Assembly: GCA_963810945.1 (NCBI GenBank)
Contig: CAWEPI010000008.1
Coordinates: forward strand, 6,645 to 70,644
Length of the DNA stretch: 64,000 nt
DNA from: an uncultured Actinomycetes bacterium
GTDB lineage: Bacteria > Actinomycetota > UBA4738 > HRBIN12
Direction: 5' to 3'
Shown: positions 1 to 64,000 of the stretch, one piece after another
Layout of the letters: the number at the start of each line of letters is the position of its first letter
Position numbering within the stretch: the first letter of the stretch is position 1
Notes under the pieces: generated by a model
What the model saw: the letters and a program-made list of their open reading frames with translations, nothing else
What the model was told of the DNA's origin: nothing
Database searches by the model: none
Translations under genes and position numbers: made by a program

Positions 1-1120
<1,120 letters not shown>

Positions 1121-1124
<4 letters not shown>

Positions 1125-1695
1125 TGCGTCCTCCTCGTTAGATCATCCCCGTCCGAGCTCACGGTAGCGACGGCCGCAGGCAGGTAGCGACCCCAGTCCG
1201 CGATCAGGAGAGCGCCTGGCCACACTCGCACACCCAGCCGATGCGCCGGGCCGGCACGCCGACCATGAGCCCGTAGGCGGGCACGTCGGTCGCACGACGG
1301 CTCCGGCCGCGACGAAGCGCCCATTCGCCGACTGGTTGAGCCGCAGACGATCGTGGCGTTCGCGCCGATCGTCGCGCCCCGCTTCACGAGCGTCGCTCGG
1401 TAGCCTCGTGCCGTCGGGAACGCGCCCGCGGATTCCTGCACGTTCGTGAAGACCATGCGAGGGTCCGCAGAAGACGCGTCCTCGAGTCGACGCCCTCGTA
1501 GAGGGACACGTTGTTCTGGATCTTGCAGCCCTCGCCGATCATGACGCGTCGGCCACGAACACGTTCTGGCCCAGGCTCACTCCGCCCGACTGCGCGCGCC
1601 GCCCATGACGTGGCGAAGTGCCAAACCTTGGTCCCTTCGCCGATCTCGGCGCCGTCGTCGACGACCGCGGTCGGGTGGACGTAGATCGCTCGCAT
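1121..1695 (-). CDS. Hexapeptide-repeat N-acetyltransferase (WbpD-like), frameshifted
   Basis: IYVHPTAVVDDGAEIGEGTKVWHF, IGEGCKIQNNVSLYEGV, MVFTNV, TLVKRGATIGANATIVCG. Confidence 0.88.
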
Positions 1696-2654
1696 GGAGC
1701 ACGAGTCCAACTCCTTCATCTGCGCAGTCGGCCTGCGCAAGGACCCGGATCACTGCGACCGCGCTCGCGCCATCCGATCGCGGTCGAAGCCGCTGTCGCA
1801 CACAATGGAGGAAATGCTCGAGTTCATGGCGCAGCGGTTGCTTGTCGCCTCGGAACAGCACCTCGTTTCCGTCGTCCTGCAACGAGTCAGGTCAGGAGTT
1901 CACGCCGCGGCGGTGCAGCTGTACGGTCTGGTCGGACTCGTCGTAGACCACCATTGCTTCGGTCCCCACCACGGTGAGGCGTCGACGGAGCTCGGGCCAG
2001 AGCCACGAGTTATGGATGTGGGCTTCGGCGCCTCGGGAACTGCATGTGCAGATGCATGTCGTCCTGGACGCCGGGTTGGATGATGGCCTGGCCCCAGGTG
2101 GCCGTTCGATCGGCCTTGCCCGGTGAGATACAGGATGGCGGCCACGTCGTGCACACCGAGGCTCCAAAGACTGTTCTCGACCGTGCGCACCGTGCCCAGG
2201 TTCAGCCGGTCCTGATAGAGGCTGGCCACCCAGCCGATCCGCCCTCCGGTCAAGAAGTCGCGCATCCAAACCAGGCGGGTTGGTACAGCAGCAGATGACC
2301 AACCATCAGGATGCGGTCGGCCGTCTCCGCCTCCTTCACCACGCGCTCGGCGTCCGCCACGGTCATCGTGAAGGGCTTCTCGACGAACACGTGCTTGCCG
2401 GCCTGCAACGCCTCTGACGGCGAGATCGGCGTGAGTGCGGCCGGTGTGGCGATCACACCGCGTCGATTTCGGGGCATCGAGCAGCCCAAGAGGCATCCTT
2501 CACCATCAGCCCGGGGTATTGCTCGGCCAGTTGGACCCGGGACATGCGGGTTCGGGTCGGCCACGGCCGCCAGCACACCGAGCTCGTCAAGGTTCCTCAC
2601 CAGGTTGCGACCCCAGCGCCCGGCGCCTAACACCGCCATACGCAGGTCGTTCAC
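1690..2654 (-). CDS. Gfo/Idh/MocA NAD-dependent oxidoreductase (WbpB-like), frameshifted
   Basis: MAVLGAGRWGRNLVRN, ALQAGKHVFVEKP, LMVGHLLLYQP, RLNLGTVRTVENSLWSLGVHD, QPLRHELEHFLHCV; 3' end approximate. Confidence 0.85.
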
Positions 2655-2861
2655 CTAGGCTCTGCCTTCCCTCTCGCCGGCCCGGTCTGGATGCCAGGAC
2701 AACCAGAGTACGAGGCTATGCGTGTAGGCGCCTCGGCTATTCCCGGACCTGCGGTGGGTTTGCCGGGGATCGTCCGAGTCGCCCCCCTACAGCACACGCC
2801 GTATCCTGTGCGAGTCAGGTTCGCTCATGATGCAATCGATGAAGAGGATGGCCCCACCTCC

Positions 2862-4793
2862 ATGACCCATATCAACCGTGAGGGTCGGGCTCGACTCCGG
2901 CTCAAGGTGGCCCTCGACGTGGGGCTGTGGGCCATCGCTGGCGTGCTGGCGTTCCCACTGCGCATCCCGGCTGGTTGGATCGGGCAAGCCGACCTGGTGC
3001 GGGGTGTGGCACTGGCGACTGTGCCCGTTGCATTGGTTCTCGTGCTGGCGTTCGGGCTACAGCGACAGGTCTGGCGGCGCGTTACGGTTGAAGATCTGGA
3101 GAGGATCGTTGCCGCCGTGGCCATCGGTACTGGTCTGCTCTTCTTCCTGGGCCTCTGGTGGCACAACAACGATCCGCGGTTCCCTCGCGCGGTCCCCCTG
3201 ATCCAGGGCATGCTGGCGCTGCTCCTCCTAGCCGGGATGCGCGCGTCTATCCGTCTGGTTGTCGAGCGACGAACCCGCAGGGATGCGGTGGAAACCAACG
3301 GTGGCCCACACCACGTGTTGCTCGTAGGGGCAGGAAGTGCCGGAACGCGTATCGGCCGTGAGATCCAGCGGCATCCGGAAGCCGGCATGGAACTGGTCGG
3401 GTTCCTCGATGACGATCCGGCCAAGACGCGCCTGTCTATAGCAGGAAGGCACGTGTTAGGCCGCTTGGAGGACCTGCCAGACGTGGGAGCCGGGATGGGT
3501 GTTGACGAGATCCTCATCACGATGCCCGCCGCATCAGGAAGCAGTACACGTCGCGTGGTTGAGTTGGCACGCCAAGCTGGGATCGCCTGCAGGATCCTGC
3601 CTGGTGTCACGCAGGTCCTCTCCGGCGACGCCCAACTGGCCGGGATCCGCAAGGTCGAGGTCGAGGATCTTCTTCGACGGGAGCCAGTGGAGTTGGAGCT
3701 GCCCGTAGAGTCGTACGTGCAAGGCGGGATCGTGCTGGTCACGGGTGCCGGAGGCTCGATCGGCGCCGAGTTGGTTCGTCAGGTAGCTCGCCTCGAGCCG
3801 GGCGCGGTGATCCTGTACGACCACGCGGAGAACACCCTCTACGATCTCCAACTCGAGCTTCGGGAGAGCCTTCCCTCGCTAGACTTCCGAGTCGTGGTGG
3901 GTGATGTCCGCGATCGCATCAAGGTCGACGCAACCATCGGCACCTACCGACCCACAGTGGTCTTCCATGCAGCAGCGCACAAGCACGTCCCCTTGATGGA
4001 GGGCGATCCGGACGAGGCCATCCTGAACAACGTGGCCGGCACAAGGAACATAGCCGAGGCCGCGCTCGACGCCGGCGTGTCGCGATTCGTGAACGTATCC
4101 ACCGATAAGGCGGTTAGTCCGGCCTCCATGTTGGGAGTCACCAAGGGCCTCGCGGAGCGCGTCGTGCGCATGGTCGGCGCCCGCGCCACGGGAGAGCAGA
4201 CCTTCGTGTCAGTGCGTTTCGGCAACGTCCTAGGAAGCCGAGGTTCGGTTGTACCCGTGTTCCAAGAGCAGATCCGCCGCGGGGGACCTGTTCGGGTCAC
4301 CGATCCCGAAATGACGCGCTACTTCATGACCGTGCCTGAGGCCGCCCGCCTAGTGATCCAAGCAGGAGCCTTGGCCGTCAACGGCGCTGTCTACGTGTTG
4401 GACATGGGGACGCCGGTGCGGATCGTGGACCTCGCCCGCGACATGATCCACTTGGCCGGGGCCGACGACGGAGGCATCCGCATCGAGTTCACCGGCCTGC
4501 GCCCCGGCGAGAAGATGCACGAGGAACTCTTCACAGACGACGAGGAGCTGGGCAGCCACCCACACGAGCAGATCATGGTCGTCCACCACGAACCTTCGTT
4601 GGACGCCGGGTTCACGACGTGTATCGATGAACTGATCGAGGCAGCCGAGCGACGAGACTGGCAAGGGATCCACCGGCACATCACGAGCCTGGTTCCCTCG
4701 TTCGAATCGAATCGCCTCTGGACACCGGCGATCGATGAGCCACGCGTAGAGTGGGGCTCTTCCCCGAGGAGCTCGTATGAGCGTGCAGCCTGA
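2862..4793 (+). CDS. Membrane-bound UDP-GlcNAc 4,6-dehydratase (CapD/WbpM/PglF family)
   Basis: Four N-terminal hydrophobic segments; LLVGAGSAG; VTGAGGSIG; HAAAHKHVPLME; STDKAV; VRFGNVLGSRGSV; MTRYFMT; GLRPGEKMHEEL. Confidence 0.93.
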   Translation: MTHINREGRARLRLKVALDVGLWAIAGVLAFPLRIPAGWIGQADLVRGVALATVPVALVLVLAFGLQRQVWRRVTVEDLERIVAAVAIGTGLLFFLGLWWHNNDPRFPRAVPLIQGMLALLLLAGMRASIRLVVERRTRRDAVETNGGPHHVLLVGAGSAGTRIGREIQRHPEAGMELVGFLDDDPAKTRLSIAGRHVLGRLEDLPDVGAGMGVDEILITMPAASGSSTRRVVELARQAGIACRILPGVTQVLSGDAQLAGIRKVEVEDLLRREPVELELPVESYVQGGIVLVTGAGGSIGAELVRQVARLEPGAVILYDHAENTLYDLQLELRESLPSLDFRVVVGDVRDRIKVDATIGTYRPTVVFHAAAHKHVPLMEGDPDEAILNNVAGTRNIAEAALDAGVSRFVNVSTDKAVSPASMLGVTKGLAERVVRMVGARATGEQTFVSVRFGNVLGSRGSVVPVFQEQIRRGGPVRVTDPEMTRYFMTVPEAARLVIQAGALAVNGAVYVLDMGTPVRIVDLARDMIHLAGADDGGIRIEFTGLRPGEKMHEELFTDDEELGSHPHEQIMVVHHEPSLDAGFTTCIDELIEAAERRDWQGIHRHITSLVPSFESNRLWTPAIDEPRVEWGSSPRSSYERAA

Positions 4794-6479
4794 CCCAGCG
4801 CCACAAGTCATCGATCTGCGTGCCTTCGTGGACGTGCTTCGGCGCCGCAAATGGACCGTGGCGTTCGTGACCATCCTCGTGATTGGCTTGGCGCTAGGCT
4901 TCATCTACGTGCGCACCCCCGTCTACACCTCCACCAGCAGAGTGGAGGTCCGCCCGCTCACGACCGACGCCTTACTCACGGGGTTGAGCGCTGACACGTA
5001 CGTCAACATGGATACCGAGGCCGCGCGGGTCGTTTCGGAACCGGTCGCAGCGATCGCGGCGCCGATGATAGGTGCTGCACCGAACTCAGGAGTAACGGCC
5101 GACGTCAGCGTCGCGGTACCCACCAGCACCACGTATCTAGACATATCCTGCACGAAGCTGACACCGGAGCAAGCACTCGCTTGTGCAACCGCGTTCGCGA
5201 ACGCCTACGTCAAGGTTCGCGTGGACACCGCCAAGGGCACGTATGACGAGGCCATCGGAGTAGAGCAGAAGAAGATCGACACAGCCCAACAGAGATCGAC
5301 ACCTACCGTGCTCAACTCGCGACGGCAGGGCCGGCCGAGAAGGCGGACCTCCAGGGCAAGATCGACGGGCTCAATACGCTCATCGGCATCGAAGAACAGA
5401 AGAAGTCGGACGTGCCCACGCCCGAATCCAAACGCGGCAGTCGACGACGGTGGCAGCGACGCTCCCATCCCATCCCTCCAACAAGGACTACATCACGACT
5501 GGCCTGATCGCTGGGATCCTCGGGCTTGCGCTCGGGGTCGGGATCGCCTTCGTGCGCGAGAGGATGGACGAGCGCATCGCGGGACGGGAACGTGGAGACC
5601 GCGCTCGGGGCACCGGTGTTGGCGGTGGTCCCCCATATCCGCGGCTGGCGGAAGAGGAAGGAACCTCGCCTGGTGACGGCTACCGCCCCCACGGGTCCCG
5701 CTTCCGAGTCATACAGGGCCGCAAGGACCTCGCTCAAATACCTCGCTACCAAGGGGGACATGAAGGTGATCGCGGTCACGGGCCCCGGCCAAGATGAAGG
5801 GAAGCCACCACCACGGCGAACTTGGCCGTCGTCCTGGGCAAGAAGTGGCCGACTCGTCTTGGCCATCTCGTGCGACCTGCGCAAGCCACGGCTGCATCAG
5901 TTCTTCGGTTTGGACAACCAGCCGGGTCTGTCGGACGTGTTGATGGGGAGGGCGTCGTTGAAATCGGCGACCAAGCGGACGGAGATAGCCAACCTGTGGG
6001 TACTGGCGAGCGGATCCCTGCCTGAAGATCCTGCTGAGCTACTGAGTTCGGACCTGATGGGTGCCGTCCTCGATGAGATGCGGGAGCACTTCGACTTCAT
6101 CCTGTTGGACACCGCCCCCGCGCTGGTCGTCGCGGACGCGAACGCGCTGGCCCAACGTGCTGACGGTGTCCTGGTTGTGGCTGACGCTGCGAAGACCACG
6201 CCTCAGGCCGTCGCTCACGTCCGCCGCGAATTCGAACGCGTTGGGGCCCGGATCGTCGGCGGCGTGCTCAACAACCTCAACCCGAAACGCGCCAAGCGCT
6301 ATTCGTCCGACTATCGCGGGTACTACGTCGACTTCACCAGCTACGAGGTGAGCCCCGATCCAACTGAGCACAAGGGGAACGGACATCCGTACCGGCCATC
6401 GGTACCGAATCCGCCCGAGATCGGACCAGGCTGTCCAGCCTCATCAGGAGGTACCTCCACCACCCGGTGCATCCGATAG
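4777..6479 (+). CDS. Wzc-like polysaccharide co-polymerase / tyrosine autokinase, frameshifted
   Basis: IDLRAFVDVLRRRKWTV plus TM and TPVYTSTSRV (Wzz N-terminus); second TM GLIAGILGLALGVGIAF; SESYRAARTSL; split Walker A (GPGQDEGK/TTTANLA); CDLRKPRLH; DFILLDTAP; Tyr-rich tail YSSDYRGYY. Confidence 0.88.
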
Positions 6480-6591
6480 CTGGCCCTAGCTCGTTACCGA
6501 TGCTTAGCACCTCCATCCGTTGGGTAGCATGTGGCAGGGCTGGAAGGGCCCAGTCGTCACGATCCGTCGAGTTGAGCAGTAGGGAATACCG

Positions 6592-7909
6592 TTGTCGTTC
6601 TCATCCCCCCAAGAGACCCTCATCGCGCGTATCACCATGCGCCGAGCGGTCTCGGCAATCATCGGCCAGGGCTACGTCGGCCTGACGCTGGCTCGGCCGC
6701 TGCCGAGGCCGGATTCCGCGCCATCGGCATCGACGTGGACCGTCCGCGTGTCGACTCACCTCGCGCGCGGCGAACTGGTCTCGGGCGTGGATCCGAGGGT
6801 CTTCGGTGCGGCGTAAGGAGCGGCAACCTTCGTTCTCGATGCCGGCCGAGCCGGTCGCCGACGCGGACCTGATCTTCATCTGCGTGCCGACGCCGCTGCG
6901 CGACGGGGCGCCCGACCTGAGTCACGTGGAGGCCGCGGCCGGCAGCGTGGCCGCGCACCTGCGGCCGGGCGCGTTGGTGGTCCTGGAGTCCACCACCTAC
7001 CCGGGGACCACCGACGGATCTCCTCTGCCCGATCCTCGAGGCCGGCTCCGGCCTCGCGCGCCGGCGAGGACTTCCTGCTCGGCCTTCTCGCCCGAGCGGA
7101 TCGACCCCGGGAACCGCGAGTACGGCATGCGCAACACGCCCACGCGTGGTGGGCGGGACGACGCCGGCCGCCACCCAGGCCGCGGTCGCCTTCTACGCCC
7201 AGCTCGTGGACAAGGTGGTGCCGGTGTCTTCGGCGCGCGCCGCCGAGACCACGAAGCTGCTGGAGAACACGTTCCGCCACGTGAACATCGCGCTCGTGAA
7301 CGAGCTGGCCATGCTCACCCACGACATGGGCATCGACGTCTGGGAGGTAATCGACGCCGCCGCCACCAAGCCGTTCGGCTTCATGCCCTTCTACCCGGGG
7401 CCGGGCATCGGTGGGCACTGCATCCCGCTTGGACCCGACCTACCTCTCGTGGCAGGCGCACCGCGAGACCGGCCGGCGGTTCGCGGTGCTGGAGCAGTCC
7501 CAGGACGTGAACGAGAACATGCCCGCCTACGTCGCCGCGCGCGTCGCCGAGCTCCTGAATGTCTCCGGGCGCGCCGTGAAGGAGCACGGATCCTGGCGCT
7601 GGGGGTCTCCTACAAGCCGGACGTCGGCGACACCCGGGAATCTCCCGCCCTGCAGACCATGCAGGCGCTCCACAAGCGGGGCGCCGACGTGTGCTTCCAC
7701 GACTTCTACGTGGACGAGGTGCCGCTGGACGGTGGGTGGCGAGGTGCGTCGAGGACCTTGATGCGGAGCTCGCCGCCGCCGACTTGGTGCTCCTGCTCAC
7801 GGCGCACACGGCCTACGACCTCGAGACGATCGCGGATCGCGCCCGGATGGTGTTCGACACCCGCAACGCCTGGGGCCAGGTTCGCAAGCCTAACGTGGTC
7901 CTGCTCTAA
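6592..7909 (+). CDS. UDP-N-acetylhexosamine 6-dehydrogenase (WbpA/WecC-like), frameshifted
   Basis: IIGQGYVGLTLA; LIFICVPTPL; VVLESTTYPGTT; FSPERIDPG; AETTKLLENTFRHVNIALVNEL; GPGIGGHCIP; ILALGVSYKPDVGDTRESP; VFDTRNA. Confidence 0.9.
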
Positions 7910-7979
7910 GCGGACTCCGACGTCTTCCACACCCGCTCTGGAGCAGGTCAAGCCCGTTCGGCCTGTGAATCGGCCCGGG

Positions 7980-8420
7980 CTAGCCAGCTGTCGACGTTTG
8001 GTCCCGCGATGCCGACGAGCGCCAGCGGACGAGGGTGTGGACCCCCAGCCCGAGCGCGGCCCCGACGAAGTCCGCCAAGAAGTCGTCGAAGTGCGCGTTG
8101 CGCGTGGGCGTCATGCCCTGCAGGATCTCGATCACCCCGCCCGCGGCGACGGCCGCGACCGGGAGCCAGTAGCCGGCGCGGGGGAAGCGTCCCGGGCCGC
8201 GGCCGGGGCGCCAGACCGCGGCGAACAGGAAGCTCAGCGTGGTGGCGAAGTACGCGATGGCGTGCCCGACCTTGTCGGCGCCGTGGAACGCGTGGACGCC
8301 CGGGAACTCCGCGCCGAAGCTGAACCACACGGTGGTGAGCGCGCACCCGGCGGCGATGCACCACAGGGCGAGGTCCACCATCCGGTCGTGCCCGGGCTCG
8401 AGCGTGCCTGCGTGATTCAT
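7980..8420 (-). CDS. VanZ-like membrane protein
   Basis: ADKVGHAIAYF ... EILQGMTPTRNAHFDDFLADFVG, matching the VanZ pattern DK-x-x-H...E-x-x-Q...R...D-x-x-A-[DN]. Confidence 0.75.
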   Translation of the reverse strand: MNHAGTLEPGHDRMVDLALWCIAAGCALTTVWFSFGAEFPGVHAFHGADKVGHAIAYFATTLSFLFAAVWRPGRGPGRFPRAGYWLPVAAVAAGGVIEILQGMTPTRNAHFDDFLADFVGAALGLGVHTLVRWRSSASRDQTSTAG

Positions 8421-8468
8421 CCGGCAGCAACCCTAGTCGGTGCGCGCGGAGGAGTGGGCCGCGTCGGT

Positions 8469-8888
8469 CTACGCGGCATCGGGACGCGGCGGGGTCGGGT
8501 CCCAGGCGGGCGTGTCGGCCGCCGGTTCGGGCGGCAGGGGTTCGCTCGGCTCGGAGGTGGGAGACGGGCGAGGAACCGGCATCGCATCGGCACCGGGGAC
8601 GAACGTCATCTCGTGGGTCCCCGTCCCCACCTTGCGGACGGTCTGCAGCAACCAACCCCGCCTCCGGTGCACGTCGATCGCCGACTGACGGCCCATCCCC
8701 TTCGCGGGGGTCACGAGGGTGTGGGACGGCGCCGTCCAGTCGAAGCGCTCGTCGTTCCACGCATCCCGGAGCTGCTTGCGGCCCGCCCTGTCGCGCATCC
8801 AGTAGTTCGTGCCGCTCTCTTTGCTGCGTGGGTCCGGCACATCCTTCATGCCGGCCGAGCCGGCCCGGATCGTCCCGTCACTCGCCAT
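8469..8888 (-). CDS. Hypothetical protein with Pro-rich C-terminal tail
   Basis: 139-aa ORF with a protein-like globular part (TNYWMRDRAGRKQLRDAWNDERFDW) and no recognised family; fills the intergenic gap. Confidence 0.5.
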   Translation of the reverse strand: MASDGTIRAGSAGMKDVPDPRSKESGTNYWMRDRAGRKQLRDAWNDERFDWTAPSHTLVTPAKGMGRQSAIDVHRRRGWLLQTVRKVGTGTHEMTFVPGADAMPVPRPSPTSEPSEPLPPEPAADTPAWDPTPPRPDAA

Positions 8889-9016
8889 CGTTCCGAGGCC
8901 CCGGTCCTTCAGATCTCATCGTCGAGCCATGGCAGGCGGGCAGGGACGCGAGCCTGGCTCCCGCGAGGGACCGTGGGAACCCCCGGTAGTCAGCCGTCAG
9001 TGTGGTGGGGAACACG

Positions 9017-9111
9017 CTGCGCGCCCTGCCCGACTATCCGGAAGGATGCGCCCCACCTCCAGCGGTGCACATCCGCCGTTCGCATGACGAAACGACCCTC
9101 AGACGTCGGAG
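9017..9111 (+). repeat. Conserved intergenic element, copy 1
   Basis: 9022-9053 is identical (32 nt) to the reverse complement of 44455-44486; 9074-9091 is identical (18 nt) to the reverse complement of 44418-44435. Confidence 0.85.
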
Positions 9112-9141
9112 GCGGGTTTCCCGCGCGGATCACCACGATGA

Positions 9142-9170
9142 GGGCCGGGGCCGCTTCGCGGCCCCGGCCC
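9142..9170. terminator. GC-rich hairpin 3' of the Calx-beta gene
   Basis: Perfect 13-bp stem GGGCCGGGGCCGC / GCGGCCCCGGCCC; no clear U-tract. Confidence 0.55.
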
Positions 9171-9203
9171 GATGGTTCCTCCTCCCGGATACGTCTCGTG
9201 CGA

Positions 9204-10290
9204 TCACCCGAAGTTACGGATCACGCACACCGCGGTCGGGTCGCCGAGCGTCGCGCCCTTCGGGCTGAACAGGTGCAGGAAGAACGTCTGGTTCGGCTCG
9301 CGGACGGAGTCCCCCATGATCTTGACGTGGACCAGCTTGTGACCGCGTCCGGCCGGGATGGTGAGCGTCCCCGACGTCGCGACGTAGTCACGCCCGGCCT
9401 TGGCGGAGCCGTTGGCCGTCGCGAAGCGCACCGTGACGTCCTTCCCGCTCACCACGGAGAGGTAGACACGGAACTGCACCAGCAGGGTGCCCTTGCGGGG
9501 CTCCCGGATGCTGGTGTCCGCCACGTTGACCGTCGGCGGTGGGTCGTTGTCGGTGATCACGCCCTGGACCGTCGTCACGGGCACCGTGGAGTGCAGCGGG
9601 TTCGACAGCGTGATCGAGAACGACTCGCTGTTCTCGTCGACGAGATCGCCGATCACCTGCACGATGACGGTCTGCGGGGTCGCGTCTCCCGACGCCCACG
9701 TCAGGGTCCCGGGAGCGACGGCCTGGAAGTCCACGCCCCCCACCGCCGTACCGCCGAGTACCGCGTAGTCCACCGACATCCCCTCGGTGCTCGCGGCCGA
9801 CGGGGTCACCGTGAAGCTCAGCGGCGTGGTGCCGACGTCACCCTCGGTCACCGTCGCGCCCGTGAGCGTCAGGTGCGGTCGAGCCTTCACCGTCAGTGTC
9901 ACGTTGTCGGTCCCGGCGGACGTGTTGAGGAGTGCGTCCTCACCGCGCACCGACAGGACGTAGTCGCCCGTCGGCGACGGGGCCAGGAACGTGACCTCGA
10001 CGTCCTCGGTTACCTCGTTGAACGCACCGTCCACCGCCAGCATGTCCACCCACGCCCCGGTGCCGATCCGGTACTGGGCCGACGCGATCAGCGAGGCGCC
10101 GGTGGTGCGTGTCGTCGACCGTCGCCGTCAGGTGCACGTGGCCCGGCAGGTTGACGGGGTTCGGCGTGGCGAGCACGGCGCTCACCAGCGGCGCCTGCCC
10201 GTCGACCGCATGCGCAGCGGTCATCGGCAACAGCGCCATCACGAGCGCGGCGGCCGACGCCACCACCGCACCCCTCCCGAGTGCTCTCAT
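9204..10290 (-). CDS. Secreted Calx-beta domain protein, frameshifted near 10000-10050
   Basis: Signal peptide MRALGRGAVVASAAALVMALLPMTAAHA; two Calx-beta repeats (ATVTEGDVG...VDYAVLGGTAVGGVDF...GDLVDENSESFSITL; VRFATANGSAKAGRDY...GDSVREPNQTFFLHL). Confidence 0.85.
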
Positions 10291-10474
10291 GGAGCACCTC
10301 CTTCGACATCAGAGGGCCCCTCAGGCCATGGGACGGTTCCCCTTCCCGCCGTGACGGTTGCCCTTCCGTGCCATCAGCCAGCATGTCTCCACGGCAACCC
10401 GTTCGATCCGGGAGGGAGGTCCCGGTGGAGTCGGGCCCGGACGCGACCGGGACCGCTCCGCCGGTGACCCGAGG

Positions 10475-11056
10475 TCAGGCGGACGGTGAGGGGCTGCCCG
10501 AGCCGGGGCCCTGCGGCCCCGGCGTGATGGGGGTCGCGCCCAGACGGTCCGCCAGCGACGGATCGAGCGCGAGCGCCTTGTTGATCAGGTCGTCGGCCTT
10601 CGCGGACTGGCCCGACCCGCGATACAGGAGGCCCAGGTTGAGGTAGGCGGCCGCCGTGTTGGGCTCGAGCGCGATCACCCGGCGGTAGAGATCCATCGCC
10701 TCCTGCGTGGCGCCCACCCCCGTGCGCACGATGGCGAGGTTGAAGAGCGCCGGCACGAAGTTGGGGTCGGCGTCGAGCGCGGCACGGTAGTACCCCTCGG
10801 CGACCTCGGATCGGCCGTCGTGCTGCTCGATCACGCCGAGGTTGTAGTTGGCGTACTTGTCGCCGGGCCGCGCGTCGAGCACCTGCTGGTACAGGCTGGC
10901 GGCCGCCTCGAGGTTCCCCGCCTGCTGCTGCGCGAGCCCCTGCTTCAACGCCTGATCGGGGTCGACGTCCTTGCTGCAGGCGGCCAGGGCGAGCGCCGCC
11001 GCGGCCACGACGACGAGCCAACGCGCGGTGCCTCGGAGGGGGGACCGTTGCTGCAT
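10475..11056 (-). CDS. TPR-repeat lipoprotein
   Basis: Lipobox LALAAC after a hydrophobic stretch; TPR motifs YANYNLG, ALFNLA, AYLNLG, ALALDP. Confidence 0.88.
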   Translation of the reverse strand: MQQRSPLRGTARWLVVVAAAALALAACSKDVDPDQALKQGLAQQQAGNLEAAASLYQQVLDARPGDKYANYNLGVIEQHDGRSEVAEGYYRAALDADPNFVPALFNLAIVRTGVGATQEAMDLYRRVIALEPNTAAAYLNLGLLYRGSGQSAKADDLINKALALDPSLADRLGATPITPGPQGPGSGSPSPSA

Positions 11057-11105
11057 CGTCGAGATGCTACCCGGGAGCCGACCGAGGAACGTGGAGGAGA
11101 CACGA

Positions 11106-11131
11106 AGAGGCGGCCCCGAAGGGCCGCCTCT
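11106..11131 (-). terminator. Stem-loop downstream of the collagen-like gene
   Basis: 11-bp stem AGAGGCGGCCC / GGGCCGCCTCT with a C(UUCG)G loop on the minus strand. Confidence 0.65.
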
Positions 11132-11157
11132 CGAGCATCCGAACCGGCTCCGATCCG

Positions 11158-12260
11158 CTACAGGGCGCAGATCGCGTAGGCCGTGATGGTCCAGCTCGCG
11201 TTGTCGTTGTCGGTCTCGACCGCCGTCGCGGTCCACACGGTCGCGGAGGACGGGTAGCTCGCCGTCATCGCGACCTGGTTGTTCCCATCGGCACCGACGA
11301 TCGCGCCACCTCCGACGATCTTCCGTCCACCCGTGCAGGTGGCCGTGATCGACTTGTTGCTGGAGCTGGCCGCCGACGTGTTCGACACGATCGTGGCGTT
11401 GACCGTGCCGCCGCCGGGTCCGGTGGGACCGATGGGGCCCTGGTTGCCGACCGGTCCCTGGTTGCCGACGGGACCTTTGTTACCGGTGGGTCCATCGGGG
11501 CCGGTGGGTCCCATGGGGCCGGTGGCCCCCATCGCTCCCGTCGGGCCGATCGCTCCCGTGGCGCCGATGCCACCCGGTGTGCCGGTGGCGCCCGCGCCTC
11601 CGGTGGCACCCATCGGACCCGTGGCTCCCGTGAGGCCGACCGCGCCGGTCAGACCGGTGGCACCGGTGGCTCCCGTGGGACCGACGGCGCCCGTGGCACC
11701 CGCAGCGCCTGTGAGACCGGTGGCGCCCGGTGAGACCCGTCGGCGCCGGTCAGACCGGTGGCGCCTGTGCGCCCGTCGGCGCCGGTCAGACCCGTGGCGC
11801 CGGTGGCTCCGTCAGCGCCGGTCAGACCCGTGGCTCCGGTGGCTCCGTCGGCGCCCGGTGGCCCCGTCGCACCGGGGGAACCGGGGGCACCTGGGAGAAC
11901 CGGGTGCTCCGGGAGATCCGGGTGCTCCGAGCCGTTCGCGCCCGTCGCTCCGGTGGCCCCGGTGGCTCCGGTTCCGCCGGCGCCCGTCGCGCCGGTGGCG
12001 CCCGTGGCCCCGGCCGCCCCGGGGACACCCGTCTTGTTCCAGACGGTCGCCTTCTCACCCTTCTTGCAGTTGTTGCCCAGCGGGATGAAGCGGACGGCCC
12101 TCGTCTTCTTGTTGACGCAGCCCTTGATCTGCCCGCTGGTCGTGGCGCGGCGCGCATGCCTCTGCATCACCGCGGCGGACGCGAGGCTCGCCCCCGCCAT
12201 CACCGCGACCACGGTGAAGATGACCAGGGGCGACACCCAGTTCCGACGTCTCCTATGCAC
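11158..12260 (-). CDS. Secreted collagen-like (Gly-X-Thr) surface protein, frameshifted within the repeats
   Basis: Signal-like N-terminus ([29 protein letters not shown]), small Cys domain (GCVNKK...NCKKGE), long GAT/GPT/GLT/GAD triplets, C-terminal Cys domain ([13 protein letters not shown]...AYAICAL); GTG at 12260 with AAGGGG upstream. Confidence 0.85.
11640..11860 (-). repeat. Tandem ~36-bp repeats encoding [12 protein letters not shown]
   Basis: Repeated ccggtggcgcccgtcggcgccggtcagaccc-like units visible on the + strand. Confidence 0.75.
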
Positions 12261-12394
12261 GTACGACCCCTTTCGCGGAGGGAACACACCGCTCATCGAT
12301 CCGGCAGCTGCTCGGATATGCGTCGAGTATGAACGGGGGATCGCGGCGCGACCAAGCACATCGGCGAGGCTTCGCGTAGGGATTAGGGCCTACC

Positions 12395-14625
12395 TCATGT
12401 GCGGGATGCGGAGGCCCTGGATGGCTCCTTCGCCCGCGGCCGGCGCCGGCCCCACCACCACAGCCCCAGGATGGCCGCCAGGCCCACGAGCCAGAGCTCC
12501 AGGTAGTACGGGTAGGAGGCGTAGACCAGTTCGACACGGTGGGTGCCCGCACCCACCGGGATGCCCACCACGCCCGGGGCCAGCATCTGGGTCGGGACCT
12601 CGGCGCCGTCGACCGTCGCCGTGAAGCGGGGGTCGTAGGAGACGCTCACGAGGACCACGCCCGGGCGGGTCATGTCGACCGACCCACCGAACACGCCGTC
12701 CTCGATCCGCGCGTAGGGATCCTCGACGGTCCCCGGGGGGCCGCGGCGTCTCTGCCCGGGCCCGAGGGTCGGCGCGGCGGGGGGGCGACCGCCGAAGGTG
12801 ACGGTGGGCACCATGTGCTTGCCGACGAGCCCCGAGGACAGGAACGACGACATCTGCGTCCCGAGGTCCGAGCGATCGGCCGCGATCGGCGCGACGGTGT
12901 CGACGACCTGGAGGTAGGAGACGTCGGGGATCTCCCAGAGCACGTGCCGGCCGGCCTGCGCGATCCGCCGGGCGCTCGGCAGCGGGTGATCCTCCGGCCA
13001 GATCACGTAGCGCACGCCGAACAACCCACGCTGGGGAAGGCTCGCCGGATCGAAGCGGAACTCCGCCGGGGAGGCGAGCGACCACGTCGGGCGGGTGAAG
13101 CCCACCGCGTCGGCCTGCAGGTTCAGCAGCGCGGCGTAGGCGGGCACCTGCCCGATCCGGTACGACGCCACCTCGGGGCCGCGGAGCTCCGAGAAGATGC
13201 GCCCCGGCCCGAGCGTCTCGCGCGCGCTCCACGAGCGCCTGGTAGCCGAGACCGTCCGTGGCCTCCGCCCGCGCCTGCTGGTCGATCCAGACCGCCCCGA
13301 GGCGCTCGAACCGGACGCGTTCGACCACGGAGGGCACGAGCAGCAGGACCGAGGCGGCCGCGACCGCCACGAGGACCGGGATCCTGGCCGGCGTGAGTCG
13401 GCGCACGCCGGACGCGCACGGCGTGGACCAGCCAGACGGCGCCGATGCCCATGAGGTAGAGGCCCGCGAGGTGCACCCCGCTGATGAACCGCCGCAGGAA
13501 CAGGTCCGCGCCCCCCGGGAGCAGACGCAGCGCCGGCCCCAGGGTCGGCCGCCCGAAGAAGAGCAGCAGCGCCACCAGCCCCAGGCCCACGACCACGCGG
13601 GGTGGCTCGCGCCGGCGCGCCTGCACGAGCGCGACGACGAGCCCGACCGCGAACAGGACCGTCAGCACCGGGAGGCGCCCCGCGTCGAACAGCTCGCCCC
13701 GCACCATCCACCCGAGCACCTTCCGCGCGCCGAACGAGTCGTAGTAGAAGGTGCCGCGGCTGAAGGCGTCGTTCACGGTCCAACCCGCGTCGGTGAGCAG
13801 CGGCACGAGCATCCATGCGGACGCCAGGAGCGCGGCGCCCGCCACCAACGCGGCGCGTGCGATCCGTCGAGGGAACTCCCGTGGCGCCGCCAGCACGAAC
13901 ACCGCGAGCGAGACGAGGGCGAGGTATCCGGTGAGCAGATGCACGCAGATCGTGAGCGCCAGCACCAGGGCGGCGAGCCACATCCGACGCCCCCTCGCGA
14001 CGGCCTGCCAGCAGAGCCCCCAGGCGAACGGGAGCGCCCACATCCCCCACAGCTGCGCCCATGCGCCGGAGCCCCTCCACACGTAGCTGCCCCACTCGTA
14101 TCCCATCCCCGGCGCGCTCGACAGCAGCGGCGAGATCAGCGCCGCGGCGGCGGCGGGCCACCGGCTGAGCCCCAGGAGCCGCGCCCCCGCGTACACGGAG
14201 ATCGGCCACGCGGCGAGCAGGAGGTACAGGGACCAGCGGAAGGTGCCGGCGCCGAGCACGACCGACAGCGCGCCGGTGAAGATGTGCGGGAGCGACTGGT
14301 AGTGATGGAAGCGGCTCGCGCCGAGCGAGAGGTAGGGGTACCAGCCGTCGAAGGGCAGGTGTCCCTCGCGGATGCGGTCGGCGGCCCACTGGGTCATGGA
14401 GCGGTGCACCGAGGCGTCGTTCAGGTACCAGACGTCGCGATGCTCGGGCCACAGGACGACGAGCCCGAAGAGCACGGCGGCGGCCACGAGGTACAGCGGG
14501 AGCCGGTCCGGGTCGTTCCACCGCGTGCGCCGACGGTGACCGCCCGGGGCGGACCGGGGAGGAGTCGCGCGCCGAGACGACGGCCCGGCCTCGGGAGCCC
14601 GGGCGGAGGTGTCGGTGGTCGCCAC
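12395..14625 (-). CDS. YfhO-like / PTPS-related multi-pass membrane protein (predicted GT-C glycosyltransferase), frameshifted near 13250-13400
   Basis: TM then luminal loop NDASVH...PFDGWYPYLSLG...HYQSL; many TM helices; C-terminus SYDPRFTATVDG...GIPVGAGTHRVELVY plus TM, typical of YfhO C-termini. Confidence 0.75.
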
Positions 14626-14984
14626 GGCGCGAGTCTACGCCGGGGCGACCCACGATCCGTCTTAGGACGAGTTCGCGGCTCGCCTTCCCAATCTCGGCGC
14701 GAAGATGGCTCCCGTAGTGCGACCTCGACCCCGACGGCTAGTGCATACCGCTCGATGGTGGACACGCGAGGGTCGCTCTCCCCCGCTTCGATCCGAGCGA
14801 GGGCGGACTGCGATGTGCCCATGCGAGCCGCGACGACTGTCTGGCTCAACCCGAGCGCCCTGCGATGCTCGGCCAGATCCCTCACCAGCTGCCGACCCCG
14901 GGCTGCCGCCTCGACCATCCCGGGGAACGCGGGGTTGATCGATGCGCGTTCGTCCACAATCTCGTCCAGGAAGTCCTTGTCCAT
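14421..14984 (-). CDS. XRE-family HTH protein (HigA-like antitoxin); true 3' end uncertain
   Basis: RRALGLSQTVVAARMGTSQSALARIEAGESDPRVSTIERYA; ATG at 14984 with GGAGGAG RBS; the in-frame read-through overlaps the next gene, so the end is probably earlier. Confidence 0.8.
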   Translation of the reverse strand: MDKDFLDEIVDERASINPAFPGMVEAAARGRQLVRDLAEHRRALGLSQTVVAARMGTSQSALARIEAGESDPRVSTIERYALAVGVEVALREPSSRRDWEGEPRTRPKTDRGSPRRRLAPWRPPTPPPGLPRPGRRLGARLLPGPPRAVTVGARGGTTRTGSRCTSWPPPCSSGSSSCGPSIATSGT

Positions 14985-15008
14985 CGCACTCCTCCGAGGA
15001 GATGATGT

Positions 15009-15041
15009 CATATCGTATCCGAGATAGCTATATCGAGATAG
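15009..15041. promoter_or_regulatory. Putative XRE operator/promoter
   Basis: AT-rich patch with tandem near-palindromic TATC(C)GAGATAG units just upstream of the XRE start. Confidence 0.45.
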
Positions 15042-15066
15042 GTCACGCAGGTGCCACCCACGCACG

Positions 15067-15828
15067 CTATCGCTCGATACTGACGGAGCGAGCCTGCCGC
15101 GGCGATCTCGGATAGGCGTTCGCGGCTTCGGTGTCCTTGGCGTGCGTGGCGTCGATCTTGACGCTCGGACCCATCGTCGAGGAGACCGCGAGGCTCTTGA
15201 TGTAGCGCCCCTTGGCCGACGACGGCTTCGCCTTCATGATCTCGTCCACGACCGCGAGGTAGTTCTCCAGCAGCGCCGGCTCCTCGAAGGACTTCTTGCC
15301 GATGATCAGGTGGATGTTGCCGGTCTTGTCGGCGCGGTACTCCACCTTGCCGCCCTTGATGTCCGTCACGGCCTTGGCGATGTCGTTGGTCACCGTGCCG
15401 GTCTTGGGGTTGGGCATGAGCCCGCGCGGACCGAGCACGCGACCGGCCTTGCCGACCGCGGCCATCATGTCCGGCGTGGCCACCGCGGCCTCGAAGTCGA
15501 TGTTCCCCTTCATGACGTCCTCGACGAGCTCCTCGCCGCCCACGACGTCGGCGCCGGCCTCCTTGGCCTCGCGCGCCTTCTCGCCCACGGCGAACACGCC
15601 CACGCGCACCGACTTGCCGGTGCCGTTGGGCAGGGAGACCGTGCCGCGCAGCGCCTGGTCGGCCTTGCGCGTGTCGAGGCCCAGGCGGAACGCCACCTCG
15701 ACCGTCTCGTCGAACTTGGCGTCCGGGAACTTCTTCAGGATGTTGATGGCCTCCGCCGGCTGGTACTCGCGCTCCACGTCGTAGAGCGCCGCGGCGTTCC
15801 GGTAGCGCTTGCCGCCCTTCGCCGTCAT
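15067..15828 (-). CDS. rplA: 50S ribosomal protein L1
   Basis: [52 protein letters not shown]; C-terminal ~15 aa may reflect a lost stop codon. Confidence 0.98.
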
Positions 15829-16259
15829 GCCTCCACCTCCACGCCCATGCTGCGCGCCGTGCCCGCGATGATCCGCATGGCCATGTCGACGTCGTTGGCG
15901 TTCAGGTCCGCCATCTTGCGCTCGGCGATGTCGCGGAGCTGCGCGTTCGAGAGCTGCGCCACCTTGTTGCGGTTGGGGACGTCGGAGCCCTTCTCGATCC
16001 CGGCGGCCTGCTTGATGAGCTCCGCGGCCGGCGGCTGCTTGGTGATGAACGAGAACGAGCGGTCCTCGTAGATCGTGAGCTCGACGGGGATGACCTGCCC
16101 GGTCCACTGCTGCGTGGCGTCGTTGTACTGCTTGCAGAAGTCCATGATGTTGACGCCGTGCTGCCCGAGGGCGGTGCCGACGGGGGGTGCGGGGGTCGCC
16201 TGGCCGGCCTTGATCTGGAGTTTCACCAGGGCCATGACCTTCTTGTTCTTCGGTGCCAC
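15825..16259 (-). CDS. rplK: 50S ribosomal protein L11
   Basis: [39 protein letters not shown]; GTG start with AGGAGGAG RBS; stop overlaps the rplA start. Confidence 0.98.
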
Positions 16260-16281
16260 GTTCCTACTCCTCCTGCGGTGC

Positions 16282-16311
16282 CAACGGCCGCGTCGAGGCA
16301 GCCTCCCGCCG
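16282..16311 (-). promoter_or_regulatory. Candidate L1-binding autoregulatory site in the rplK leader
   Basis: Minus strand CGGC-GGGA-GGCUGC...GCGGCC-GUUG folds into a stem with an asymmetric GGGAG loop, as in known L1 operators; TACCAT -10 at 16347-16352. Confidence 0.45.
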
Positions 16312-16425
16312 TAGGGTGCGCGTCCCGGGTCCGGGACCGTCATCCGATGGTAGCAGCGGACTTACCGTGTTCGCCGATCCGCCCCTGGCTTTACACCCCC
16401 CGATGCACGGGGGACTATCCCTGCC

Positions 16426-19400
16426 ATGCAACGCTCGGGCGGCCGGACGCTGGCCGCGGTGCTCTTCACGGACATGGTCGACAGCACGGCGATCGCCGAG
16501 GAGCTGGGCGATCGACGGTGGAAGGCTCTGGTCCACGAGCACCACCGGATCGTCCGGCGCGCGATCAAACGGTTCGGCGGCACCGAGCACGACACCGCCG
16601 GGGACGGCTTCTTCGCGAGCTTCAAGGAGCCCGCCTCGGCGATCGCGTGCGCGTGCGAGGCGACCGAGGCGGTGCGCGCACTTGGGGTCGAGATCCGCGC
16701 CGGCATCCACTTCGGCGAGTGCGAGCACATGGGGAAGAAGCTCGGCGGGATCACCGTCGTGGTGGGTGCCCGGATCATGTCGCTGGGGGGCGCCGGCGAC
16801 GTCCTGGTCTCGAGCACGGCCGCCGAGCTCTCGCGCGGCGCGGGCTTCGGGTTCGCGGACCGCGGCATGCATCGGCTCAAGGGCGTCGAGGATGAGTGGC
16901 ACGTGTTCGCGGCCACCGCGGTCGACGGGAAGCCCCGGCCCGACCCGTTGGATGCAACCGAGGCCCGGGCAGCGCCGCGACCGGATCGCGCCGTCGGAGG
17001 CCCCCCGGAGGCGGCGAGGCCTCGTGGCGATCGCCGTCGCCGTGGCCGTCGTGGCAGCGGCGCTGGTGGTTCCCGTCGCGGTCCATCGCCTCCAGAAGGG
17101 GCTCCCGGGGATCGACGCCGAGGCCGCGGGGGCGGTCGACCCGTCGAACGGTCACATCACCGCGCAGGTGCCCCTCGGCGACGATCCGAACGGGATCGCC
17201 GCGGGGGCGGGATCGGCATGGGTGGCGCTCGGCGCGACGAACGAGGTCGCCCGGATCGATCCCGCCGCGGGCACCGTGCTGCAGCGGATCTCCGTGCAAG
17301 CCAACCCCACGGGCGTCGCGTTCGGCGGCGGCGCCGTTTGGGTCACGAACGCCGACGCGCGGACCGTCTCGTGGATCGACCCCGCCAGCGACAAGGTCGT
17401 GCGAGACGATCGAGGTCGGCAACGCGCCCAGCGCGATCGCCTTCGGGGAGGGCTCCGTCTGGGTCACGAACACGCTCGACGGGACCGTGTCGAAGATCGA
17501 CCCCGCCAAGGGGAAGGTCGAGGCCACGATCCCGGTCGGCGCCGATCCCACGGGGATCGCCGTGGGGGCGAGGTCGGTCTGGGTCGCCAACCAGGCCAGC
17601 GACCAGGTGGCGCGGATCGACCCAGGGACCGGCGCGGTCCGTCAGACGATCGACGTCGGCCACGGCCCGAGCGGCATCGCGTTCGACGGGACGAGCGTCT
17701 GGGTCGCGAACGGCCAGAGCGGGACCGTCATGAAGATCGACCCGGCCACGAACGACGTGACGGGCAGCGTGCAGACAGGCGGCTCCCCCGGCCAACTCGC
17801 GGCCGGCGGAGGGAGCATCTGGGTCGCGGACACCGACGCGAACGGGCTCGCGCAGGATCGATCCGCGCGGGAACACGATGGTGGGCACCACCGCCGTCGA
17901 GAACACTCCGCGGGCGCTCGCTTTCGACGGGGCGACGCTCTGGGTGACGACGCGCGGATCGGCGGCGAGCCATCAGGGCGGAACGCTCGTCGTCGAGATC
18001 CAGCGACGTTCCCTCGACGATCGATCCGAACGCCCCATGGGACGGCTTCTCCTACGACATCCTGTCGAACACGAACGACGGCCTGCTCACCTTCGCGCGC
18101 GTCGGTGGCACCGCCGGCTCCGTGCTGGTGCCCGATCTCGCGACGTCCGTCCCCGCGCCGGACCCCGGCGGCACCACGTACACGTTCGCCTGCGATCCGG
18201 CGTGCGCTACTCCGATGGATCGCTCGTGAAGCCATCGGACGTCCTGTTCTCCTTCCAACGCGCGTTCACCGCCGCCGGGGACTTGGCGCCGACGTTCTAC
18301 CTCGACGCGTTGATCGGCGCCGACGCGTGTGCAGCAAGGAGCATGCGACCTCCGGAGGGGATCGTGCCGGACGACGCGTCGGGCACGGTGACCTTCCACC
18401 TGAAGGCCCGGACCCCACGTTCCTCGACGTCCTCGCGATGCCGTTCTTGGCGATCGTGCCGCCATCCTCACCCCGGCACCTGGTCACGGGGGCTCCGTTC
18501 GTCGCCGCGACCGGACCGTTCATGATCGGCGTCGTATAGCGGGGGGGACACGGCGCAGATACGAGCGGCACGGTGCATCTGGTGCGGAACCCGAACTTCG
18601 TCGAGTGGTCACATGCCGCGCAGCCGGCCGGCGTACCCGGAGGAGATCGTCATCCGGTTCGGCCTCGACGTGGATCAGGCGACCGACGACGTGGAGCAGG
18701 ATCGGGCCGACGTGCTGCTCGACACCCCCCCGCGGACCGGATGCAGGAGATCCGGACGCGGTACGCGGCCCAGAGCCATCCGTACATCCAGCTGGCCCTC
18801 GACTACTTCTTCCTGAACACGCGGGTGGCGCCGTTCGACGACCCCGACGTGCGCCGGGCCTTGAACTACGCGGTGGATCGAGCGACGATGGCGGAGCTGG
18901 TCGGCCCGTTGGGCCTGTGGGGCGCCGGAGGGCCGGTGACCTGCCAGGCGCTGCCCCCGAACACCCCCGGATACGCGCCGTACTGCCCGTTCACATCGAA
19001 CGGATCGAGCAACGGCGATCCCGATCTGGTGGAGGCGCAGCAGCCTCGTCGATGCGTCCGGCACGAAGCACGTGCGCATCACGGTGTGGTCTCTGCCGGC
19101 GTTCGCCCGCGTCTCGCGATACGTCGCCTCCGTCCTCAACGATCTCGGCTACCGGGACGTTGCCGTGATACCCGAGCGACAACCCCACCCCGTACTTCAC
19201 GTACATCAGCGACTCCTCGAACCGCGCGCAGATCGGCGCCGTGGGCTGGCTGATGGATTTCCCGAACGCCTCGAACTTCTTCCACGCCGCTGGTGACCTG
19301 CGCATCGTTCATCCCGAACGACCCCAACAACGTCAACTCGAACTACGCCGAGTACTGCAACCCTCAGCTCGACCGCCAGATCGAGCACGCGGCGAAGGTG

Positions 19401-19583
19401 GGGACGACCGACCCGGTGCGGGCCAACGAGCTGTGGGCCGAGATCGACCGGCATGTGGTCGACGAGGCGCCGTGGGTCCCGTTCACCACCCCGTCCGGCA
19501 CGATCCTGGTGTCGAAACGCGTCGGGAACGTGCAGATCAACCCGGTGCTCGGGGTGCTGCTCGGGCAGATGTGGGTGCGCTGA
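16426..19583 (+). CDS. Class III nucleotide cyclase - TM - YVTN beta-propeller - ABC family-5 solute-binding domain fusion, multiply frameshifted
   Basis: AVLFTDMVDST, TAGDGFF, RAGIHFGE, GARI (cyclase); TM GLVAIAVAVAVVAAALVVPV; repeats GxxPxGIAxGxGSVWVxN...IDP; SBP5 motifs SNTNDGLL, FFLNTRVAPFDDPDVRRALNYAVDR, NYAEYCNP. Confidence 0.85.
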
Positions 19584-19584
19584 G

Positions 19585-20832
19585 CTAGACCTTCGACACC
19601 TGGTCGAAGCCGAGCTCGACCGGGGTCTCCCGGTCGAAGATGTTGACGAGCACCTTCAGCTTCGACTGGTCCACGTTGATCTCGCTGATGGTGCCGTTGA
19701 AGTCCGCGAACGGCCCGGAGATGATCCGCACCACGTCGCCCTCCTCGAACCCGAGGCGGAACGCGGGCTTCACCTCCTCCTTCTTCACCACGAGGATCTT
19801 CTCGACCTCGCGCTTGGACAGCGGCGTGGGCTTGGTGCCGGTGCCCGCGCTCACGAAGCCGGTGACCCCGGGCGTGTTGCGCACGACGTACCAGGAGTCG
19901 TTGTCGTACTCCATCTTCACCAGCAGGTAGCCCGGGAAGACCTTCTTCTGCACGACCTGCTTCTTGCCGTTCTTGATCTCCATCACGTCTTCCATGGGGA
20001 TGTGGACGCGGAAGATCTTGCCCTCCATCTGCATGGTGTGGATCCGGCTCTCGAGGTTGGTCTTCACCTTGTTCTCGTAGCCGGCGTACGTGTGGACGAC
20101 GTACCAGTCGCCGGGCCCGCGGAACGGGTCGTCGGCGGCGGGCGCCTCCTCTTCCTGCACCTCGTCGAGCACCGCGGCGACGCTGGTGTCCTCGATGGCG
20201 GCCTCGGTGACGAGGTCCTCCTCGACGTCGGCGACGGACTCGGTGGCTGCCGGCTCCGGCTCGGGCTCCGGTTCGGGCTCCGGCTCCGGCTCGGGCGTCG
20301 TCTCCGTCACGGCGGCCTCGGCCTCGGTCTCGGCCTCGGGCTCGGCAGCCGTGGCGGCCATGCTCTCCGTCACCAGCTCGCCGTCGCCCTGGGCGGCCTC
20401 CATCTCGAGGTACTCCTCCTCGACGATCTCCTCTTCCTCGGCGGCACCCTCGGCGACGATCTCCTGCCCGATCTCGTCGGCGGCCTCCTCCATCACCACG
20501 ACCTCGATGGCGGCCTCGGCGACGATCTCCTCGGCGACGGCCTCGCCCGCTTCCTCCACCGCGATGGCCTCCTCGAGGCCCTCCTCGAAGACGGCATCGG
20601 CGGCCTCGGGGTCGCCGATCGCGTCGAGCATGCCGGCCTCCTCGGCGGCCTCGTCCAGGATGTCCTGGGCGGCGATGTCCGCGGCGGTCTCGACCACCGC
20701 CGCCTCCTCGACGGCCTCGGCCATCGTCTCGGTGGCGGCCTCGTCGGCCACCTCGTGCACCTCCGCGGCGGCCTCGAGGGCTTCGACCAACGGGGTGGGG
20801 TCGTCGTTACGCGGTTCCTGGTCTTCGGTCAC
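19585..20832 (-). CDS. nusG: Transcription termination/antitermination factor NusG with very long acidic N-terminal extension
   Basis: [54 protein letters not shown]; GTG 16 nt after the secE stop. Confidence 0.97.
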
Positions 20833-20847
20833 GGGGATCCTTTGGTC

Positions 20848-21153
20848 TCAGCCGCCGAGCAGCTTCACGATCGTCTTGGTGAACGCGTAGTCCAATCCGA
20901 AGACGTAAGAGGTCATCACCACGATGGTGACGAGCACGACCGTCGTGTACGAGATGAGCTCGCGACGGTTGGGCCAGTCGACCTTCTTGAGCTCCAGGCG
21001 CACCTCGCGCAGGAACTGGCGGACGCCCGTCCGCTTGCGCTTCTCCTGGGTCTGCGCGCGACGAGCGGTCGCCGCGGGAGAGGAACGGTCGGCGCCGGAC
21101 TTCTTCTGCTGGCGCTCCGCCTTCTCCTGCATCCGCTTCATCTGTCGGTTCAT
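20848..21153 (-). CDS. secE: Preprotein translocase subunit SecE
   Basis: FLREVRLELKKVDWP followed by one TM; lies between tRNA-Trp and nusG. Confidence 0.96.
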   Translation of the reverse strand: MNRQMKRMQEKAERQQKKSGADRSSPAATARRAQTQEKRKRTGVRQFLREVRLELKKVDWPNRRELISYTTVVLVTIVVMTSYVFGLDYAFTKTIVKLLGG

Positions 21154-21165
21154 GGTGCTCCCTTG

Positions 21166-21239
21166 CAGGCGCGGAGGGACTTGAACCCCCAACCGCCGGT
21201 TTTGGAGACCGGTGCTCTACCAAATTGAGCTACGCGCCT
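21166..21239 (-). tRNA. trnW: tRNA-Trp (CCA)
   Basis: AGGCGCGTAGCTCAATTTGGTAGAGCACCGGTCTCCAAAACCGGCGGTTGGGGGTTCAAGTCCCTCCGCGCCTG; CCA tail not encoded; TATACT -10 at 21292-21297. Confidence 0.97.
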
Positions 21240-21348
21240 CCGCCATCCCCGGTCACCCTCCGGTGCTCGTGGGGGGGACTTCGGAAGGCCCAGTATACCG
21301 TTGCCTCCCCGGGACGCGGCAAAGGACACGCTACCCTGCGCGACGTCG

Positions 21349-22971
21349 ATGGATGCGAGGCGCCCACAACTAGCGGACCTCGGGGTGTTCCTGCTGGTCG
21401 TGGCGGCCCCGCTCGTCTTCACCCCCTTCTCCGAGAGCCCGTTCGGGGATCCCAAGCTGGTCCTGGTGGTCGCGGCGGCCCTCGCGCTGTGGGGCGCCGG
21501 GCTCCCGGTCGACCGGCGACTCGCCTGGGCGGGCGCCGCGTGGGCGGGCGCCACCCTCGTGAGCGCGCTCTTCGGCCTCGACCCCTCGCGCGGGCTCACC
21601 GCGCAGACCGGCGGCGAGGGCGGCGGGCTCGTCGTCGTGGTCGTCTGCGCGGTCCTGCTCGTGGCCGGGGCGGGCGCGGACGACGCCCTGCGCGAGCGCG
21701 CGCGCCGGTGGTTCGTGGCGGCCTGCGCCGCGATCGCGGTCTTCGCCGTGCTCGTGCGCCTCGGGCCGGGGACCTTCGGCGCGTTCGGGGGCCTGTCGTT
21801 CGTCGGGGCGACGATGGGGAACCAGATCTTCGGCGGGGCCCTCCTGTCGGCCGGGCTCGCGTGCGCGTTCGGCGCGCGCGACGCGCGGCCCGTGCGTCAG
21901 CTCGCGCTCGTGGCGCTGCTCACCCTCGGCGTGGCCACCTTCGGCGAGCGGAGCGCCCTCCTCCTGCCGGTGGTCGCCGTGGTCGCGTTCCTGGCGAAGG
22001 CGCGCTGGCCGTGGCGGCGCGGCGTCGCGATCGCCGCCACCGTCCTGATCGTGATCGGCATCTGGCAGGTCGTCGCCACCCAGATCCCCACGGGCGGACG
22101 CGGGGCCACCGTGGCGCTCGGCGAGCAGGCCACCGACACCCAGCGGTTCACGATCTGGCGGGTGCTGGGCGGGCGCGCGGTGGCCGTGCATCCCTGGCTC
22201 GGCTGGGGGCCCGCGATGAGCCAGTCCGCCTACCTCGCGAAGGCCACCGAGGCCGAGGTGACGGCCACCACGCGGACGTGGGCCGACGCGCACGACCTGC
22301 TCCTGGAGACGCTCGTGACCACCGGCGTCCTGGGGCTCGCGACGCTCCTCGTGCTGCTGGGGATCGCGGGGCTGCGCGCGCTCCGGTGCCCGCCCGAACG
22401 CGCGTGGACCTTCGCCGCCGCCGCGGTGCTGGGCGTCTTCGCCCTCTTCGAGCCGATCGGCATCGTGCTCACGCCGCTGCTCTTCTTCATGCTGGGCGCG
22501 GCCGGGGGGCCGCCCCGCGACGTCGTGCCCGCGGGCACCCCCGCGCGGGTGGCGCGGGTGGGGGCGGGCGTCGTGCTCGCCGCCGCGCTCACGGTCTCGC
22601 TGCTGATGATGGCGGGCGCCACGTTCGAGCGCTGGGGACGCGCGTACGGCGAGGAGTGGGCCTACCGGGCGGCCCTGCGCGTGCAGCCGTGGCGGGTGAG
22701 CGCCACCGAGCGCCTCGCCCTGCGCCTGGCGGTGGACGGGCGCAGCGGCGACGCGGCGGCGGCCGCCGAGGCGCGCGATCTCGCGAGCTCCGTGGTGGCG
22801 GATCACCCCTGGGACGTCGACGTGCGGGTGTGGGCGGCCGACGTCGAGGCGCTGCTGCGCAACGACGCGGGCAAGCAGGCCTGGATCGCGCGGCAGGTGG
22901 CCCGGTTCCCGGCCGACCGCGCCGGCCTGCAGCAGGCGGCCGCAGAGGGCGGGATCCCGGGCTCGAACTGA
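21349..22971 (+). CDS. O-antigen ligase-like (Wzy_C) membrane protein with soluble helical C-terminus
   Basis: About 12 TM segments; periplasmic R..IW...GWGP; DAHDLLLETLVTTGVLG (ligase H-[ND]-x-x-L-E...G motif). Confidence 0.75.
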   Translation: MDARRPQLADLGVFLLVVAAPLVFTPFSESPFGDPKLVLVVAAALALWGAGLPVDRRLAWAGAAWAGATLVSALFGLDPSRGLTAQTGGEGGGLVVVVVCAVLLVAGAGADDALRERARRWFVAACAAIAVFAVLVRLGPGTFGAFGGLSFVGATMGNQIFGGALLSAGLACAFGARDARPVRQLALVALLTLGVATFGERSALLLPVVAVVAFLAKARWPWRRGVAIAATVLIVIGIWQVVATQIPTGGRGATVALGEQATDTQRFTIWRVLGGRAVAVHPWLGWGPAMSQSAYLAKATEAEVTATTRTWADAHDLLLETLVTTGVLGLATLLVLLGIAGLRALRCPPERAWTFAAAAVLGVFALFEPIGIVLTPLLFFMLGAAGGPPRDVVPAGTPARVARVGAGVVLAAALTVSLLMMAGATFERWGRAYGEEWAYRAALRVQPWRVSATERLALRLAVDGRSGDAAAAAEARDLASSVVADHPWDVDVRVWAADVEALLRNDAGKQAWIARQVARFPADRAGLQQAAAEGGIPGSN

Positions 22972-23100
22972 CGCCGGAACGCCCTTCGGAACCGCCTCGC
23001 GATACCCCCGAGTTTCCCCATCCGCTTCCGTGTATCTGCCCAGGTCGTGACCTATGCTCCGGCAGACATCCCGCGGCGGCCCCGGATCGCGAGAGACGTC

Positions 23101-24840
23101 ATGGCTGAGACCGGAACCGAGTACACGCCTGAGCACAGCTCGGGCGCCCCCCGGCGTGGCTTGTTCCGCCGGCCTGAGAGCCCCACCCAGGACCCGAGCA
23201 TGACCGTGGAGGAGCACCGCGTGGCGGAGGCGCTGCAGCGGACGATCGACGAGCGGATGGAGCTGGGACTCCGTCAGCTCGAGGAGCAGGCGACCGTCCT
23301 CATGCGCGAGATCGCCTCCGAGATGTGGCGCGCGGGCGGGACCGACGCCCGCCCCGAGCAGGAGCGCATCGTCTCGCTGCTCAGCCGCGACCAGGCGCTG
23401 AAGAGCCTGATCGCCTCCAGCGACGAGCGCTTCCAGTCCCTCGCCGTGCGTTCGGCGCGTCTGGAGGACCACCTCAACGAGCTGGCGGGCAGCGCCCGCG
23501 CCACGCGGGAGGCGATGGAGGCCTCGGCCGCCGCGATCCGCGACGTCGCGGACTCCCCCACCCTGCACGGGGTGGACACCGTGCGCACGCAGCTCGAGCA
23601 GGTCGAGGCGCACATCGCGGAGACCTTCCAGCACCTGGATGAGCGCGACCGCATGCTCTCGGACACCATCCTGGGCCAGGTCAAGGACCACGGGGACCTG
23701 ATCAGCCGCGAGACCGCGCGGATCGTCGAGTCGATGCAGGGCTACGTCCAGGGCGGCACCGAGGCGATGGGCTACCTCGCGCAGCGCGTCGAGGCGCACG
23801 CCGAGGCCTTCGCGGTCCAGGACATCCAGATCTCCGAGGACGTGCGCGCGGCCGTGGCCGCCGAGGCCGCCCCGCTGCAGGAGCGCCTCGAGATGATCGA
23901 CGAGCACGTCGGGCTGCACGGGCGTGCCGCCGACGACGTCCGCGTGCGGGTCGAGCACCTGATCGAGGCGCGGATGCGCGGTCTCGCCGAGCTGATCCGC
24001 TCCGACTCGATGGCGCTGCGCCGCCTGATCGAGGAGCGCGGCGCCGGCGGCGCGGTGGTGGCGGGCGAGATCGACGCCGAGGCCGTGGGCGAGGTCGTGG
24101 GCCAGCAGGTGGCCATGCGCCTCACCTCCGGCGAGCTCCGCCTGGAGGACCAGCTCGAGAAGATGATGGACGCCCAGCTCGTGCGGATCGGCGAGCAGCT
24201 CGAGGCGCGCCTGAACGACCACCTCGAGGCCCGCTTCGCGGGGATGGCCGAGATCGTGGCGCAGCGCGCGGCCGAGGCCGCCGACGTCGCGATCGCGTCG
24301 AGCTTCGGCTCGAGCCTCGAGCGCATGAACGTGAACGTGGGCGCGATGGAGGGGATCGACTCGATGATCGCGGAGACGCAGGCCGCCGCCGAGGACCGGC
24401 TGATGGGCCACATCGACGACCGGATGACGGCGATCGCGCGGTTGATCCGCTCCGACAACCAGGCCCTCGCGGATCGCCTCGCCGCGCAGCCGGTGGTCGT
24501 GCCCGAGCCGGCCGATGCCGCCCCGAGCCTGGACCCGGAGCTCCTGCGCGAGATGCTCCGCACGATGAAGGAGCTGCAGGCCGGCCTGCCCGCGGAGATG
24601 GTCACCTCCATCGACGGTCGCTTCCGCGCCGTCTCGGACCAGCTGCACGTCGAGACCCAGTCCACCGCCGAGGCCATGATCAAGGTCGCCGAGGTGCTCG
24701 GGCAGAAGATCGACCGGCTGAGCGTCCGGGTGGACGAGGGGTACGGGAACGAGCTGCAGGTGGTCGTGGACCGCATGAGCGAGGCCATCCGCGCGATGTC
24801 GATGACCGGGCGCTCCGGGCGGTACGAGCAAGCGGGCTGA
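23101..24840 (+). CDS. Long acidic coiled-coil protein of unknown function
   Basis: About 580 aa, almost entirely A/E/R/L/Q/D helical sequence; internal repeat R(M)xxxAxLIRSD. Confidence 0.8.
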   Translation: MAETGTEYTPEHSSGAPRRGLFRRPESPTQDPSMTVEEHRVAEALQRTIDERMELGLRQLEEQATVLMREIASEMWRAGGTDARPEQERIVSLLSRDQALKSLIASSDERFQSLAVRSARLEDHLNELAGSARATREAMEASAAAIRDVADSPTLHGVDTVRTQLEQVEAHIAETFQHLDERDRMLSDTILGQVKDHGDLISRETARIVESMQGYVQGGTEAMGYLAQRVEAHAEAFAVQDIQISEDVRAAVAAEAAPLQERLEMIDEHVGLHGRAADDVRVRVEHLIEARMRGLAELIRSDSMALRRLIEERGAGGAVVAGEIDAEAVGEVVGQQVAMRLTSGELRLEDQLEKMMDAQLVRIGEQLEARLNDHLEARFAGMAEIVAQRAAEAADVAIASSFGSSLERMNVNVGAMEGIDSMIAETQAAAEDRLMGHIDDRMTAIARLIRSDNQALADRLAAQPVVVPEPADAAPSLDPELLREMLRTMKELQAGLPAEMVTSIDGRFRAVSDQLHVETQSTAEAMIKVAEVLGQKIDRLSVRVDEGYGNELQVVVDRMSEAIRAMSMTGRSGRYEQAG

Positions 24841-25012
24841 CCTTCCCCGAACGCCGATGGTATCTAACTGACGATGCAGCGCTGCATCCGGTGGGCCCGC
24901 TTCTCGGGGGATGCTCGACCCTGCCTCGCGCCATCCCTCTCCGATACGGTGCCCCCACGCTCACATGCGGCAGCCGACGGACTCATCGCGCCGTGAGATC
25001 GGAGGATCTCGG

Positions 25013-26614
25013 GTGAGAGAGGGAACGACCCAAACCGACGCCGAGGGAGCCGCCGCGTTCGATCGGCGGCTCGCCCTCCTCCTCGCGATGGCGATGTTCG
25101 TGCTCGTGTTCGACACGTCGCTGATGAACGTGTCGATCTCGTCCGTGGTTCATGACCTCGAGACCACGGTCAGCAGCGTGCAAGCGGCGATCGCGCTCGA
25201 GGCGCTCGTTTCGGCGGCCTTCATCCTGATCGGCAGTAAGGTCGGCGACCTGATCGGCCGGAAGCGCGCGTACGTCATCGGTCTCCTGGGGTACGCCGTG
25301 GGCGCGCTGGCGATGACGCTCGCCCAGAGCGTCACGGCGATCGTCGTGTTCTGGGCCGTGGTCGGTGGGCTCGGCGCATCGCTCATGATGCCGGCGATGC
25401 AGTCGCTGATCCACGGCAACTTCGAGGGTGCCGCGCAGAAGCGCGTCTATGCGCTGGTTGGGGCCTCGGCAGCGGTCGCGGCAGCGATCGGACCGCTGCT
25501 CGGTGGATTCATCACCACGTTCCTCTCGTGGCGCGTCGGTTTCCTGCTCGAGCTCTTGATCATCGCGATCGTGCTGCTCGGTTCCGGGCGCATCAAGGAC
25601 GTGCCGTACACAGGGTCGCGCCAGGTCGACACGATCGGTGCGATCCTCTCGGTGCTCGGCATGGGCGGCCTCGTCGTCGGCATCTTGGCATGGCAGGAAG
25701 GTGGGGACGCCGTCGCCGAGCTCCTGATCGTGGGAGTGGTGGGCTTGGGATCGCTCGCCTGGTGGCTCCTGCGTCGCAAGCGCGAGGAGAAGCCGACGCT
25801 GATCGATCCCGATCTGTTCCGATCGAAGATGTTCCGGTTCGGGATCTCGGGACAGCTGCTCCAGAACGTCGCTCTGGGAGCCGCGATGATCGCCCTGCCG
25901 ATCTTCCTGCAGATGGTGCTCGAGTACAACGCGCTGCAGACGGGCCTGTCGCTCGCTCCACTCTCGCTCACGATGTTCGGGGTGGCGGTGCTCGCCGGGA
26001 AGAAGGCGGGGACGCGGCGTCCGAGCCGGATCATCCGCTCGGGGTTCGCGCTCCTGGCGATCGGCATGCTGCTGCTGATCGTGGTCGTGCCGCGCGCGGA
26101 CTCCGGTTGGTACCTCTTCCTCCCGCTCCTGATCGCGGGGGCAGGGCTCGGGCTGCTCGTGTCTCAGCTCAACAACTACACCTTGTCGCCGATCTCGGAT
26201 GAGCGGGTCAGCGAGGCCGCGGGCGTGAACTCGGCCAGCGGGTCGTTCGGACTCTCGTTCGGCCTGGCCTTCGCCGGAGCCATCATGCTGGCGACGCTCT
26301 CGATCACCTTCACGGACATGGCCAAGTCGAGCGCGGTGCTCTCCCCCACCGAGCAGCAGCAGGTCTCGACCGGACTCGAAGACAACGCGGAGGTGATGAG
26401 CAACACGCAGCTCGCCGAGCTCCTCGTCGGCCAGCCCGCAGACGTCCAGGCCGAGATCATCCGCATCAATACGGATGCTCGCCCGTTCGCGCTTCAGGTA
26501 GCGCTGCTCGTGCCGCTCATCGCCGCACTCCTCGGGTTGGTGACCTCATTCCGGATGATGCGACTGCCGGATCCGAAGCAATCCGGCGCGGCCGAAGGCA
26601 TGGCTCTCGGCTAA
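25013..26614 (+). CDS. MFS transporter, DHA2 (14-TM) drug:H+ antiporter-like
   Basis: DTSLMNVSI, GSKVGDLIGRKR (motif A), GPLLGG, 14 hydrophobic segments; GTG with GGAGG RBS. Confidence 0.9.
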   Translation: MREGTTQTDAEGAAAFDRRLALLLAMAMFVLVFDTSLMNVSISSVVHDLETTVSSVQAAIALEALVSAAFILIGSKVGDLIGRKRAYVIGLLGYAVGALAMTLAQSVTAIVVFWAVVGGLGASLMMPAMQSLIHGNFEGAAQKRVYALVGASAAVAAAIGPLLGGFITTFLSWRVGFLLELLIIAIVLLGSGRIKDVPYTGSRQVDTIGAILSVLGMGGLVVGILAWQEGGDAVAELLIVGVVGLGSLAWWLLRRKREEKPTLIDPDLFRSKMFRFGISGQLLQNVALGAAMIALPIFLQMVLEYNALQTGLSLAPLSLTMFGVAVLAGKKAGTRRPSRIIRSGFALLAIGMLLLIVVVPRADSGWYLFLPLLIAGAGLGLLVSQLNNYTLSPISDERVSEAAGVNSASGSFGLSFGLAFAGAIMLATLSITFTDMAKSSAVLSPTEQQQVSTGLEDNAEVMSNTQLAELLVGQPADVQAEIIRINTDARPFALQVALLVPLIAALLGLVTSFRMMRLPDPKQSGAAEGMALG

Positions 26615-26734
26615 CGTCGCCTCGACCCTGGTGGTGTCCCCCGGGTGGGTTACCGACCTTAGTCTTATTGACCTAGGTGGCGTAGCTCAGGGAGGCTAGT
26701 CCGGCTTCCCCGACCCGAGGAGATCTTCCCCCGC

Positions 26735-27976
26735 ATGCTCCGTAGAACGTCCCTGGCGGCGGCGCTGCTCACCCTTCCCCTGAGCGCACTCGCTCTGCCT
26801 GCAGCGCTCGCCGCCGGGGTCTCCGTCTGCAGCTACGACGCCACCTCCCACGACCTCACGATCCAGGGCCCGGTCGGCCCGGGACACGTGGCGGTGGCCA
26901 ACCTGAAGCGCACCGCGTCCGGCGGCTTCGTCCTGAACGGCGTCGCCTGCCCCGCGGCCGCCTCGGTCACCACCGTGGGGCGCGTCGTGGTCGCGGGCAC
27001 GACGGCCGTGCGCCTGGCGCTGGACGAGGGCGACGGCGCGTTCGCGCCGGGCCTCGGCGCGGAGGCGGGCGGCGCCGCGGAGATCGAGGTCGCGTTCGCC
27101 CCCGGCGTCGGCCCGGTCGAGCTCGACGTGCGCGGCACCCACGACGACGACCTGATGGTCGCGGGCGCCGCCGGCCTCGACATGAACGGCGACGGCGACG
27201 TCGACGTGAACGGCGGCGCGGACCTCACCGTCCTCACGCTGGAGGGACGCAGCGGCGACGACGCGCTCAGCACCCTGGGCGGCGGCGGGACCGGCGGCGC
27301 GTTCGCGGGCGACGCCACGTTGGACGGAGGCGCGGGCGACGACACGCTCCAGCAGGCGAACCTCGACGGGACGGGCCACGCGGCCCGGCTCGTCGGCGGC
27401 CCCGGCGCGGACCTGATCGATGGGTCCGGCGGACGCAGCAGCGTCCTCGACTACTCCGCGGCCACGGCGGCCATCAGGCTGGACCTGCGCGCGGGCAGGG
27501 CGGCCGGCGAGGGCGACGATCGGATCCACGGGATCGTCTCCGTGACCGGCTCGCGCTTCGGCGACCGGCTCGTGGCCGGCGCGGGCGCCGCGTACCTCTC
27601 CGGCGGCGGGGGCAACGACCTCCTCTCGGTGGGCGCGGGCGGCGGCCGTTTCGACGGCGGCCCCGGGATCGACGTCGTGAGCTTCGGACAGGCGCACCGT
27701 GGCGTGCGCGTCTCGCTCGCGACGATGCGCGCGCGGCGTGGACCGGCGATCGCCGGGTTCGAGGCGGTGATCGGCTCGCGGCAGCGCGACGTGCTGATCG
27801 GCGACGGGCGGCGCAACGTGCTGGACGGCGGCGGAGGCGACGACGCCCTCTACGGGGGGCGCGGCGCGGATCAGCTCAGCGGCGGGCCGGGCTCCGACCG
27901 GCTGGACGGGGGCACCGGGAGGGACCGCTGCCGGCAGGGACCCGGCCGGGGCGCGATGCGGAGCTGCGAGGGCTGA
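26735..27976 (+). CDS. Secreted calcium-binding protein with hemolysin-type (RTX) nonapeptide repeats
   Basis: Signal peptide ...ALPAALA; repeats GRSGDDAL, GGAGDDTL, GGPGADLI, GGGGNDLL, GGGGDDAL, GGRGADQL, GGPGSDRL. Confidence 0.85.
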   Translation: MLRRTSLAAALLTLPLSALALPAALAAGVSVCSYDATSHDLTIQGPVGPGHVAVANLKRTASGGFVLNGVACPAAASVTTVGRVVVAGTTAVRLALDEGDGAFAPGLGAEAGGAAEIEVAFAPGVGPVELDVRGTHDDDLMVAGAAGLDMNGDGDVDVNGGADLTVLTLEGRSGDDALSTLGGGGTGGAFAGDATLDGGAGDDTLQQANLDGTGHAARLVGGPGADLIDGSGGRSSVLDYSAATAAIRLDLRAGRAAGEGDDRIHGIVSVTGSRFGDRLVAGAGAAYLSGGGGNDLLSVGAGGGRFDGGPGIDVVSFGQAHRGVRVSLATMRARRGPAIAGFEAVIGSRQRDVLIGDGRRNVLDGGGGDDALYGGRGADQLSGGPGSDRLDGGTGRDRCRQGPGRGAMRSCEG

Positions 27977-27989
27977 CGCGGAACGAGCC

Positions 27990-28418
27990 TCACGCGAGGC
28001 GGACGACGGCCTCGCCGCGCTTCACCGGATACTCGGTGGTGCCGTCGGCGCGATCCACGCTCACGTGCATCTCGACGGTGGCGGTGCGCGCGTCCGCGTC
28101 CATCAACCGGACCCGTCCGGTCGCCACGACCTCCTCGTCCATGAACACGGGGGCGCGGAACTGCGCGGAGATCTTCACGATCGCCTCCGGATCGCCCGCC
28201 CAATCCGCCACGCACGCCGCGGCGAGGCCCATCGTGAACATCCCGTGCGCGATGATGCCGTCGAAGCCGACGCCGCGGGCGAAGTCGTCGTCCTGGTGCA
28301 GCGGGTTCTGATCGCGTCCCGCGTCGGCGTAGGCCTTCACCACCTCGCGCGTCACGACGCGCCGGAGCTCGGGCAGCTCCTCGCCCACGGCCACGTCGTC
28401 GAAGGCCCGCACGCTCAC
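27990..28418 (-). CDS. MaoC-family dehydratase (HadB-like)
   Basis: YADAGRDQNPLH...GIIAHGMFTMG hydratase-2 motif; position matches hadAB between rpmG and tRNA-Trp in actinobacteria. Confidence 0.88.
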   Translation of the reverse strand: MSVRAFDDVAVGEELPELRRVVTREVVKAYADAGRDQNPLHQDDDFARGVGFDGIIAHGMFTMGLAAACVADWAGDPEAIVKISAQFRAPVFMDEEVVATGRVRLMDADARTATVEMHVSVDRADGTTEYPVKRGEAVVRLA

Positions 28419-28798
28419 GGGGTCCGTTCCACCATCGTCGAGCGAGCGGTGGACACGAGGTTCCCCTCGTCGTCGACCATGTCGGTGACGAGCGTGAGGA
28501 ACCCGGTGGGCCCCTTCACCTTGATCGACTCGATGCGGATCGTGGCCACCAGGGTCTCGCCCACACGCATCGGCCGCGCGTGGACGAACTCCTGCGACCC
28601 GTGCACGACGTGGGCGAAGTCGAGCGCCAGCTCGGGGTCGTCGAGCACCTGCACGAACGCCTCGTACTCCACCGTGGTGGCGAAGGTCGGCGGGGTGCCG
28701 CCGTGCTGGTCGAAGACCGCCTGGAAGGCCGCGAGGCGGTCCGCGCTGACCTCCGAGCGCACCGGGGGGTAGGACTTCCCTTCGGCGGCAACGTTCAC
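28415..28798 (-). CDS. MaoC-like N-terminal hot-dog protein (HadA-like)
   Basis: PPTF...VVHGSQEFVHARPMRVGETL; ATGA/GTGA-style coupling to the HadB-like gene. Confidence 0.85.
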   Translation of the reverse strand: MNVAAEGKSYPPVRSEVSADRLAAFQAVFDQHGGTPPTFATTVEYEAFVQVLDDPELALDFAHVVHGSQEFVHARPMRVGETLVATIRIESIKVKGPTGFLTLVTDMVDDEGNLVSTARSTMVERTP

Positions 28799-28887
28799 GC
28801 CGGGGACGCTACTCGCGGGCATCCGCATCGACAACTTGCGCCGAGGTGCGTGAAAGGGTCCGTCATTCGCCCTAGGATGCGCCTCGT

Positions 28888-29625
28888 ATGCCGAGGCAGC
28901 GGGGGGGCCAGCCGATCACCGTCGTGATCGCCGACGATCATCGATCGTTCGGGGAGGCGCTGGAGGTCGCGCTCGATCAGGAGGACGACCTCCGCGTGAT
29001 CGAGGTCGTCACCGACGGCACCCAGGCGATCGAGACCACCATGGAGGAGCACCCCGACGTCGTGCTCCTCGACATGCAGATGCCGGGCGTGAACGGGATC
29101 GAGGCGGCGCGCAGGATCCACGAGAGCAACACCGGCACCGCGGTGATCATCCTCTCGGGCCAGGACGACGACGTGGCGCTCGCGCGCGCGATCCAGGCCG
29201 GCGCGCGCGGCTACCTCCCCAAGACCGAGGCGGTGATCGGGCTCGCGGACGCGATCCGGCGTGCGCACCGGGGGGAGCCGCTGCACTCGAGCGCCGAGGT
29301 GGACGAGGCCCTGCGCAAGCTGCGGCGCCGCCGGGCCGTGGACGGCGACCTCTCCCAGCGGGTGGAGCGCCTCACCCCGCGCGAGCTCCAGATCCTGCAG
29401 CGCATGGCCGACGGCGACCCGCCCGAGCGGATCGCCGAGGAGCTGGGGATGAGCCGTCACACGCTGCGCACCCACACGCAGAACGTGCTCACCAAGCTGG
29501 GCGTGCACTCCAAGCTCGAGGCGATCGTCGCCGCGATCCGCTACGGGAAGGTGCACACGACGAAGGTCACCTCGAACGGTGACCTGGACGTGGATCTGGA
29601 AGGCGACGAGACGATCGAGATCTGA
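28888..29625 (+). CDS. NarL/LuxR-family response regulator
   Basis: VVIADDH, VVLLDMQMPGVNG, GYLPK; LTPRELQIL...TLRTHTQNVLTKLGVHS. Confidence 0.93.
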   Translation: MPRQRGGQPITVVIADDHRSFGEALEVALDQEDDLRVIEVVTDGTQAIETTMEEHPDVVLLDMQMPGVNGIEAARRIHESNTGTAVIILSGQDDDVALARAIQAGARGYLPKTEAVIGLADAIRRAHRGEPLHSSAEVDEALRKLRRRRAVDGDLSQRVERLTPRELQILQRMADGDPPERIAEELGMSRHTLRTHTQNVLTKLGVHSKLEAIVAAIRYGKVHTTKVTSNGDLDVDLEGDETIEI

Positions 29626-29790
29626 TCAGCGCGTCTCGCGATGCGTGGTGTGCTTGCGGCACCAGCGGCAGTACTTCTTCAGCTCGATGCGGTCGCGGTC
29701 GTTCACCTTGTTCTTGACCGTGTTGTAGTTGCGCCGCTTGCAGTCGGTGCACGCGAGCGTGATCTTCGGGCGGTTGTCGGCCTTGGCCAT
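29626..29790 (-). CDS. rpmG: 50S ribosomal protein L33 (zinc-binding form)
   Basis: Manual translation, not in the ORF track: [54 protein letters not shown]. Confidence 0.97.
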
Positions 29791-29800
29791 CTCGGGTTCC

Positions 29801-30985
<1,185 letters not shown>

Positions 30986-31024
30986 GACGTGCGTCCTTCC
31001 CGATCCTGCGTTCCGACGGTCTGC

Positions 31025-31099
31025 TGGTAGCGGCGGGTGGACTCGAACCACCGACACAGCGATTATGAGCCGCTTGCTCTGCCCCTGAGCTACGCCGCC
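31025..31099 (-). tRNA. trnM: tRNA-Met (CAU), elongator type
   Basis: GGCGGCGTAGCTCAGGGGCAGAGCAAGCGGCTCATAATCGCTGTGTCGGTGGTTCGAGTCCACCCGCCGCTACCA; TACACT -10 at 31116-31121. Confidence 0.92.
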
Positions 31100-31159
31100 G
31101 CGTTCAGGGAGCCCCAGTGTAACGAGGCGGAACGCCCGGTGGCAGCACGTTCGACCTGC

Positions 31160-31729
31160 TTAGGGCTGGCGCGCCACGCGGTAGCGGAGGTAGACGACCC
31201 TCGAGCTGAAGGTGCGGGTCTCGACGAGTTCGAGATCCACCCGGCGCTCGCGCCGGGGGAAGAACGGGATGCCACCGCCAACCAGGACCGGGTGGACCAT
31301 GGCCCGGTACTCGTCGATCAGACCCGACGCGGCCACCTCGGCGGCGAGGGTCGCGCCGCCGATCGCGATGTCGCCCTCTCCCGGCTCGGCTCGCAACCGC
31401 TCGATCTCCTCCGCCGGGCCGCCGGAGGCCAGACGCGCATGGCCCTGCACCGCCGACAGCGTGGTGGAGAACACCACCTTCGGGAGCGGCTTCCAGAGCG
31501 CGGCCCACTCGAGCTCCGCGTCGCCGAGCGACGGATCCTGGTCGGCGGTCTCCCAGTACAGCATCGTCTCGTACAGCCGTCGTCCCAACAGGTGCACGCC
31601 GACCCCTCGTATCTCGTCGATCCAGAAGCGGAAGACCTCCTCGTCGGGCACCGTCCAGTCGAAGTGGCCGTCCGGCCCGACGATGTATCCGTCAAGTGAG
31701 ACGCCCATCGAATAGGTCACGCTGCGCAT
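31160..31729 (-). CDS. Dihydrofolate reductase / RibD C-terminal family protein
   Basis: YSMGVSLDGYIVGP, LLGRRLYE, PKVVFS, GDIAIGGATLA, GLIDEY...PVLVGGG. Confidence 0.9.
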   Translation of the reverse strand: MRSVTYSMGVSLDGYIVGPDGHFDWTVPDEEVFRFWIDEIRGVGVHLLGRRLYETMLYWETADQDPSLGDAELEWAALWKPLPKVVFSTTLSAVQGHARLASGGPAEEIERLRAEPGEGDIAIGGATLAAEVAASGLIDEYRAMVHPVLVGGGIPFFPRRERRVDLELVETRTFSSRVVYLRYRVARQP

Positions 31730-31796
31730 CAGCAGTCCTCCTCGGTGACGGGTTCGACGGTACGACCGCCGGAGGCCGCAGGACACCTCGCGACCA

Positions 31797-33236
31797 TCAC
31801 GGTCCGAACCACCTCGTCAGGGCGTCGCGCAAGCCGGCGTCTCTGCCCTCGCCAACCCAGGCGACGTGTCCGTCAGGTCGGACCAGCACGGCCGACGGGG
31901 CGCTGACCTCGCCCAGCACGGGAAGCTCCCACGGGCCTGCGTACGACGCATCGACCAACCGAACCCGCTCGGCCCACGCCGCGATGTCCAAGGCGCCGGC
32001 ATCACCGAGGTTGAGCAACACCGGCTCGGCGTCGTGCAACAACTCGAAGACGCGCACGGGCCCGTTCGCGGTCGCGAGGTCCAGGTCCGGCATGCGCCGT
32101 CCGAGCATCGGATGGCCCTCGCCAAGGTCGTAGTGAACATCGAGGCCGGAGATCATCCCGGCGATGTGCTTCCGCGGCTCCTCCATCGTCAGCAGCTCGG
32201 CCAGGAGGTCGCGCAGTGCACCCGTCCGCTCGTCGGTGGCGCCCAATGCACGTTGCGCCATCGTGTTCTGCAGCACACGCGCACCCACGGGGTGTCGTTC
32301 GGCTTGATAGGTGTCGAGCAGGCTCACGGGTGATGTTCCCTCGACCACCTGGGCCAGCTTCCACCCCAGATTCACCGAATCCTGCACGCCGATGTTCAGG
32401 CCCTGCCCGCCCATCGGAGGGTGCACGTGTGCGGCGTCTCCCGCGACCAGCACGCGCCCGCTGCGATAGGCCACCGCCTGACGTGTCATGTCGGTGAAGC
32501 GAGAGATGAAGCGCGGGCTGTGCACCCCGTGGTCCGTCCCGTCGACGCGGATGAGTGCGGCGCGGAGATCCTCCAGGGTGGGCTCATCGGTTCGATCCAC
32601 GTCCGGTTCGATCAGGGTGACGCCCACGCGCCCCCCTTCCGCCGGGCCGATGCCACCACCGCCACGCAAACCGAACTCCGGCTGCTCCGCCATCTCGACC
32701 TCGGCATGGATCCAGCACGTCGTCGGATCCCAGCCCGCGAACTCGATGCCGGCCGCCTTGCGCACGACGCTGCGGCCCCCGTCGCAACCGACCAGATACT
32801 GCGCCCGCAGTGATGTGCCGTCGGAGAGCGCGACGTCGACGCCGCCGTCGTCCTGCGCGAAACCCGTCACCTCGCGCTCGCGCAAGATGGGAACGCCCAG
32901 CTCATCGAGCCAGCCGGACATGATGCGCTCGAAATGGCTCTGCAAGAGGGCCATCCCGTAGTTGTGGCGGGTGGGGAAATCGCTGATGTCCATCGGCACT
33001 CCGGCGAACGCCTGCACCTGGACCGCCTTCCCCTCGGCGAGGAAGCGGTCGACGACGCCACGCTGATCGAGCACCTCGATGGTGCGGGAGTGCAGACCTC
33101 TGGAGCGCGAGCTTTCGAGCTCGAAGCTGGGGCGTCGCTCGACGATGAGGACGTCGGTCCCCGCCAACGTCAGCTCCGCAGCCAGCATCATCCCCGTCGG
33201 ACCGCCGCCGGCGATCACGACCGCATGCTCAGACAT
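31797..33236 (-). CDS. FAD-dependent aromatic-ring monooxygenase (PheA/TfdB/Rox-like)
   Basis: VVIAGGGPTG, LVGCDGGRSVVR, LVAGDAAHVHPPMGGQGLNIG, C-terminal LVRPDGHVAW. Confidence 0.92.
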   Translation of the reverse strand: MSEHAVVIAGGGPTGMMLAAELTLAGTDVLIVERRPSFELESSRSRGLHSRTIEVLDQRGVVDRFLAEGKAVQVQAFAGVPMDISDFPTRHNYGMALLQSHFERIMSGWLDELGVPILREREVTGFAQDDGGVDVALSDGTSLRAQYLVGCDGGRSVVRKAAGIEFAGWDPTTCWIHAEVEMAEQPEFGLRGGGGIGPAEGGRVGVTLIEPDVDRTDEPTLEDLRAALIRVDGTDHGVHSPRFISRFTDMTRQAVAYRSGRVLVAGDAAHVHPPMGGQGLNIGVQDSVNLGWKLAQVVEGTSPVSLLDTYQAERHPVGARVLQNTMAQRALGATDERTGALRDLLAELLTMEEPRKHIAGMISGLDVHYDLGEGHPMLGRRMPDLDLATANGPVRVFELLHDAEPVLLNLGDAGALDIAAWAERVRLVDASYAGPWELPVLGEVSAPSAVLVRPDGHVAWVGEGRDAGLRDALTRWFGP

Positions 33237-33306
33237 ACGCCACGTGCAGCATCGTCTCGTACAGCCGTCGTCCCCGATAGGTGGGCGCCGACCTCTCGCG
33301 CTCGAG

Positions 33307-33441
33307 CTACTTGGTGCCGGTGCTCCAGTTCGACGAGCTCCCGCTGCTGCCCTTGGCCTTCTTCGCGGCGCGCTTCTCCTTCAACGTCTTGCTGGCGGCC
33401 GTCTTGGAGCCCTTGCCCCCGCCCTTGTCCTTGCTGGCCAT
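33307..33441 (-). CDS. Small Lys-rich protein (44 aa)
   Basis: MASKDKGGGKGSKTAASKTLKEKRAAKKAKGSSGSSSNWSTGTK with GGAGGG RBS. Confidence 0.6.
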   Translation of the reverse strand: MASKDKGGGKGSKTAASKTLKEKRAAKKAKGSSGSSSNWSTGTK

Positions 33442-33618
33442 GGTCATCCCTCCGTCGCGCGCGATGTCCGTCCACCATACGCCGTCGGCGGCGCCCCGGC
33501 GGAAGGGCCCCCGGCGCCGGGGCCTTCGACCCGACCCCGCCGACGCGCCCGTGACTAGCCTCGAGGTGGCGGGCACGTCCGCCCGGGGCGTCTCCGCCCA
33601 TGAGGAGGAGGATGTCCG

Positions 33619-34317
33619 ATGCTCGAACCGAAGATCGCCATGGATGGGATCGACGCGCTCGCCTGGCTCGCTCTGATCGCCGTCGCCGGATTCCTCGTGT
33701 CCTGGGTGCTCACGGACCTGTTCCACGTGGGCCGTGCCCTCTACGTGGGGGTGCTCGCCGTCGTCGCGGCGGGGCTGACGGCCGGATACCTGACGTGGAG
33801 CGACCAGGGTGCCTCGTTCTGGACGCACGACTGGGCCTGGGGGCTGCTCGGCGCGCTGGTGACGGGCGCGATCTTGGCCCGTGGGGTGAGCCGCATGCCG
33901 ATGCCGGCGCACGAGCATCACCACGTCGTGGCCGGTGAAGGCGCCTGGGAGGGATTCGTGTACGGGGCGGCGGAGGGGCTCTTGCTGTCCGTGCTGCCCG
34001 TGGTCGTCGTCTGGCAGGGGTTCGCGGGGTCGAGAGGGACCGACGGCTGGCGCGGCGTCGCGGCCGGCGTCCTGGCGCTCGCCGCGAGCGCGCTCGTGAT
34101 CGTCGTGCACCACCTTGGCTACCGCGAGTTCCGGAACCGGAGGATCGTCCAGGCCCTGGGCGCCTGCCTCGTCCTCAGCGTGGGATACCTGCTGACGGGC
34201 AGCCCGATCGCGGCGATCGGCGGTCACATCGTGCTGCACCTCGCGATGTTGCGCAGGGGGCTCGAGCTCCCGCCCCACCACGAGGTCGCCCGCACCACAA
34301 ACGCACCCGTGATGTAA
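33619..34317 (+). CDS. Multi-pass membrane protein, possibly CPBP/CAAX-protease-like
   Basis: AGGAGG RBS; about 7 TM segments; intramembrane E (AAEG) and H (VVHH, GHIVLH) residues. Confidence 0.55.
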   Translation: MLEPKIAMDGIDALAWLALIAVAGFLVSWVLTDLFHVGRALYVGVLAVVAAGLTAGYLTWSDQGASFWTHDWAWGLLGALVTGAILARGVSRMPMPAHEHHHVVAGEGAWEGFVYGAAEGLLLSVLPVVVVWQGFAGSRGTDGWRGVAAGVLALAASALVIVVHHLGYREFRNRRIVQALGACLVLSVGYLLTGSPIAAIGGHIVLHLAMLRRGLELPPHHEVARTTNAPVM

Positions 34318-34364
34318 GGACTGCCCGGCCGAGCGCTCGCAGATCTCTGGAGCAACTCGACGCG

Positions 34365-34589
34365 TCAGCGGCTGAGCCCTCGGACGATCGGGCCCGCCAG
34401 GCGGTAGACGGCCCACGCCAACACGGCGATGCCGATGGCGGCCTCGACCTGCTCCTGCGTGAACCTCGTGTGGTTCGCGATCGGCCTGGCGACGGCTCGC
34501 CCCACGGGGCGTCTCCACCCGGTGAGCGCGGATGTTCCGACGGCGATGGCGGTGGATTCGGCTTCCATACGCGCGGTGTTCCCCTTCAC
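34365..34589 (-). CDS. Small hypothetical membrane protein
   Basis: C-terminal TM AAIGIAVLAWAVYRL; start overlaps the upstream small gene. Confidence 0.4.
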   Translation of the reverse strand: MKGNTARMEAESTAIAVGTSALTGWRRPVGRAVARPIANHTRFTQEQVEAAIGIAVLAWAVYRLAGPIVRGLSR

Positions 34590-34592
34590 GCG

Positions 34593-34874
34593 TCACCGCA
34601 AACGCGCGTCGGCGACCTTCGCGCTGTCCGGCCCCTCCACGAGGGTGCGGGCGGTCTCGGCCACCAGCGTGGTGGCGTTGGCGGCCCGGTCGGTCTTGAC
34701 GAGCGCCACCTCGACGGCCTCGTCGGCCTTCGTCTTGATGTCTGCGGCGGTCGAACGGCCGGACCGCAGCCAACGCCTCCACCGCTCGAGGGGGCGCTCT
34801 TCGCGACCCGCCGCGATGACGGCGAGGCCGACGGCGACCGCGCCGAAGGTGAAGATCGCGACGCCTCGCCTCAT
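34593..34874 (-). CDS. Small hypothetical protein with N-terminal TM
   Basis: MRRGVAIFTFGAVAVGLAVIAAG followed by a helical segment. Confidence 0.45.
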   Translation of the reverse strand: MRRGVAIFTFGAVAVGLAVIAAGREERPLERWRRWLRSGRSTAADIKTKADEAVEVALVKTDRAANATTLVAETARTLVEGPDSAKVADARLR

Positions 34875-34911
34875 CCGCCTGTCATCACTGCGATCCACGC
34901 TGCATCGCTCC

Positions 34912-36108
34912 TCACATGTGTCGGCGAAGGGGGGTCACGAGCTTCTCGAGCGCGCGCTGTCCGGTCGATCTGTCATCCCAGCGCTCGGGATCGATCCGCA
35001 CGCTGCGCTCGAGATCCTCGTCGAACTGGTCGTCGAGGAGCCTCACCAACCCCGGATCGATCGCCACGAGGTTGACCTCCTCGTCGCGCTCCGTGGAACG
35101 GGCGTTGAGGTTGGCGGAGCCGACGTTGGCGACCGTGCCGTCTACCGTCATCACCTTGGCGTGCAGCATCGACGGCTGGAAGTTCCACAGCTCGACCCCG
35201 TGATCCATCAGTTCCGCGTACGACGCCTCGCCGCCCAGCTGGACGAACCGCTTGTCCGCGTGCGGACCGGGCAGGAGGATCTGCACCTCGACCCCGCGGT
35301 CCGCCGCGTCGCAGAGGCGCTGGGCGATCTCCGCGTCGGGCACGAAGTAGGCGGTGGCGATCCGGATCCGCCGTTCCGCCAGCTGCATCAACGTGAGGAA
35401 CAGCGTCGAGACGTCCGCCCATCCGGTCTCCGACGCACCGCGCACGCACTGCACGATCGTCGGCCCGGGCTTGGGTTGGGCGGGGAAGCGGTCCACCTCG
35501 GCGTCGAACAAGACGTCGTCCGTCTCGGCCCAGTTGTCGAGGAACGCCGCGCGCAGACCGTCGACGGCCGGCCCGGTGACCCGGAAATGGGTGTCGCGCC
35601 ACTCCGTCTCGTCGCGCGCGTCGCCCCTCCATTCGTCGGCGATGCCGACGCCGCCGGTGAACCCGATCGCCTCATCCACGATCATCACCTTGCGATGCGT
35701 CCGGTGGTCCGCCTTGCTCGGTTCGAAGCGGTGCAAGGGGCGGAACCAACGCACCAGGACGCCGGCGTCCTCCATCATGTCGACGAGCTCGCGATCGATC
35801 GGGTGAGCACCCCACGCATCCAGGAGGACGCGCACCCGCACACCAGCCTCGGCACGCGCCGAGAGCTTCTCGGCGAACGTGGAGCCCACCTCCCCCCGCC
35901 AGTAGACGAACGTGAGGAGGTCGATCGTGTGCTCGGCGCCCTGGATGGCCTCGAGCATGGCCGGGAAGATCTCGTCTCCGTTCCGCAAGACGTCCAGCTG
36001 GTTGCCCTCGGTGGCGGGGACCCCGATCACGCCCTCGAGGATCCTGCGGATCCGCTCGTTCCGTTCCTCGGGCGCACGATCGATGCGAGCTGGGGTCGTC
36101 AACGTCAT
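34912..36108 (-). CDS. Cardiolipin synthase-like phospholipase D (ClsB type, no TM anchor)
   Basis: Two HKD motifs: HRKVMIVD...FTGG and HAKVMTVD...GSANLN. Confidence 0.93.
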   Translation of the reverse strand: MTLTTPARIDRAPEERNERIRRILEGVIGVPATEGNQLDVLRNGDEIFPAMLEAIQGAEHTIDLLTFVYWRGEVGSTFAEKLSARAEAGVRVRVLLDAWGAHPIDRELVDMMEDAGVLVRWFRPLHRFEPSKADHRTHRKVMIVDEAIGFTGGVGIADEWRGDARDETEWRDTHFRVTGPAVDGLRAAFLDNWAETDDVLFDAEVDRFPAQPKPGPTIVQCVRGASETGWADVSTLFLTLMQLAERRIRIATAYFVPDAEIAQRLCDAADRGVEVQILLPGPHADKRFVQLGGEASYAELMDHGVELWNFQPSMLHAKVMTVDGTVANVGSANLNARSTERDEEVNLVAIDPGLVRLLDDQFDEDLERSVRIDPERWDDRSTGQRALEKLVTPLRRHM

Positions 36109-37079
36109 CGCCCGACCACCGCCGCACCGGCGACGTCCGTGCGGTGCGGCTCGGACATCGCCACCTTCTGGGCATCCTGCGGCGCCGGCACCCCCGCACG
36201 GACGGCTTCCAACTGGGCGGAGACGGCCACACCGAAGAACACGGCCATCGCCGAGGCGTAGGACCACAGGAGGAGCGCCACGATGCCGGCCAGCGGCCCG
36301 TACGTCTGTCCGAACGTGGTGCTCACGCGGAAGAACACGTCCAGCCCAAGCGTCACGAGGGCCCACAACGCCATCGCGAGGAAGGCCCCGAAGGCGAGCC
36401 ACGACCACCCGGGCTGATGACGACGCGGCGCGCGCGCGAAGATCAGCGCGATCGACGCCATGATGAACACGAGGCCGACCGGCCAGCGCGCCACGTTCCA
36501 CACGGTCGCCCACGCATCGTTGTTGAACGCGGCGCCCACGGCGCGGCCGAGGGCGATGCAGGTGAAGCCGATGCCCGCCAGCAGCCCCGCCGAACACAGG
36601 AGCACGAACGCGTTCCCGTACTTGCGCATAGACGACCGATCCTTCTCCACGCCGTAGACGCGGTTCATCCCTCGCTCGAACTGCCCCAGTAACGTCGTAC
36701 CCGTCACCACGGCCGCCGCCAGTCCCAGCCAGAGCGCCACGTAGCGTGAGTTCGTCCCGGCGCGATGCGCTTGCGCGACCGCCTCGGTCAGCACGGAGCC
36801 GGCCGGTCCGGGCGCCGTCGTCTGCAGCGCGCGCACGATGCCGTCGCTGAGGCCGCCGGAGTTGAGCACGCTCGCCAGACCGACCAGCGCGACCACGCCC
36901 TCGATGAACAGCAGCGCCAACAGGAACGCGACCGAACGGGCATGGCTGAACCCGTCGGCCCACCGGAGCCGCTTGAAGGCATCGCGGATCAGCTGCATCC
37001 GGCCGACACCCTTGATCGTCTGTCGTGCGTCGTCACCGGTGAGATGCCAGGTCTCCGGGATCGCGCTCGCCGTGCTCAT
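36105..37079 (-). CDS. YihY/BrkB family membrane protein
   Basis: DGFSHARSVAF, FERGMNRVY, RWPVG, TFGQTYGPLAGIVALLLWSY. Confidence 0.88.
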   Translation of the reverse strand: MSTASAIPETWHLTGDDARQTIKGVGRMQLIRDAFKRLRWADGFSHARSVAFLLALLFIEGVVALVGLASVLNSGGLSDGIVRALQTTAPGPAGSVLTEAVAQAHRAGTNSRYVALWLGLAAAVVTGTTLLGQFERGMNRVYGVEKDRSSMRKYGNAFVLLCSAGLLAGIGFTCIALGRAVGAAFNNDAWATVWNVARWPVGLVFIMASIALIFARAPRRHQPGWSWLAFGAFLAMALWALVTLGLDVFFRVSTTFGQTYGPLAGIVALLLWSYASAMAVFFGVAVSAQLEAVRAGVPAPQDAQKVAMSEPHRTDVAGAAVVGR

Positions 37080-37963
37080 GCTCGTCCCCCCTCCGGAACG
37101 CAGACGCTGATGGCGTCCGGTTCCACGTCGATGTCCAGCTTCTTCGTCTTCTTGCGATCGCCCCCGTCGAGCTCGTACGGCTCCTTGCGATCGAGCCGCA
37201 CCTCGATGGAGCGCGCGGTCGCGGTCTGCACGAACGGCGACCCGGCCACGTCGCCGACCGCGGCGCGTCCCAGCGTGCGGGCCCACTGCCACAGTCCGTC
37301 CGCAGTGACGACGCCCACGTCCAACCTGCCGTCGTCGGGGCGCGCGTCCTCGAACGCGGCGACCCCGCCGAGGACCTTCCCGACGTTGCCCACCAGGACG
37401 CAGGTGGCCTCGCCCTTGAACCAACGGTGCCCGTCCAGACGGATCTTGGCCCCGAAGGGCTCACGGCGGATGTTCTTGGCGCCCGTCCACACGTAGGCGA
37501 CGCGGCCGACGGCGTCCTTGAGCCCCGAGTCCGCCTCGCGGATCATGAGCGCATCCAGCCCCGTCCCCGCCATCACGGCGAAGCGCTCGCCGTTGACGGC
37601 GCCGACGTCCATCGTGCGCCGGGGCCCGTGCAGCCCGATCCGGACGGCGGCCACGAGGTCGCGTGGGATGCCGAGGTTCGTCGCCAGCAGGTTCGCGGTC
37701 CCCGCCGGCAGGATCGCCAACGTCGCCGGCGACCCGGCCAGCACGTCGATGCATCGCTGGACCGTGCCGTCGCCACCCCACACGAAGATGAGGTCTGCGC
37801 CCTGCTCGAGCATCTGCTCCACGGCCTCGGGCGCGAAGCGACTCTTGGGCACCTCCGCCCACAGCGGGTCGCTCGCGCCTTCGGCCGCCAGGACCCGTCG
37901 CAGCTCACCGAGGCCGCCGCCGAGGGTCTTCGAGGAGTGGGCGACCACCGCGACCGTGGTCAC
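37076..37963 (-). CDS. Diacylglycerol kinase family lipid kinase
   Basis: VWGGDGTV, ILPAGTANLLA, GNVG, RPDDGRLDV, YELDGG. Confidence 0.92.
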   Translation of the reverse strand: MTTVAVVAHSSKTLGGGLGELRRVLAAEGASDPLWAEVPKSRFAPEAVEQMLEQGADLIFVWGGDGTVQRCIDVLAGSPATLAILPAGTANLLATNLGIPRDLVAAVRIGLHGPRRTMDVGAVNGERFAVMAGTGLDALMIREADSGLKDAVGRVAYVWTGAKNIRREPFGAKIRLDGHRWFKGEATCVLVGNVGKVLGGVAAFEDARPDDGRLDVGVVTADGLWQWARTLGRAAVGDVAGSPFVQTATARSIEVRLDRKEPYELDGGDRKKTKKLDIDVEPDAISVCVPEGGRA

Positions 37964-38814
37964 GACGACACCTCCATGCGCTCCCGAGCCTCGGGTTCCC
38001 GCTCGGTTGCGGCGTCCCTGAGCCTCGCGACGCCCGACGCCGAGCGCACGGCCAGGAGGGCGATGAGGATGGCGCCGATCCCCAGCACGACGCTCGCCAG
38101 GACGTCGGTGGGGTGATGCATCCCCCGGTAGAGCCGGCAGAGGCCCACGAACACCGGGATCGCGATCGCGAGGATCCAGACGACCGCACGCGCGACGGCG
38201 TTCCGGATATGGGCGCAGAGCACGATCGCGAGCGACAGCCAGAGCGCGATGGCCGCGGCCGTGTGACCCGACGGATAGCTCGACGTCGGCGGCGACGCGT
38301 CCAAGCGCGGGACGGTGGGTCGCGGACGATCCACCAGGAAGGTCGCCATCAGGAACACGGTCACCTCGAGCCCGAGCGCGATCAGGATCAGGCCCGCCTC
38401 GCGCCACAGCCGGCGGAGGGCCAGCACCACGACGCTCAGCGCGGCCACCGCGACCACGACGCCGGTCGACCCGATCGTCGAGCCGTAGGACGTGATCGTG
38501 TTCAGGGAGGTGGTGCGCCGCGCGACGAACCACACATCCACCCGTTCATCCCAGCGGCCGAACGCCCCGTGCAGCAGGACATGGGTCAACAGCAGCCCCA
38601 GTCCCACGATCAACGCCCCCATGAGCACGTAGCCCATGACGGCGATGACCACGGCGACGCTGACGGGATGACGATCCCGCTCCCTCTGGGCGATGCGATC
38701 GCTCAGACCGCCGGGCGAAGGGTCGAGGGCATCACCTCCGCCACGCGGCCGGATCGCCGCGCCCCGCGTGATCGTCCCGATCGATGTCTCGTCCGTGCTC
38801 GTTGTTCTGCTCAT
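37960..38814 (-). CDS. PAP2-family phosphatase
   Basis: RPRP...SYPSGHT...CRLYRGMHHPTD. Confidence 0.9.
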   Translation of the reverse strand: MSRTTSTDETSIGTITRGAAIRPRGGGDALDPSPGGLSDRIAQRERDRHPVSVAVVIAVMGYVLMGALIVGLGLLLTHVLLHGAFGRWDERVDVWFVARRTTSLNTITSYGSTIGSTGVVVAVAALSVVVLALRRLWREAGLILIALGLEVTVFLMATFLVDRPRPTVPRLDASPPTSSYPSGHTAAAIALWLSLAIVLCAHIRNAVARAVVWILAIAIPVFVGLCRLYRGMHHPTDVLASVVLGIGAILIALLAVRSASGVARLRDAATEREPEARERMEVSS

Positions 38815-38898
38815 GGTCGAAGGCGTTTCCCACCGGCGCCGCCGGGTAAACGCTCCGTTCAGCGGAAGACCACGGGATAGGCGGACATAGGTCGGAGG

Positions 38899-39789
38899 GT
38901 GTCGATGGTGATCGTCGTGTTGGTAGGGGTGAGCGCCCTCGCCGGTCTCCTCCTCGCACTCGCGATCCGTCGCTGGCCCACCGCGGATCCCGCGGCGAGC
39001 GCGAGTCGCTCCGTGAGCCAGGAGCTGAGCACCCACCGGCGCCTCAGGTCCTTCGTGCGCGATCGGCTGGATCCGACCCGCGCCACCGGGTTCGCGCTCA
39101 CCCTCGCCTGCGCGTGCATCATCGTGGGAGGGATCGCGCTCGGCGTCCTCGCGTTCATCGTCCGCAGGAACGCCGGCACCACCGATGTGGACACGAGCGT
39201 CGCCAGCTGGGCTGCCGCCCACTCCGGCGCCACCAGCACGACGGTGCTCCGCGCGGTGACGCAGCTGGGCGCCACGCCCACGGTGATCGCGTTGAGCTTG
39301 GCCGTCGGCGCCGTGGAGTACCGGCGGATCAAGAGCCGCTCGTTGTGGCTGTTCCTGGTCCTCGTCGTGGGGGGCCAGCTCCTCATCGTGAACCTCATCA
39401 AGCTCGGCGTGGCGCGCGCTCGTCCCACGATCGATCCGTTGGCGGCCTTCTCCGGCAGCTCGTTCCCGAGCGGACATACGGCGTCGGCGGCCGCGTGTTA
39501 CGCGGCGCTCGCCCTGGTGTTGTCGCGAGGTCGGTCACCGCGCGCCCGCGCGGCGCTGGCCGGGGGTGCGGGCGCGATCGCCGTCGCCGTGGGGTGCTCA
39601 CGGATGCTGTTGGGCGTCCACTGGTTCACGGACGTCGTCGCGGGCCTCGCCGTCGGATGGGCATGGTTCCTCGTGTGCGCGATCGCCACCGGGGGTCGGC
39701 TGCTTCGGTTCGGCGCGCCCACGGCGGCGGTCGTCGAGGAGCCAGCGGTCGCGCACGCCAAGACCGCGTCACGGATCGGTGAGGGGTGA
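38899..39789 (+). CDS. PAP2-family phosphatase (divergent paralog)
   Basis: KLGVARARP...SFPSGHT...SRMLLGVHWFTD. Confidence 0.9.
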   Translation: MSMVIVVLVGVSALAGLLLALAIRRWPTADPAASASRSVSQELSTHRRLRSFVRDRLDPTRATGFALTLACACIIVGGIALGVLAFIVRRNAGTTDVDTSVASWAAAHSGATSTTVLRAVTQLGATPTVIALSLAVGAVEYRRIKSRSLWLFLVLVVGGQLLIVNLIKLGVARARPTIDPLAAFSGSSFPSGHTASAAACYAALALVLSRGRSPRARAALAGGAGAIAVAVGCSRMLLGVHWFTDVVAGLAVGWAWFLVCAIATGGRLLRFGAPTAAVVEEPAVAHAKTASRIGEG

Positions 39790-40109
39790 ACGGGGGGATG
39801 CTGAAGTCGGTTTGGGGATCGATCCAGGGCGACCCCGTGTTCATGCGTCGGGTGAACGGCTGGCTCGCTATCTTCTGGGTCGTGATGATCCCGGTCTCGA
39901 TCGCCACCGGATGGATCAACAAGGTGACCTACGTGGCCGCGCTCTCGCTATGGACGCTCGTGTCGGGCCACTGGTCCGGGTGGCAGGCGGCGCGGGTCGA
40001 GGTCAAGCAGGCGGAAGAGCAGAGGAAGCGCGAAGGGACCGACCACGCGGGTGAGGTCGTGGAGCGCATCGTCGAGGAGACAGACCTCTCTCGCTTGCCA
40101 GGGAACTGA
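39786..40109 (+). CDS. Small membrane hypothetical protein
   Basis: GTGA overlap with the PAP2 gene; two Trp-rich TM segments. Confidence 0.6.
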   Translation: MNGGMLKSVWGSIQGDPVFMRRVNGWLAIFWVVMIPVSIATGWINKVTYVAALSLWTLVSGHWSGWQAARVEVKQAEEQRKREGTDHAGEVVERIVEETDLSRLPGN

Positions 40110-40218
40110 TCTGCGACGCGGGGGCCGCCCGCTCGCGACCGGCCGTAGACCTGCCTTCCCCCTTCCCACGCGCACGCGCGGCATGGCATGGTTACGCCAC
40201 ACGACCGCGGGAGGGGCG

Positions 40219-41292
40219 ATGTCGGAGCGTGGTGAGGCCTTGGCGGGACGCCTGTTCGAAGCGTTGTTGGGGACCACAGATCTGCTGAACGTGTACCTCG
40301 GGGACCGGCTCGAGCTCTACGCGGTCCTGGCGCAGGACGGTCCGGCGACCTCGGCGGAGCTGGCCGCCCGCGCAGGCATCGCGGAGCGCTACGCTCGCGA
40401 ATGGCTGGAGCAGCAGGCGGTGGGCGGGATCCTCGAGTGCGCCGACACATCCGCCACGGCGAGCGAGCGCAGCTATTCCCTCCCCTCCGAGTACGCCGAG
40501 GTGCTGCTCGACCCGGACTCGCAGTCCTACCTCGCGCCGATGGCGCGCATGTTCGTCGCCGCGTCTCAGCAGATGCCGGCACTGATGGAAGCCTTCCGAT
40601 CCGGAGGCGGTGTGGGCTGGGCTCGCTACGGCCCCGACATGAGCGAGGGGCAGGAGGCGGGCAACCGCCCCTTCTACGTGGGATCGATGGGCGACTGGAT
40701 CGCCACGGGGCTGCCCGAGATCCACGAGCGGCTGAGCGGGGACGGCGCCAAGGTGGCCGACATCGGATGCGGGGGCGGGTGGTCCTCGATCTCGATCGCG
40801 CGCGCGTACCCGCGCGCGCAGGTGCACGGCTTCGACCTGGACGAGCCCGCCGTCGAGCGCGCGCGGGCGAACGCGGAGGAGGCGGGGGTCTCGGATAGGG
40901 TGATCTTCCACGCGGTCGACCCGCGCGAGGCGGGGCCGACGGATCGCTACGACCTCGTCACCGCGTTCGAATGCATCCACGACATGCCGCACCCGGTGCC
41001 GGTGCTCGCGACGATGCGCTCGATCGTGGACGACGGCGGCGCGGTGATGGTGATGGACGAGGGCGTGGCGGAGGAGTTCACCGCGCCCGGCGACGAGCTG
41101 GAGCGACTGATGTACGGCTTCAGCACGCTCGTGTGCCTGCCCGACGGGATGGCGCACCCGGACTCGGTCGGCACCGGGACCGTGATGCGCCCCGCGACGC
41201 TGGAGGGCTACGCGCGCGACGCCGGGTTCTCCGGCATCGAGATCCTGCCCATCGAGGCGGGGTTCTGGCGGTTCTACCGCCTGAACGCGTAG
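40219..41292 (+). CDS. wHTH plus class I SAM-dependent methyltransferase (Rv2258c-like architecture)
   Basis: YLGDRLELY...ERYAREWL; VADIGCGGG; YDLVTAFECIHDM. Confidence 0.9.
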   Translation: MSERGEALAGRLFEALLGTTDLLNVYLGDRLELYAVLAQDGPATSAELAARAGIAERYAREWLEQQAVGGILECADTSATASERSYSLPSEYAEVLLDPDSQSYLAPMARMFVAASQQMPALMEAFRSGGGVGWARYGPDMSEGQEAGNRPFYVGSMGDWIATGLPEIHERLSGDGAKVADIGCGGGWSSISIARAYPRAQVHGFDLDEPAVERARANAEEAGVSDRVIFHAVDPREAGPTDRYDLVTAFECIHDMPHPVPVLATMRSIVDDGGAVMVMDEGVAEEFTAPGDELERLMYGFSTLVCLPDGMAHPDSVGTGTVMRPATLEGYARDAGFSGIEILPIEAGFWRFYRLNA

Positions 41293-41298
41293 ACGGTC

Positions 41299-42234
41299 AT
41301 GGCGACCGCCGAGCACGACGGCGCGATCACGAGCGGGTCCGCCCTCACGCGGTTCATCGCCACGACGGGGCTCGCCGGGCTGGCGACGGGCATCCTCGTC
41401 GGGGGCATCGGATCCCGGGTCTTCATGCGCGTCGCGGCGGCCGCCGCTGCCGACGCCGCCCAGGGAGCGGTCACCGAGGCCGACGCGATCGTCGGCCGGA
41501 TCACGTTCGACGGGACGATGGCGATCGTGGTGTTCGTCGGCATCGGCGCGGGGATCATGGGCGCCATCCTCTATGCGATCTTCCGGCCCTGGCTCGGATG
41601 GGCCGGACGCCTCAGGGGCCTCGCCTTCGGCGTGGTGGTCTTCGCGGTGGCGAGCGCCACGTCGGACGTGCTCAACCCCGACAACTTCGACTTCGCGCTG
41701 CTCGAGAACCGCGCGCTCATCGTCTCCCTCATCGTCGCCCTGTTCCTGGGCTTCGGCCTGGTGATGGAGGCGGTGTTCACGAGGTTCGACCGCCGCCTGC
41801 CCCCCGGCGACGCCCACCATCGGAAGGCGCGCATCGTGTACGGCGCGATCACGGGGCTGGGGGTCGCGATCGCCGTTCTCATGCTCGCGCAGCAGCTCTT
41901 CACGCGCGGACCGTGTCAGTGCGATCCCCCGATCCTCGCCTCCGCGTTCGTGCTGGTCGCGGGCGCGGGCACGCTCGCGCTGTGGGCGGGCGAGACCGCG
42001 GCGAGCGCTCCGATCGTTCGCTCGCAGCCGCGCGCCTCCTGGGGATGTCGGGCCTGGTGGGCACCTGCGTGTTCGGCCTCTGGCGTGCCGGATCCGACGC
42101 GATCGCGGTCCTCACCGGCGCTACATGACGAGCCTGCCTGTCTGACAACCGAGCCTCCAACCTCCGCGCGTCGCGCTCCGTCCCGTCCTCCGGTGAGCGC
42201 TCATAGGGGTCCCGGGATACTCCGTTGGACGTAG
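41299..42234 (+). CDS. Hypothetical multi-pass membrane protein, probable frameshift near 42020
   Basis: At least 6 TM segments; 3' reading degrades after PIVRS. Confidence 0.6.
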   Translation: MATAEHDGAITSGSALTRFIATTGLAGLATGILVGGIGSRVFMRVAAAAAADAAQGAVTEADAIVGRITFDGTMAIVVFVGIGAGIMGAILYAIFRPWLGWAGRLRGLAFGVVVFAVASATSDVLNPDNFDFALLENRALIVSLIVALFLGFGLVMEAVFTRFDRRLPPGDAHHRKARIVYGAITGLGVAIAVLMLAQQLFTRGPCQCDPPILASAFVLVAGAGTLALWAGETAASAPIVRSQPRASWGCRAWWAPACSASGVPDPTRSRSSPALHDEPACLTTEPPTSARRAPSRPPVSAHRGPGILRWT

Positions 42235-42244
42235 GACCGATACG
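42230..42244. promoter_or_regulatory. CGTA-N7-TACG palindromic site
   Basis: CGTAggaccgaTACG upstream of the secreted beta-propeller gene. Confidence 0.5.
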
Positions 42245-42331
42245 CACGACGGGTGGCGCCCTGGCCCCTCGGTCCCTCTACGGTTTGCCCTGAAACGCAC
42301 CGGCCGAGTCATGCGGAGGAAGGGGAACGAC

Positions 42332-44315
42332 GTGAGGATCTTCAAGAGTGCCGTTGCAGGCATGGTGTGCCTGCTCGCGCTTGCCGTGGGGAACATGCCG
42401 CCTGCGCAGGCTTCGCTGGCTCAGCCCAAGGTGGTGTCGGACAACCCGGCCGACACGACCCCGCAGGTCCTCATCACCGACACCTCGTATGACGTACGCG
42501 CCTTCGCGCAGGTCGGCAACACCGTCTACGCCGGTGGCCGGTTCGCGCAGGTGCAGGACCCCACCGGGACGACCACGTACGCCAGGCAGAACTTCGTCGC
42601 CTTCGACGCCCAGACGGGGGTCATCTCTCCGCTCAACCTGCAGTTCGACGGGATGGTCGGCGCCATCCAGGCGACCGCCGACGGGAGCGCGCTCTTCATC
42701 GCGGGCGCCTTCTCACATGTCAACGGCATCGTCCGCCGCGGGATCATGAAGTACGACCTGGTCAACAACCGGATCGACCCGACCTTCGCGCCGACGGGGA
42801 TGCGAACCGTGGGCGATATCAAGCTCGCCAACGGCGCCGTCATCGCGGCGGGGAACTTCCCGAAGATGCTGATGGCACTGGACCCGACGACCGGCGCGGA
42901 CACCGGCGCCATCAACATCACGGTCACCGGCGTGGTCGACCCGGCCAACGAGACCAAGATCCAGTACATCGCGGTCTCCCCCGACGGCACCCGGTTGGTG
43001 GCGACGGGCAACTTCACCACGGTCAACGGCGCGAGCCGCAGACGGGCCTTCGAGCTGAACCTCGGCGCGACCGCCACGCTCAGCACCTGGCACGCCCCTC
43101 GCTTCGACGTGAACTGCGTGGCGACCAGCAGGCTGATCAGTGCGCAGGGGGTGGACTTCTCCCCCGACGGCAGCTACTTCGTGATCGTCGCCACCGGAGG
43201 CCCGACCGGTACGAACGGGATCTGCGATGCCGCGGCACGGTTCGAAACCGCGAACGTCAGCGCCAACGCCCAGCCCACCTGGATCAACTGGACCGGCGGC
43301 GACACCCTCTACAGCGTGGCGGTCACCGGACCCGGCCGTGTACGTCGGCGGCCATCAGCGCTGGCTGGACAACCCCCTCGGTCACGACTCGGCCGGTGCC
43401 GGCGCGGTCTCCCGTCCGGGCATCGGAGCCATCGATCCGGTGACCGGCAAGGCGCTCCCCTGGAATCCCACCAAGTCCCGCAATCACGGCACCATGGTCC
43501 TCTACGCCACCCCGGCCGGGCTCTGGGTCGGCAGCGACGGCACCGAGTTCGGGCACGAACCCCACAACGGGATCGGCTTCGCCCCTCTGGATCCCGGCCC
43601 CGTGCCTGACCTCGACCGGCCCAACACGGTCATCGACTCGGGCCCGTCGGGCACCGTGACCGACACGTCGGCCACCTTCACCTTCTCGGCCTCCGAGCCC
43701 TCGACGTTCCTGTGCCGCCTCGACAGCGACGCGTACGCCCCGTGCACATCGCCGACGAGCTACACGAACCTCACGGCCGCCTCGCACACCTTCCAGGTGG
43801 CCGCCATCGACGGCTCCTATAACGAGGACTTCACCCCGGCGGTGCGAACCTGGACCGTCAGTGCCACGGCCAGCAACCTGATCGGGAACTCCGGATTCGA
43901 GGTGGACACGTCCGGCTGGAAGGGCGACAACACGGCCAACGCGGTGAACCGGGTCGCGGGTGGGAACTCGGGCAGCTGGGCCGCGGAGGTCTCGAACACC
44001 GCGGCCGGTGGAAGCTGCGGGCTCGACGACAAGCCGAGCTGGGTGAGCTTCACGCAGGCCGGTCCTTACACCTCGAGCATCTGGGCCCGCTCCGACACCG
44101 CCGGGCTCACGCTCAAGCTGCGCGTGCGCGAGTACCTGGGCGGCGTGCTCCAGGGGTCGGTCGTGAAGTCGATGGCGCTGACCACGTCCTGGCAACAGGT
44201 GACGTCGACCTACACGCCGATCTCGCCCGGATCGAGCCTCGACTTCGAGGCGTTCACGAGCAACACACCCGTCGGCGTCTGCTTCCAGGCCGACGACGCA
44301 TCCATCACCCACTAA
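42332..44315 (+). CDS. Secreted beta-propeller + Ig-like + CBM4/9-like carbohydrate-binding protein, frameshifted near 43325
   Basis: Signal peptide ...GNMPPAQA; blades VYAGGRF, LFIAGAF, VYVGGH, LWVGSD; Ig-like DTVIDSGP...YTNLTAASHTFQV; NLIGNSGFE...SWAAEV (CBM4/9-like). Confidence 0.78.
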
Positions 44316-44323
44316 GCCCGTGA

Positions 44324-44355
44324 GCCGCTCCCACCCCAGCGGGGGTGGGAGCGGC
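44324..44355. terminator. GC-rich hairpin 3' of the beta-propeller gene
   Basis: 14-bp stem GCCGCTCCCACCCC / GGGGTGGGAGCGGC. Confidence 0.55.
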
Positions 44356-44397
44356 GGGGCGGGGATGGGGCCACCTTCGTTCCGGGCGGATGCCTGA

Positions 44398-44491
44398 CTC
44401 CTACGTCTGCGGGTCCGTTCGTCATGCGAACGGCGCATGCGGGCCGCCGGGGTAGGGCGCATCCTTCCGGATAGTCGGGCAGGGCGTGCAG
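44398..44491 (-). repeat. Conserved intergenic element, copy 2
   Basis: Reverse complement matches 9017-9111 in three blocks (32-nt and 18-nt identical blocks plus ACCC-N-CAGACGT-N-GGAG). Confidence 0.85.
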
Positions 44492-44582
44492 GGATGCCGC
44501 CCGATCCTCCGGGCTCGGAGCCCCCACCGGGGTCAGGTCGTCGCCCGGGAGACGGGAGTCACGCCCTGCCCGCCCATCTTCC

Positions 44583-45455
44583 CTACAGGGGCAGCGGCGT
44601 CGCGGTGGCGGCCTCGTTCGGAGCGGTGCCCGCGAGGCCGTACCTCTGCCAGATCGCCGCGCAGAACGAGTAGTGGTCGTAGCGGTGGCCGTCCTTGGTC
44701 CCGCCTGTGATCCCGGGACCGATCTCCGCCGCGTACAGCAGTTGATGCGTGCTCTCCGTGCTCTCGTCGAACGTCACGAAGACCGTGACCGACGGGTCCG
44801 CGGCGGTGATCACGCCGACGACGTGCGCCACCCACTTGTCCGCGAGGTTGATCTGGTTCGACCCGTGGTTCGTCCCGAAGTACGCCCGGCAGTCACCATG
44901 CGAGGGATAGGTGTGCGCGTTGTCGCAGTTGTTGGGAACGATGAAGCTGAACGACGGCAGCGCCTGGAGTTGCGCATCGGACGTGAGTGGGCGGTCGTTC
45001 GCCTTGCAGGACGAGTTCGCCCGGTAGGCGTAGGCGGGGTCATGCTTGTGGTCGTAGAGCTTGTCATCGCTGCCCGGGACGACGTTCGGTGAGGGGAACA
45101 CCCCGCAGTTGCCCGCCATCGACTCCTCGAGGTTCACCCAGCGCACGCCTTGGGTGTCGAACTGGTGGAACACGTTGTTCGAGACCGGCGTCGACGGGAG
45201 CTGCTCACCGGCGACCATCGCCCGATAGTCATGGGATGAGCTCTCGAAGCCGTGGTAGTTCGTGAACTGCTTGCCCCGGGCGAGCATCGCGTTCAGGAAC
45301 GGAGCGGCGCTCTTGCCGACGACGGCGCTCCGTTCGGTGTTCTCCAAGACGATGACGGCGATCTTCGGTCGTGGCGATGTCAGCGCCTGCGCCTGGACCG
45401 GCAGCAGGCCGCTCGCCACCAAGATCGCAGCTATCAGCAACGAGAACCTTCGCAC
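44583..45455 (-). CDS. Secreted phosphoesterase-family protein (acid phosphatase / phospholipase C-like)
   Basis: Signal peptide; IAVIVLEN, YDHKHDP, LPSFSFIVPNNCDNAH, VFVTFDES, YDHYS. Confidence 0.82.
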   Translation of the reverse strand: MRRFSLLIAAILVASGLLPVQAQALTSPRPKIAVIVLENTERSAVVGKSAAPFLNAMLARGKQFTNYHGFESSSHDYRAMVAGEQLPSTPVSNNVFHQFDTQGVRWVNLEESMAGNCGVFPSPNVVPGSDDKLYDHKHDPAYAYRANSSCKANDRPLTSDAQLQALPSFSFIVPNNCDNAHTYPSHGDCRAYFGTNHGSNQINLADKWVAHVVGVITAADPSVTVFVTFDESTESTHQLLYAAEIGPGITGGTKDGHRYDHYSFCAAIWQRYGLAGTAPNEAATATPLPL

Positions 45456-45500
45456 CCGTCCCCCTCGGGGGACACCCACAGTCGACGTCACTACTCCGAG

Positions 45501-46505
45501 TCAACGCGCTCTTCCTGCGCCGAGCTGGGACATGACGGCGTCGTGGAACCGCTCGAGCTGATGGAGCTCATCGCCCACCGGCCAGATGAGGACACGTTCA
45601 GCACCAGCGGCCTCGTACCGGGCGAGCTTGTCTACGCACTCGCTTGCTGAGCCCACGAGCAACCGCTCTCGGAGCTGCTCGGGTGGGCGACCGAGCGTAG
45701 GCGCGAGCACCTCGGTCACGACAGCGTCTGCGGCCGCCGCATCCTCGGTCAGGTGCAGGAACATCGTCGCGACCGCGTTGGGGAACCCCTGCGGGTCGAT
45801 CCCCTCTCGTCGCAGATGCCCGCTCAGGCGTCGGAGGGTCTCGCCGAACGCTTCCGGCGTCGTGTTGTAGCCGGAGGCCAGCCAACCGTCGGCGAGGCGT
45901 GCCACGCGCCGCAGGCCGACATCCGACCCCCAGCTCCCCAACCAGATCGGTGGTCCGCCCGGCTGGGTTGGGGCGGGGAGCAGATGCATCCCTTCCGTCG
46001 AGTAGAACGCACCCTCGAAGGGTTCGCTCGCCGGTCGCAGGAGCGCCCGAAGCGCGTGGACGGCCTCCTCGAACCTGGGCCACCGCTCCTCCCACGCGAT
46101 CCCGACCGCCCGATAGTCTCGCTCGGAAGAGCCCGGACCGACGCCGACGACGAGTTGGCCGCCCGAGAGCCGGTCGATCGCAGCCAGCGCCTTCGCGAGC
46201 AGACCCGGACCGCGCACGACGGGGAGTGCGATCGTCGTCGCGACCGTCATGGCGCCGATCGCCGGGAGTACCGAGGAGAGCGCCACGGGGCCGTCGAGCC
46301 ACGGCCGTGCGTACACGAGGTGATCGTTCGAGGTCAGCCACGTCAGGCCGATCCGGTCCGCGAGGCGTGCGTAATCGATCAGGTCGGTGATCGAGGCGGG
46401 CTCCTCGTCGCCCCAGGTCATCAACGGGAGATGCGCACCGAACTCGATCCGAGGAACCTCCGTTCCGGGTATCGGGACTCTATCCGATGTCTCCCGCACG
46501 CTCAT
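45501..46505 (-). CDS. LLM-class flavin-dependent oxidoreductase (luciferase-like)
   Basis: WLTSNDHL, LAKALAAIDRLSGG, GVGPG, PPIWLGS, VARLADGW. Confidence 0.88.
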   Translation of the reverse strand: MSVRETSDRVPIPGTEVPRIEFGAHLPLMTWGDEEPASITDLIDYARLADRIGLTWLTSNDHLVYARPWLDGPVALSSVLPAIGAMTVATTIALPVVRGPGLLAKALAAIDRLSGGQLVVGVGPGSSERDYRAVGIAWEERWPRFEEAVHALRALLRPASEPFEGAFYSTEGMHLLPAPTQPGGPPIWLGSWGSDVGLRRVARLADGWLASGYNTTPEAFGETLRRLSGHLRREGIDPQGFPNAVATMFLHLTEDAAAADAVVTEVLAPTLGRPPEQLRERLLVGSASECVDKLARYEAAGAERVLIWPVGDELHQLERFHDAVMSQLGAGRAR

Positions 46506-46633
46506 CGCTGCCTCAGCGCGGAGGGAGGAAGAGGCAAGAGCGCACCCCTCGGCGTCGTGGCTCGCGATGGGTGTCGATCTCCTGCCCCACCTGGAAGGTC
46601 CCCTCCGGGGTGGGCCCCGGGCGGCCCCGTCGA

Positions 46634-47344
46634 CTAGATCGCTTGAAGATCGGCGACGATCACACAGCGAAGGTCCGCGAATCGAACCGAGCTGTTCACG
46701 AGCCGTTCGTACGCGATACCGACCCGGTAGGCGAGGGGGTGGAAGAACAGGTACGCGGGCTTGGGCTCGATCATCTCGAGCGCGACGACACGGAACCTCG
46801 TGCGCGCCGCCAACTTGCGGAGCGTCTTGCGGTCATTGGCCCGGTACCGCGTGGGAAAGGTGTCCTCATGGGCCCTGTCGCGCCGTTCGTTGAACCAATC
46901 ATGGAACCGAGGAGGGGTGAGGGTTGCCCCGAGCGCGACGTAGTGGAAGCGGTTAGGGGTATGGAACAGGAAGTGAGCACCGGGCTTCATCACCCGGCGG
47001 ATCTCCCTGAACGTCGCGACGGGCCGGGCGAAGTGTTCCACGACGTACTTCGAGAAGACGAGGTCGAAGGTGCGATCGGCGAACGGGATGTGACAGAGGT
47101 CGGCGACGACCGCCTCATCCAGGTTCGGGTTCCCCCAGATCCCGACGTCGACGTCGACCCCGATCACCTTCTGGACGGCCTCGCGGTAGTCGTAGGGATA
47201 CGTCACACCTCGACCCGCACCGGCATCCAGGATCACCGCGTCCCTGCGCAGGTACCGCCGGATCCTCGTGTCGAACGCGAGGTGGTCGTCGACGTGGTCC
47301 GCGTAGTACCGGGCGTCGAGCCTGCGCACGGAACTCAATCCCAT
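46634..47344 (-). CDS. Class I SAM-dependent methyltransferase
   Basis: ILDAGAGRG, IPFADRTFDLVFS, EIRRVMKPGA; alternative start at 47398. Confidence 0.85.
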   Translation of the reverse strand: MGLSSVRRLDARYYADHVDDHLAFDTRIRRYLRRDAVILDAGAGRGVTYPYDYREAVQKVIGVDVDVGIWGNPNLDEAVVADLCHIPFADRTFDLVFSKYVVEHFARPVATFREIRRVMKPGAHFLFHTPNRFHYVALGATLTPPRFHDWFNERRDRAHEDTFPTRYRANDRKTLRKLAARTRFRVVALEMIEPKPAYLFFHPLAYRVGIAYERLVNSSVRFADLRCVIVADLQAI

Positions 47345-47844
47345 CGCACCGATCACGGCTGCGGTGATGAGACCTCGGACCATCAGTGGATCCGTCACGA
47401 CGTGCCCTCTCCAAGGGCCGTGCGGGCACCGATCAGCTCGAGCCTAGTCCCGCTTCGGGGCCGAGGGAAGAGGCGTCGCGTGGCGATGCCCAGCGGGCGC
47501 CGCGCCGGATCCGCGAAGACCGCAGCTCTGGTGGGATGCGAAGCCGTGGCTGAAGCCAGCTACGAATGGCTAGAGATCCTGTCAGCCGAAAGGCGGATGC
47601 GCCCGACCAGGGCTGAGTTCATCCTTTCGGCGTCGGGCAGGACGTGCGGCATTCACCCGGTCCGCCGAGGCGCCCAACGGCGAGGGGCTCTCCGGCAGGA
47701 CGGGCGCTGGCGTCCTGCCCGCCCATGCGTCCGCCGAGCACGGGATCAAGACGGCGACTGCCGTGCGCGATGACCTTGGCCCCACTACCGTGCGATTCAC
47801 CCGAGGCGACGTGCTCGAAGCATGTTCGTGTCGCCGGACCGCTG

Positions 47845-47917
47845 AGCTGGAGCGGGGAATCGAACCCCGGACCTCCTCCTTACCATGGAGGCGCTCTGCC
47901 GACTGAGCTACTCCAGC
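47845..47917 (-). tRNA. trnT: tRNA-Thr (GGU)
   Basis: GCTGGAGTAGCTCAGTCGGCAGAGCGCCTCCATGGTAAGGAGGAGGTCCGGGGTTCGATTCCCCGCTCCAGCT; TACCAT -10 at 47932-47937. Confidence 0.96.
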
Positions 47918-48008
47918 GGGAACCGGTGAGCATGGTAGACGACCACCAGGCCACCCTGTCCGCTCGCGTCAGTCTAGCCAGAGGATCGCCCCGGCGGCGG
48001 CAGCGCCA

Positions 48009-50114
48009 TCAGCCGGTCGTGTAGACGATGTGGAGGATCGTGGCGAAGGTGCCGTCGAAGGCCTCGGCCGTGCGCCTGCCCGTGCCGGTGACGATGACCA
48101 CCATGGGATTGCCGCTGACCCAGCCGGGTCGCCCGACGATCTCCTGGACGATCGACGTGAGGTCTGGCGTCCGCTGGTCGGGGCCGTGCACCTGGATCGT
48201 GGGCCACGGCGGCGGCACCCAGGCCACGCTCGCGACCGTCCGGGGGCGCGACGAGATGTTGAACGCGGTCGAGGAGAAGGTGGCCGGCTTGTCCGCCGCC
48301 TGGCCCTGGACGAGGAGGGAGACGGCTCCCGTGGTGACCTCGTCCGTCTCGAACTGGACGTAAGCGTTGCTGATCGTGGCTCCCGGCGGGATCGGCACGC
48401 TCGCGAACCGCACGCCGACCGTCTGATCGCTCCCATCGTTCACCAGCTCGAGGTCGGAGCTCGTCTTCGAGACGCTCCCGGTCGCCGACTCCTCGGCGTC
48501 GTCGGCGCTCGCGACGACGGGGATGTCGAGCATGACCGTGCCCGCGGCGTACACGGTCACGCTGACGTCGTCGCTCGCCTGCAGGCTCGAGTCGTCGGCG
48601 GTCAGACGCAGCACGTAGTTGCCGGGATCGCTGAAGCTCGCCGTCGACGTGGGGGACGTGGGATCGGCGAACGTCGCCGTGCCCGGCCCGCTCACCTGCG
48701 ACCAGCCGGCCGTCAGGGACCCAGGCGGGTTCGGGAGCCCGTCGTCGGCGACGGATCCCTGCAACGTGGCCTCACCCGGCAGCGTCACGGCCTGGTCCGG
48801 ACCGGCGTTCGCCGTGGGCGGACGGTTCTTCTTCGCGCAGTCCACGGACCCGGAGCGAAGGTCCGCGCCATTCACATCCTGGAACGACCACCCGAGGGCG
48901 TTCGCCGACCCGCCGGCCGCCGCCCCGTTCAAGGTCAGCGCGAGGAGTCCGGCCGTCTTGCCCTTGGACCATGCGACTCGCTGGCCGCTCGAGTCGCTCA
49001 CCGCGCCGCTGAGGCTGTGGCCTCCGGACCCCGCGATCAGCTCGACCATGTGCGCATCCGCGGTCCCCGCGTTGAAGTTCGCGTCCAGCGGCTTGTACTC
49101 CCCCATGGTGTGCACGTGGCCGACGAGGACGAGATCCCCTCCGTTGTTGGCGAGCAGGCTCCACATCGGCTTCTCCCCGGACTTGACCGAGCCGTCGCTG
49201 ATCGCCGGGATGTGCCAGTAACTCACGATGCACGCCGGTGCCGCGGGATCCGTGATCGCCGCCTGCACGAACTTGTACTGCGCGCTGCTCGCCGACATCG
49301 ACGCTTCCGAGTTCAGGTCCAGGAACAGGACCCCGCCGAACGTGAACTTGGAGAACAGCGGCCGTCCGTGCCAGTAGTCGATGAACGCCGCCTGGTTGGG
49401 GCCCTCGTGGTTCCCGACGGTGGGTTGGGTCACGTCGGCGGTCTTGCCCCACAACGTGCCTCCTCCCGGCACGTCCATCGACGACGCCCCGTAGTGGTTC
49501 CGGTTCTCGGTGAAGGTCCCCGTTTCGTAGACGTCTCCGAGGAACAGGAACAGCGGCGGGTCGGTCGCGGCGAGCCGGGCCGCGACGGCGTTCGAGGTGG
49601 CCTCGCCCGAAGGACCGTCCCCCACGGCCATCACGACCGGATCGTTGGGGCCGTTCCAGGCTCCCGGGAGGTAGTTGGTCCAATCGCTCGGGGAGTGTTG
49701 GAAGTCGGTCGTGTTCCCGTTGGCGAGCGTCACCGCTACGTCGACGGGCGTGGCGGAGGTCGATCCCGCCTGCACCCGAAGGGTTCCTGACCCGTCCAGG
49801 TACTTCTGTGTGGGCCAGACGAACGAGTAGTTGTTGGTCGCCGGGTAGGGACCGGTCGCCTGGATGAGCGTCGTGGCGGCACCGCCCGATGGGATCCAGG
49901 TCGAGAACACGGCGCCCGAGTTCTTGACGTTCGTGATCGTGATCGTCGTCTCGCCCACGAACGGACCGTCGGGAACCGTCACGCACACCGTGTGACTGCC
50001 CGACGAACCACAGCGGCTGACCGCACCCTCGGCCGCGGTCGGGACGAGGATCGACGCCGCGAGCGGGATCACGAGGAGGCACGAGAGCATGACGATCCGC
50101 GCCCTGGAGGCCAT
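48009..50114 (-). CDS. Secreted calcineurin-like metallophosphoesterase with PKD-like and C-terminal beta-sandwich domains
   Basis: Signal peptide; AVGD, FLGDVY, VGNHE, YWH, GHVH; NRPPTANAGPDQ...SWSQVSGPG...GNYVLRLT (PKD-like). Confidence 0.87.
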   Translation of the reverse strand: MASRARIVMLSCLLVIPLAASILVPTAAEGAVSRCGSSGSHTVCVTVPDGPFVGETTITITNVKNSGAVFSTWIPSGGAATTLIQATGPYPATNNYSFVWPTQKYLDGSGTLRVQAGSTSATPVDVAVTLANGNTTDFQHSPSDWTNYLPGAWNGPNDPVVMAVGDGPSGEATSNAVAARLAATDPPLFLFLGDVYETGTFTENRNHYGASSMDVPGGGTLWGKTADVTQPTVGNHEGPNQAAFIDYWHGRPLFSKFTFGGVLFLDLNSEASMSASSAQYKFVQAAITDPAAPACIVSYWHIPAISDGSVKSGEKPMWSLLANNGGDLVLVGHVHTMGEYKPLDANFNAGTADAHMVELIAGSGGHSLSGAVSDSSGQRVAWSKGKTAGLLALTLNGAAAGGSANALGWSFQDVNGADLRSGSVDCAKKNRPPTANAGPDQAVTLPGEATLQGSVADDGLPNPPGSLTAGWSQVSGPGTATFADPTSPTSTASFSDPGNYVLRLTADDSSLQASDDVSVTVYAAGTVMLDIPVVASADDAEESATGSVSKTSSDLELVNDGSDQTVGVRFASVPIPPGATISNAYVQFETDEVTTGAVSLLVQGQAADKPATFSSTAFNISSRPRTVASVAWVPPPWPTIQVHGPDQRTPDLTSIVQEIVGRPGWVSGNPMVVIVTGTGRRTAEAFDGTFATILHIVYTTG

Positions 50115-50255
50115 CTAGAGACCTCGCTCCCGGTCTCGTGTTGGCGAGATGTGCACAGGCAGTCCGTCCCTCGGTCACGTGGGGAAGAGCGATCGGTCGG
50201 ATACGTCGGTACGGTGAGCCAACCTAGTCCGTGGCTCTCTCCTGTCATCGACCAT

Positions 50256-50278
50256 CCGTCGTATGTCCGCTACGACGG
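50256..50278. promoter_or_regulatory. CGTA-N7-TACG palindromic site (extended)
   Basis: CCGTCGTA-tgtccgc-TACGACGG, a perfect 8-bp inverted repeat upstream of the metallophosphoesterase. Confidence 0.6.
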
Positions 50279-50327
50279 CCACCGAGCGGCGTGCGGAGGG
50301 ATGCCACGGCCGGTCAGGCCGGGATGG

Positions 50328-51638
50328 TCACGATCCCGTGGAGGCCCGGCCCACCGGGTGATACGAGAACCCCGCCGCCTCCAGCGCGTCGGGGTCCAGC
50401 AGGTTGCGACCGTCGACCATCGCCGGCTGCATCATCACCCCTTTGAGCCTGGGGAGGTCCAGATCGCGGAACTCCGCCCACTCCGTGCACAGCACCACGC
50501 AGGCGGCGCCTTCCGCGGCCGCGTACGGGTCGGCTGCCACCGTGAGCCCCTCGAGCTCGGCCTCAGCCTTGTCGCCGGCCATGGGGTCGTAGACGACGAC
50601 ACGAGCCCCCTCCGCGAGAAGGAGCTCCGCCAGCGCGAGGGCGGGCGCCCCGCGCACGTCGTCCGTCTCGGGTTTGAACGCCACCCCGAAGAGCGCCACG
50701 GTCTTCCCCTCGATGTTCCAGACCGCCTCCTCGACCTTGCGGGCGACGGCCTTGAGCGCCTCGTCGTTGACGCGGCCGGCCTCGCGCAGCAGGCCGAAGT
50801 CGTACCCGAGGCGGCCGGCGACCCGCTCGAGGGTCACGATGTCCTTCGGCAGGCAGTACCCGCCGTACCCGATGCCGGCCCTCAGGAAGGCGGGCCCGAT
50901 CCTCGGATCCGCGCCCATGATCTCGGTGACACCGTCGACGTCGGCGCCGGCGAGCTCGGACACGCGGGCCATCGCGTTCGCGAACGAGATCTTGGAGGCG
51001 AGGAAGGCGTTCGAGGCGAGCTTGGAGAGCTCGGCGGTGCGTGGGTCGGTCCGGATCACGCGCACGCCCGCGTCGAGCATGGGCGCGTAGAGCCGCTCGA
51101 GCACGTCGAAACCCCGGGGGTCGTCGGAGCCGATCACGAGCCGGTCGGGACGCAGGGTGTCCTCGATGGCATGCCCCTCCCGCAGGAACTCGGGACTCGA
51201 GACGGCAACGAAGTCGAGCTCCGGGCGTTCCATCCGCACGACCTTCTCGATGCGGCCCGTGGTGCCGGGCGGAACGGTCGACTTCACGACGAGGATCACG
51301 CCGTTCCCGGAGGCGCGCGCGATCTCTCGTGCGGAGTCCTCGACGGCCGTGAGGCTGCGATCGCCGAGCCCCACCGGCGGGCGGCCCACACATACGAAGA
51401 CCACCTCGGTGCCCTCGAGCGCCTCCGCGATCGTGTCGGCGAAGGCGAGGTGACCGTCGGCGAGGCCTCCCCGCAGCAGCTCGTCCAGGCCGGGCTCGTA
51501 GAAGGGAGCCTCGCCTCGACGCAGCATCGCCACCTTCTCGGCGGACGCATCGGTGCCGACGACATCGTGGCCCAGCCCGGCGAGGGTCGCGCCGGTGATC
51601 AACCCGACGTGGCCCGTTCCGACGATCGCGATCCTCAT
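50328..51638 (-). CDS. ugd: UDP-glucose 6-dehydrogenase
   Basis: IVGTGHVG, VVKSTVPPG, SPEFLREG, AELSKLASNAFLA, GYGGYCLPKD, FKPETDDVR, DGRN. Confidence 0.93.
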   Translation of the reverse strand: MRIAIVGTGHVGLITGATLAGLGHDVVGTDASAEKVAMLRRGEAPFYEPGLDELLRGGLADGHLAFADTIAEALEGTEVVFVCVGRPPVGLGDRSLTAVEDSAREIARASGNGVILVVKSTVPPGTTGRIEKVVRMERPELDFVAVSSPEFLREGHAIEDTLRPDRLVIGSDDPRGFDVLERLYAPMLDAGVRVIRTDPRTAELSKLASNAFLASKISFANAMARVSELAGADVDGVTEIMGADPRIGPAFLRAGIGYGGYCLPKDIVTLERVAGRLGYDFGLLREAGRVNDEALKAVARKVEEAVWNIEGKTVALFGVAFKPETDDVRGAPALALAELLLAEGARVVVYDPMAGDKAEAELEGLTVAADPYAAAEGAACVVLCTEWAEFRDLDLPRLKGVMMQPAMVDGRNLLDPDALEAAGFSYHPVGRASTGS

Positions 51639-52600
51639 GATGCGCTCCTTCCTGCGGTCACCGACGAACGGAACCAGTCGACCGTGCGCGCGACCCCTTC
51701 CTCGATATCGACCCGCGGCACGTACCCGAGCAGCCGCCCCGCGAGCGAGACGTCGGCCTGGGTGGTGCGGACATCCCCTTCGCGGATCCCCGTGTGGACG
51801 GGGTCCGGCACGACCCCCGTCCGCTCGGCGATCAGCGCGAGCAGACGGTTCACCGACGTGGGCTCCCCGCCTCCGCCGATGTTGAAGGCCCGTCCGTGCG
51901 CCTCCTCGGCGGCCCGGGCCGATAGGAGGTTCGCCTCGACGACGTCGTCGATGTAGGTGAAGTCGCGGGACTGCTCGCCGTCTCCGTGCACCTCGGGGGG
52001 AGCGCCGGTGAGGCAGGCCACGGTGAAGCGCGGCACGACGGCCGCGTACTCCGACTCGGGGTCCTGGCCGGGCCCGTACACGTTGAAGTACCGCAGGGCT
52101 ACGGTCGGCACGCCGTAGCTGAGCCCGATGCCCGCGCAGTACACCTCTACGGCGACCTTGCTCGCGGCGTACGGCGACCGCGGAGCGAGCGTCATCGACT
52201 CGCGCAGCGGGAACTCGGTCTGGTCGCCGTAGACCGAGCTGCTGCTCGCGGCGACGACCGCCGCCCCGGCGTCGCGGGCGGCCAGCAGCACGTTGAGCGT
52301 GCCGCGCACGTTCACGTCGGTCGTCATGCCGGGGTGCGCCATCGAGCGGGGCACCGACCGCTTCGCGCCCTGATGGTAGATCGCCGAGCATCCGCGGGCG
52401 GCGTCGGCGACCGCGGCCTCATCACGCAGGTCGGCCTGGATGAAGTCCACCTCGGGCGCGTCGCGCAGGTTGTCGAGCGAGCCGTCGGAGAGGTCGTCGA
52501 ACCCCACGACGTGTGTGCCGTCGGCCACGAGCCGCCGGCAGATGTGGGACCCGATGAACCCTGCGGCTCCGGTCACGAGCACCCGATCGGTCGATGTCAT
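51635..52600 (-). CDS. NAD-dependent epimerase/dehydratase (WbpP/GalE-like)
   Basis: VTGAAGFIG, ASSSSVYG, PYAASK, LRYFNVYGPGQ, RDFTYIDD. Confidence 0.92.
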   Translation of the reverse strand: MTSTDRVLVTGAAGFIGSHICRRLVADGTHVVGFDDLSDGSLDNLRDAPEVDFIQADLRDEAAVADAARGCSAIYHQGAKRSVPRSMAHPGMTTDVNVRGTLNVLLAARDAGAAVVAASSSSVYGDQTEFPLRESMTLAPRSPYAASKVAVEVYCAGIGLSYGVPTVALRYFNVYGPGQDPESEYAAVVPRFTVACLTGAPPEVHGDGEQSRDFTYIDDVVEANLLSARAAEEAHGRAFNIGGGGEPTSVNRLLALIAERTGVVPDPVHTGIREGDVRTTQADVSLAGRLLGYVPRVDIEEGVARTVDWFRSSVTAGRSAS

Positions 52601-52686
52601 CGACCGGACCCTACCGGTCGCGACGCCGGAGCGGAAGGCCTGCGAGCCACAGAACCTCGCGTGGACGCGAAGACTCATGCATCCGT

Positions 52687-52701
52687 CGTAGTCGGCCTAC
52701 T
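52687..52701. promoter_or_regulatory. CGTA-N7-TACG-like site (1 mismatch) in divergent promoter region
   Basis: CGTAgtcggccTACT. Confidence 0.45.
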
Positions 52702-52882
52702 GCATCGGGCGGCCGCCCGCGCGGGGGCGGTCCGTTAGCGTTGCGTTCCGGCTTCGCTGGGAGTCCCGGACGGGGCGCGCCCGCGACCTGTCGAGTTGAG
52801 GAGGCAGACGGTGGGCAGGGGATCGCGAGCTGAGCTCGCCAACGCGGATCACGGCTCGGCCCCGGTGTCGTCCGTCCCGGAG

Positions 52883-54355
52883 ATGCCCGAGGATCAGCGG
52901 CCGCTCGACCTCGTGGTGTCGCTGTGCCTGAAGCTGGAGGCCGCCCACGTCCCCTACTGCCACTTCAAGAGCAACGAGGCGTTGGACCGTTCCCTGTCGG
53001 GCGAGAACGACCTGGATCTGTTGGTCGGGGCCGAGGGGGCGGAGCGCTTCCTCGAGGTCCTCGCGGCGCTCGGGTTCAAGGAAGGACGTCCCCCGAGGGT
53101 GCGACGGATCCCGGGGGTCGCGCAGTACTACGGTCTCGACGCCGCGACCGGCCGACTCGTGCAGGTGCACGCGCATCGACGACTCGTGTTCGGCGACGAC
53201 ACGACGAAGAACTTCGCGCTCGACATCGAGGATGCCTACATCGCCTCCGCGCCGCGCGGGCCTCTGCTCCGCGTCCCTTCACCCGAGTACGAGTACCTGC
53301 TCTTCACGCTGCGGATGGTCGTCAAGCACTGCACCCCCGACGCGATGTTCATGCTCCAGGGGCGGATGAGCTCGTCGGAGCGGCGCGAGCTGATCTGGCT
53401 GACCGACCGCGCGGACCCGGCTCGCGTCCGGGAACTCGTCCGGACGGACCTGCCGTTCATCGGGCAGGAGCTGTTCGATCGATGTGTGGCCGCCGTGCAG
53501 CCGGGGTGCGCCGCGTGGTTCCGCTGGCGCACGGCGGGGCGTCTGCACCGGGCCCTCGCGGCGCACAGGAGACGGCGGCGGCTCGCGGACGCGTCGTTGC
53601 GGGTCCTCCGCAGGGTGACCTGGGTCCTGCGCCGGCTCCTTCGAGGACGGCCCGGGAAGAGGCTCGCGGGAGGAGGTGCGCTGATCGCGGTGGTCGGCGG
53701 CGACGGCGCGGGTAAGTCGACCGCGATCTCGGATCTGTCGGGTTGGCTATCCGGTCCCTTCGACGTCGAGCGCGTGCACCTGGGCAAGCCGCCACCCGGC
53801 CTGCTGACGGTCGTGGTCAAGGGACCGATGTTCGTGCTGCGCAAGCTCGGGATGTTCCGGAGCACGCTCGTGCCCGTCCAGTCCCTCCGAGAGCAAGGGA
53901 CGTCGTTCCCCGGATACGGATACATCGTGTGGCACGTCCTCACGGCTCGAGACCGATACCGGCTCTACGCCAGAACGCGGCGATCCGTGCTGTCGGGACG
54001 GATCGTCCTGTCGGATCGATTCCCTCTGGAGAAGATCCGGACCATGGACGGTGAGAAGACGACCTGGTTGGCGGAGCGCCACGACCTGGGGTCCGTTGCT
54101 CGGTGGCTCGTCTCGTTGGAGCGCCGCTACTACGCGAACTTCATATGGCCCGACCAACTGATCGTGCTCAGGGTCGATCCCGCGATCGCGGTCGAGCGCA
54201 AGCAGCGCGAGGAGGAAGCCGGATTCGTCAGACCTCGCTCGAGCGAGGTCTGGCAGGCGGACTGGTCCGACACGCCCGCGGTCGTGGTGGATGCGGGACG
54301 ACCGCGGGAGGAGGTCCAGGCGACGATGCGGTCGATCGTCTGGTCGCAGCTGTGA
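52883..54355 (+). CDS. Fusion of a nucleotidyltransferase-fold domain and a thymidylate-kinase-like P-loop domain
   Basis: N-terminal CHFKSN...SGENDLDLLV (G-x-x-D-x-D); C-terminal IAVVGGDGAGKST, IVLSDRFP, PDQLIVLRVDPAIAVERK. Confidence 0.75.
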   Translation: MPEDQRPLDLVVSLCLKLEAAHVPYCHFKSNEALDRSLSGENDLDLLVGAEGAERFLEVLAALGFKEGRPPRVRRIPGVAQYYGLDAATGRLVQVHAHRRLVFGDDTTKNFALDIEDAYIASAPRGPLLRVPSPEYEYLLFTLRMVVKHCTPDAMFMLQGRMSSSERRELIWLTDRADPARVRELVRTDLPFIGQELFDRCVAAVQPGCAAWFRWRTAGRLHRALAAHRRRRRLADASLRVLRRVTWVLRRLLRGRPGKRLAGGGALIAVVGGDGAGKSTAISDLSGWLSGPFDVERVHLGKPPPGLLTVVVKGPMFVLRKLGMFRSTLVPVQSLREQGTSFPGYGYIVWHVLTARDRYRLYARTRRSVLSGRIVLSDRFPLEKIRTMDGEKTTWLAERHDLGSVARWLVSLERRYYANFIWPDQLIVLRVDPAIAVERKQREEEAGFVRPRSSEVWQADWSDTPAVVVDAGRPREEVQATMRSIVWSQL

Positions 54356-55086
54356 GCTTGGTCGTCGAGCTCTGCGGGCTCCCGGGGGCAGGCAAGTCAT
54401 ACCTCGCGCGCGAAGTCCTGGCGTCGACCGCCGGGGGGGACATCGACATCCGACTGCCGACCGAGGCGATCGGTCCCGACGTGCCGGGGGTCCGGAGGAT
54501 CGGGAAGAAGCTGCGGCTGGTCACTGGAGAGACGCTCCGGCAACCGGTCCTCTCGGTCAACACGATGCGCCGCATCGTCGGTTCGGGACAGGGTGGGGTG
54601 GGCCCGATCTCCTCACGCTGGGTCCAGTGGATGGCCACCCAGCGACTGATGGCCGTCGCGCGATCGACGCCCGGCGTGCACCTGTTCGACGAGGGCGTGA
54701 CGCAGGCGCTCTGGTCCTTGGGTCTCCGCGGTGATCCGTCGACGACCCTCGCCGCCCTGCGTCGGACGGTAGGGCGTTGGGAACACCCGGATCACATCGT
54801 CGTCCTCGACCTCCCGATCGAGCTGATCGACCGTCGCCTGAGCGAGCGGGCCTCGCGTCACAGCCGGCTCCAGGATGTGGCCGACGCCGAGACACGGCGG
54901 GCAGAGCTCGCGAAGGGGAAGGAGCTGCTCGAACGGCTCGCCGACTGGTGGGTCGAGGTGCTGCCGTCGGATGTGTCGGTCGCGTGGATGGGTGAGGACG
55001 CCTGCTCGGCGCGGTCGCGTGGGGGCTCGGGGCTGCTCGCCACGATCACGGGTCGGCCGTATGCCTCCGGCGTCGAGATCGGGTAG
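54352..55086 (+). CDS. Second P-loop (NMP-kinase-like) protein
   Basis: GTGA overlap; VELCGLPGAGKS, LFDEG, PDHIVVLDLPIELIDRRLSER. Confidence 0.72.
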   Translation: MSLVVELCGLPGAGKSYLAREVLASTAGGDIDIRLPTEAIGPDVPGVRRIGKKLRLVTGETLRQPVLSVNTMRRIVGSGQGGVGPISSRWVQWMATQRLMAVARSTPGVHLFDEGVTQALWSLGLRGDPSTTLAALRRTVGRWEHPDHIVVLDLPIELIDRRLSERASRHSRLQDVADAETRRAELAKGKELLERLADWWVEVLPSDVSVAWMGEDACSARSRGGSGLLATITGRPYASGVEIG

Positions 55087-55113
55087 ATCGCCTGCGCTCG
55101 ATCTCGCCCACCC

Positions 55114-55132
55114 GACGTAGGCGAGCTACGTC
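55114..55132. promoter_or_regulatory. CGTA-N7-TACG palindromic site (extended)
   Basis: GACGTAG-gcgag-CTACGTC upstream of the wzz-like gene. Confidence 0.62.
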
Positions 55133-55230
55133 ACGGACCGGGTGTCTCCCGCCGGCCCCCTAGATAGGTTTCCCCGGTGGGGGCCTGGTCGGAAGGCATC
55201 CGACTCGATCAGAGGGCTGGGGAGTAGGCC

Positions 55231-56551
55231 GTGGATCTCAATGAAGCTGTTCGCCGTATCTTCCTCGTGCATCGCAAGCTCATCTTCCTGTGCGTGGTCC
55301 TCGGCCTGATCGGCGGCCTCGCCGTGACCGCGGTGCGTCCGGCCACGTACACCGCCGCGGCGCGCTTGACGCTCGGACAGGGCGACGGGGCGTTGCAGGA
55401 CCCCGTCGCGGTCGCGGACGCGGCCGAAGGCCTCGTGACGAGCAGGGTGATCATCGAGAACGCCGTCAAGGCCGCCGGTCGTGGTCTCGATCCGGTCGAC
55501 GTCGCGAACGACGCGATCAAGGTCAAGACCCTCGGAACCTCCGACCTCGTGCAGCTCGAGGTCACCGACACTCGCCCGGTGGTGGCGTCCGCGCTCGCGA
55601 ACGCCCTCGGACAGGAACTCGTCAACCGTTGGCCGGACGTCAGCGGCGGACGGACCTTGGACGCGCTCCAACCCCTCAAGGACGAGATCGATTCGCTCAG
55701 CGAACAGAAGACCAAGCTCGACCAGATCGATCGCGCTCCTCGACATCCAGATCGCCCAAGAGACCCACAGCGTGACCGCAGAGCAGCTCAAGGCGAAGCG
55801 TGATGTCCTGTCCTCGAACAGCGATGAGTTGGCGCAGCGGCGATCGCTCCTCGAGTCGCAACTGAACGCGGTCTACGTGGCCGGCGCGACTCAGCAGGCA
55901 CCGCAGGTCATCGACCCGGCCGTGCCTCCCATCGTGCCGGATCCGAAGCATCGCGCGTCGGCCGGAGCCCTCGGCGCGCTCCTCGGGTTGCTCATCGGGA
56001 TCTGCATCGCGGCGCTCCTGGAGTCGTTCCGACCGACGCTCGCCGACTCCGACGCCGTCGCCGATGCGCTCGGCGTCCCGATGTTGGGGAAGATGCCGAC
56101 CGACGCGGATGGGCAGTCCGAGGCGATGCGGAAGTCCGCGCTCAAGGTTCGATTCGCCGCGACGACGGTCCACGCGAAGACCATCGAACTCGTATCGATC
56201 GGCCCGTCGATCGACCTCTCTCCCCTCTCGGACTCGCTCGAGGAGCTCGACGGCGCCGCGGGTCCGCGTCTGTCCTCTGCCGGCGCTCGGAACGGCCGGA
56301 TGAGCGTGCACCGGTTCGGGGTCGATCCCGAGCCGCCGACGCGATCCACCGGAACCGGCGGGAAGACCGACAGCGCGCTCGTCGCCGTCGTGCCCTCGAC
56401 GATCAAGCGCTCCGATCTCCGCGAGCTCGGCGACCTCCAGGCCCTCACGTCCTGGCCGCTCGTGGGGGTGGTCACCTATGACCGCTCGAGGTGGATGCAG
56501 CGTCGTGCTCGGCCGGCCCCTCAACCGACCCGCGATGAGGGGGCGGCTTGA
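55231..56551 (+). CDS. Wzz/GumC-like polysaccharide co-polymerase, frameshifted near 55740
   Basis: MDLNEAVRRIF plus TM and PATYTAAARL; coiled coil; QVIDPA...P; TM GALGALLGLLIG; ESFRPTL. Confidence 0.8.
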
Positions 56552-57909
56552 CCTCTCTCAGCATGCCGGCCGACACGCTTGCACGACCGGTCGTGTCGAC
56601 CCCTCGGTTCGGGCGGCCCACGCGAGACATGTCCGGGCTCGATCAGCGCTCGGCAGCGCGCGCGATCGGCGCGAGCATCGCGGTGATGCCGATCCTGCGA
56701 CCCGGCCTCGCGGGTTCGGTGACCCCCGCCGATGTGGTGATCGCCGCGTCGATCCTCGTCGTCGCGCTGTGGCTCGGCTCGAACCGGCTGCCGGTCAAAC
56801 TGCCTCTGGGCGTCGCCGTCGCGACGTCGGTGGTGGGCGGTCTCGTGGCGGCCATCGTCGGCGACCACGTGACGATCGGCGCCATCGCGATCGGGCAGGA
56901 CCTCCTGCTCTTCGGTTGGTGCGTGGCCATCGCCAACGTCTGCAGGACGCCGGGGGCGCTCGCCGTGGTCATCCGGGCGTGGGTGTGGAGCTCCGTCGCG
57001 GTCGGGGTCGTCATGATCATCGGGGCCGCCACGGGGTGGACGGCCCTCGCCGGTCAGGAGGTCGAGGGCGGACGCGCCGCGTTGCTGTTCCCGAATCCGA
57101 ATCAGGCCGGAGGGTACTTCGCCGCGTCCTTCATGGTGATCCTCCTCTGCGGCGTGATCCCCCGTTCCAGCGTCAAGGTCGTGGCCGCCGTCGTGGTCGG
57201 CGTCGCCATGCTCCTCGCGGCATCCAACGCGGCGATCGGCGGAACGCTGTTCGGGCTCCTCGTCGCCGGGATCATCGCGATCGCGAAGGCACGGGGCGTG
57301 TTGGTCGCGATCGCGGTCGGCGCGATCGCCGCCGCGGCCCTGACGGCGGGGGCGGTCGCGTTCGTGCGGCTGGATCTGGTCACGGCCGCTCAGCAGAGCG
57401 ACATCAGGCTCTTCCGGAACACCCTCGGGAGGAGCCAGCAGAGCGCAGAGGATCGCTTGGGGAGGTTCGAGCAACTGCGCGAGCTCTACCTCGTCCAACC
57501 GCTGCTGGGCTACGGGCCCGCGGCGACGAAGGCGGTGCTCGCCGACGGGGCCTACAGCAGCGGGAACGCGAAGGGTGCCCATGACGACTATGCGGCGACG
57601 ATCGTCGAGCGAGGCGTGATCGGCGTGATCGGACTGATGCTGTTGATCGGGTCGTTGATCAGGATGACCGCCTCGTTCGCCGCTCGGTCGCTCGACCCCG
57701 GCTTCGCTCGCGTGGTCACGCATCCGGAGTTCCTCGCCGGCGCATTGGTCGCGGTGGCCGTCTCCTCCCTCACCCACGAGGTCCTCCACTTCCGATACGT
57801 GTGGCCGCTCTTCGGACTCGTGGCGTGCCTCTACCTCTGGGCTCGACCGGACACGGCCGGCCGTCACGACATCGGGATCGGCCCTGCGGCCCGAGGAGGG
57901 CGCGCATGA
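56548..57909 (+). CDS. O-antigen polymerase/ligase family (Wzy-like)
   Basis: About 11 TM segments; FPNPNQAG, LGYGP, GAHDDYAATIVERGVIG. Confidence 0.85.
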   Translation: MTSLSMPADTLARPVVSTPRFGRPTRDMSGLDQRSAARAIGASIAVMPILRPGLAGSVTPADVVIAASILVVALWLGSNRLPVKLPLGVAVATSVVGGLVAAIVGDHVTIGAIAIGQDLLLFGWCVAIANVCRTPGALAVVIRAWVWSSVAVGVVMIIGAATGWTALAGQEVEGGRAALLFPNPNQAGGYFAASFMVILLCGVIPRSSVKVVAAVVVGVAMLLAASNAAIGGTLFGLLVAGIIAIAKARGVLVAIAVGAIAAAALTAGAVAFVRLDLVTAAQQSDIRLFRNTLGRSQQSAEDRLGRFEQLRELYLVQPLLGYGPAATKAVLADGAYSSGNAKGAHDDYAATIVERGVIGVIGLMLLIGSLIRMTASFAARSLDPGFARVVTHPEFLAGALVAVAVSSLTHEVLHFRYVWPLFGLVACLYLWARPDTAGRHDIGIGPAARGGRA

Positions 57910-59524
57910 CGACGACCGCCGCCGCCGCCGCGGATCAGCCTGAGCCGTCGGGCTCCGCGCGCCTGCTCGCGTCGAATACGGCCTGGCGCCTCATCGCGTT
58001 CGGCGCCCGGACGTTCAGCGGCGTGTTGGCGACCGTGCTGCTCGCACACATGCACGGCCCGGTCGGGCTGGGGAGGTTCCAGTTCGCCCTGACGCTGACC
58101 CTCCTGCTGAGCTTCGCCGTCGCGCTCGGGCTGCCCAAGCTGCTCGTGCGGGAGCTCGCGCGGCATCCGGAGGCGATCAAGCTCCGCATCGAGTCCGCGC
58201 TCGTCGTCTCGCTCGGCGCCGGGGTCGTCGTCACGGGCCTCCTGCTCGGGGTGGGGGTGCTCTTCCACGGGGATACCTCGGTCTTCGTGCTGGCGGGCGT
58301 GGCGCTCGCGGCCGACTCGGCGATGCGGATCGTGATGGTCCCGTTCTGGGCGCTCGAGCGGATGCGCTACGAGGCGCTGTGCGTGGGCGTCCAGGAGGGC
58401 GCCTTCGTCGTGTTGACCGTCGTGGTGCTCGTGGCCGGGTTCGGCCCGGGCGGCGTGATGCTCGCGTACCTCGTGTCTCGGGTGATCGGGCTCATCACCG
58501 CGTGGACGGTCGTCGCCGTCAAGCTCCACATCCGTCTGGTCCCCCGCTGGCACGCGGGCGAGATGGCGCCGATGATGAAGCGGGCAACCCCGTTCGCCCT
58601 CGACGACGCGCTGTCGTTGGCGTACATCCGACTCGACACCGTGATCCTCGGGATCATCATCGGTGCGCACGAGGTCGGCCTCTACCAGTCGGCCGTGAAC
58701 CTGGTCCTGTACCTCAACATCATGCCCCGGATGCTGAACTTCTCGATGTATCCGCGGATGAGTCGGGCCTGGCCCGACAACGTCGCCCGAGCTCCGGCGA
58801 CTCTGCGACTCCTCGCTGATGATGCTGGGCGCGCTCGCGATGCCGATCGCCGTCGGCTCCTTCCTCCTCGCCCCGCGGATCTTCGGCGTCATGTACGGGT
58901 CCGGGTTCGACCGGGGCGTCCTGGCCTACCTGCTGGTGACGCCGCTCACCCCGATCCGCATGCTCGGCAACACGCTGGGCACGGCCCTCACGGCCGCCGA
59001 CCGCCAGACGCCGCGCACCGTCGCCGTTGGTGTCGCCGCGGGCGTGAACGTCGTCCTCAACCTGATCCTGATCCCGCAGCTGGGGGCTGTTCGGCGCCGT
59101 CGCCTCCACGATCGTCACGGAGACCGGCCTCTTCACGGCCTACGTCCTCATGCTCAGGCGGGTCATCGGTCCCTCGTGCCTCGTCTCGGCGGTCGCCATC
59201 CCCGGGATGGCATGTGTCCCGATGGCGCTCTCGATCGTGCTGCTCTTCGACGCACCGCTCGCGGTCATCCTGGTGGCGGCGGGTTGCGTCTACACCGCAT
59301 CGCTGTACGCGATCGCCGCCCTCATGACGCCGGGGAGCACGAATCCATCCGCGCTCCGTCGTGAGCGCGTTCGTGAGATGGGCTCCCATGCCGACGGCCT
59401 GATCCGGCAGGCCCGAGCCCGGTTGGGTCGGCCTACCCGCTGTACGCCGTTCGGGGCAGCCCGGCACCACATTCCGTGCCCCGACCGGCCTACACCCTTT
59501 ACAGGAGGGTGTTGCGCTCCGTAG
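57906..59524 (+). CDS. Wzx-type flippase, frameshifted near 58800 and 59100
   Basis: ASNTAW, GPVGLGRFQFA, LAYIRLDTVILG...EVGLYQSA, NVVLNLILIP. Confidence 0.87.
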
Positions 59525-59598
59525 ACTCCTCGCAGGATGTGTCTTACAGCAGATGCTGTATGACCCCAGGGCATCGGCCGGAGTGGAGGGGAGCTGGA

Positions 59599-61217
59599 TT
59601 GGCGCAGACGATGCGGATGGCGTCGGCGCGGGCCAGCCGCCACGACGGCGACGCGGTGTTGCGTGAGATGGCTCACGAGTTCGGGTCCGAACCCGACGTC
59701 GAGGCCGTGATACGCGCGTCATCCCACTGGATCGGCGCGGCTCTGGGTTGGGAGTTGGACGCCATGCGATTCGCGCTTCCCGACGCGCGCGGTGACCTCC
59801 GAGCCGTGCTCAGCACGGGCGAGGAGCTCATCGAGGATGTCTCCCTCCGGAGGGCACGCCTGGCGTTCGACCGGAAGGCAACGAGACGGCGCCCTGCTCG
59901 GACGCGCCGGGGGTCGCAGGCACTCACCCTCCCCCTCGTCGCGCGAGGGGTCGCCGTCGGCGTGCTCGACGTCGTGGCGCCGTCGCATGTCATCGATGAG
60001 GGATGGGAGACGCTCGATGCGGTGGTCAGCCGGATCGCGATCGCCCTCGCGAACGTCGCTGCGCGGAGTTCGATCGAGCGTGGCCGCGAGGCGATGCGGA
60101 AGGCCGCGCTCCTGGGAGCCCGGGTGGCGCACGCGCCCACGCGCGAGGAGGCGATCCGCGAGATCGTCCGCGCACTCCATCAGGACTTCGGCCTTCGGGC
60201 GGCCGCATGGCTCGTCGAGGAGGGCGGGCCGCTCCTCGTGTCCACGAGGGGTCTCGGGTCGCAGGCGACGGGATCGATTGCGCGCGATCGCCGCGTCGGG
60301 ACCGGGCGATCTGTCCACGCGGCTCGCGTCGACGTTCGCGTCGGTCACCGCCTCGGACGACCCCGATGTGATCGATGCCGGCGGGACCATCGTGGTCATG
60401 GATGCGATACCAGGATCCGCAGCTGCGCGAGGCCATCGTGCTCGCTCAGGCGGTCTCCGGTCAGCTCCTCTCGTGGTCGTTCTCGCTCGAGCAGCTGCAG
60501 AAGCGCAACGTCTCCCTCGATACCGCGTTGACGCTGACCGCGCACGAGCTGCGGGGCCCGCTGCTGGCCGCCAAGGCGACGATCGACGGGATGCTGCAGG
60601 AGGCGGGACGTGGGGGCGCCGACCGTGCACGCCTCCGGGACTCGCGACGCCAGCTCGAGGAACTCGCCAGCATCGTGGATCCCTTGCTTCGTTGGTCGGT
60701 CTCCGGCGACGGCCTGCGACGACGCGGGGGGGATCTCGTCGGCCTGGTCGTCAAGGCGATCGACTCCGTCGTCCTCGAGACGGGTGAGGACCGCGTGGTG
60801 CTCGAGGTGCCCCTGGATCCCTCGAGCGTGCCGATGTCACGTCGTCACCTCTCGTTCGCGATCGCGAACCTGATCCGCAACGCGATCGCGTTCTCTCCAC
60901 CCGACTCGGTCGTCTCGGTTCGCGTGGCGTTCGATGACGCGACGGCGACGGTCAGCGTCCACAACGAAGGCATCGGGGTGGCCGAGGAGGAAGTCGAGTC
61001 GATCTTCGAGCCGTTCTCCCGCGGTCGCTCCGGGCGATCGGCGCGTGCCGGCAACGGTCTCGGTCTCTTCGTCGTCCAGCGGGTCGCCGACTCACACGGC
61101 GGCCGGGTGTGGGTGAAGTCGGGTGAGAAGGGAACGACCTTCCATCTCACGCTTCCACTCCGCACGGCCGCGCCGGCCGAAAGGGGTGTTCCGCATCAAC
61201 GCGCTGATCGTGGATGA
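59599..61217 (+). CDS. GAF-like sensor plus HisKA histidine kinase, frameshifted
   Basis: LPLVARGVAVGVL (GAF-like); AHELRGPL (H box), NLIRNA (N), NEGIG, FEPFSRG (F), GNGLGL (G2); no TM seen. Confidence 0.82.
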
Positions 61218-61877
61218 CCACAGGCTGTTCGCCGAGGCGATCAAACCCGCCCTGGAGCGGCTCGGCATGGATGTCGCGCTCGCCACCACGGGACAGGAGG
61301 CCTTGAGAGATCGTCGCCACATCGAAGGTCGACATCGCCCTCGTCGACCTCGGGCTCCCCGACATGAAGGGGATCGACGTGGGAGCGCGGATCGTCGACA
61401 TGCAACCCGAAGACGACCGTGCTCGCACTTACGGCGATCGATGATCAGCGGTTCGTTGCCCCCGTGCTCCAGGCCGGATTCAGCGGCTACCTCACGAAGG
61501 GCCTGCGGATCACAGGCCTGGTGAGTGCCATCACGGCGGCTCTTGAAGGCCAGCTCGTGACCCCCGGGCTTTCCACCGGCTCGAACGGCGCCTCCAGGAC
61601 GCGGACCCAACAGCACGTCGAGCTGCTCGCCTCGACGCTCACTGCCCGGGAGCGTGAGGTGCTCGCGCACCTCGCCCAAGGCGAAACGGGCCAGGAGATC
61701 GCACGCGGGATGTCGATCAGCGTCCATACCGTGCGAACCCACGTGCAGAGCATCCTCGCCAAGCTGCAGGTGCACTCCCGACTCGAGGCGGCGATGTTCG
61801 CCGTGCGGCACGACCTCGTTCCGAGCTCGCCTGAGGAGCCCGACGCTCGCCCTCGTTCGAACAGGCGGGCCGTCTGA
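61186..61877 (+). CDS. NarL/LuxR response regulator, frameshifted
   Basis: LIVDDHRLF, ALVDLGLPD, GYLTK, LTAREREVL...TVRTHVQSILAKLQVHSR. Confidence 0.87.
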
Positions 61878-61891
61878 GTCCGGCTCCCACG

Positions 61892-61916
61892 CACGACGTA
61901 GCGGCTCTACGTCGTG
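61892..61916. promoter_or_regulatory. CGTA-N7-TACG palindromic site (extended)
   Basis: CACGACGTAG-cggct-CTACGTCGTG, a perfect 10-bp inverted repeat upstream of the second regulator. Confidence 0.65.
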
Positions 61917-61973
61917 TACCGCGTGTGGCACCCGTTGCGGCCACCTATCGTCGCCACCGGAAAGAGGGGAACC

Positions 61974-62669
61974 ATGGCTGAAGAACGCGAGCCGATCCGC
62001 GTGCTGCTCGCAGACGGGCACGCCTTGTTCCGCGAAGCGGTGACGAGTGTGCTCCAGGGCGAGAGCGACATCATCGTCGTCGGTGACGCATCCGACGGCT
62101 CCGCGGCGATCGCCGAAGTCGAGCGGACTCGTCCGGATTGCGTCTTCGTCGACGACCAGCCCGGATCGATCGACGGCGTCGAGGCGACGCGGAGGATCAA
62201 GGACCGCCTCCCCGAGTGCGACGTGATCCTCCTGGCGTCCGACGCGGATGAGGCGACGCTCGTCGCGTCGATCGAAGCGGGCGCGAGCGGCTACCTCACG
62301 AAGGACCGTCCGGTCGTGGAACTCATCAACGCGGTGCGCACCGTCCGTCGAGGTGAGGTGGTCGTTCCCCCTCAGATGTTGCGGTCGCTGCTTTCGGGTC
62401 TGATCCGGCGACGCAAGGAACAGGATGAGGCGATGCACCGCGTGTCTCGCCTCACCCGCCGTGAGCTGGAGGTCCTCGCGCTGCTCGCCGATGGCGCCGG
62501 CAACGAGGGGATCGCGGAGAGCCTCTTCATCAGCCCGCAGACGGCGCGGACGCACGTCCAGAACCTGATCGCGAAGCTGGGACTGCATTCGAGGCTCGAG
62601 GCGGCGATGTTCGTCGCGCGCAACGGCATGCTTCGAGAGCTCGTGGAGCTCACCCCCCAGAGTGGCTAG
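61974..62669 (+). CDS. NarL/LuxR response regulator
   Basis: VLLADGH, CVFVDD, GYLTK, LTRRELEVL...TARTHVQNLIAKLGLHSR. Confidence 0.92.
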   Translation: MAEEREPIRVLLADGHALFREAVTSVLQGESDIIVVGDASDGSAAIAEVERTRPDCVFVDDQPGSIDGVEATRRIKDRLPECDVILLASDADEATLVASIEAGASGYLTKDRPVVELINAVRTVRRGEVVVPPQMLRSLLSGLIRRRKEQDEAMHRVSRLTRRELEVLALLADGAGNEGIAESLFISPQTARTHVQNLIAKLGLHSRLEAAMFVARNGMLRELVELTPQSG

Positions 62670-63855
62670 CGGCATGTCCGCTCTGCACGATCGGCCACAG
62701 GTGATCCATGTCGCGACCCGCTACCTGCGCGGGGGCTCTGAAGCGCGGATCCAGGACATCGTCCGAGCGCTGCCGGACGTCGATCACCATCTGATCGTCG
62801 GGGCCGAGTCCGACGTGGATCTCGCCCGCGAACGACTCGATCCGGCGTCGCTCACGGTCGTTCGATCGCTCGTGCGGGAGCCGAACCCGCGGTCGGACGT
62901 CTCAGCCTTCCTACGGCTGGTTTCGCTGTTCCGCAGCACGCCCCATCACCTGTTGGTCACGCATCAATCGAAGGCGGGGATCCTCGGCCGTTCGGCCGGA
63001 CGGTGGGTGGGTCGGGCCTCCATCGTCCACTCGCTGTCGATGGCGAGCTTCGGTCCCGGCTACCCACGTTGGCAGGACTACCTGTTCCGCACCTTGGAGG
63101 CGCGACTCGCTCGAGCCACCGATGGGTTCACGGTGGTCGGGGCCGACCTGGCGGGCCGCTACACGAGGATCGGCGTGGCGCCCCACAAGTTCCACGTGGT
63201 CCGGTCCGATGCCGGGCTCTTCCCGAGGCCCGCTGCGGTCGACCGGATCGAGGCTCGCGAGGTGACGGGCCTGCCGTTGGACAGGCCGATCGTCCTGTAC
63301 CTGGGCAGTCTCGAGCCGCGGAAGAACGTGCTGGATCTCGTCGATCTGCTCGACCGTTCGGTCCGCGCTCGGCGTTCTCACGGGCGGCCCTTCCTGGTGG
63401 TGGCCGGGCAAGGGCCCCTCGAAGAGCCCTTGAGGGAATCGCTACGCCGGCGCGGCCTCGCAGGCGATTCCGTCTTGCTGGGGTTCGTCGAACGACCGGC
63501 ATCCCTCGTCGCCGCAGCGGACGCGCTCATCCTCCTCAGCCGGGTGGAGGGTCTTCCCCAGGTGCTGGTGCAGGCCGCCGCCGCGGGGACGCCGTTCGTC
63601 TCCTACGAGGTCGACGGAGCGCGCGAACTCCTGGAGCTCGGCGCGGTGGGGGCCGTCGTTCCCACGGGTGACCTTCCGGCCGCCGCGGACGCCCTCGGCC
63701 GGGTCCTGTCATCGGATCGCCCCGCCGCGACCCTCGATCTCGCCTCATGGTCACCCGACGCGATCGCCGAGGCCTACCGGCGGGTCCTGCACCCACTCGT
63801 GCATGCCTCCCTCGCCGGGTCGGAGATCAGACGCAACCCCGTCCATCCTGCGTAG
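62662..63855 (+). CDS. Glycosyltransferase family 4 (GT-B)
   Basis: VTHQSKAG, LYLGSLEPRKN, SRVEGLPQVLVQA (E-x7-E motif with the second Glu as Gln). Confidence 0.9.
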   Translation: MASGMSALHDRPQVIHVATRYLRGGSEARIQDIVRALPDVDHHLIVGAESDVDLARERLDPASLTVVRSLVREPNPRSDVSAFLRLVSLFRSTPHHLLVTHQSKAGILGRSAGRWVGRASIVHSLSMASFGPGYPRWQDYLFRTLEARLARATDGFTVVGADLAGRYTRIGVAPHKFHVVRSDAGLFPRPAAVDRIEAREVTGLPLDRPIVLYLGSLEPRKNVLDLVDLLDRSVRARRSHGRPFLVVAGQGPLEEPLRESLRRRGLAGDSVLLGFVERPASLVAAADALILLSRVEGLPQVLVQAAAAGTPFVSYEVDGARELLELGAVGAVVPTGDLPAAADALGRVLSSDRPAATLDLASWSPDAIAEAYRRVLHPLVHASLAGSEIRRNPVHPA

Positions 63856-63918
63856 ACGTCCTACGGTCGCCGGGGGTCAGGCCCGCCCCCCGAACTCCCT
63901 ACGCGTAGGCCATTTACG
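63851..63918. promoter_or_regulatory. Two tandem CGTA-N7-TACG sites
   Basis: CGTAgacgtccTACG (63851-63865) and CGTAggccattTACG (63904-63918), probably upstream of a gene beyond the window. Confidence 0.6.
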
Positions 63919-64000
63919 GCGATCCACGCATGTCCCGGCGTTGGTCCGAGGAGACACTCGGCCGCACATCGTGGCCCGGGGCGATCCGATGTTCTCCGGT

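Follow-up and report, generated by a model that had tools for sequence, protein, structure and literature searches.

A conserved, transcribed intergenic element, probably a folded non-coding RNA, in a narrow clade of uncultured soil Actinomycetes

An intergenic element of ~180 nt occurs three times in the window (the whole 64-kb stretch of DNA analysed here, from an uncultured soil actinobacterium). The element is real, conserved, transcribed and previously undescribed, and it is probably a folded RNA. We consider it fairly likely (roughly 75–80%) that its copies are members of a small family of structured RNAs, transcribed and conserved, that is restricted to one narrow clade of uncultured soil Actinomycetes and is neither protein-coding nor a transposable repeat. 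Features are described below in the orientation in which the conserved blocks were first read (plus strand for copy A, minus strand for copies B and C), here called the forward strand; the opposite strand is that of an orphan gene beside copy A and is called the gene's strand.

The sequence-only reading had singled out two copies of a ~95-nt element that share identical 32-nt and 18-nt blocks, and in this it was exact to the nucleotide. The 32-nt block CGCCCTGCCCGACTATCCGGAAGGATGCGCCC has two exact matches in the window, at 9022–9053 (plus) and 44455–44486 (minus), and the same two when up to three mismatches are allowed (shuffle expectation 0); the 18-nt block CGCCGTTCGCATGACGAA also has two, at 9074–9091 (plus) and 44418–44435 (minus), against 0.13 expected. 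The spacers between the blocks are indeed 20 nt in copy A and 19 nt in copy B, and both copies do face a GC hairpin and the stop codon of a secreted-protein gene (Calx-beta and CBM_4_9, respectively). The element itself is present, but its size was underestimated: similarity between A and B, which form the two longest inverted repeats in the window, begins ~85 nt further upstream at GGCGGGCAGGG (8936 and 44573, respectively). Since GGCGGGCAGGG is complementary to, and pairs with, CCCTGCCCG inside the 32-nt block, the unit is ~180 nt long. Along with this upstream half, a third copy and the linkage to the orphan gene had been missed.

Copy A (8937–9114; ~180 nt) is organized as a 15-pair helix (P1) around a ~65-nt variable domain, followed by a conserved core. 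Arm a of P1 (CGGGCAGGGACGCGAG, 8937–8952) pairs with arm b (CTGCGCGCCCTGCCCG, 9017–9032), and the domain between them (8953–9016) contains local hairpins such as TCCC-GCGA-GGGA; it can hardly be aligned between A and B or across lineages, though hairpins occur there in every copy. Next come a junction (ACT) and hairpin H2 (9035–9048, within ACTATCC-GGAA-GGATG, 9033–9048). This is the GNRA-capped stem of the earlier description (ATCC-GGAA-GGAT), and its loop is GGAA or GAAA in all ten aligned sequences; the loop-closing pair is, however, broken in one relative (L023), and the 3' arm can pair instead with CATCC 20 nt downstream. This alternative helix, Hii (GGATGCGC/GCACATCC; 9044–9051 with 9067–9074), carries a variable apical hairpin and has eight perfect pairs in L001 and L002. 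H2 and Hii are mutually exclusive because both use the same GGATG, part of an AAGGATG motif that is unchanged in 11 of 11 copies.

The remainder of the core (9075–9104) consists of H5 (GCC/GAC, 9075–9077 with 9102–9104) closing H4 (9078–9094), together with conserved ACCCTCA. H4 reads GTTCG-CATGA-CGAAAC in copy A, and in the L003 clade GGCGG-AAAGGAA-CCGCC takes its place; among strains the H4 stem is retained despite differences in its loop (CATGA, TATGA, TAGGA and others). Conserved ACCCTCAGACG lies downstream of H5/H4 and before a tail (9105–9122) with GGAGG and a small hairpin (GCGGG-TTT-CCCGC), where likeness to copy B stops. A GC hairpin (GCCGGGGCCGC-TTC-GCGGCCCCGGC, 9142–9170) then separates the element from the stop (9204) of the Calx-beta gene (9204–10049, minus). 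This hairpin is conserved in L001, L002 and L006, and in the latter two it directly adjoins the conserved core. In the L003 clade (L003:2650–2745, L017:2600–2650, L018:2600–2650), alternating runs of G and of C, GGGGGGTTCCCCCGTTTGGGGGGTC(A/C)CCCGTTNGGGGG, come after the element. Because they are conserved across different genomic contexts, they seem to belong to it in this clade.

Copy B (44572–44395, forward strand = minus) starts 10 nt past the TAG stop codon (44583–44585) of a phosphoesterase gene, is 73% identical to copy A and is convergent with the CBM_4_9 gene (43227–44315, plus), with a GC hairpin (44324–44355) between the copy and that gene's stop (44315). Copy B is also found, at 85% identity, in the closest relative (L020, same contig as L001), where the differences concentrate in the variable hairpins and leave the blocks almost unaltered; in two more distant relatives (L021 and L022) it is not present 3' of the phosphoesterase gene. 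In L020, a PAP2/VTT gene lies upstream of the phosphoesterase, while in the window (44583–47398, minus) the phosphoesterase gene shares its direction with methyltransferase and luciferase-like monooxygenase genes, and copies C and B, in the same orientation as each other, flank this block of three. A second 139-aa ORF near copy B (44673–45092, plus) was considered as a relative of the orphan gene and rejected as unrelated.

Both copies of the earlier description are real, but a third, diverged copy was overlooked. Copy C (47721–47568, forward strand = minus) is detected by a profile of all homologues (nhmmer E = 7.6e-15), 120 nt past a tRNA gene (47845–47917, minus) and ~175 nt ahead of the methyltransferase gene (46634–47398, minus). 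It retains P1, AAGGATG and GGATG/CATCC, while the distal part with H4 and CAGACG is degenerate. Its arm a has an alternative pairing with the nearer CGTCCTGCC (47703–47695). Among DNA metagenomes, strain variants comprise H4 loop variants and a truncated B-like locus, with no new changes in P1. The truncated locus is seen in rhizosphere metagenome contigs of runs X5 and X7 (over window 44381–44488) that contain the core and GGGCAGGGCGTG and then GGGGACAGCAAGGGAGGACATGATGCGCC. On the window's plus strand, GGGGACAGCAAGGGAGGACATGATGCGCC is a ribosome-binding site with a start codon, and it replaces the variable domain and the phosphoesterase 3' end.

The family is new, apparently low in copy number and confined to a narrow clade. 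No known riboswitch or SRP consensus had been recognized in the element, and Rfam searches agree: Rfam 15 (4227 models) at gathering thresholds returned only three tRNAs across the whole window, and at E ≤ 10 the best scores at both loci were 12–21 bits against thresholds of 35–126 bits, mostly for flanking hairpins. In a strict pattern scan of 185,579 species genomes and JGI metagenomes, the sole true match was L010 (same contig as L002), a single copy in a related MAG, and no other true copy was found; the remaining pattern matches were due to chance and were without the second block. The same scan of viral contigs gave 0 copies, BLASTN against plasmids and phages gave no match, and a full-text literature search with the block sequences returned unrelated papers only. 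Copy number appears low from the counts of three in the 64-kb window and, by strict pattern, one in the related MAG.

The orphan 139-aa gene (8469–8888, minus) adjoins the element in relatives without exception: the element lies directly 5' of an orphan-gene homologue in every fetched locus (L001–L006, L017–L019, L023–L025), a pairing that extends over seven related metagenomic lineages, while the neighbour on the far side varies (Calx-beta, BNR_2 with a 74-aa ORF, a DUF6174 fragment, a 163-aa ORF). Homologues of the gene form 12 clusters among 5.8 billion proteins. Nearly all originate from soil or rhizosphere metagenomes, those of Danish soil (ENA ERZ250395xx) among them, and one is in a MAG annotated as 'uncultured Actinomycetes bacterium'. 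Two real representatives emerged when 1.84 billion cluster representatives were searched with a profile; two extra matches were rejected as low-complexity artefacts. From its sequence the ORF looks like a real gene, with GC3 of 0.88, tail indels that stay in frame and many invariant residues, although the excess of third-position changes is only mild. The core of the predicted protein is basic and rich in Trp (…PDPRS.ESGTNYWMRD.AGRKQL.D.WNDERFDW…), and its Pro-rich tail has PPRPD at the end. It had no match in Pfam (E ≤ 5), NCBIfam, PADLOC or a PDB sequence search, and its AlphaFold model (modest confidence, pLDDT 60) had no Foldseek match in the PDB at E ≤ 0.001.

Between P1 and the gene start, a linker (8889–8936, minus) carries the conserved motifs CGACGATG and CTGAAGGACC(AGGAGG), which are kept across distant lineages (the window, L001, L017 and L018). 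In all A-type loci, the gene start with its ribosome-binding site is 25–50 nt downstream of the element on the gene's strand, and a start is placed likewise in the truncated B-like locus. At 8897–8905 the window reads ggccccggtcc, while L001, L017, L018 and a metatranscriptome contig of 99% identity have ggccTccTggtcc instead; this difference costs the orphan gene its AGGAGG ribosome-binding site and is probably an indel of the long-read assembly. L017 and L018 (2840–3000 in each) have ~130 extra bases between element and gene, comprising a remnant second copy of the P1 arm and linker and a short ATGATG-initiated ORF in a frame not common to both loci, which suggests past tandem duplication or recombination.

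Transcription, which the sequence-only reading had named as a check alongside covariation, is indicated by element-bearing contigs from five independent soil metatranscriptome samples, which are unstranded, low in depth and could include DNA. Copy A was found in four samples (X1/X2, X18/X19 and X22/X23, each filed twice, and X24), and the B type in X25. In X1, a 470-nt contig at 99% identity (8819–9287) extends without a break from the 3' end of the Calx-beta gene, across hairpin and element, into the orphan gene, while the small run X18 recovered only elements, 8932–9082 (A) and an isolated 184-nt contig over copy C (47568–47735), with flanks uncovered.

Compensatory base-pair changes are likewise present. 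The comparison covered ten distinct aligned homologues from ~6 lineages, plus copy C; the core is conserved among homologues and the flanks are unalignable. P1 contains GC↔AU switches at three columns (22-107, 25-105 and 26-104) with changes on both sides, and the covariation score was reached by 0 of 500 shuffles. Folding energies of the core were indistinguishable from those of shuffled sequences on either strand (z = −2.0 to +1.7), so support for a folded RNA comes from sequence comparison.

The same comparison bears on the strand. Paired cells were more frequent on the gene's strand than on the forward strand in P1 (95% vs 89%), H5 (97% vs 83%) and Hii (82% vs 71%), while H2 was better paired on the forward strand (94% vs 67%). 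With P1, Hii and H5 combined, the gene's strand gave 90.9% pairing and a covariation score of 0.164 (highest slid control 0.084), compared with 82.9% and 0.084 (highest slid control 0.118) on the forward strand; replacing Hii with H2 raised the forward-strand values to 89.4% and 0.131 (highest slid control 0.135). Neither forward-strand model stands out, since the slid controls exceed both scores. RNAalifold, given no structure by hand, predicted −28.1 kcal/mol with 39 pairs (9 compensatory) on the gene's strand and −25.6 kcal/mol with 29 pairs (6 compensatory) on the forward strand. All intermediates at the three switching P1 columns are A·C on the forward strand, which is G·U on the gene's strand. 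On the latter, L023 completes a G-C → G·U → A-U series in P1, and a strain variant of copy C likewise has G·U there. The wobble tally in helices common to both models (P1 and H5) is ~7:3, which is not significant alone and comes from few lineages. The conserved core is richer in G than in C on the gene's strand. Pair statistics, RNAalifold, composition and gene linkage lean toward the gene's strand, while H2, the hairpin past the element and the settings of B and C point to the forward strand; taken together, the gene's strand is somewhat more probable as the functional one.

The interpretation that we rank first, though at rather less than even odds, casts the element as a 5' leader RNA that acts in cis on the orphan gene, and B and C as orphan paralogues. 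Copy A on the window's minus strand would then be a ~230-nt leader that controls expression of the orphan gene in cis, reading from the hairpin of the upstream gene into the core (ACGUCUGAGG, H5/H4, Hii and the invariant CAUCCUU), then P1 with its variable insert, then a 40–50-nt linker carrying the ribosome-binding site, and finally the AUG. The mutually exclusive H2 and Hii, with their common GGAUG/CAUCC, could serve as the switching parts, the trigger might be a ligand, a protein or temperature, and the purine-rich ribosome-binding region has a candidate pairing partner in CAUCCUUCC, which is invariant and rich in pyrimidines. Duplexes of CAUCCUUCC with ribosome-binding regions were, however, not above those in shuffled leaders (17–70% of which pair at least as well, depending on lineage). 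CAUCCUU is complementary to ribosome-binding sites, but because it pairs with the actual leaders no better than with shuffled ones, sequestration of the Shine–Dalgarno sequence is offered only as a hypothesis. Copies B and C would be paralogues whose downstream gene was lost or never existed.

A leader role is consistent with gene linkage that stays constant although the far-side neighbour changes, with the conserved linker motifs, with the unbroken X1 contig that reaches the orphan gene and with the B-like locus of X5 and X7, where the core is followed on the leader strand by AAGGGAGGACATGATG, a ribosome-binding site and start codon. Conserved structure with covariation, as expected of a riboswitch or leader, is found in the ten sequences from ~6 lineages, and, provided that the RNA is made from the minus strand, every A-type copy has a 5'-UTR position. 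This position does not suit B and C, which are without a downstream gene, B running antisense into the phosphoesterase 3' end and C toward an antisense tRNA. The blocks of B are nonetheless kept despite turnover of its hairpins, a C-like RNA occurs as an isolated contig, and the GNRA loop and H2 are far better on the forward strand, all of which argue against a leader. The metabolic or transport gene theme typical of riboswitches is also lacking, as the only associated gene is the orphan. Furthermore, leader transcription would need read-through or processing, since in L002 and L006 hairpin and core adjoin, with no room for a promoter.

The main rival is a family of sibling small RNAs on the forward strand (A plus; B and C minus), a possibility that we regard as doubtful. 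Such RNAs would be ~180–230 nt long, stand-alone or 3'UTR-derived, and end at the GC hairpins; B would serve as 3'UTR to the phosphoesterase mRNA, and A would be transcribed divergently from the orphan gene. Either pyrimidine-rich RNA targets or a protein, perhaps the orphan 139-aa product, might bind to their purine-rich motifs (GGAAGGAUG in the GNRA hairpin, GGAGG and the AAAGGAA/UAGGA loops). The H2 loop stays GGAA/GAAA with the pairing advantage noted above, T→C and C→T changes in L023 preserve C-G and U·G pairs on the forward strand, and the loops on that strand are A-rich. A strong hairpin lies past the element in every context (abutting the core in L002 and L006), and in the L003 clade a G/C-run hairpin is followed by GTTT with no convergent gene close by. 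The start of B just past the phosphoesterase stop codon, the co-directional arrangement of B and C with an operon (tRNA – C – methyltransferase – luciferase-like – phosphoesterase – B) and the element-sized isolated contigs of X18 over A and C also suit small RNAs. Against this, P1, H5 and Hii pair less well on the forward strand, the covariation score there is below the slid controls, all intermediates at the switching P1 columns are A·C, and the core has C>G. Pattern scans of both strands found neither a sigma-70-like promoter nor a hairpin with a U-tract as terminator, the signals of a stand-alone small RNA, although this test is a loose one in high-GC Actinobacteria. In particular, the 40–50 nt between the orphan-gene start and P1 contain no promoter-like site and no conserved TANNNT, and the hairpins are without a U-tail and, in A and B, explicable as terminators of the convergent genes.

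Explanations that require no functional RNA fare worse. The REP/MITE-like alternative raised in the sequence-only reading, in which the copies would be miniature repeats (REP-, MITE- or BIME-like) or recombination or single-stranded DNA hairpin sites with the orphan protein as cognate enzyme, has become decidedly improbable. Three intergenic copies within 40 kb, near stop codons or hairpins, one of them always beside a small orphan protein (compare RAYT/REP), are in keeping with a DNA element, and the mixed-strand wobble evidence is what would be expected without selection on either RNA strand. However, the sole long inverted repeat (P1; 8937–8952/9017–9032) is internal, with ~80 nt of conserved core outside it, and thus terminal inverted repeats are absent; no target-site duplication is visible by eye at the borders of A, B or C, of which the right one is fuzzy, and no site lacking the insertion turned up. 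The copies show old divergence (A vs B 73%), unlike recent insertions, which would be nearly identical. Strict pattern scans found one copy in a related MAG and none in the other species genomes, JGI metagenomes or viral contigs, and BLASTN found none in plasmids or phages. Family, sequence and Foldseek searches found no HUH/Y1 (IS200-like) transposase signature or other family match in the orphan protein. The GC↔AU switches and the pairing-preserving replacement of hairpins also argue for a folded single strand. A further alternative is a double-stranded promoter and operator region of the orphan gene with ATCC-N4-GGAT and GTTCG-N5-CGAAC as transcription-factor sites. The fixed place upstream of the gene and the short palindromes in the two most conserved blocks are suggestive of such sites, yet in the L003 clade GTTCG/CGAAC is swapped for an unrelated GGCGG/CCGCC palindrome, and the ATCC/GGAT symmetry is lost there and in L017 and L023. 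With P1 arms that co-vary 65 nt apart, copies B and C that have no gene to regulate and an absence of promoter-like hexamers, we consider an operator very unlikely. A small protein-coding gene or its remnant is scarcely credible: open frames of 30–70 codons occur on either strand, as throughout DNA of 69% GC, but the homologues keep no single reading frame, and there is no conserved start codon with a ribosome-binding site. The difference between the 19- and 20-nt spacers, on which the case against protein-level conservation had been built, is a weak argument on its own, because two T's at 8900/8902 are missing in metatranscriptome contigs and a relative. The non-coding conclusion itself holds, since 1-nt indels within the conserved core separate copies and lineages in Illumina-based contigs as well and the frames of A and B differ.

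If the proposed RNA family is confirmed, it would add an undescribed structured RNA from a lineage known only by soil metagenomes, coupled to a protein family without detectable relatives, and could provide an entry point to regulation in uncultured Actinobacteria. The competing helices at the invariant AAGGAUG/CAUCCUU would represent a concrete, testable switch. More speculatively, and with little probability in our estimation, the element and the orphan protein may constitute a new RNA-protein module, with either the folded core or the purine-rich GGA-type motifs as the binding site of the protein (for autoregulation, or in a small RNP with B and C), or the element may be a new riboswitch class for an unidentified signal. 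Its wider impact is limited by narrow distribution, apparently low copy number and the absence of a functional hint.

The element belongs to a known general kind of RNA element, and its resemblances to described systems differ in extent. The motif UCC-GGAA-GGA(A/U)GC resembles the GGAA-capped apex of helix 8 in SRP (4.5S) RNA; this is resemblance and not membership, since there is no Rfam SRP match even at E ≤ 10, the element has three copies and its remainder is unrelated. Like REP/BIME elements with their RAYTs and like MITEs, it is a repeated, intergenic, hairpin-forming sequence, often past stop codons and in one case by a small conserved protein, but its length of ~180 nt, internal inverted repeat, apparently few copies, which are old and diverged, and lack of an HUH/Y1 transposase signature set it apart. 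Gram-positives and Actinobacteria have sibling or 3'UTR-derived small RNAs, for example 6C RNA, with conserved motifs in their loops. These share with the element several intergenic or 3'UTR paralogues, a length of ~180 nt, a GC hairpin at the end, presence in (meta)transcriptomes and short conserved motifs complementary or similar to ribosome-binding sites. In contrast to them, the element matches no Rfam small RNA, has no recognizable promoter or U-tailed terminator and has one copy tightly tied to the start of a protein gene. Orphan cis-regulatory RNA motifs and riboswitch candidates have been found 5' of genes of unknown function in comparative-genomics surveys of the Weinberg/Breaker type and are catalogued in Rfam. 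From these the element differs in having no Rfam match, a single orphan gene rather than a pathway, no suggested ligand and two of three window copies without a downstream gene. Like them, however, it combines multiple helices, conserved junction nucleotides, variable peripheral hairpins and compensatory changes with two mutually exclusive helices and a fixed place 5' of one gene family.

Follow-up and report, generated by a model that had tools for sequence, protein, structure and literature searches.

A 15-bp palindrome, CGTAG-N5-CTACG, recurs at one fixed distance from the putative promoters of a polysaccharide gene cluster and of a nearby response-regulator gene in many uncultured actinobacteria of soil and, as judged from sequence, is probably (at a rough probability of 0.7) the operator of a factor encoded within the cluster itself, most likely a dimer formed by the response regulators RR1 and RR2. 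Searched as the core CGTA-N7-TACG, the motif is found seven times in the window (the whole stretch of DNA that was analysed, 64 kb), whereas 100 shuffles that preserved dinucleotides averaged 0.09 copies and never contained more than one; the value of about 0.5 perfect cores per 64 kb that an earlier note on this DNA had estimated by hand is thus too high. Six of the seven cores are intergenic and all six lie within 42.2-63.9 kb of the window, at 42230, 50260, 55116, 61897, 63851 and 63904, where that note had located them. When the gap between the arms was varied from N0 to N15, N7 gave seven matches in the window and each other spacing at most one, while across 570 kb (the window plus related loci) N7 gave 84 matches and the other spacings 0-9. 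The centres of the half-sites are 10 bp, or one helical turn, apart, as expected for a helix-turn-helix (HTH) dimer. Alignment of the sites gives the consensus cGaCGTAG-N5-CTACGtCg, and the longer inverted repeats of 7-10 bp noticed previously are confirmed, with perfect arms of 10 bp at 61897, 8 bp at 50260 and 7 bp at 55116.

As a class, cores with one mismatch are not enriched in the window (15 in total, including the seven perfect ones, versus 9.6 expected), so that each mismatched site needs support of its own, and such sites were accepted only where an orthologous site and a -10 hexamer provided it. The accepted sites, with their candidate promoter elements, are the following.

42230-42244, plus strand: operator CGTAGGACCGATACG, preceding the gene for the beta-propeller/CBM protein (ATG 42311); -10 TACGGT at 42279-42284.
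50260-50274, minus strand: operator for the metallophosphoesterase/PKD gene on this same strand (48009-50114); -35-like hexamer ATGACA at about 50244-50249 and -10 TAGGTT at 50221-50226, both on the minus strand.
52687-52701, plus strand: one-mismatch operator CGTAGTCGGCCTACT, in the divergent region between an epimerase gene (minus strand) and a gene for a 519-residue protein (52796-54355, plus strand); -10 TAGCGT at 52736-52741, with a CTCATGC element at 52674-52680.
55116-55130, plus strand: operator after the stop codon of an AAA_33 gene (55086) and before a membrane-cluster gene (about 55231/55481-56551); GTG at 55142-55144, -10 TAGGTT at 55165-55170.
61897-61911, plus strand: operator with 10-bp arms, upstream of the RR2 gene (ATG 61974); GTG at 61923-61925, -10 TATCGT at 61946-61951.
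63851-63865, plus strand: distal operator of a pair, overlapping the stop codon of a GT4 gene and lacking its own -10 in the plus orientation.
63904-63918, plus strand: proximal operator of the pair, with a conserved -10-like GACACT at 63953-63958.

At both 63851 and 42230 a TAG stop codon, of the GT4 gene and of the upstream open reading frame respectively, forms part of the core. The two mismatched cores of the earlier note, 52687 and 59432, both exist, and the first is conserved: at the orthologous place in L002 (position 652) there is a perfect core with the same spacing to the -10. The second, which had been taken as a site upstream of the histidine kinase gene, was rejected, as neither of the two closest relatives, L001 and L002, retains its left arm and no -10 lies at an offset of 34-36 nt. 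Since the kinase operon also has its own consensus-like sigma-70 promoter, autoregulation of the kinase through the motif is not supported in this organism. Other candidates set aside are the seventh perfect core, at 20076, which is inside a nusG-like coding region and has no promoter geometry, and three cores in or beside a LigB-type open reading frame (L019 3584, L020 9757 and L021 5948); all were treated as chance or coding matches.

Conservation of the motif was followed in 84 loci that encode orthologues of RR2. A perfect palindrome is present 75-155 nt upstream of the RR2 gene in about 40 of those loci whose upstream DNA is long enough, over a range of protein identity from 98% down to 41%, where chance would give about 3.5e-4 perfect sites per 250 nt; near-variants occupy this place in other loci. 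Because the loci were picked through RR2 orthology, the evidence for an association between motif and RR2 is one-sided. Comparison of the window with L001 (90% nucleotide identity) and L002 (80%) reveals invariant cores amid diverging spacers and flanks. The 55116 site is kept in L001 (3150), L002 (3081) and L014 (4615), L019 and L021 have a site at their Metallophos/CBM96 genes, orthologous to that served by 50260, and the 63851/63904 pair is kept at a spacing of 52-53 bp in L001, L002, L019 and L021. In the last three of these loci the distal member of the pair also has a -10 that would serve a CBM96/Metallophos gene running the opposite way. Most sites lie between genes: of the 65 unique sites in loci that are 3 kb or longer, 51 are wholly intergenic and seven straddle a gene end, with only about 23% of the DNA left uncalled by a rough gene caller.

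The genes that recur as targets across lineages are those for the priming sugar transferase (Bac_transf), GT4 glycosyltransferases, an epimerase, Wzz/tyrosine kinase (BY-kinase), secreted metallophosphoesterase/CBM (CBM96)/PKD/NHL proteins and RR2 itself. In the window, Wzy and flippase genes follow the membrane-cluster gene downstream of 55116; that gene itself has no Pfam match, and its previous assignment as wzz is not confirmed. The gene beyond 63904 is cut by the end of the window, but its counterpart in L001 is a priming sugar transferase, and L001 12024-14332 encodes Bac_transf and a sulfotransferase. The predicted regulon covers an extracellular, possibly sulfated, polysaccharide cluster of the Wzx/Wzy type, in which two sites five helical turns apart would guard the priming sugar-transferase gene.

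The sites are also held in a constant relation to a putative promoter. A TANNNT hexamer, assigned as the -10, is found 34-36 nt downstream of the palindrome at 51 of 74 unique sites, with no more than two at any other offset, and a composite scan of the window returned five matches at this offset and none at control offsets. A -35-like GTG sits 11 nt downstream of the palindrome; a T/G conserved at the -35 position keeps its distance from the palindrome, and it is the spacer between -35 and -10 that varies, between 17 and 18 nt. The deduced layout is constant: palindrome, 11 nt, weak -35 (GTG...), a spacer of 17-18 nt and TANNNT. With -35 and -10 so assigned, the palindrome would be centred near -54/-55, and two helical turns would separate it from the -35 downstream. 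Relative to the inferred start sites the sites show features of class I-like promoters, in that they lie upstream of the -35 without overlapping it, in fixed phase and next to a weak -35, and such a position would fit an activator that recruits RNA polymerase rather than a repressor that blocks it. In textbook class I promoters the activator does not sit at -54/-55. Conservation also extends to an element CTCaTsC, which precedes the palindrome by 7-13 nt and may be the site of a different protein. A standard promoter scan of the window did not call the putative operator-linked promoters, whose -35 falls short of what its rule demands. Contigs from soil metatranscriptomes, 90-99% alike and aligned to 61300-63300, cover the RR1, RR2 and GT4 regions and point to transcription of this stretch in relatives, with carry-over of DNA being possible. 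Some of them cross the palindrome; they are undirected and break near it, so that no start site can be read from them.

Next to these sites lie the genes of a two-component system.

59476-61217, plus strand: histidine kinase with a GAF domain, its reading split over two frames in the window; presumed phosphodonor.
61186-61877, plus strand: RR1, a NarL-type response regulator paralogous to RR2, with a canonical receiver and the recognition helix NTVRTHVQS; candidate binder.
61974-62669, plus strand: RR2, a NarL/VraR-type response regulator (REC plus GerE HTH) with the recognition helix ISPQTARTHVQN; candidate binder and regulated target.

RR2 matches the Pfam families Response_reg (1e-20) and GerE (4e-18) and aligns over its full length with the structures of VraR (E 7e-39), NarL (4e-29) and DevR (4e-28), with VpsT and RcsB also among its structural relatives. 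Its receiver deviates from the canonical motif, and its helix ISPQTARTHVQN is invariant across orthologues. RR1 is frameshifted in this assembly; contigs from relatives differ by 1 nt at 61413, which suggests an assembly indel, and RR1 of L002 has the same REC plus HTH architecture. Attempts to tell the two regulators apart as binders by their recognition helices failed, as the core R-T-H-V-Q is common to both, and the operator may accordingly be bound by a dimer of RR1, of RR2 or of one of each. Loci in which RR2 has no RR1 beside it (L053, L057 and L062) keep the palindrome all the same. The connection of a cluster operator with a NarL-type module, as first proposed in the earlier note, is thus sustained, at the level of sequence, by conservation, geometry and targets, whereas its extension to the kinase promoter is not, nor is the inclusion of a third regulator (28888), which has no site nearby.

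The principal alternative is that the palindrome is a true promoter-linked operator bound by a factor encoded elsewhere, with RR2 merely a conserved member of the regulon. This is unlikely, though far from negligible. Many orthologues of RR2 with the same recognition helix have no site upstream of their own gene, which indicates that autoregulation is not universal and is what an outside factor would allow, and the CTCaTsC element beside the palindrome hints at a second factor. However, no regulators other than RR2, and usually RR1, accompany the motif from one gene neighbourhood to another, different as these are, the geometry of the half-sites suits dimers of GerE-type HTH domains, and the sites are confined to the cluster, with none in the intergenic DNA of positions 1-42 kb of the window.

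That the palindromes act instead as RNA or DNA hairpins, be they terminators, processing sites or insulators between transcription units, is very improbable. The sites at 42230, 55116, 61897 and 63851 do lie just after the stop codon of a co-directional gene, as terminators might, but none of the sites has a T tract after it or was classed as a likely terminator, while 52687 and the L002, L003 and L019 sites lie in divergent promoter regions. Stability is uneven: the strong fold at 61897 (-16.9 kcal/mol, z = -3.5) is set against three of the seven sites (52687, 63851 and 63904) that fold no better than shuffles, and at 63851 and 63904 the arms do not even take part in the minimum-energy fold. 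Changes in one arm are not compensated in the other: positions 4 and 10 form 33 Watson-Crick pairs where 35 are expected if they vary independently, and positions 5 and 9 pair less often than chance. Loop length is fixed, it is the arm sequence itself and not merely its pairing that is invariant, and the distance to the -10 is constant; in the window no Rfam family was matched, with only three tRNAs reaching the gathering score. The uncompensated arm changes and the uneven stability point to a protein operator and not to an RNA hairpin, terminator or REP element. Least probable of all, as far as the window and the related loci tell, is a REP-like or miniature mobile repeat that is spread genome-wide and frequent here by chance: the motif is a short intergenic palindrome in several copies, as such repeats are, but the copies share only a core of 15-23 bp without the flanks of a repeat unit, occupy orthologous positions at 80-90% nucleotide identity and precede orthologous genes in far more distant genomes, keep a fixed geometry to the -35 and -10, and have no intergenic counterpart at positions 1-42 kb.

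If the operator is bound by the cluster-encoded regulators, the likeliest circuit would run from the kinase through phosphorylated RR1 to RR2 and the genes for biosynthesis and secreted enzymes, as RR2 appears to be expressed from an operator promoter and the kinase and RR1 from a promoter of their own; RR2 would then add positive feedback or amplification. That the bound factor activates, which protein it is and in what sequence the steps of the cascade follow one another are deduced, whereas motif, spacing, promoter geometry, conservation and target genes are observed. A more elaborate version, put forward only tentatively, holds that the three-part promoter (CTCaTsC, palindrome and weak -35/-10) is lineage-wide and is run by a relay of RR1 and RR2 as homo- or heterodimers, which would confer a threshold or memory on polysaccharide production. 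Here the kinase and the canonical RR1, made from their own strong promoter, would switch on RR2 with its divergent receiver, and CTCaTsC would be where a second dimer, or else RNA polymerase, makes contact.

Several known systems offer parallels. Dimers of VraR/LiaR, NarL and DevR (DosR) recognise inverted repeats whose half-sites are spaced by roughly one helical turn, and these proteins often control their own genes; RR2 likewise combines REC and GerE domains in a full-length alignment with them. The box itself is different. That of E. coli NarL consists of TACYYMT heptamers in a 7-2-7 arrangement, which the CGTAG half-site and 5-nt centre do not match, GTA/TAC facing inward here and outward in NarL; the consensus sites known for DosR and LiaR/VraR do not match the palindrome either. 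Similarly, the partner kinases of NarL regulators are usually of the HisKA_3 type, in contrast to the kinase here, with its GAF sensor and HELRGPL-type H box. RcsB (with RcsA) on cps operons and VpsT on Vibrio polysaccharide genes are LuxR-type HTH proteins that activate from a palindromic box, and these circuits include control of a regulator gene. The present cluster, with its predicted binder, resembles them in having a palindromic box upstream of exopolysaccharide promoters and a regulator gene within the circuit; it differs in phylum and box, in that no RcsA-like auxiliary was seen, and in the use of several separate promoters in one cluster, each with a site at one fixed distance. Literature searches for a CGTAG/CTACG palindrome and for a NarL-type regulator of actinobacterial exopolysaccharide returned no relevant match. 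BldM and WhiI of Streptomyces are reported to be a paralogous NarL-family pair that acts on shared targets as homo- and heterodimers (PMC4125116). RR1 and RR2 are likewise a paralogous actinobacterial pair, with a common helix core and a non-canonical receiver in RR2, but they are adjacent and follow a kinase gene, whereas BldM and WhiI are orphan and unlinked.

The regulon prediction is solid but ordinary, and it leaves the understanding of response-regulator control unchanged. An uncharacterised two-component system nevertheless gains a testable predicted regulon, comprising operator, target genes and the geometry of the promoters. So sharp a motif would allow automatic annotation of the same regulon in metagenome-assembled genomes, and the operator promoters could serve as parts for heterologous expression of the cluster. 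Should the relay exist, polysaccharide production would have a threshold or memory in uncultured actinobacteria that are widespread in soil; metagenomes of soil, rhizosphere, peat, wetlands and sediment contain the lineage to which the cluster belongs.

Seven perfect CGTA-N7-TACG cores are present in the whole window (20076, 42230, 50260, 55116, 61897, 63851 and 63904), against a mean of 0.09 and a maximum of one per shuffle in dinucleotide-preserving shuffles of this sequence, which has a G+C content of about 70%. They include all six perfect cores listed in an earlier note, which missed 20076 and put the enrichment lower than it is. Both one-mismatch cores named there (52687 and 59432) exist in the sequence, and as a class such cores are not enriched (15 in the window, the seven perfect ones included, versus 9.6 expected). 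Arm spacing is strict: the window has seven CGTA/TACG matches at N7 and none or one at each of the other spacings (0–15), and over 570 kb (the window and related loci together) there are 84 at N7 and 0–9 at the others. Since only N7 is enriched, the motif cannot be explained by TA-containing words being merely commoner between genes. Several copies have arms extended to 7–10 bp; over the wider site the consensus reads cGaCGTAG-N5-CTACGtCg. A rough gene caller, which leaves only 23% of the DNA uncalled, places 51 of the 65 unique sites in loci of at least 3 kb fully between genes and seven across gene ends. The sole coding-region core of the window (20076) falls in a minus-strand gene (19585–20832) whose product is a NusG homologue extended at its N terminus by about 240 amino acids.

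Pfam annotation of the 40–64 kb region gives the following order, with RR1 and RR2 denoting two neighbouring NarL-type response regulators.

Before the beta-propeller gene: methyltransferase
42311–44315: beta-propeller/CBM protein, in two frames
After it: phosphoesterase, luciferase-like oxidoreductase, second methyltransferase
47845–47917, minus strand: tRNA gene, inside the motif-bearing region, between the methyltransferase and metallophosphoesterase genes
48009–50114, minus strand: metallophosphoesterase with PKD domain
After it, minus strand: UDP-glucose dehydrogenase, epimerase
52796–54355: 519-aa protein
54352–55086: AAA_33 kinase-like protein
Then: protein without Pfam assignment, Wzy-like polymerase, Wzx-type flippase
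59476–61217: GAF histidine kinase, in two frames
61186–61877: RR1, frameshifted
61974–62669: RR2
Then: GT4 glycosyltransferase

The gene set is that of a Wzx/Wzy-type polysaccharide cluster that includes a two-component module of its own. The gene after 55116 had been taken for wzz, an identity that the annotation does not confirm. In L001, one of the two closest related loci, the next genes encode a priming sugar transferase (Bac_transf) and a sulfotransferase (L001 12024–14332); with the AAA_33 kinase-like gene in the cluster, the latter indicates that the polysaccharide may be sulfated. The kinase, RR1 and beta-propeller genes are each split over two frames, probably through long-read homopolymer indel errors rather than as pseudogenes, because single-base differences from contigs of relatives occur at 61413 and 61961. 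At the DNA level the window shares about 90% identity with one contig, from an uncultured Actinomycetes MAG (Microflora Danica series), and about 80% with a second; metagenomes from soil, rhizosphere, sediment, peat and wetland contain near-identical sequence. Before the cluster lie a second Wzy-like protein (21301–22971), an RTX-repeat protein (26735–27976), a third NarL-type regulator (28888–29625) and two further tRNA genes, both on the minus strand (21166–21239 and 31028–31099). The window search found no palindrome near these three protein genes, and the regulator at 28888, named earlier as a candidate binder, is not implicated.

What is new here is a fixed predicted promoter architecture, with the palindrome centred at -54 or -55 (the -10 hexamer being set as -12 to -7), conserved over about 40 lineages. 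Among 74 unique perfect sites from the window and related loci, 51 are followed by a TANNNT starting 34–36 nt after the palindrome (offset 35 in 37 sites, 36 in 13 and 34 in one); at any other offset from 1 to 55, in both directions, it occurs in at most two. The window sites so equipped are 42230 (TACGGT), 50260 (a minus-strand TAGGTT directed towards the metallophosphoesterase gene), 52687 (TAGCGT), 55116 (TAGGTT) and 61897 (TATCGT), and control offsets in the window yield zero composite matches. The profile of oriented sites also contains a conserved G-T-G starting 11 nt after the palindrome (T, 1.7–2.2 bits), which is best read as a weak -35 element (TTG...) with a normal spacer, because it is fixed relative to the palindrome while 17 or 18 nt separate it from the -10. 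From the palindrome centre to the -35 centre downstream is about two helical turns. On the promoter-distal side, most oriented sites carry a CTCaTsC element at a fixed distance, 7–13 nt upstream of the palindrome (for example 52674–52680 and 55103–55109), that is not symmetric with the -35 side. The pair before the gene cut off by the window end (63851 and 63904; 53 bp centre to centre) is kept in L001, L002 (the other closest locus), L019 and L021. Its proximal site, 63904, has a conserved GACACT at offset 35, retaining A2 and T6 of the -10, and the distal site bears a -10 for a divergent gene in genomes that have such a gene on the other side.

Loci encoding RR2 relatives were drawn from reference genomes (four relevant loci) and metagenomes (80 loci, retrieved with an alignment of five RR2 orthologues). 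In alignments of the window with L001 and L002 the cores at 52687, 55116, 61897, 63851 and 63904 stay intact, whereas the 5-nt centres and flanks vary; 52687 has one mismatch in the window and L001 and is perfect in L002. The candidate at 59432 was rejected, its left arm being gone in both relatives. In about 40 loci, where protein identity to RR2 ranges from 98% to 41%, the RR2 match is preceded by a perfect core at a distance of 75–155 nt, the chance of one such core per 250 nt being about 3.5e-4; other loci have one-mismatch, two-mismatch or N8 variants instead.

With its invariant arms, free centre, half-site distance of 10 bp and fixed promoter position, the palindrome has the marks of a site for a dimeric DNA-binding protein, as predicted from sequence. 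RR2 is a NarL/VraR/DevR-family protein over its full length, and all recovered orthologues have the same recognition helix, ISPQTARTHVQN, an identity partly due to the search pattern and hence not independent. RR1, encoded directly after the kinase, has a canonical receiver (DLGLPDMxG) and the helix NTVRTHVQS. Because both share the R-T-H-V-Q core, at positions that contact bases in the NarL–DNA structures, the two cannot be separated as predicted binder by the helix argument. That a regulator encoded elsewhere in the genome is the binder seems unlikely. The palindrome accompanies RR2 even where RR1 is not adjacent (L053, L057 and L062). That the palindromes instead act as hairpins or terminators is highly improbable, since arm asymmetries are uncompensated (33 Watson–Crick pairs at positions 4/10 versus 35 expected under column independence, and pairing below chance at 5/9), predicted energies are uneven (-4.4 to -16.9 kcal/mol, three of seven folding no better than shuffles), no T tract follows any site, no Rfam family matches, and, besides those after stop codons, there are sites in divergent promoter regions.

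The kinase–RR1 operon of the window has its own consensus-like sigma-70 promoter (TTTACA-18-TAGACT, 59498–59527) and no valid palindrome was found for it there, so the simplest circuit would run from the kinase through phosphorylated RR1 to RR2 and the cluster genes, with RR2 then amplifying the response or taking over from RR1. A separate palindrome with perfect 7-bp arms, ACACCCT/AGGGTGT, encloses the -35 of this promoter in its loop and could serve another factor as operator; the block (59492–59527) is conserved in L001, nearly so in L002, and not in distant loci. The kinase H box (60400–60500) reads AHELRGPL, of HisKA type, and Pfam matches only GAF and HATPase_c; NarL-type regulators are usually partnered by HisKA_3 kinases.

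The mechanism of the predicted regulation is conventional, resembling that of RcsB and VpsT, LuxR-type HTH proteins that switch on polysaccharide clusters by way of palindromic boxes. The palindrome differs from the 7-2-7 box of NarL, we know of no actinobacterial operator that it matches, and literature searches brought up nothing relevant on a CGTAG/CTACG box. The RR1/RR2 pair recalls the paired paralogous regulators BldM and WhiI (PMC4125116).

In other lineages the genes behind the sites encode a priming sugar transferase, GT4 glycosyltransferases, an epimerase, a Wzz/tyrosine-kinase protein, large secreted Metallophos/CBM96/Ig/fn3 proteins, a PKD/NHL protein, an AAA protein like that at 52796–54355 and RR2 itself, joined in a few lineages by the kinase or RR1 gene. 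These targets match those of the window, and the secreted beta-propeller and metallophosphoesterase genes (42–50 kb) are thus predicted to share one regulon with the biosynthetic genes. The local regulon proposed earlier largely stands, with a cluster-specific site at conserved promoter positions; the wzz assignment is unconfirmed, and it is shorn of site 59432, the regulator at 28888 and kinase autoregulation, which the unconserved site and the kinase operon's own promoter do not bear out here.

A clade of orphan RR2-like genes (L037–L043, L046, L048, L052, L054, L055 and L071) has neither RR1 upstream nor a CGTA palindrome. About 200 nt upstream of the regulator gene it has a strongly conserved leader of its own, about 190 nt long (…ccgagtcaa…ctgtcagttgcc…ctatgggacagtgtttaccactgac…), which may be either an RNA leader or a separate set of operators. 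Another locus (L056 1–3396) has three RR2-like genes in 3.4 kb, and two of these are each preceded by a palindrome with a -10 at offset 35.

Follow-up and report, generated by a model that had tools for sequence, protein, structure and literature searches.

Most bacterial capsules, O-antigens and exopolysaccharides are made by Wzx/Wzy pathways, whose core components are regarded as known. In these pathways the repeat units are modified prior to flipping. Kinases or P-loop proteins are encoded beside polysaccharide assembly genes in several described systems. The BY-kinase/PCP proteins (Wzc, CapAB, Wze) belong to the MinD/ParA class and carry Walker A, A' and B motifs and a C-terminal tyrosine cluster, and WbdD, a protein-kinase-fold enzyme joined to a methyltransferase, caps chains in ABC-transporter pathways. 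The LicD/fukutin-family phosphotransferases of capsule and teichoic-acid loci have a nucleotidyltransferase fold and attach phosphodiester-linked substituents taken from CDP-activated donors. In the pseudomycoidin lasso-peptide cluster, PsmK phosphorylates first and the PF14907-type nucleotidyltransferase PsmN is then needed for placing a hexose on the phosphate (PMC6993621; PMC11912497), although in vitro activity of PsmN has not been demonstrated (PMC11912497). PF14907 nucleotidyltransferases also occur in one phosphonate gene-cluster family, in which PEP mutase is flanked by one of them and by a thymidylate kinase (PMC8942020).

Here we describe two overlapping genes, A and B, with three predicted enzyme domains, a nucleotidyltransferase and two P-loop kinases. 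They probably encode an unstudied step in the assembly of sugar polymers and not a thymidylate kinase of the housekeeping type. As in PsmK/PsmN, a PF14907-like pol-beta nucleotidyltransferase is paired in A with a P-loop-containing kinase. ANT(2'') is the best structural template for both PsmN and the N-terminal domain of A (PMC6993621), and the D-x-D motif that is required in PsmN (PMC6993621) is invariant in A. However, PsmK is of the HPr-kinase type whereas the kinase of A has a thymidylate-kinase fold, and PsmK and PsmN are separate proteins of a RiPP cluster with a peptide serine as substrate, while A and B are encoded in a Wzx/Wzy locus.

The locus and the A-B gene pair

Within the window (the whole 64,000-nt stretch of DNA that was analysed) we assigned the following features.

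50328..51640, minus strand: ugd (UDP-glucose/GDP-mannose dehydrogenase), from three UDPG_MGDP_dh domains
51635..52678, minus strand: NAD-dependent sugar epimerase/dehydratase, divergent from A, by profile match
52798..52813, plus strand: Shine-Dalgarno sequence GAGGAGG (52798-52804) and GTG start codon of A (52811), from the sequence and the conserved start
52811..54355, plus strand: gene A, GTG start, 514 aa (nucleotidyltransferase domain, basic amphipathic helix, thymidylate-kinase-fold domain)
52886..53578, plus strand: A residues 26-256, two-lobed pol-beta-fold nucleotidyltransferase, PF14907-like (AF2, Foldseek, sub-threshold Pfam match, conservation)
53561..53665, plus strand: A residues 251-285, Arg/Trp-rich amphipathic interdomain helix (hydrophobic moment, charge, AF2, family consensus)
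53657..54355, plus strand: A residues 283-514, P-loop kinase domain of the thymidylate-kinase fold (Foldseek, profile search, conservation)
54352..54355, plus strand: GTGA overlap of the A stop (TGA, 54353-54355) with the B start (GTG, 54352), from the sequence
54352..55086, plus strand: gene B, 244-aa NMP-kinase-fold P-loop protein (Pfam AAA_33, family alignment)
55231..56551, plus strand: wzz-like gene for a chain-length determinant, interrupted by a 1-nt insertion at about 55727 (partial matches to NCBIfam TIGR03007 and TIGR03017)
56548..57909, plus strand: wzy (Wzy_C polymerase/ligase family), intact against the L001 ortholog
57801..59353, plus strand: wzx, encoding a flippase (Polysacc_synt), with 1-nt insertions at about 58786 and about 59078, by comparison with relatives
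59476..62669, plus strand: two-component system (GAF/HATPase histidine kinase, response regulators 1 and 2)
62662..63855, plus strand: GT4 glycosyltransferase

The UDPG_MGDP_dh domains of ugd begin at residue 252 of a 687-aa open reading frame, the mechanical frame reaching further upstream. Four genes (wzz, wzx, the histidine kinase gene and one response regulator gene) contain 1-nt frameshifts relative to close relatives, seven single-base insertions in all, which may reflect decay of the locus or mis-assembly. A tblastn comparison of wzz with its orthologs from L001 and L005 shows a change of frame, and the indel is also seen against L004; the histidine kinase is frameshifted near 60261 and 60408 and response regulator 1 near 61307-61409, and response regulator 2 (61914-62669, LuxR-type) is intact. 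A first-pass annotation had placed the pair between ugd/epimerase and wzz-wzy-wzx-GT4. That order stands, but the histidine kinase and two LuxR-type regulators between wzx and the GT4 gene had been omitted, and the wzz and wzx genes are present in frameshifted form.

Gene A lies in an open reading frame spanning 52796..54355 on the plus strand. The first-pass annotation located the gene correctly but gave it 490 aa. We place its start at the GTG at 52811, behind GAGGAGG, because of this upstream Shine-Dalgarno sequence and because the orthologs L004 (89% identical) and L005 (82% identical), which start with GTG and TTG, respectively, do not share the ATG at 52883. The previously noted coupling of A to B through GTGA is seen in the sequence, and the motifs listed for A (SGENDLDLL, GGDGAGKST, SDRF and PDQLIVLRVDP) and for B (GLPGAGKS and DEG) were all recovered. 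In 53 of 82 related loci, the Walker A motif of the open reading frame downstream of A starts 21-220 nt (median 54) past the A stop codon. Scanning the surroundings of A and B for promoters and terminators yielded nothing.

Domain signatures of A and B

The N-terminal domain of A was modeled by AF2 with a pLDDT of 92.4, and Foldseek matched it to ANT(2'')-Ia, LnuA, Cid1, OAS proteins including OAS3, and CCA enzymes, with weak E-values (2e-3 to 3e-2). The best structural matches were ANT(2'')-Ia and LnuA (TM about 0.5, probability 0.97-1.0), aminoglycoside and lincosamide O-nucleotidyltransferases that put an NMP on a sugar hydroxyl; they cover nearly the whole two-lobed enzyme in about 190 aligned columns, although the TM is only about 0.5 and sequence identity is 10-14%. 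Unlike these two enzymes, A has extra invariant residues (K133, E161, R168 and K172) and does not occur in a resistance context. PF14907 (NTP_transf_5) scored 18.9 bits against A, below its gathering threshold of 31.2 and over model positions 95-196 of 249; many homologs of A have precomputed matches to this family. Besides the four residues named above, K53, S54, N55 and D67-x-D69 are invariant in 80 orthologs, and D110, which we predict to be the third metal ligand, is kept in 79 of the 80. The first-pass annotation had read the motif as G-x-x-D-x-D. A nucleotidyltransferase-type motif is indeed present, but the pol-beta signature hG[GS]-x9-13-D-x-[DE], represented by K53-S54-x12-D67-x-D69 in all 80 orthologs, fits better. 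The Foldseek results bear out the nucleotidyltransferase fold proposed earlier for the N-terminus; a different fold, which the first-pass annotation had named as evidence against a glycan phospho-modification module, did not emerge.

The segment between the two domains of A, which AF2 models as a helix, exceeds the rest of the protein in hydrophobic moment (0.82; mean 0.23, sd 0.13) and carries a net charge of +6 to +7. Its R/W pattern is kept in the family consensus, and the helix is a candidate membrane-surface anchor.

The C-terminal (K) domain could be taken for a thymidylate kinase. Its 50 best Foldseek matches were all dTMP kinases (E 1e-7, TM about 0.6-0.69; pLDDT of the AF2 models of A, 90.3 and 92.4), and a profile of A matched the PDB thymidylate kinase 2plr with an E-value of 9.5e-7. 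Tmk and the K domain share the fold, a P-loop with the acidic residue (G-G-D-G-x-G-K-S/T), a DR[F/Y/W] motif, a PD-x-hhh-L-x-V-x-P strand and lid arginines. In 80 orthologs the K domain is invariant at G296, D298, G299, G301, K302, S/T303, H323, G325, P327, D381, R382, G396, D402-R403 (DR[F/Y/W]), R463 and R476; all catalytic signatures of A are invariant in these 80 orthologs, from at least nine phyla, and in six paralogs. Unlike Tmk, the K domain has an insertion of roughly 45 residues after strand 2, is fused to a nucleotidyltransferase, sits in a polysaccharide locus, and scores below every curated cut-off (PF02223, 17.9 against 27 bits; TIGR00041, 16 against 83.25; PRK07933, 15.6 against 193). 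When an HMM of A was aligned with E. coli Tmk, the match was confined to the P-loop and to the C-terminal third. The thymine-stacking aromatic residue of Tmk lies four positions before the phosphate-binding Arg; at this position, as judged by eye, A appears to have Thr or Val instead of Phe.

These comparisons bear on the possibility that A and B are housekeeping or salvage nucleotide kinases (a dTMP kinase and another NMP kinase) whose placement in the locus is incidental. The fold, the P-loop aspartate and the DRY-like motifs of the K domain agree with it, as does the automatic annotation of the family as 'thymidylate kinase' by JGI. Scores far under the equivalog cut-offs, the unaligned dTMP-binding middle, the apparent loss of the stacking aromatic residue, the fusion of the K domain to a nucleotidyltransferase in every case, and the genomic distribution (74 of 82 copies in glycan loci, with up to two copies per locus) argue against it, and we regard it as highly improbable. 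The first-pass annotation had reached the same view, and the sub-cut-off scores, the fusion and the failure of the NMP-binding middle to align to Tmk in the HMM comparison agree with it; the homologs mostly outside glycan loci that it had named as contrary evidence were not found.

Gene B encodes the motifs E-x2-GLPGAGKS and DEG-x2-Q-x-LWS and a lid of the form R-L-x2-R-x-SRHSR; the Walker A motif, D-x-G and two lid arginines are invariant in 57 B-type proteins, and these conserved features are of the NMP-kinase type. B matched Pfam AAA_33 (PF13671) with 30.5 bits, above the gathering threshold of 27; AAA_33 is, however, so generic that the match tells little about the substrate. With this score, the confident models and the fold and profile matches of A, the features of the pair far exceed what chance would give. 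B is collinear with the kinase domain of A (hhalign E 5.7e-4, probability 30%). Pfam searches with the CbiA, AAA_31 and ParA profiles gave no match to B, and in the family alignment its C-terminus is variable and lacks a tyrosine cluster.

Judged by sequence and predicted fold, the A-B family belongs neither with the true dTMP kinases nor with LicD, WbdD or the BY-kinases. The LicD/fukutin analogy drawn by the first-pass annotation found no backing in homology: there was no LicD (PF04991) match at E ≤ 0.01, none of LicD, fukutin and FKRP was among the 50 best Foldseek matches, and no LicD-type DDD-x-D motif occurred in the related loci. We therefore rejected A as a LicD on both motif and profile. 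LicD, which unlike A is not fused to kinases, is nevertheless a plausible functional analogue. The analogy with WbdD was not supported either, since that enzyme has a protein-kinase fold and serves ABC-transporter pathways, whereas A and B have P-loop NMP-kinase folds and lie in a Wzx/Wzy locus. None of the BY-kinase features described above was found in A or B.

Distribution, gene order and fusions

The A family is large: it comprises 706 clusters at 50% identity, occurs in no fewer than 288 GTDB species and is represented in nine or more bacterial phyla. A Wzx, Wzy or GT4 gene lies within 10 kb in 74 of 82 loci, most of the remaining eight being short contigs. It is this near-confinement to Wzx/Wzy clusters across so many phyla that leads us to consider A and B as probable participants in polymer assembly. 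The usual gene order is [PGT]-A-B-Wzx-Wzy-GT4, often with sulfotransferases, and precomputed gene calls gave a matching order (Bac_transf-A-B-lyase-Wzx-Wzy-GT4-B'-A'-GT4). B is directly 3' of A in 46-57 of the 82 loci, and the A(+B) module directly adjoins the Wzx gene in 34. GT4 genes are present in 63, and large secreted beta-helix, PKD or CBM proteins are encoded near A in 44. A Bac_transf gene or motif was found in 15 of 84 loci, directly 5' of A in several; with this canonical enzyme separately present, we rejected A-B as the initiating phosphoglycosyl transferase.

Fusions were also detected. At least eight clusters at 50% identity contain A-B fusions, one of them with five independent full-length members, and a B-K (B-kinase) fusion family with more than 561 matches occurs in loci that have no adjacent B. 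Wzx-A and Wzx-A-B fusion proteins were found on single contigs and may be assembly or frameshift artefacts.

Where a Wzz-like gene is present it directly follows B, and such genes are confined to close actinobacterial relatives. The neighbours identified in the related loci included no Wzc-type BY-kinase cluster. A by-eye impression that the Wzz-like protein of the window's relatives has a degenerate kinase domain is unsupported, as the protein gave no BY-kinase match in the PDB. In Methylobacter-type loci, the 451-aa gene after B encodes a secreted pectate-lyase-like protein; B and the next gene were thus rejected as a PCP/BY-kinase pair, and a co-polymerase is not encoded at that place. Searches for A homologs on plasmids (tblastn) and for extra domains in the N-terminal extensions of the longer homologs P0037 and P0077 found none. 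PADLOC defence models did not match A or B at E ≤ 0.1, and a defence system was rejected on this ground. The neighbour 'families' u46, u47, u48 and u55 obtained by clustering proved to be off-frame junk open reading frames of high-GC DNA. Literature on PF14907/NTP_transf_5 and on kinase-Wzx/Wzy associations yielded no characterised protein with the architecture of A, in line with the first-pass annotation, which had recognised none.

Proposed function and alternatives

We tentatively favour a reading in which A and B are a tailoring module dedicated to Wzx/Wzy heteropolysaccharide pathways. The module would lie in the cytoplasm close to the membrane, phosphorylate the lipid-linked repeat unit and attach a phosphate-linked substituent before flipping. 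The N domain, a pol-beta nucleotidyltransferase of the small-molecule type, would act together with K and B, probably as a complex beside the Wzx flippase. With ATP as the donor, one or both P-loop kinases would phosphorylate the repeat unit on its undecaprenyl-diphosphate carrier; B may act on a sugar hydroxyl, whereas a phosphomonoester could be the target of K, which retains the NMP-kinase phosphate-binding DR motifs. In the next step the N domain would join a substituent, from a nucleotide-activated donor or an NTP, to the new phosphate or to a sugar hydroxyl. The outcome would be a phosphodiester-linked decoration, made before the unit is flipped and polymerised. We infer the substrate, the order of the reactions and the association with the membrane. 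That A and B phosphorylate or nucleotidylate a glycan is likewise a proposal, for which the Wzx fusions and the PsmK/PsmN precedent provide a better frame. Supporting this tailoring model are the folds, the invariant catalytic signatures, the residence in Wzx/Wzy loci, the A-B coupling, the fusions and the cationic amphipathic helix, together with the fact that the nearest structural relatives of the N domain, ANT(2'')-Ia and LnuA, nucleotidylate sugar hydroxyls. It is weakened by the weak Foldseek E-values of the N domain, by direct adjacency to Wzx in only 34 of 82 loci, and by the possibility that the Wzx fusions, known from single contigs, are artefacts. In addition, tailoring enzymes are usually less conserved than A-B and less constant in their position relative to Wzx/Wzy, and these properties of A-B would suit a function in assembly or regulation about equally well.

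Alternatively, the product of A-B may be a soluble activated donor or cofactor, formed through stepwise phosphorylation of a phosphomonoester followed by nucleotidyl transfer, for use by a GT4 or a sulfotransferase-like enzyme. Such a scheme has a parallel in the CDP-phosphoramidate route of O-methyl phosphoramidate biosynthesis for Campylobacter capsules. Likenesses to PAPS synthesis or to an unusual NDP-sugar were also considered. The DR motifs of the K domain, which bind an acceptor phosphate in NMP kinases, would suit this scheme, and two NMP-kinase-fold domains with a nucleotidyltransferase recall the logic of NMP to NDP to NTP to transfer. GT4 enzymes are the only other near-universal cytoplasmic enzymes of these loci, each A/B pair adjoins one in some loci, and the phosphonate gene-cluster family described above combines PEP mutase with a thymidylate kinase and a PF14907 nucleotidyltransferase. 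However, the PEP mutase motif was found in none of the 84 loci, and a link to phosphonate biosynthesis was rejected for this reason. Loci with sulfotransferases encode separate canonical ATP-sulfurylase/APS-kinase genes (the canonical bifunctional enzyme), so A-B, which moreover gave no PF01747 or PF01583 match, was rejected as a PAPS synthase. Known sugar-1-phosphate nucleotidyltransferases have a fold other than that of A, and both the fusion to Wzx and the amphipathic helix indicate that the module acts at the membrane. We find soluble donor synthesis rather unlikely.

The conservation of A-B, the highest of any part of the cassette, and its fixed position beside Wzx/Wzy could instead reflect ATP binding or hydrolysis by the P-loops that gates, energises or checkpoints Wzx flipping or Wzy polymerisation, the nucleotidyltransferase being a sensor or signalling element. 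A-B might then stand in for the BY-kinase/PCP module that is mostly missing from these loci. The Wzx-A and Wzx-A-B fusions, the absence of a Wzc-type cluster among the neighbours, the position of the Wzz-like gene directly after B where there is one, and the secreted lyase in place of a PCP in Methylobacter-type loci are compatible with such gating. Against it, the NMP-kinase fold, lid arginines and DR motifs typify small-molecule kinases and not switches or motors, the invariant carboxylates of the nucleotidyltransferase favour catalysis, B lacks the tyrosine cluster and any CbiA or AAA_31 match, and the Wzz-like protein occurs only in close actinobacterial relatives. Gating is in our view unlikely. 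A protein or peptide substrate, for example a nearby secreted beta-helix, PKD or CBM protein that would be phospho-glycosylated, seems improbable. PsmN, the only experimentally touched PF14907 relative, does act on a phosphorylated peptide, and large secreted repeat proteins are common near A (44 of 82 loci), but these resemble the lyases and hydrolases typical of EPS loci. Some members of the Wzy_C family are O-oligosaccharyltransferases, which would fit a protein acceptor; A and B are, however, cytoplasmic while the candidate substrates are exported, and the loci have no precursor-peptide or lasso-peptide genes.

A bolder reading, which we consider doubtful, is that N-K-B constitutes a self-contained, Wzx-docked activate-and-transfer machine whose chemistry is undescribed for bacterial polysaccharides. 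In one version, a phosphomonoester on the lipid-linked repeat unit would be phosphorylated successively and then receive a nucleotidyl or pyrophosphoryl group, giving a nucleotidylated or diphosphodiester-decorated glycan; in the other version, flipping itself would be licensed in an ATP-dependent manner. Such a machine would be a new and phylogenetically widespread class of Wzx/Wzy pathway component. If A and B modify the lipid-linked unit, phosphate-linked decorations would be predicted on many environmental exopolysaccharides, many of them sulfated, and the pair would for the first time place PF14907-type nucleotidyltransferases in a functional context, together with the thymidylate-kinase-fold domains that are routinely mis-annotated as 'thymidylate kinase'. 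The family has cultured carriers in Methylobacter marinus A45, Modestobacter (sp. I12A-02662), Blastococcus (B. capsensis BMG 804), Calothrix sp. NIES-2100 and Leptolyngbya.

Gene pair A-B in the window

Genes A and B overlap by the tetranucleotide GTGA (54352-54355), which is common to ORF 52796..54355 (+) and the next ORF. The first-pass annotation had described this plus-strand ORF and its overlap correctly, and every motif that it quoted was found in the A and B ORFs, but it placed the start of A at ATG 52883. That codon is not kept in the orthologs of two related loci, L004 (89% identical) and L005 (82% identical), whereas GTG 52811, six bases 3′ of GAGGAGG, is kept as GTG or TTG in orthologs; we therefore assign A as follows, with residues 1-25 predicted to be disordered in the structure model.

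52811..54355, plus strand: gene A, 514 aa, within ORF 52796..54355
54352..55086, plus strand: gene B, 244 aa

The window shares 90.5% nucleotide identity with L004. Relative to L004, it carries single-nucleotide insertions, none of them in long homopolymers, at the following sites:

~55727: wzz
~58786 and ~59078: wzx
~60261 and ~60408: GAF/HATPase histidine kinase
~61307 and ~61409: response regulator 1

These sites coincide with frame changes in tblastn alignments with ortholog queries, and the reading frames are broken; intact reading frames remain for A, B, wzy, response regulator 2 and GT4. The insertions could reflect assembly error, or the export and regulatory genes may really be decaying. 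Positions 52760-52852, comprising about 50 nt 5′ of the A start and the first 40 nt of A, are 100% identical to L004, compared with 90.5% overall. This stretch is a candidate conserved 5′ leader or regulatory element; a sigma-70 scan found no promoter.

Predicted folds and conserved residues

Sequence profiles by themselves are weak for both proteins. A fell below threshold against PF14907 (NTP_transf_5, 18.9 bits) and PF02223 (Thymidylate_kin, 17.9 bits) and scored 16 bits against NCBIfam dTMP-kinase equivalogs, for which cut-offs are 83-193; B scored 30.5 bits against AAA_33, above the cut-off of 27. For A, structure prediction was decisive. The best 50 PDB matches of the whole model, built from a 56-sequence alignment (mean pLDDT 90.3, pTM 0.85), were all dTMP kinases aligned on the C-terminal 230 residues (E 1e-7, target-normalised TM 0.6-0.69), and the A family profile reaches the PDB thymidylate kinase 2plr by sequence (E 9.5e-7). 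Residues 26-256 modelled alone (pLDDT 92.4) have a predicted pol-beta nucleotidyltransferase fold, with modest but consistent matches (E 2e-3 to 3e-2) to ANT(2'')-Ia, LnuA, Cid1, OAS3 and CCA-adding enzymes; the best of these enzymes are small, have two lobes and transfer nucleotidyl groups to sugar hydroxyls. With APS kinase, adenylate kinase and thymidylate kinase, the B profile matched in the P-loop and strand-4 regions only. In a weak profile-profile comparison (E 5.7e-4, probability 30%), B was collinear with the A kinase domain, including an insertion after strand 2.

In an alignment of 80 primary orthologs from at least nine phyla, K53, S54, N55, D67, D69, K133, E161, R168 and K172 of the nucleotidyltransferase domain are invariant, and D110 is kept in 79. 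Invariant kinase-domain residues are G296, D298, G299, G301, K302, S/T303, H323, G325, P327, D381, R382, G396, D402, R403, R463 and R476, with F, Y or W at position 404 in 78 of the 80, giving a DRY-type motif. These catalytic-domain residues are also kept in six divergent paralogs, and 57 B-type proteins all share E-x2-G-x2-G-x-G-K, a D-x-G motif and a pair of lid arginines. Given this conservation, all three domains look like active enzymes. The middle of the A kinase domain, corresponding to the dTMP site in Tmk, did not align to E. coli Tmk and holds an insertion of about 45 residues, which suggests that the acceptor is probably not dTMP.

Judged by the defining features that were tested, A belongs to none of the following: bona fide Tmk, LicD, WbdD, BY-kinase, PAPS synthase and known defence proteins.

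Distribution, neighbourhoods and fusions

A 5.8-billion-protein index returned 916 A matches of about 500 aa, named solely "thymidylate kinase" or "hypothetical protein", and an exhaustive HMMER search over 1.84 billion representatives gave 706 clusters at a cut-off of E<=1e-30, rising to 1750 at E<=1e-10. A is encoded in at least 288 genomes of a species-level collection, with carriers among Actinomycetota, Chloroflexota, Cyanobacteria, Acidobacteriota, Planctomycetota, Gemmatimonadota, Bacteroidota, Omnitrophota-like organisms and Proteobacteria; cultured carriers include Methylobacter marinus A45, Modestobacter, Blastococcus, Calothrix NIES-2100 and Leptolyngbya.

To count neighbours, all ORFs of 82 loci were clustered, and conserved clusters were named with Pfam and mapped back with local HMMs; independent precomputed gene calls were concordant.

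Genes within 10 kb of A (loci out of 82)
Any of Wzx, Wzy or GT4: 74
Wzx: 64
GT4: 63
B-type gene: 60
Wzy: 56
Sulfotransferase: 24
Second A paralog: 10
Canonical PAPS synthase: 5

Of the eight loci lacking all three of Wzx, Wzy and GT4, most are short contigs. Homologs lying mainly outside glycan loci, which the first-pass annotation had named as counting against its reading, are thus clearly not the pattern observed. The typical order is Bac_transf (initiating transferase), A, B, secreted lyase, Wzx, Wzy, GT4, B′, A′, GT4.

Depending on the criterion, B lies directly 3′ of A in 46-57 of the 82 loci, and the Walker A motif of the downstream ORF starts a median of 54 nt past the A stop. A-B fusions of 700-830 aa fall into eight or more clusters at 50% identity, of which one has five independent full-length members. 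Five loci (L015, L016, L029, L031 and L049) have no adjacent B and encode instead a protein of about 490 aa joining a B-type P-loop domain to a K-type domain of thymidylate-kinase fold, without the nucleotidyltransferase, a fusion family (P0199 and relatives) with more than 561 matches; in these loci the fusion gene is about 10 kb from A on the opposite strand, beside a Gal-3-O-sulfotransferase-like gene. Complete Wzx flippases are fused to A in P0401 (1054 aa; L087 157-3321) and to A and B in P0449 (1230 aa; L086 175-3867), although these are suggestive only, as each is known from a single contig. Two separate proteins are encoded just 3′ of P0449, one of 234 aa that is thymidylate-kinase-like and one of 351 aa that is a PF14907 nucleotidyltransferase.

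Several other genes recur near A. Sulfotransferases in the cassette are of Gal-3-O-sulfotransferase-like and Sulfotransfer_3 types (e.g., L026, L034, L044, L050, L053, L076), with a bifunctional ATP-sulfurylase/APS-kinase in five of the loci. A sulfated polymer is probable for Chloroflexota, Acidobacteriota and Cyanobacteria. No sulfotransferase was found at 42-64 kb of the window. Large secreted repeat proteins, probably polymer-processing enzymes, lie directly beside A in 44 of the 82 related loci; outside the window they are beta-helix/NosD, cadherin-like and pectate-lyase-like, and in the window they are:

43227-44315, plus strand: CBM_4_9
48009-50114, minus strand: PKD and metallophosphoesterase

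In Nocardioidaceae-like loci (L009, L011, L013, L041, L052), a 323-aa protein recurs 5′ of A (e.g., L013 4422-5393); it had no Pfam or NCBIfam match, and APH/choline-kinase-like motifs (HGxLxPxHV ... DDW ... GDPxxD) are visible by eye.

Possible role of A-B and other features of the window

Neither A nor B has transmembrane segments. Amphipathicity within A peaks in the helix that links its two domains (residues 251-285; hydrophobic moment 0.82 versus a mean of 0.23, net charge +6 to +7), a profile compatible with membrane-surface binding. In Wzx/Wzy pathways, cytoplasmic tailoring acts on the Und-PP-linked repeat unit ahead of flipping. Taken with this logic, the adjacency and occasional fusion to Wzx and the PsmK/PsmN precedent lead us to favour, tentatively, a module in which A-B would tailor the repeat unit before it is flipped, the kinase acting first and the transferase second to install a phosphate-linked substituent. 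Among relatives of the A nucleotidyltransferase domain, experiments have addressed PsmN alone: PsmK puts phosphate on a peptide serine, after which PsmN, with a required D-x-D motif, is needed for hexose addition onto the phosphate (PMC6993621); activity of PsmN in vitro has yet to be demonstrated (PMC11912497). A survey also noted a PEP mutase flanked by a thymidylate kinase and a PF14907 nucleotidyltransferase (PMC8942020). A shares fold and motifs with thymidylate kinase and with PF14907/ANT(2'')-type nucleotidyltransferases; PsmK/PsmN would be its closest functional likeness, and LicD-type decoration systems resemble it by analogy only. Literature searches found no characterisation of the A family.

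Alternatively, A-B may synthesise a soluble activated donor, which we regard as unlikely. Less likely still is that A-B uses ATP to gate or assist assembly beside Wzx, and a protein substrate, as for PsmK, is improbable. Least credible by far is a pair of housekeeping nucleotide kinases: the first-pass interpretation of a glycan-pathway module holds on this point, with its LicD and WbdD analogies and the particular chemistry unproven. The tailoring module that we favour would represent a widespread, uncharacterised and directly testable variant of glycan-tailoring enzymology.

The presence of tuf, rplK, nusG and three tRNA genes shows that the window is chromosomal. G+C content (~70%) is uniform across the window, with no compositional sign of an island; a tRNA-Thr(GGT) gene lies at the 5′ edge of the polysaccharide region. 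Three further genes adjoin tRNA-Trp, nusG and rplK, and a PAP2-family phosphatase, possibly an undecaprenyl-diphosphate phosphatase, is encoded about 13 kb 5′ of the A-B locus:

21301-22971, plus strand: second Wzy_C-family membrane protein
23047-24840, plus strand: 597-aa protein, no Pfam match
24911-26614, plus strand: MFS transporter
38899-39789, plus strand: PAP2-family phosphatase
47844-47917, minus strand: tRNA-Thr(GGT)
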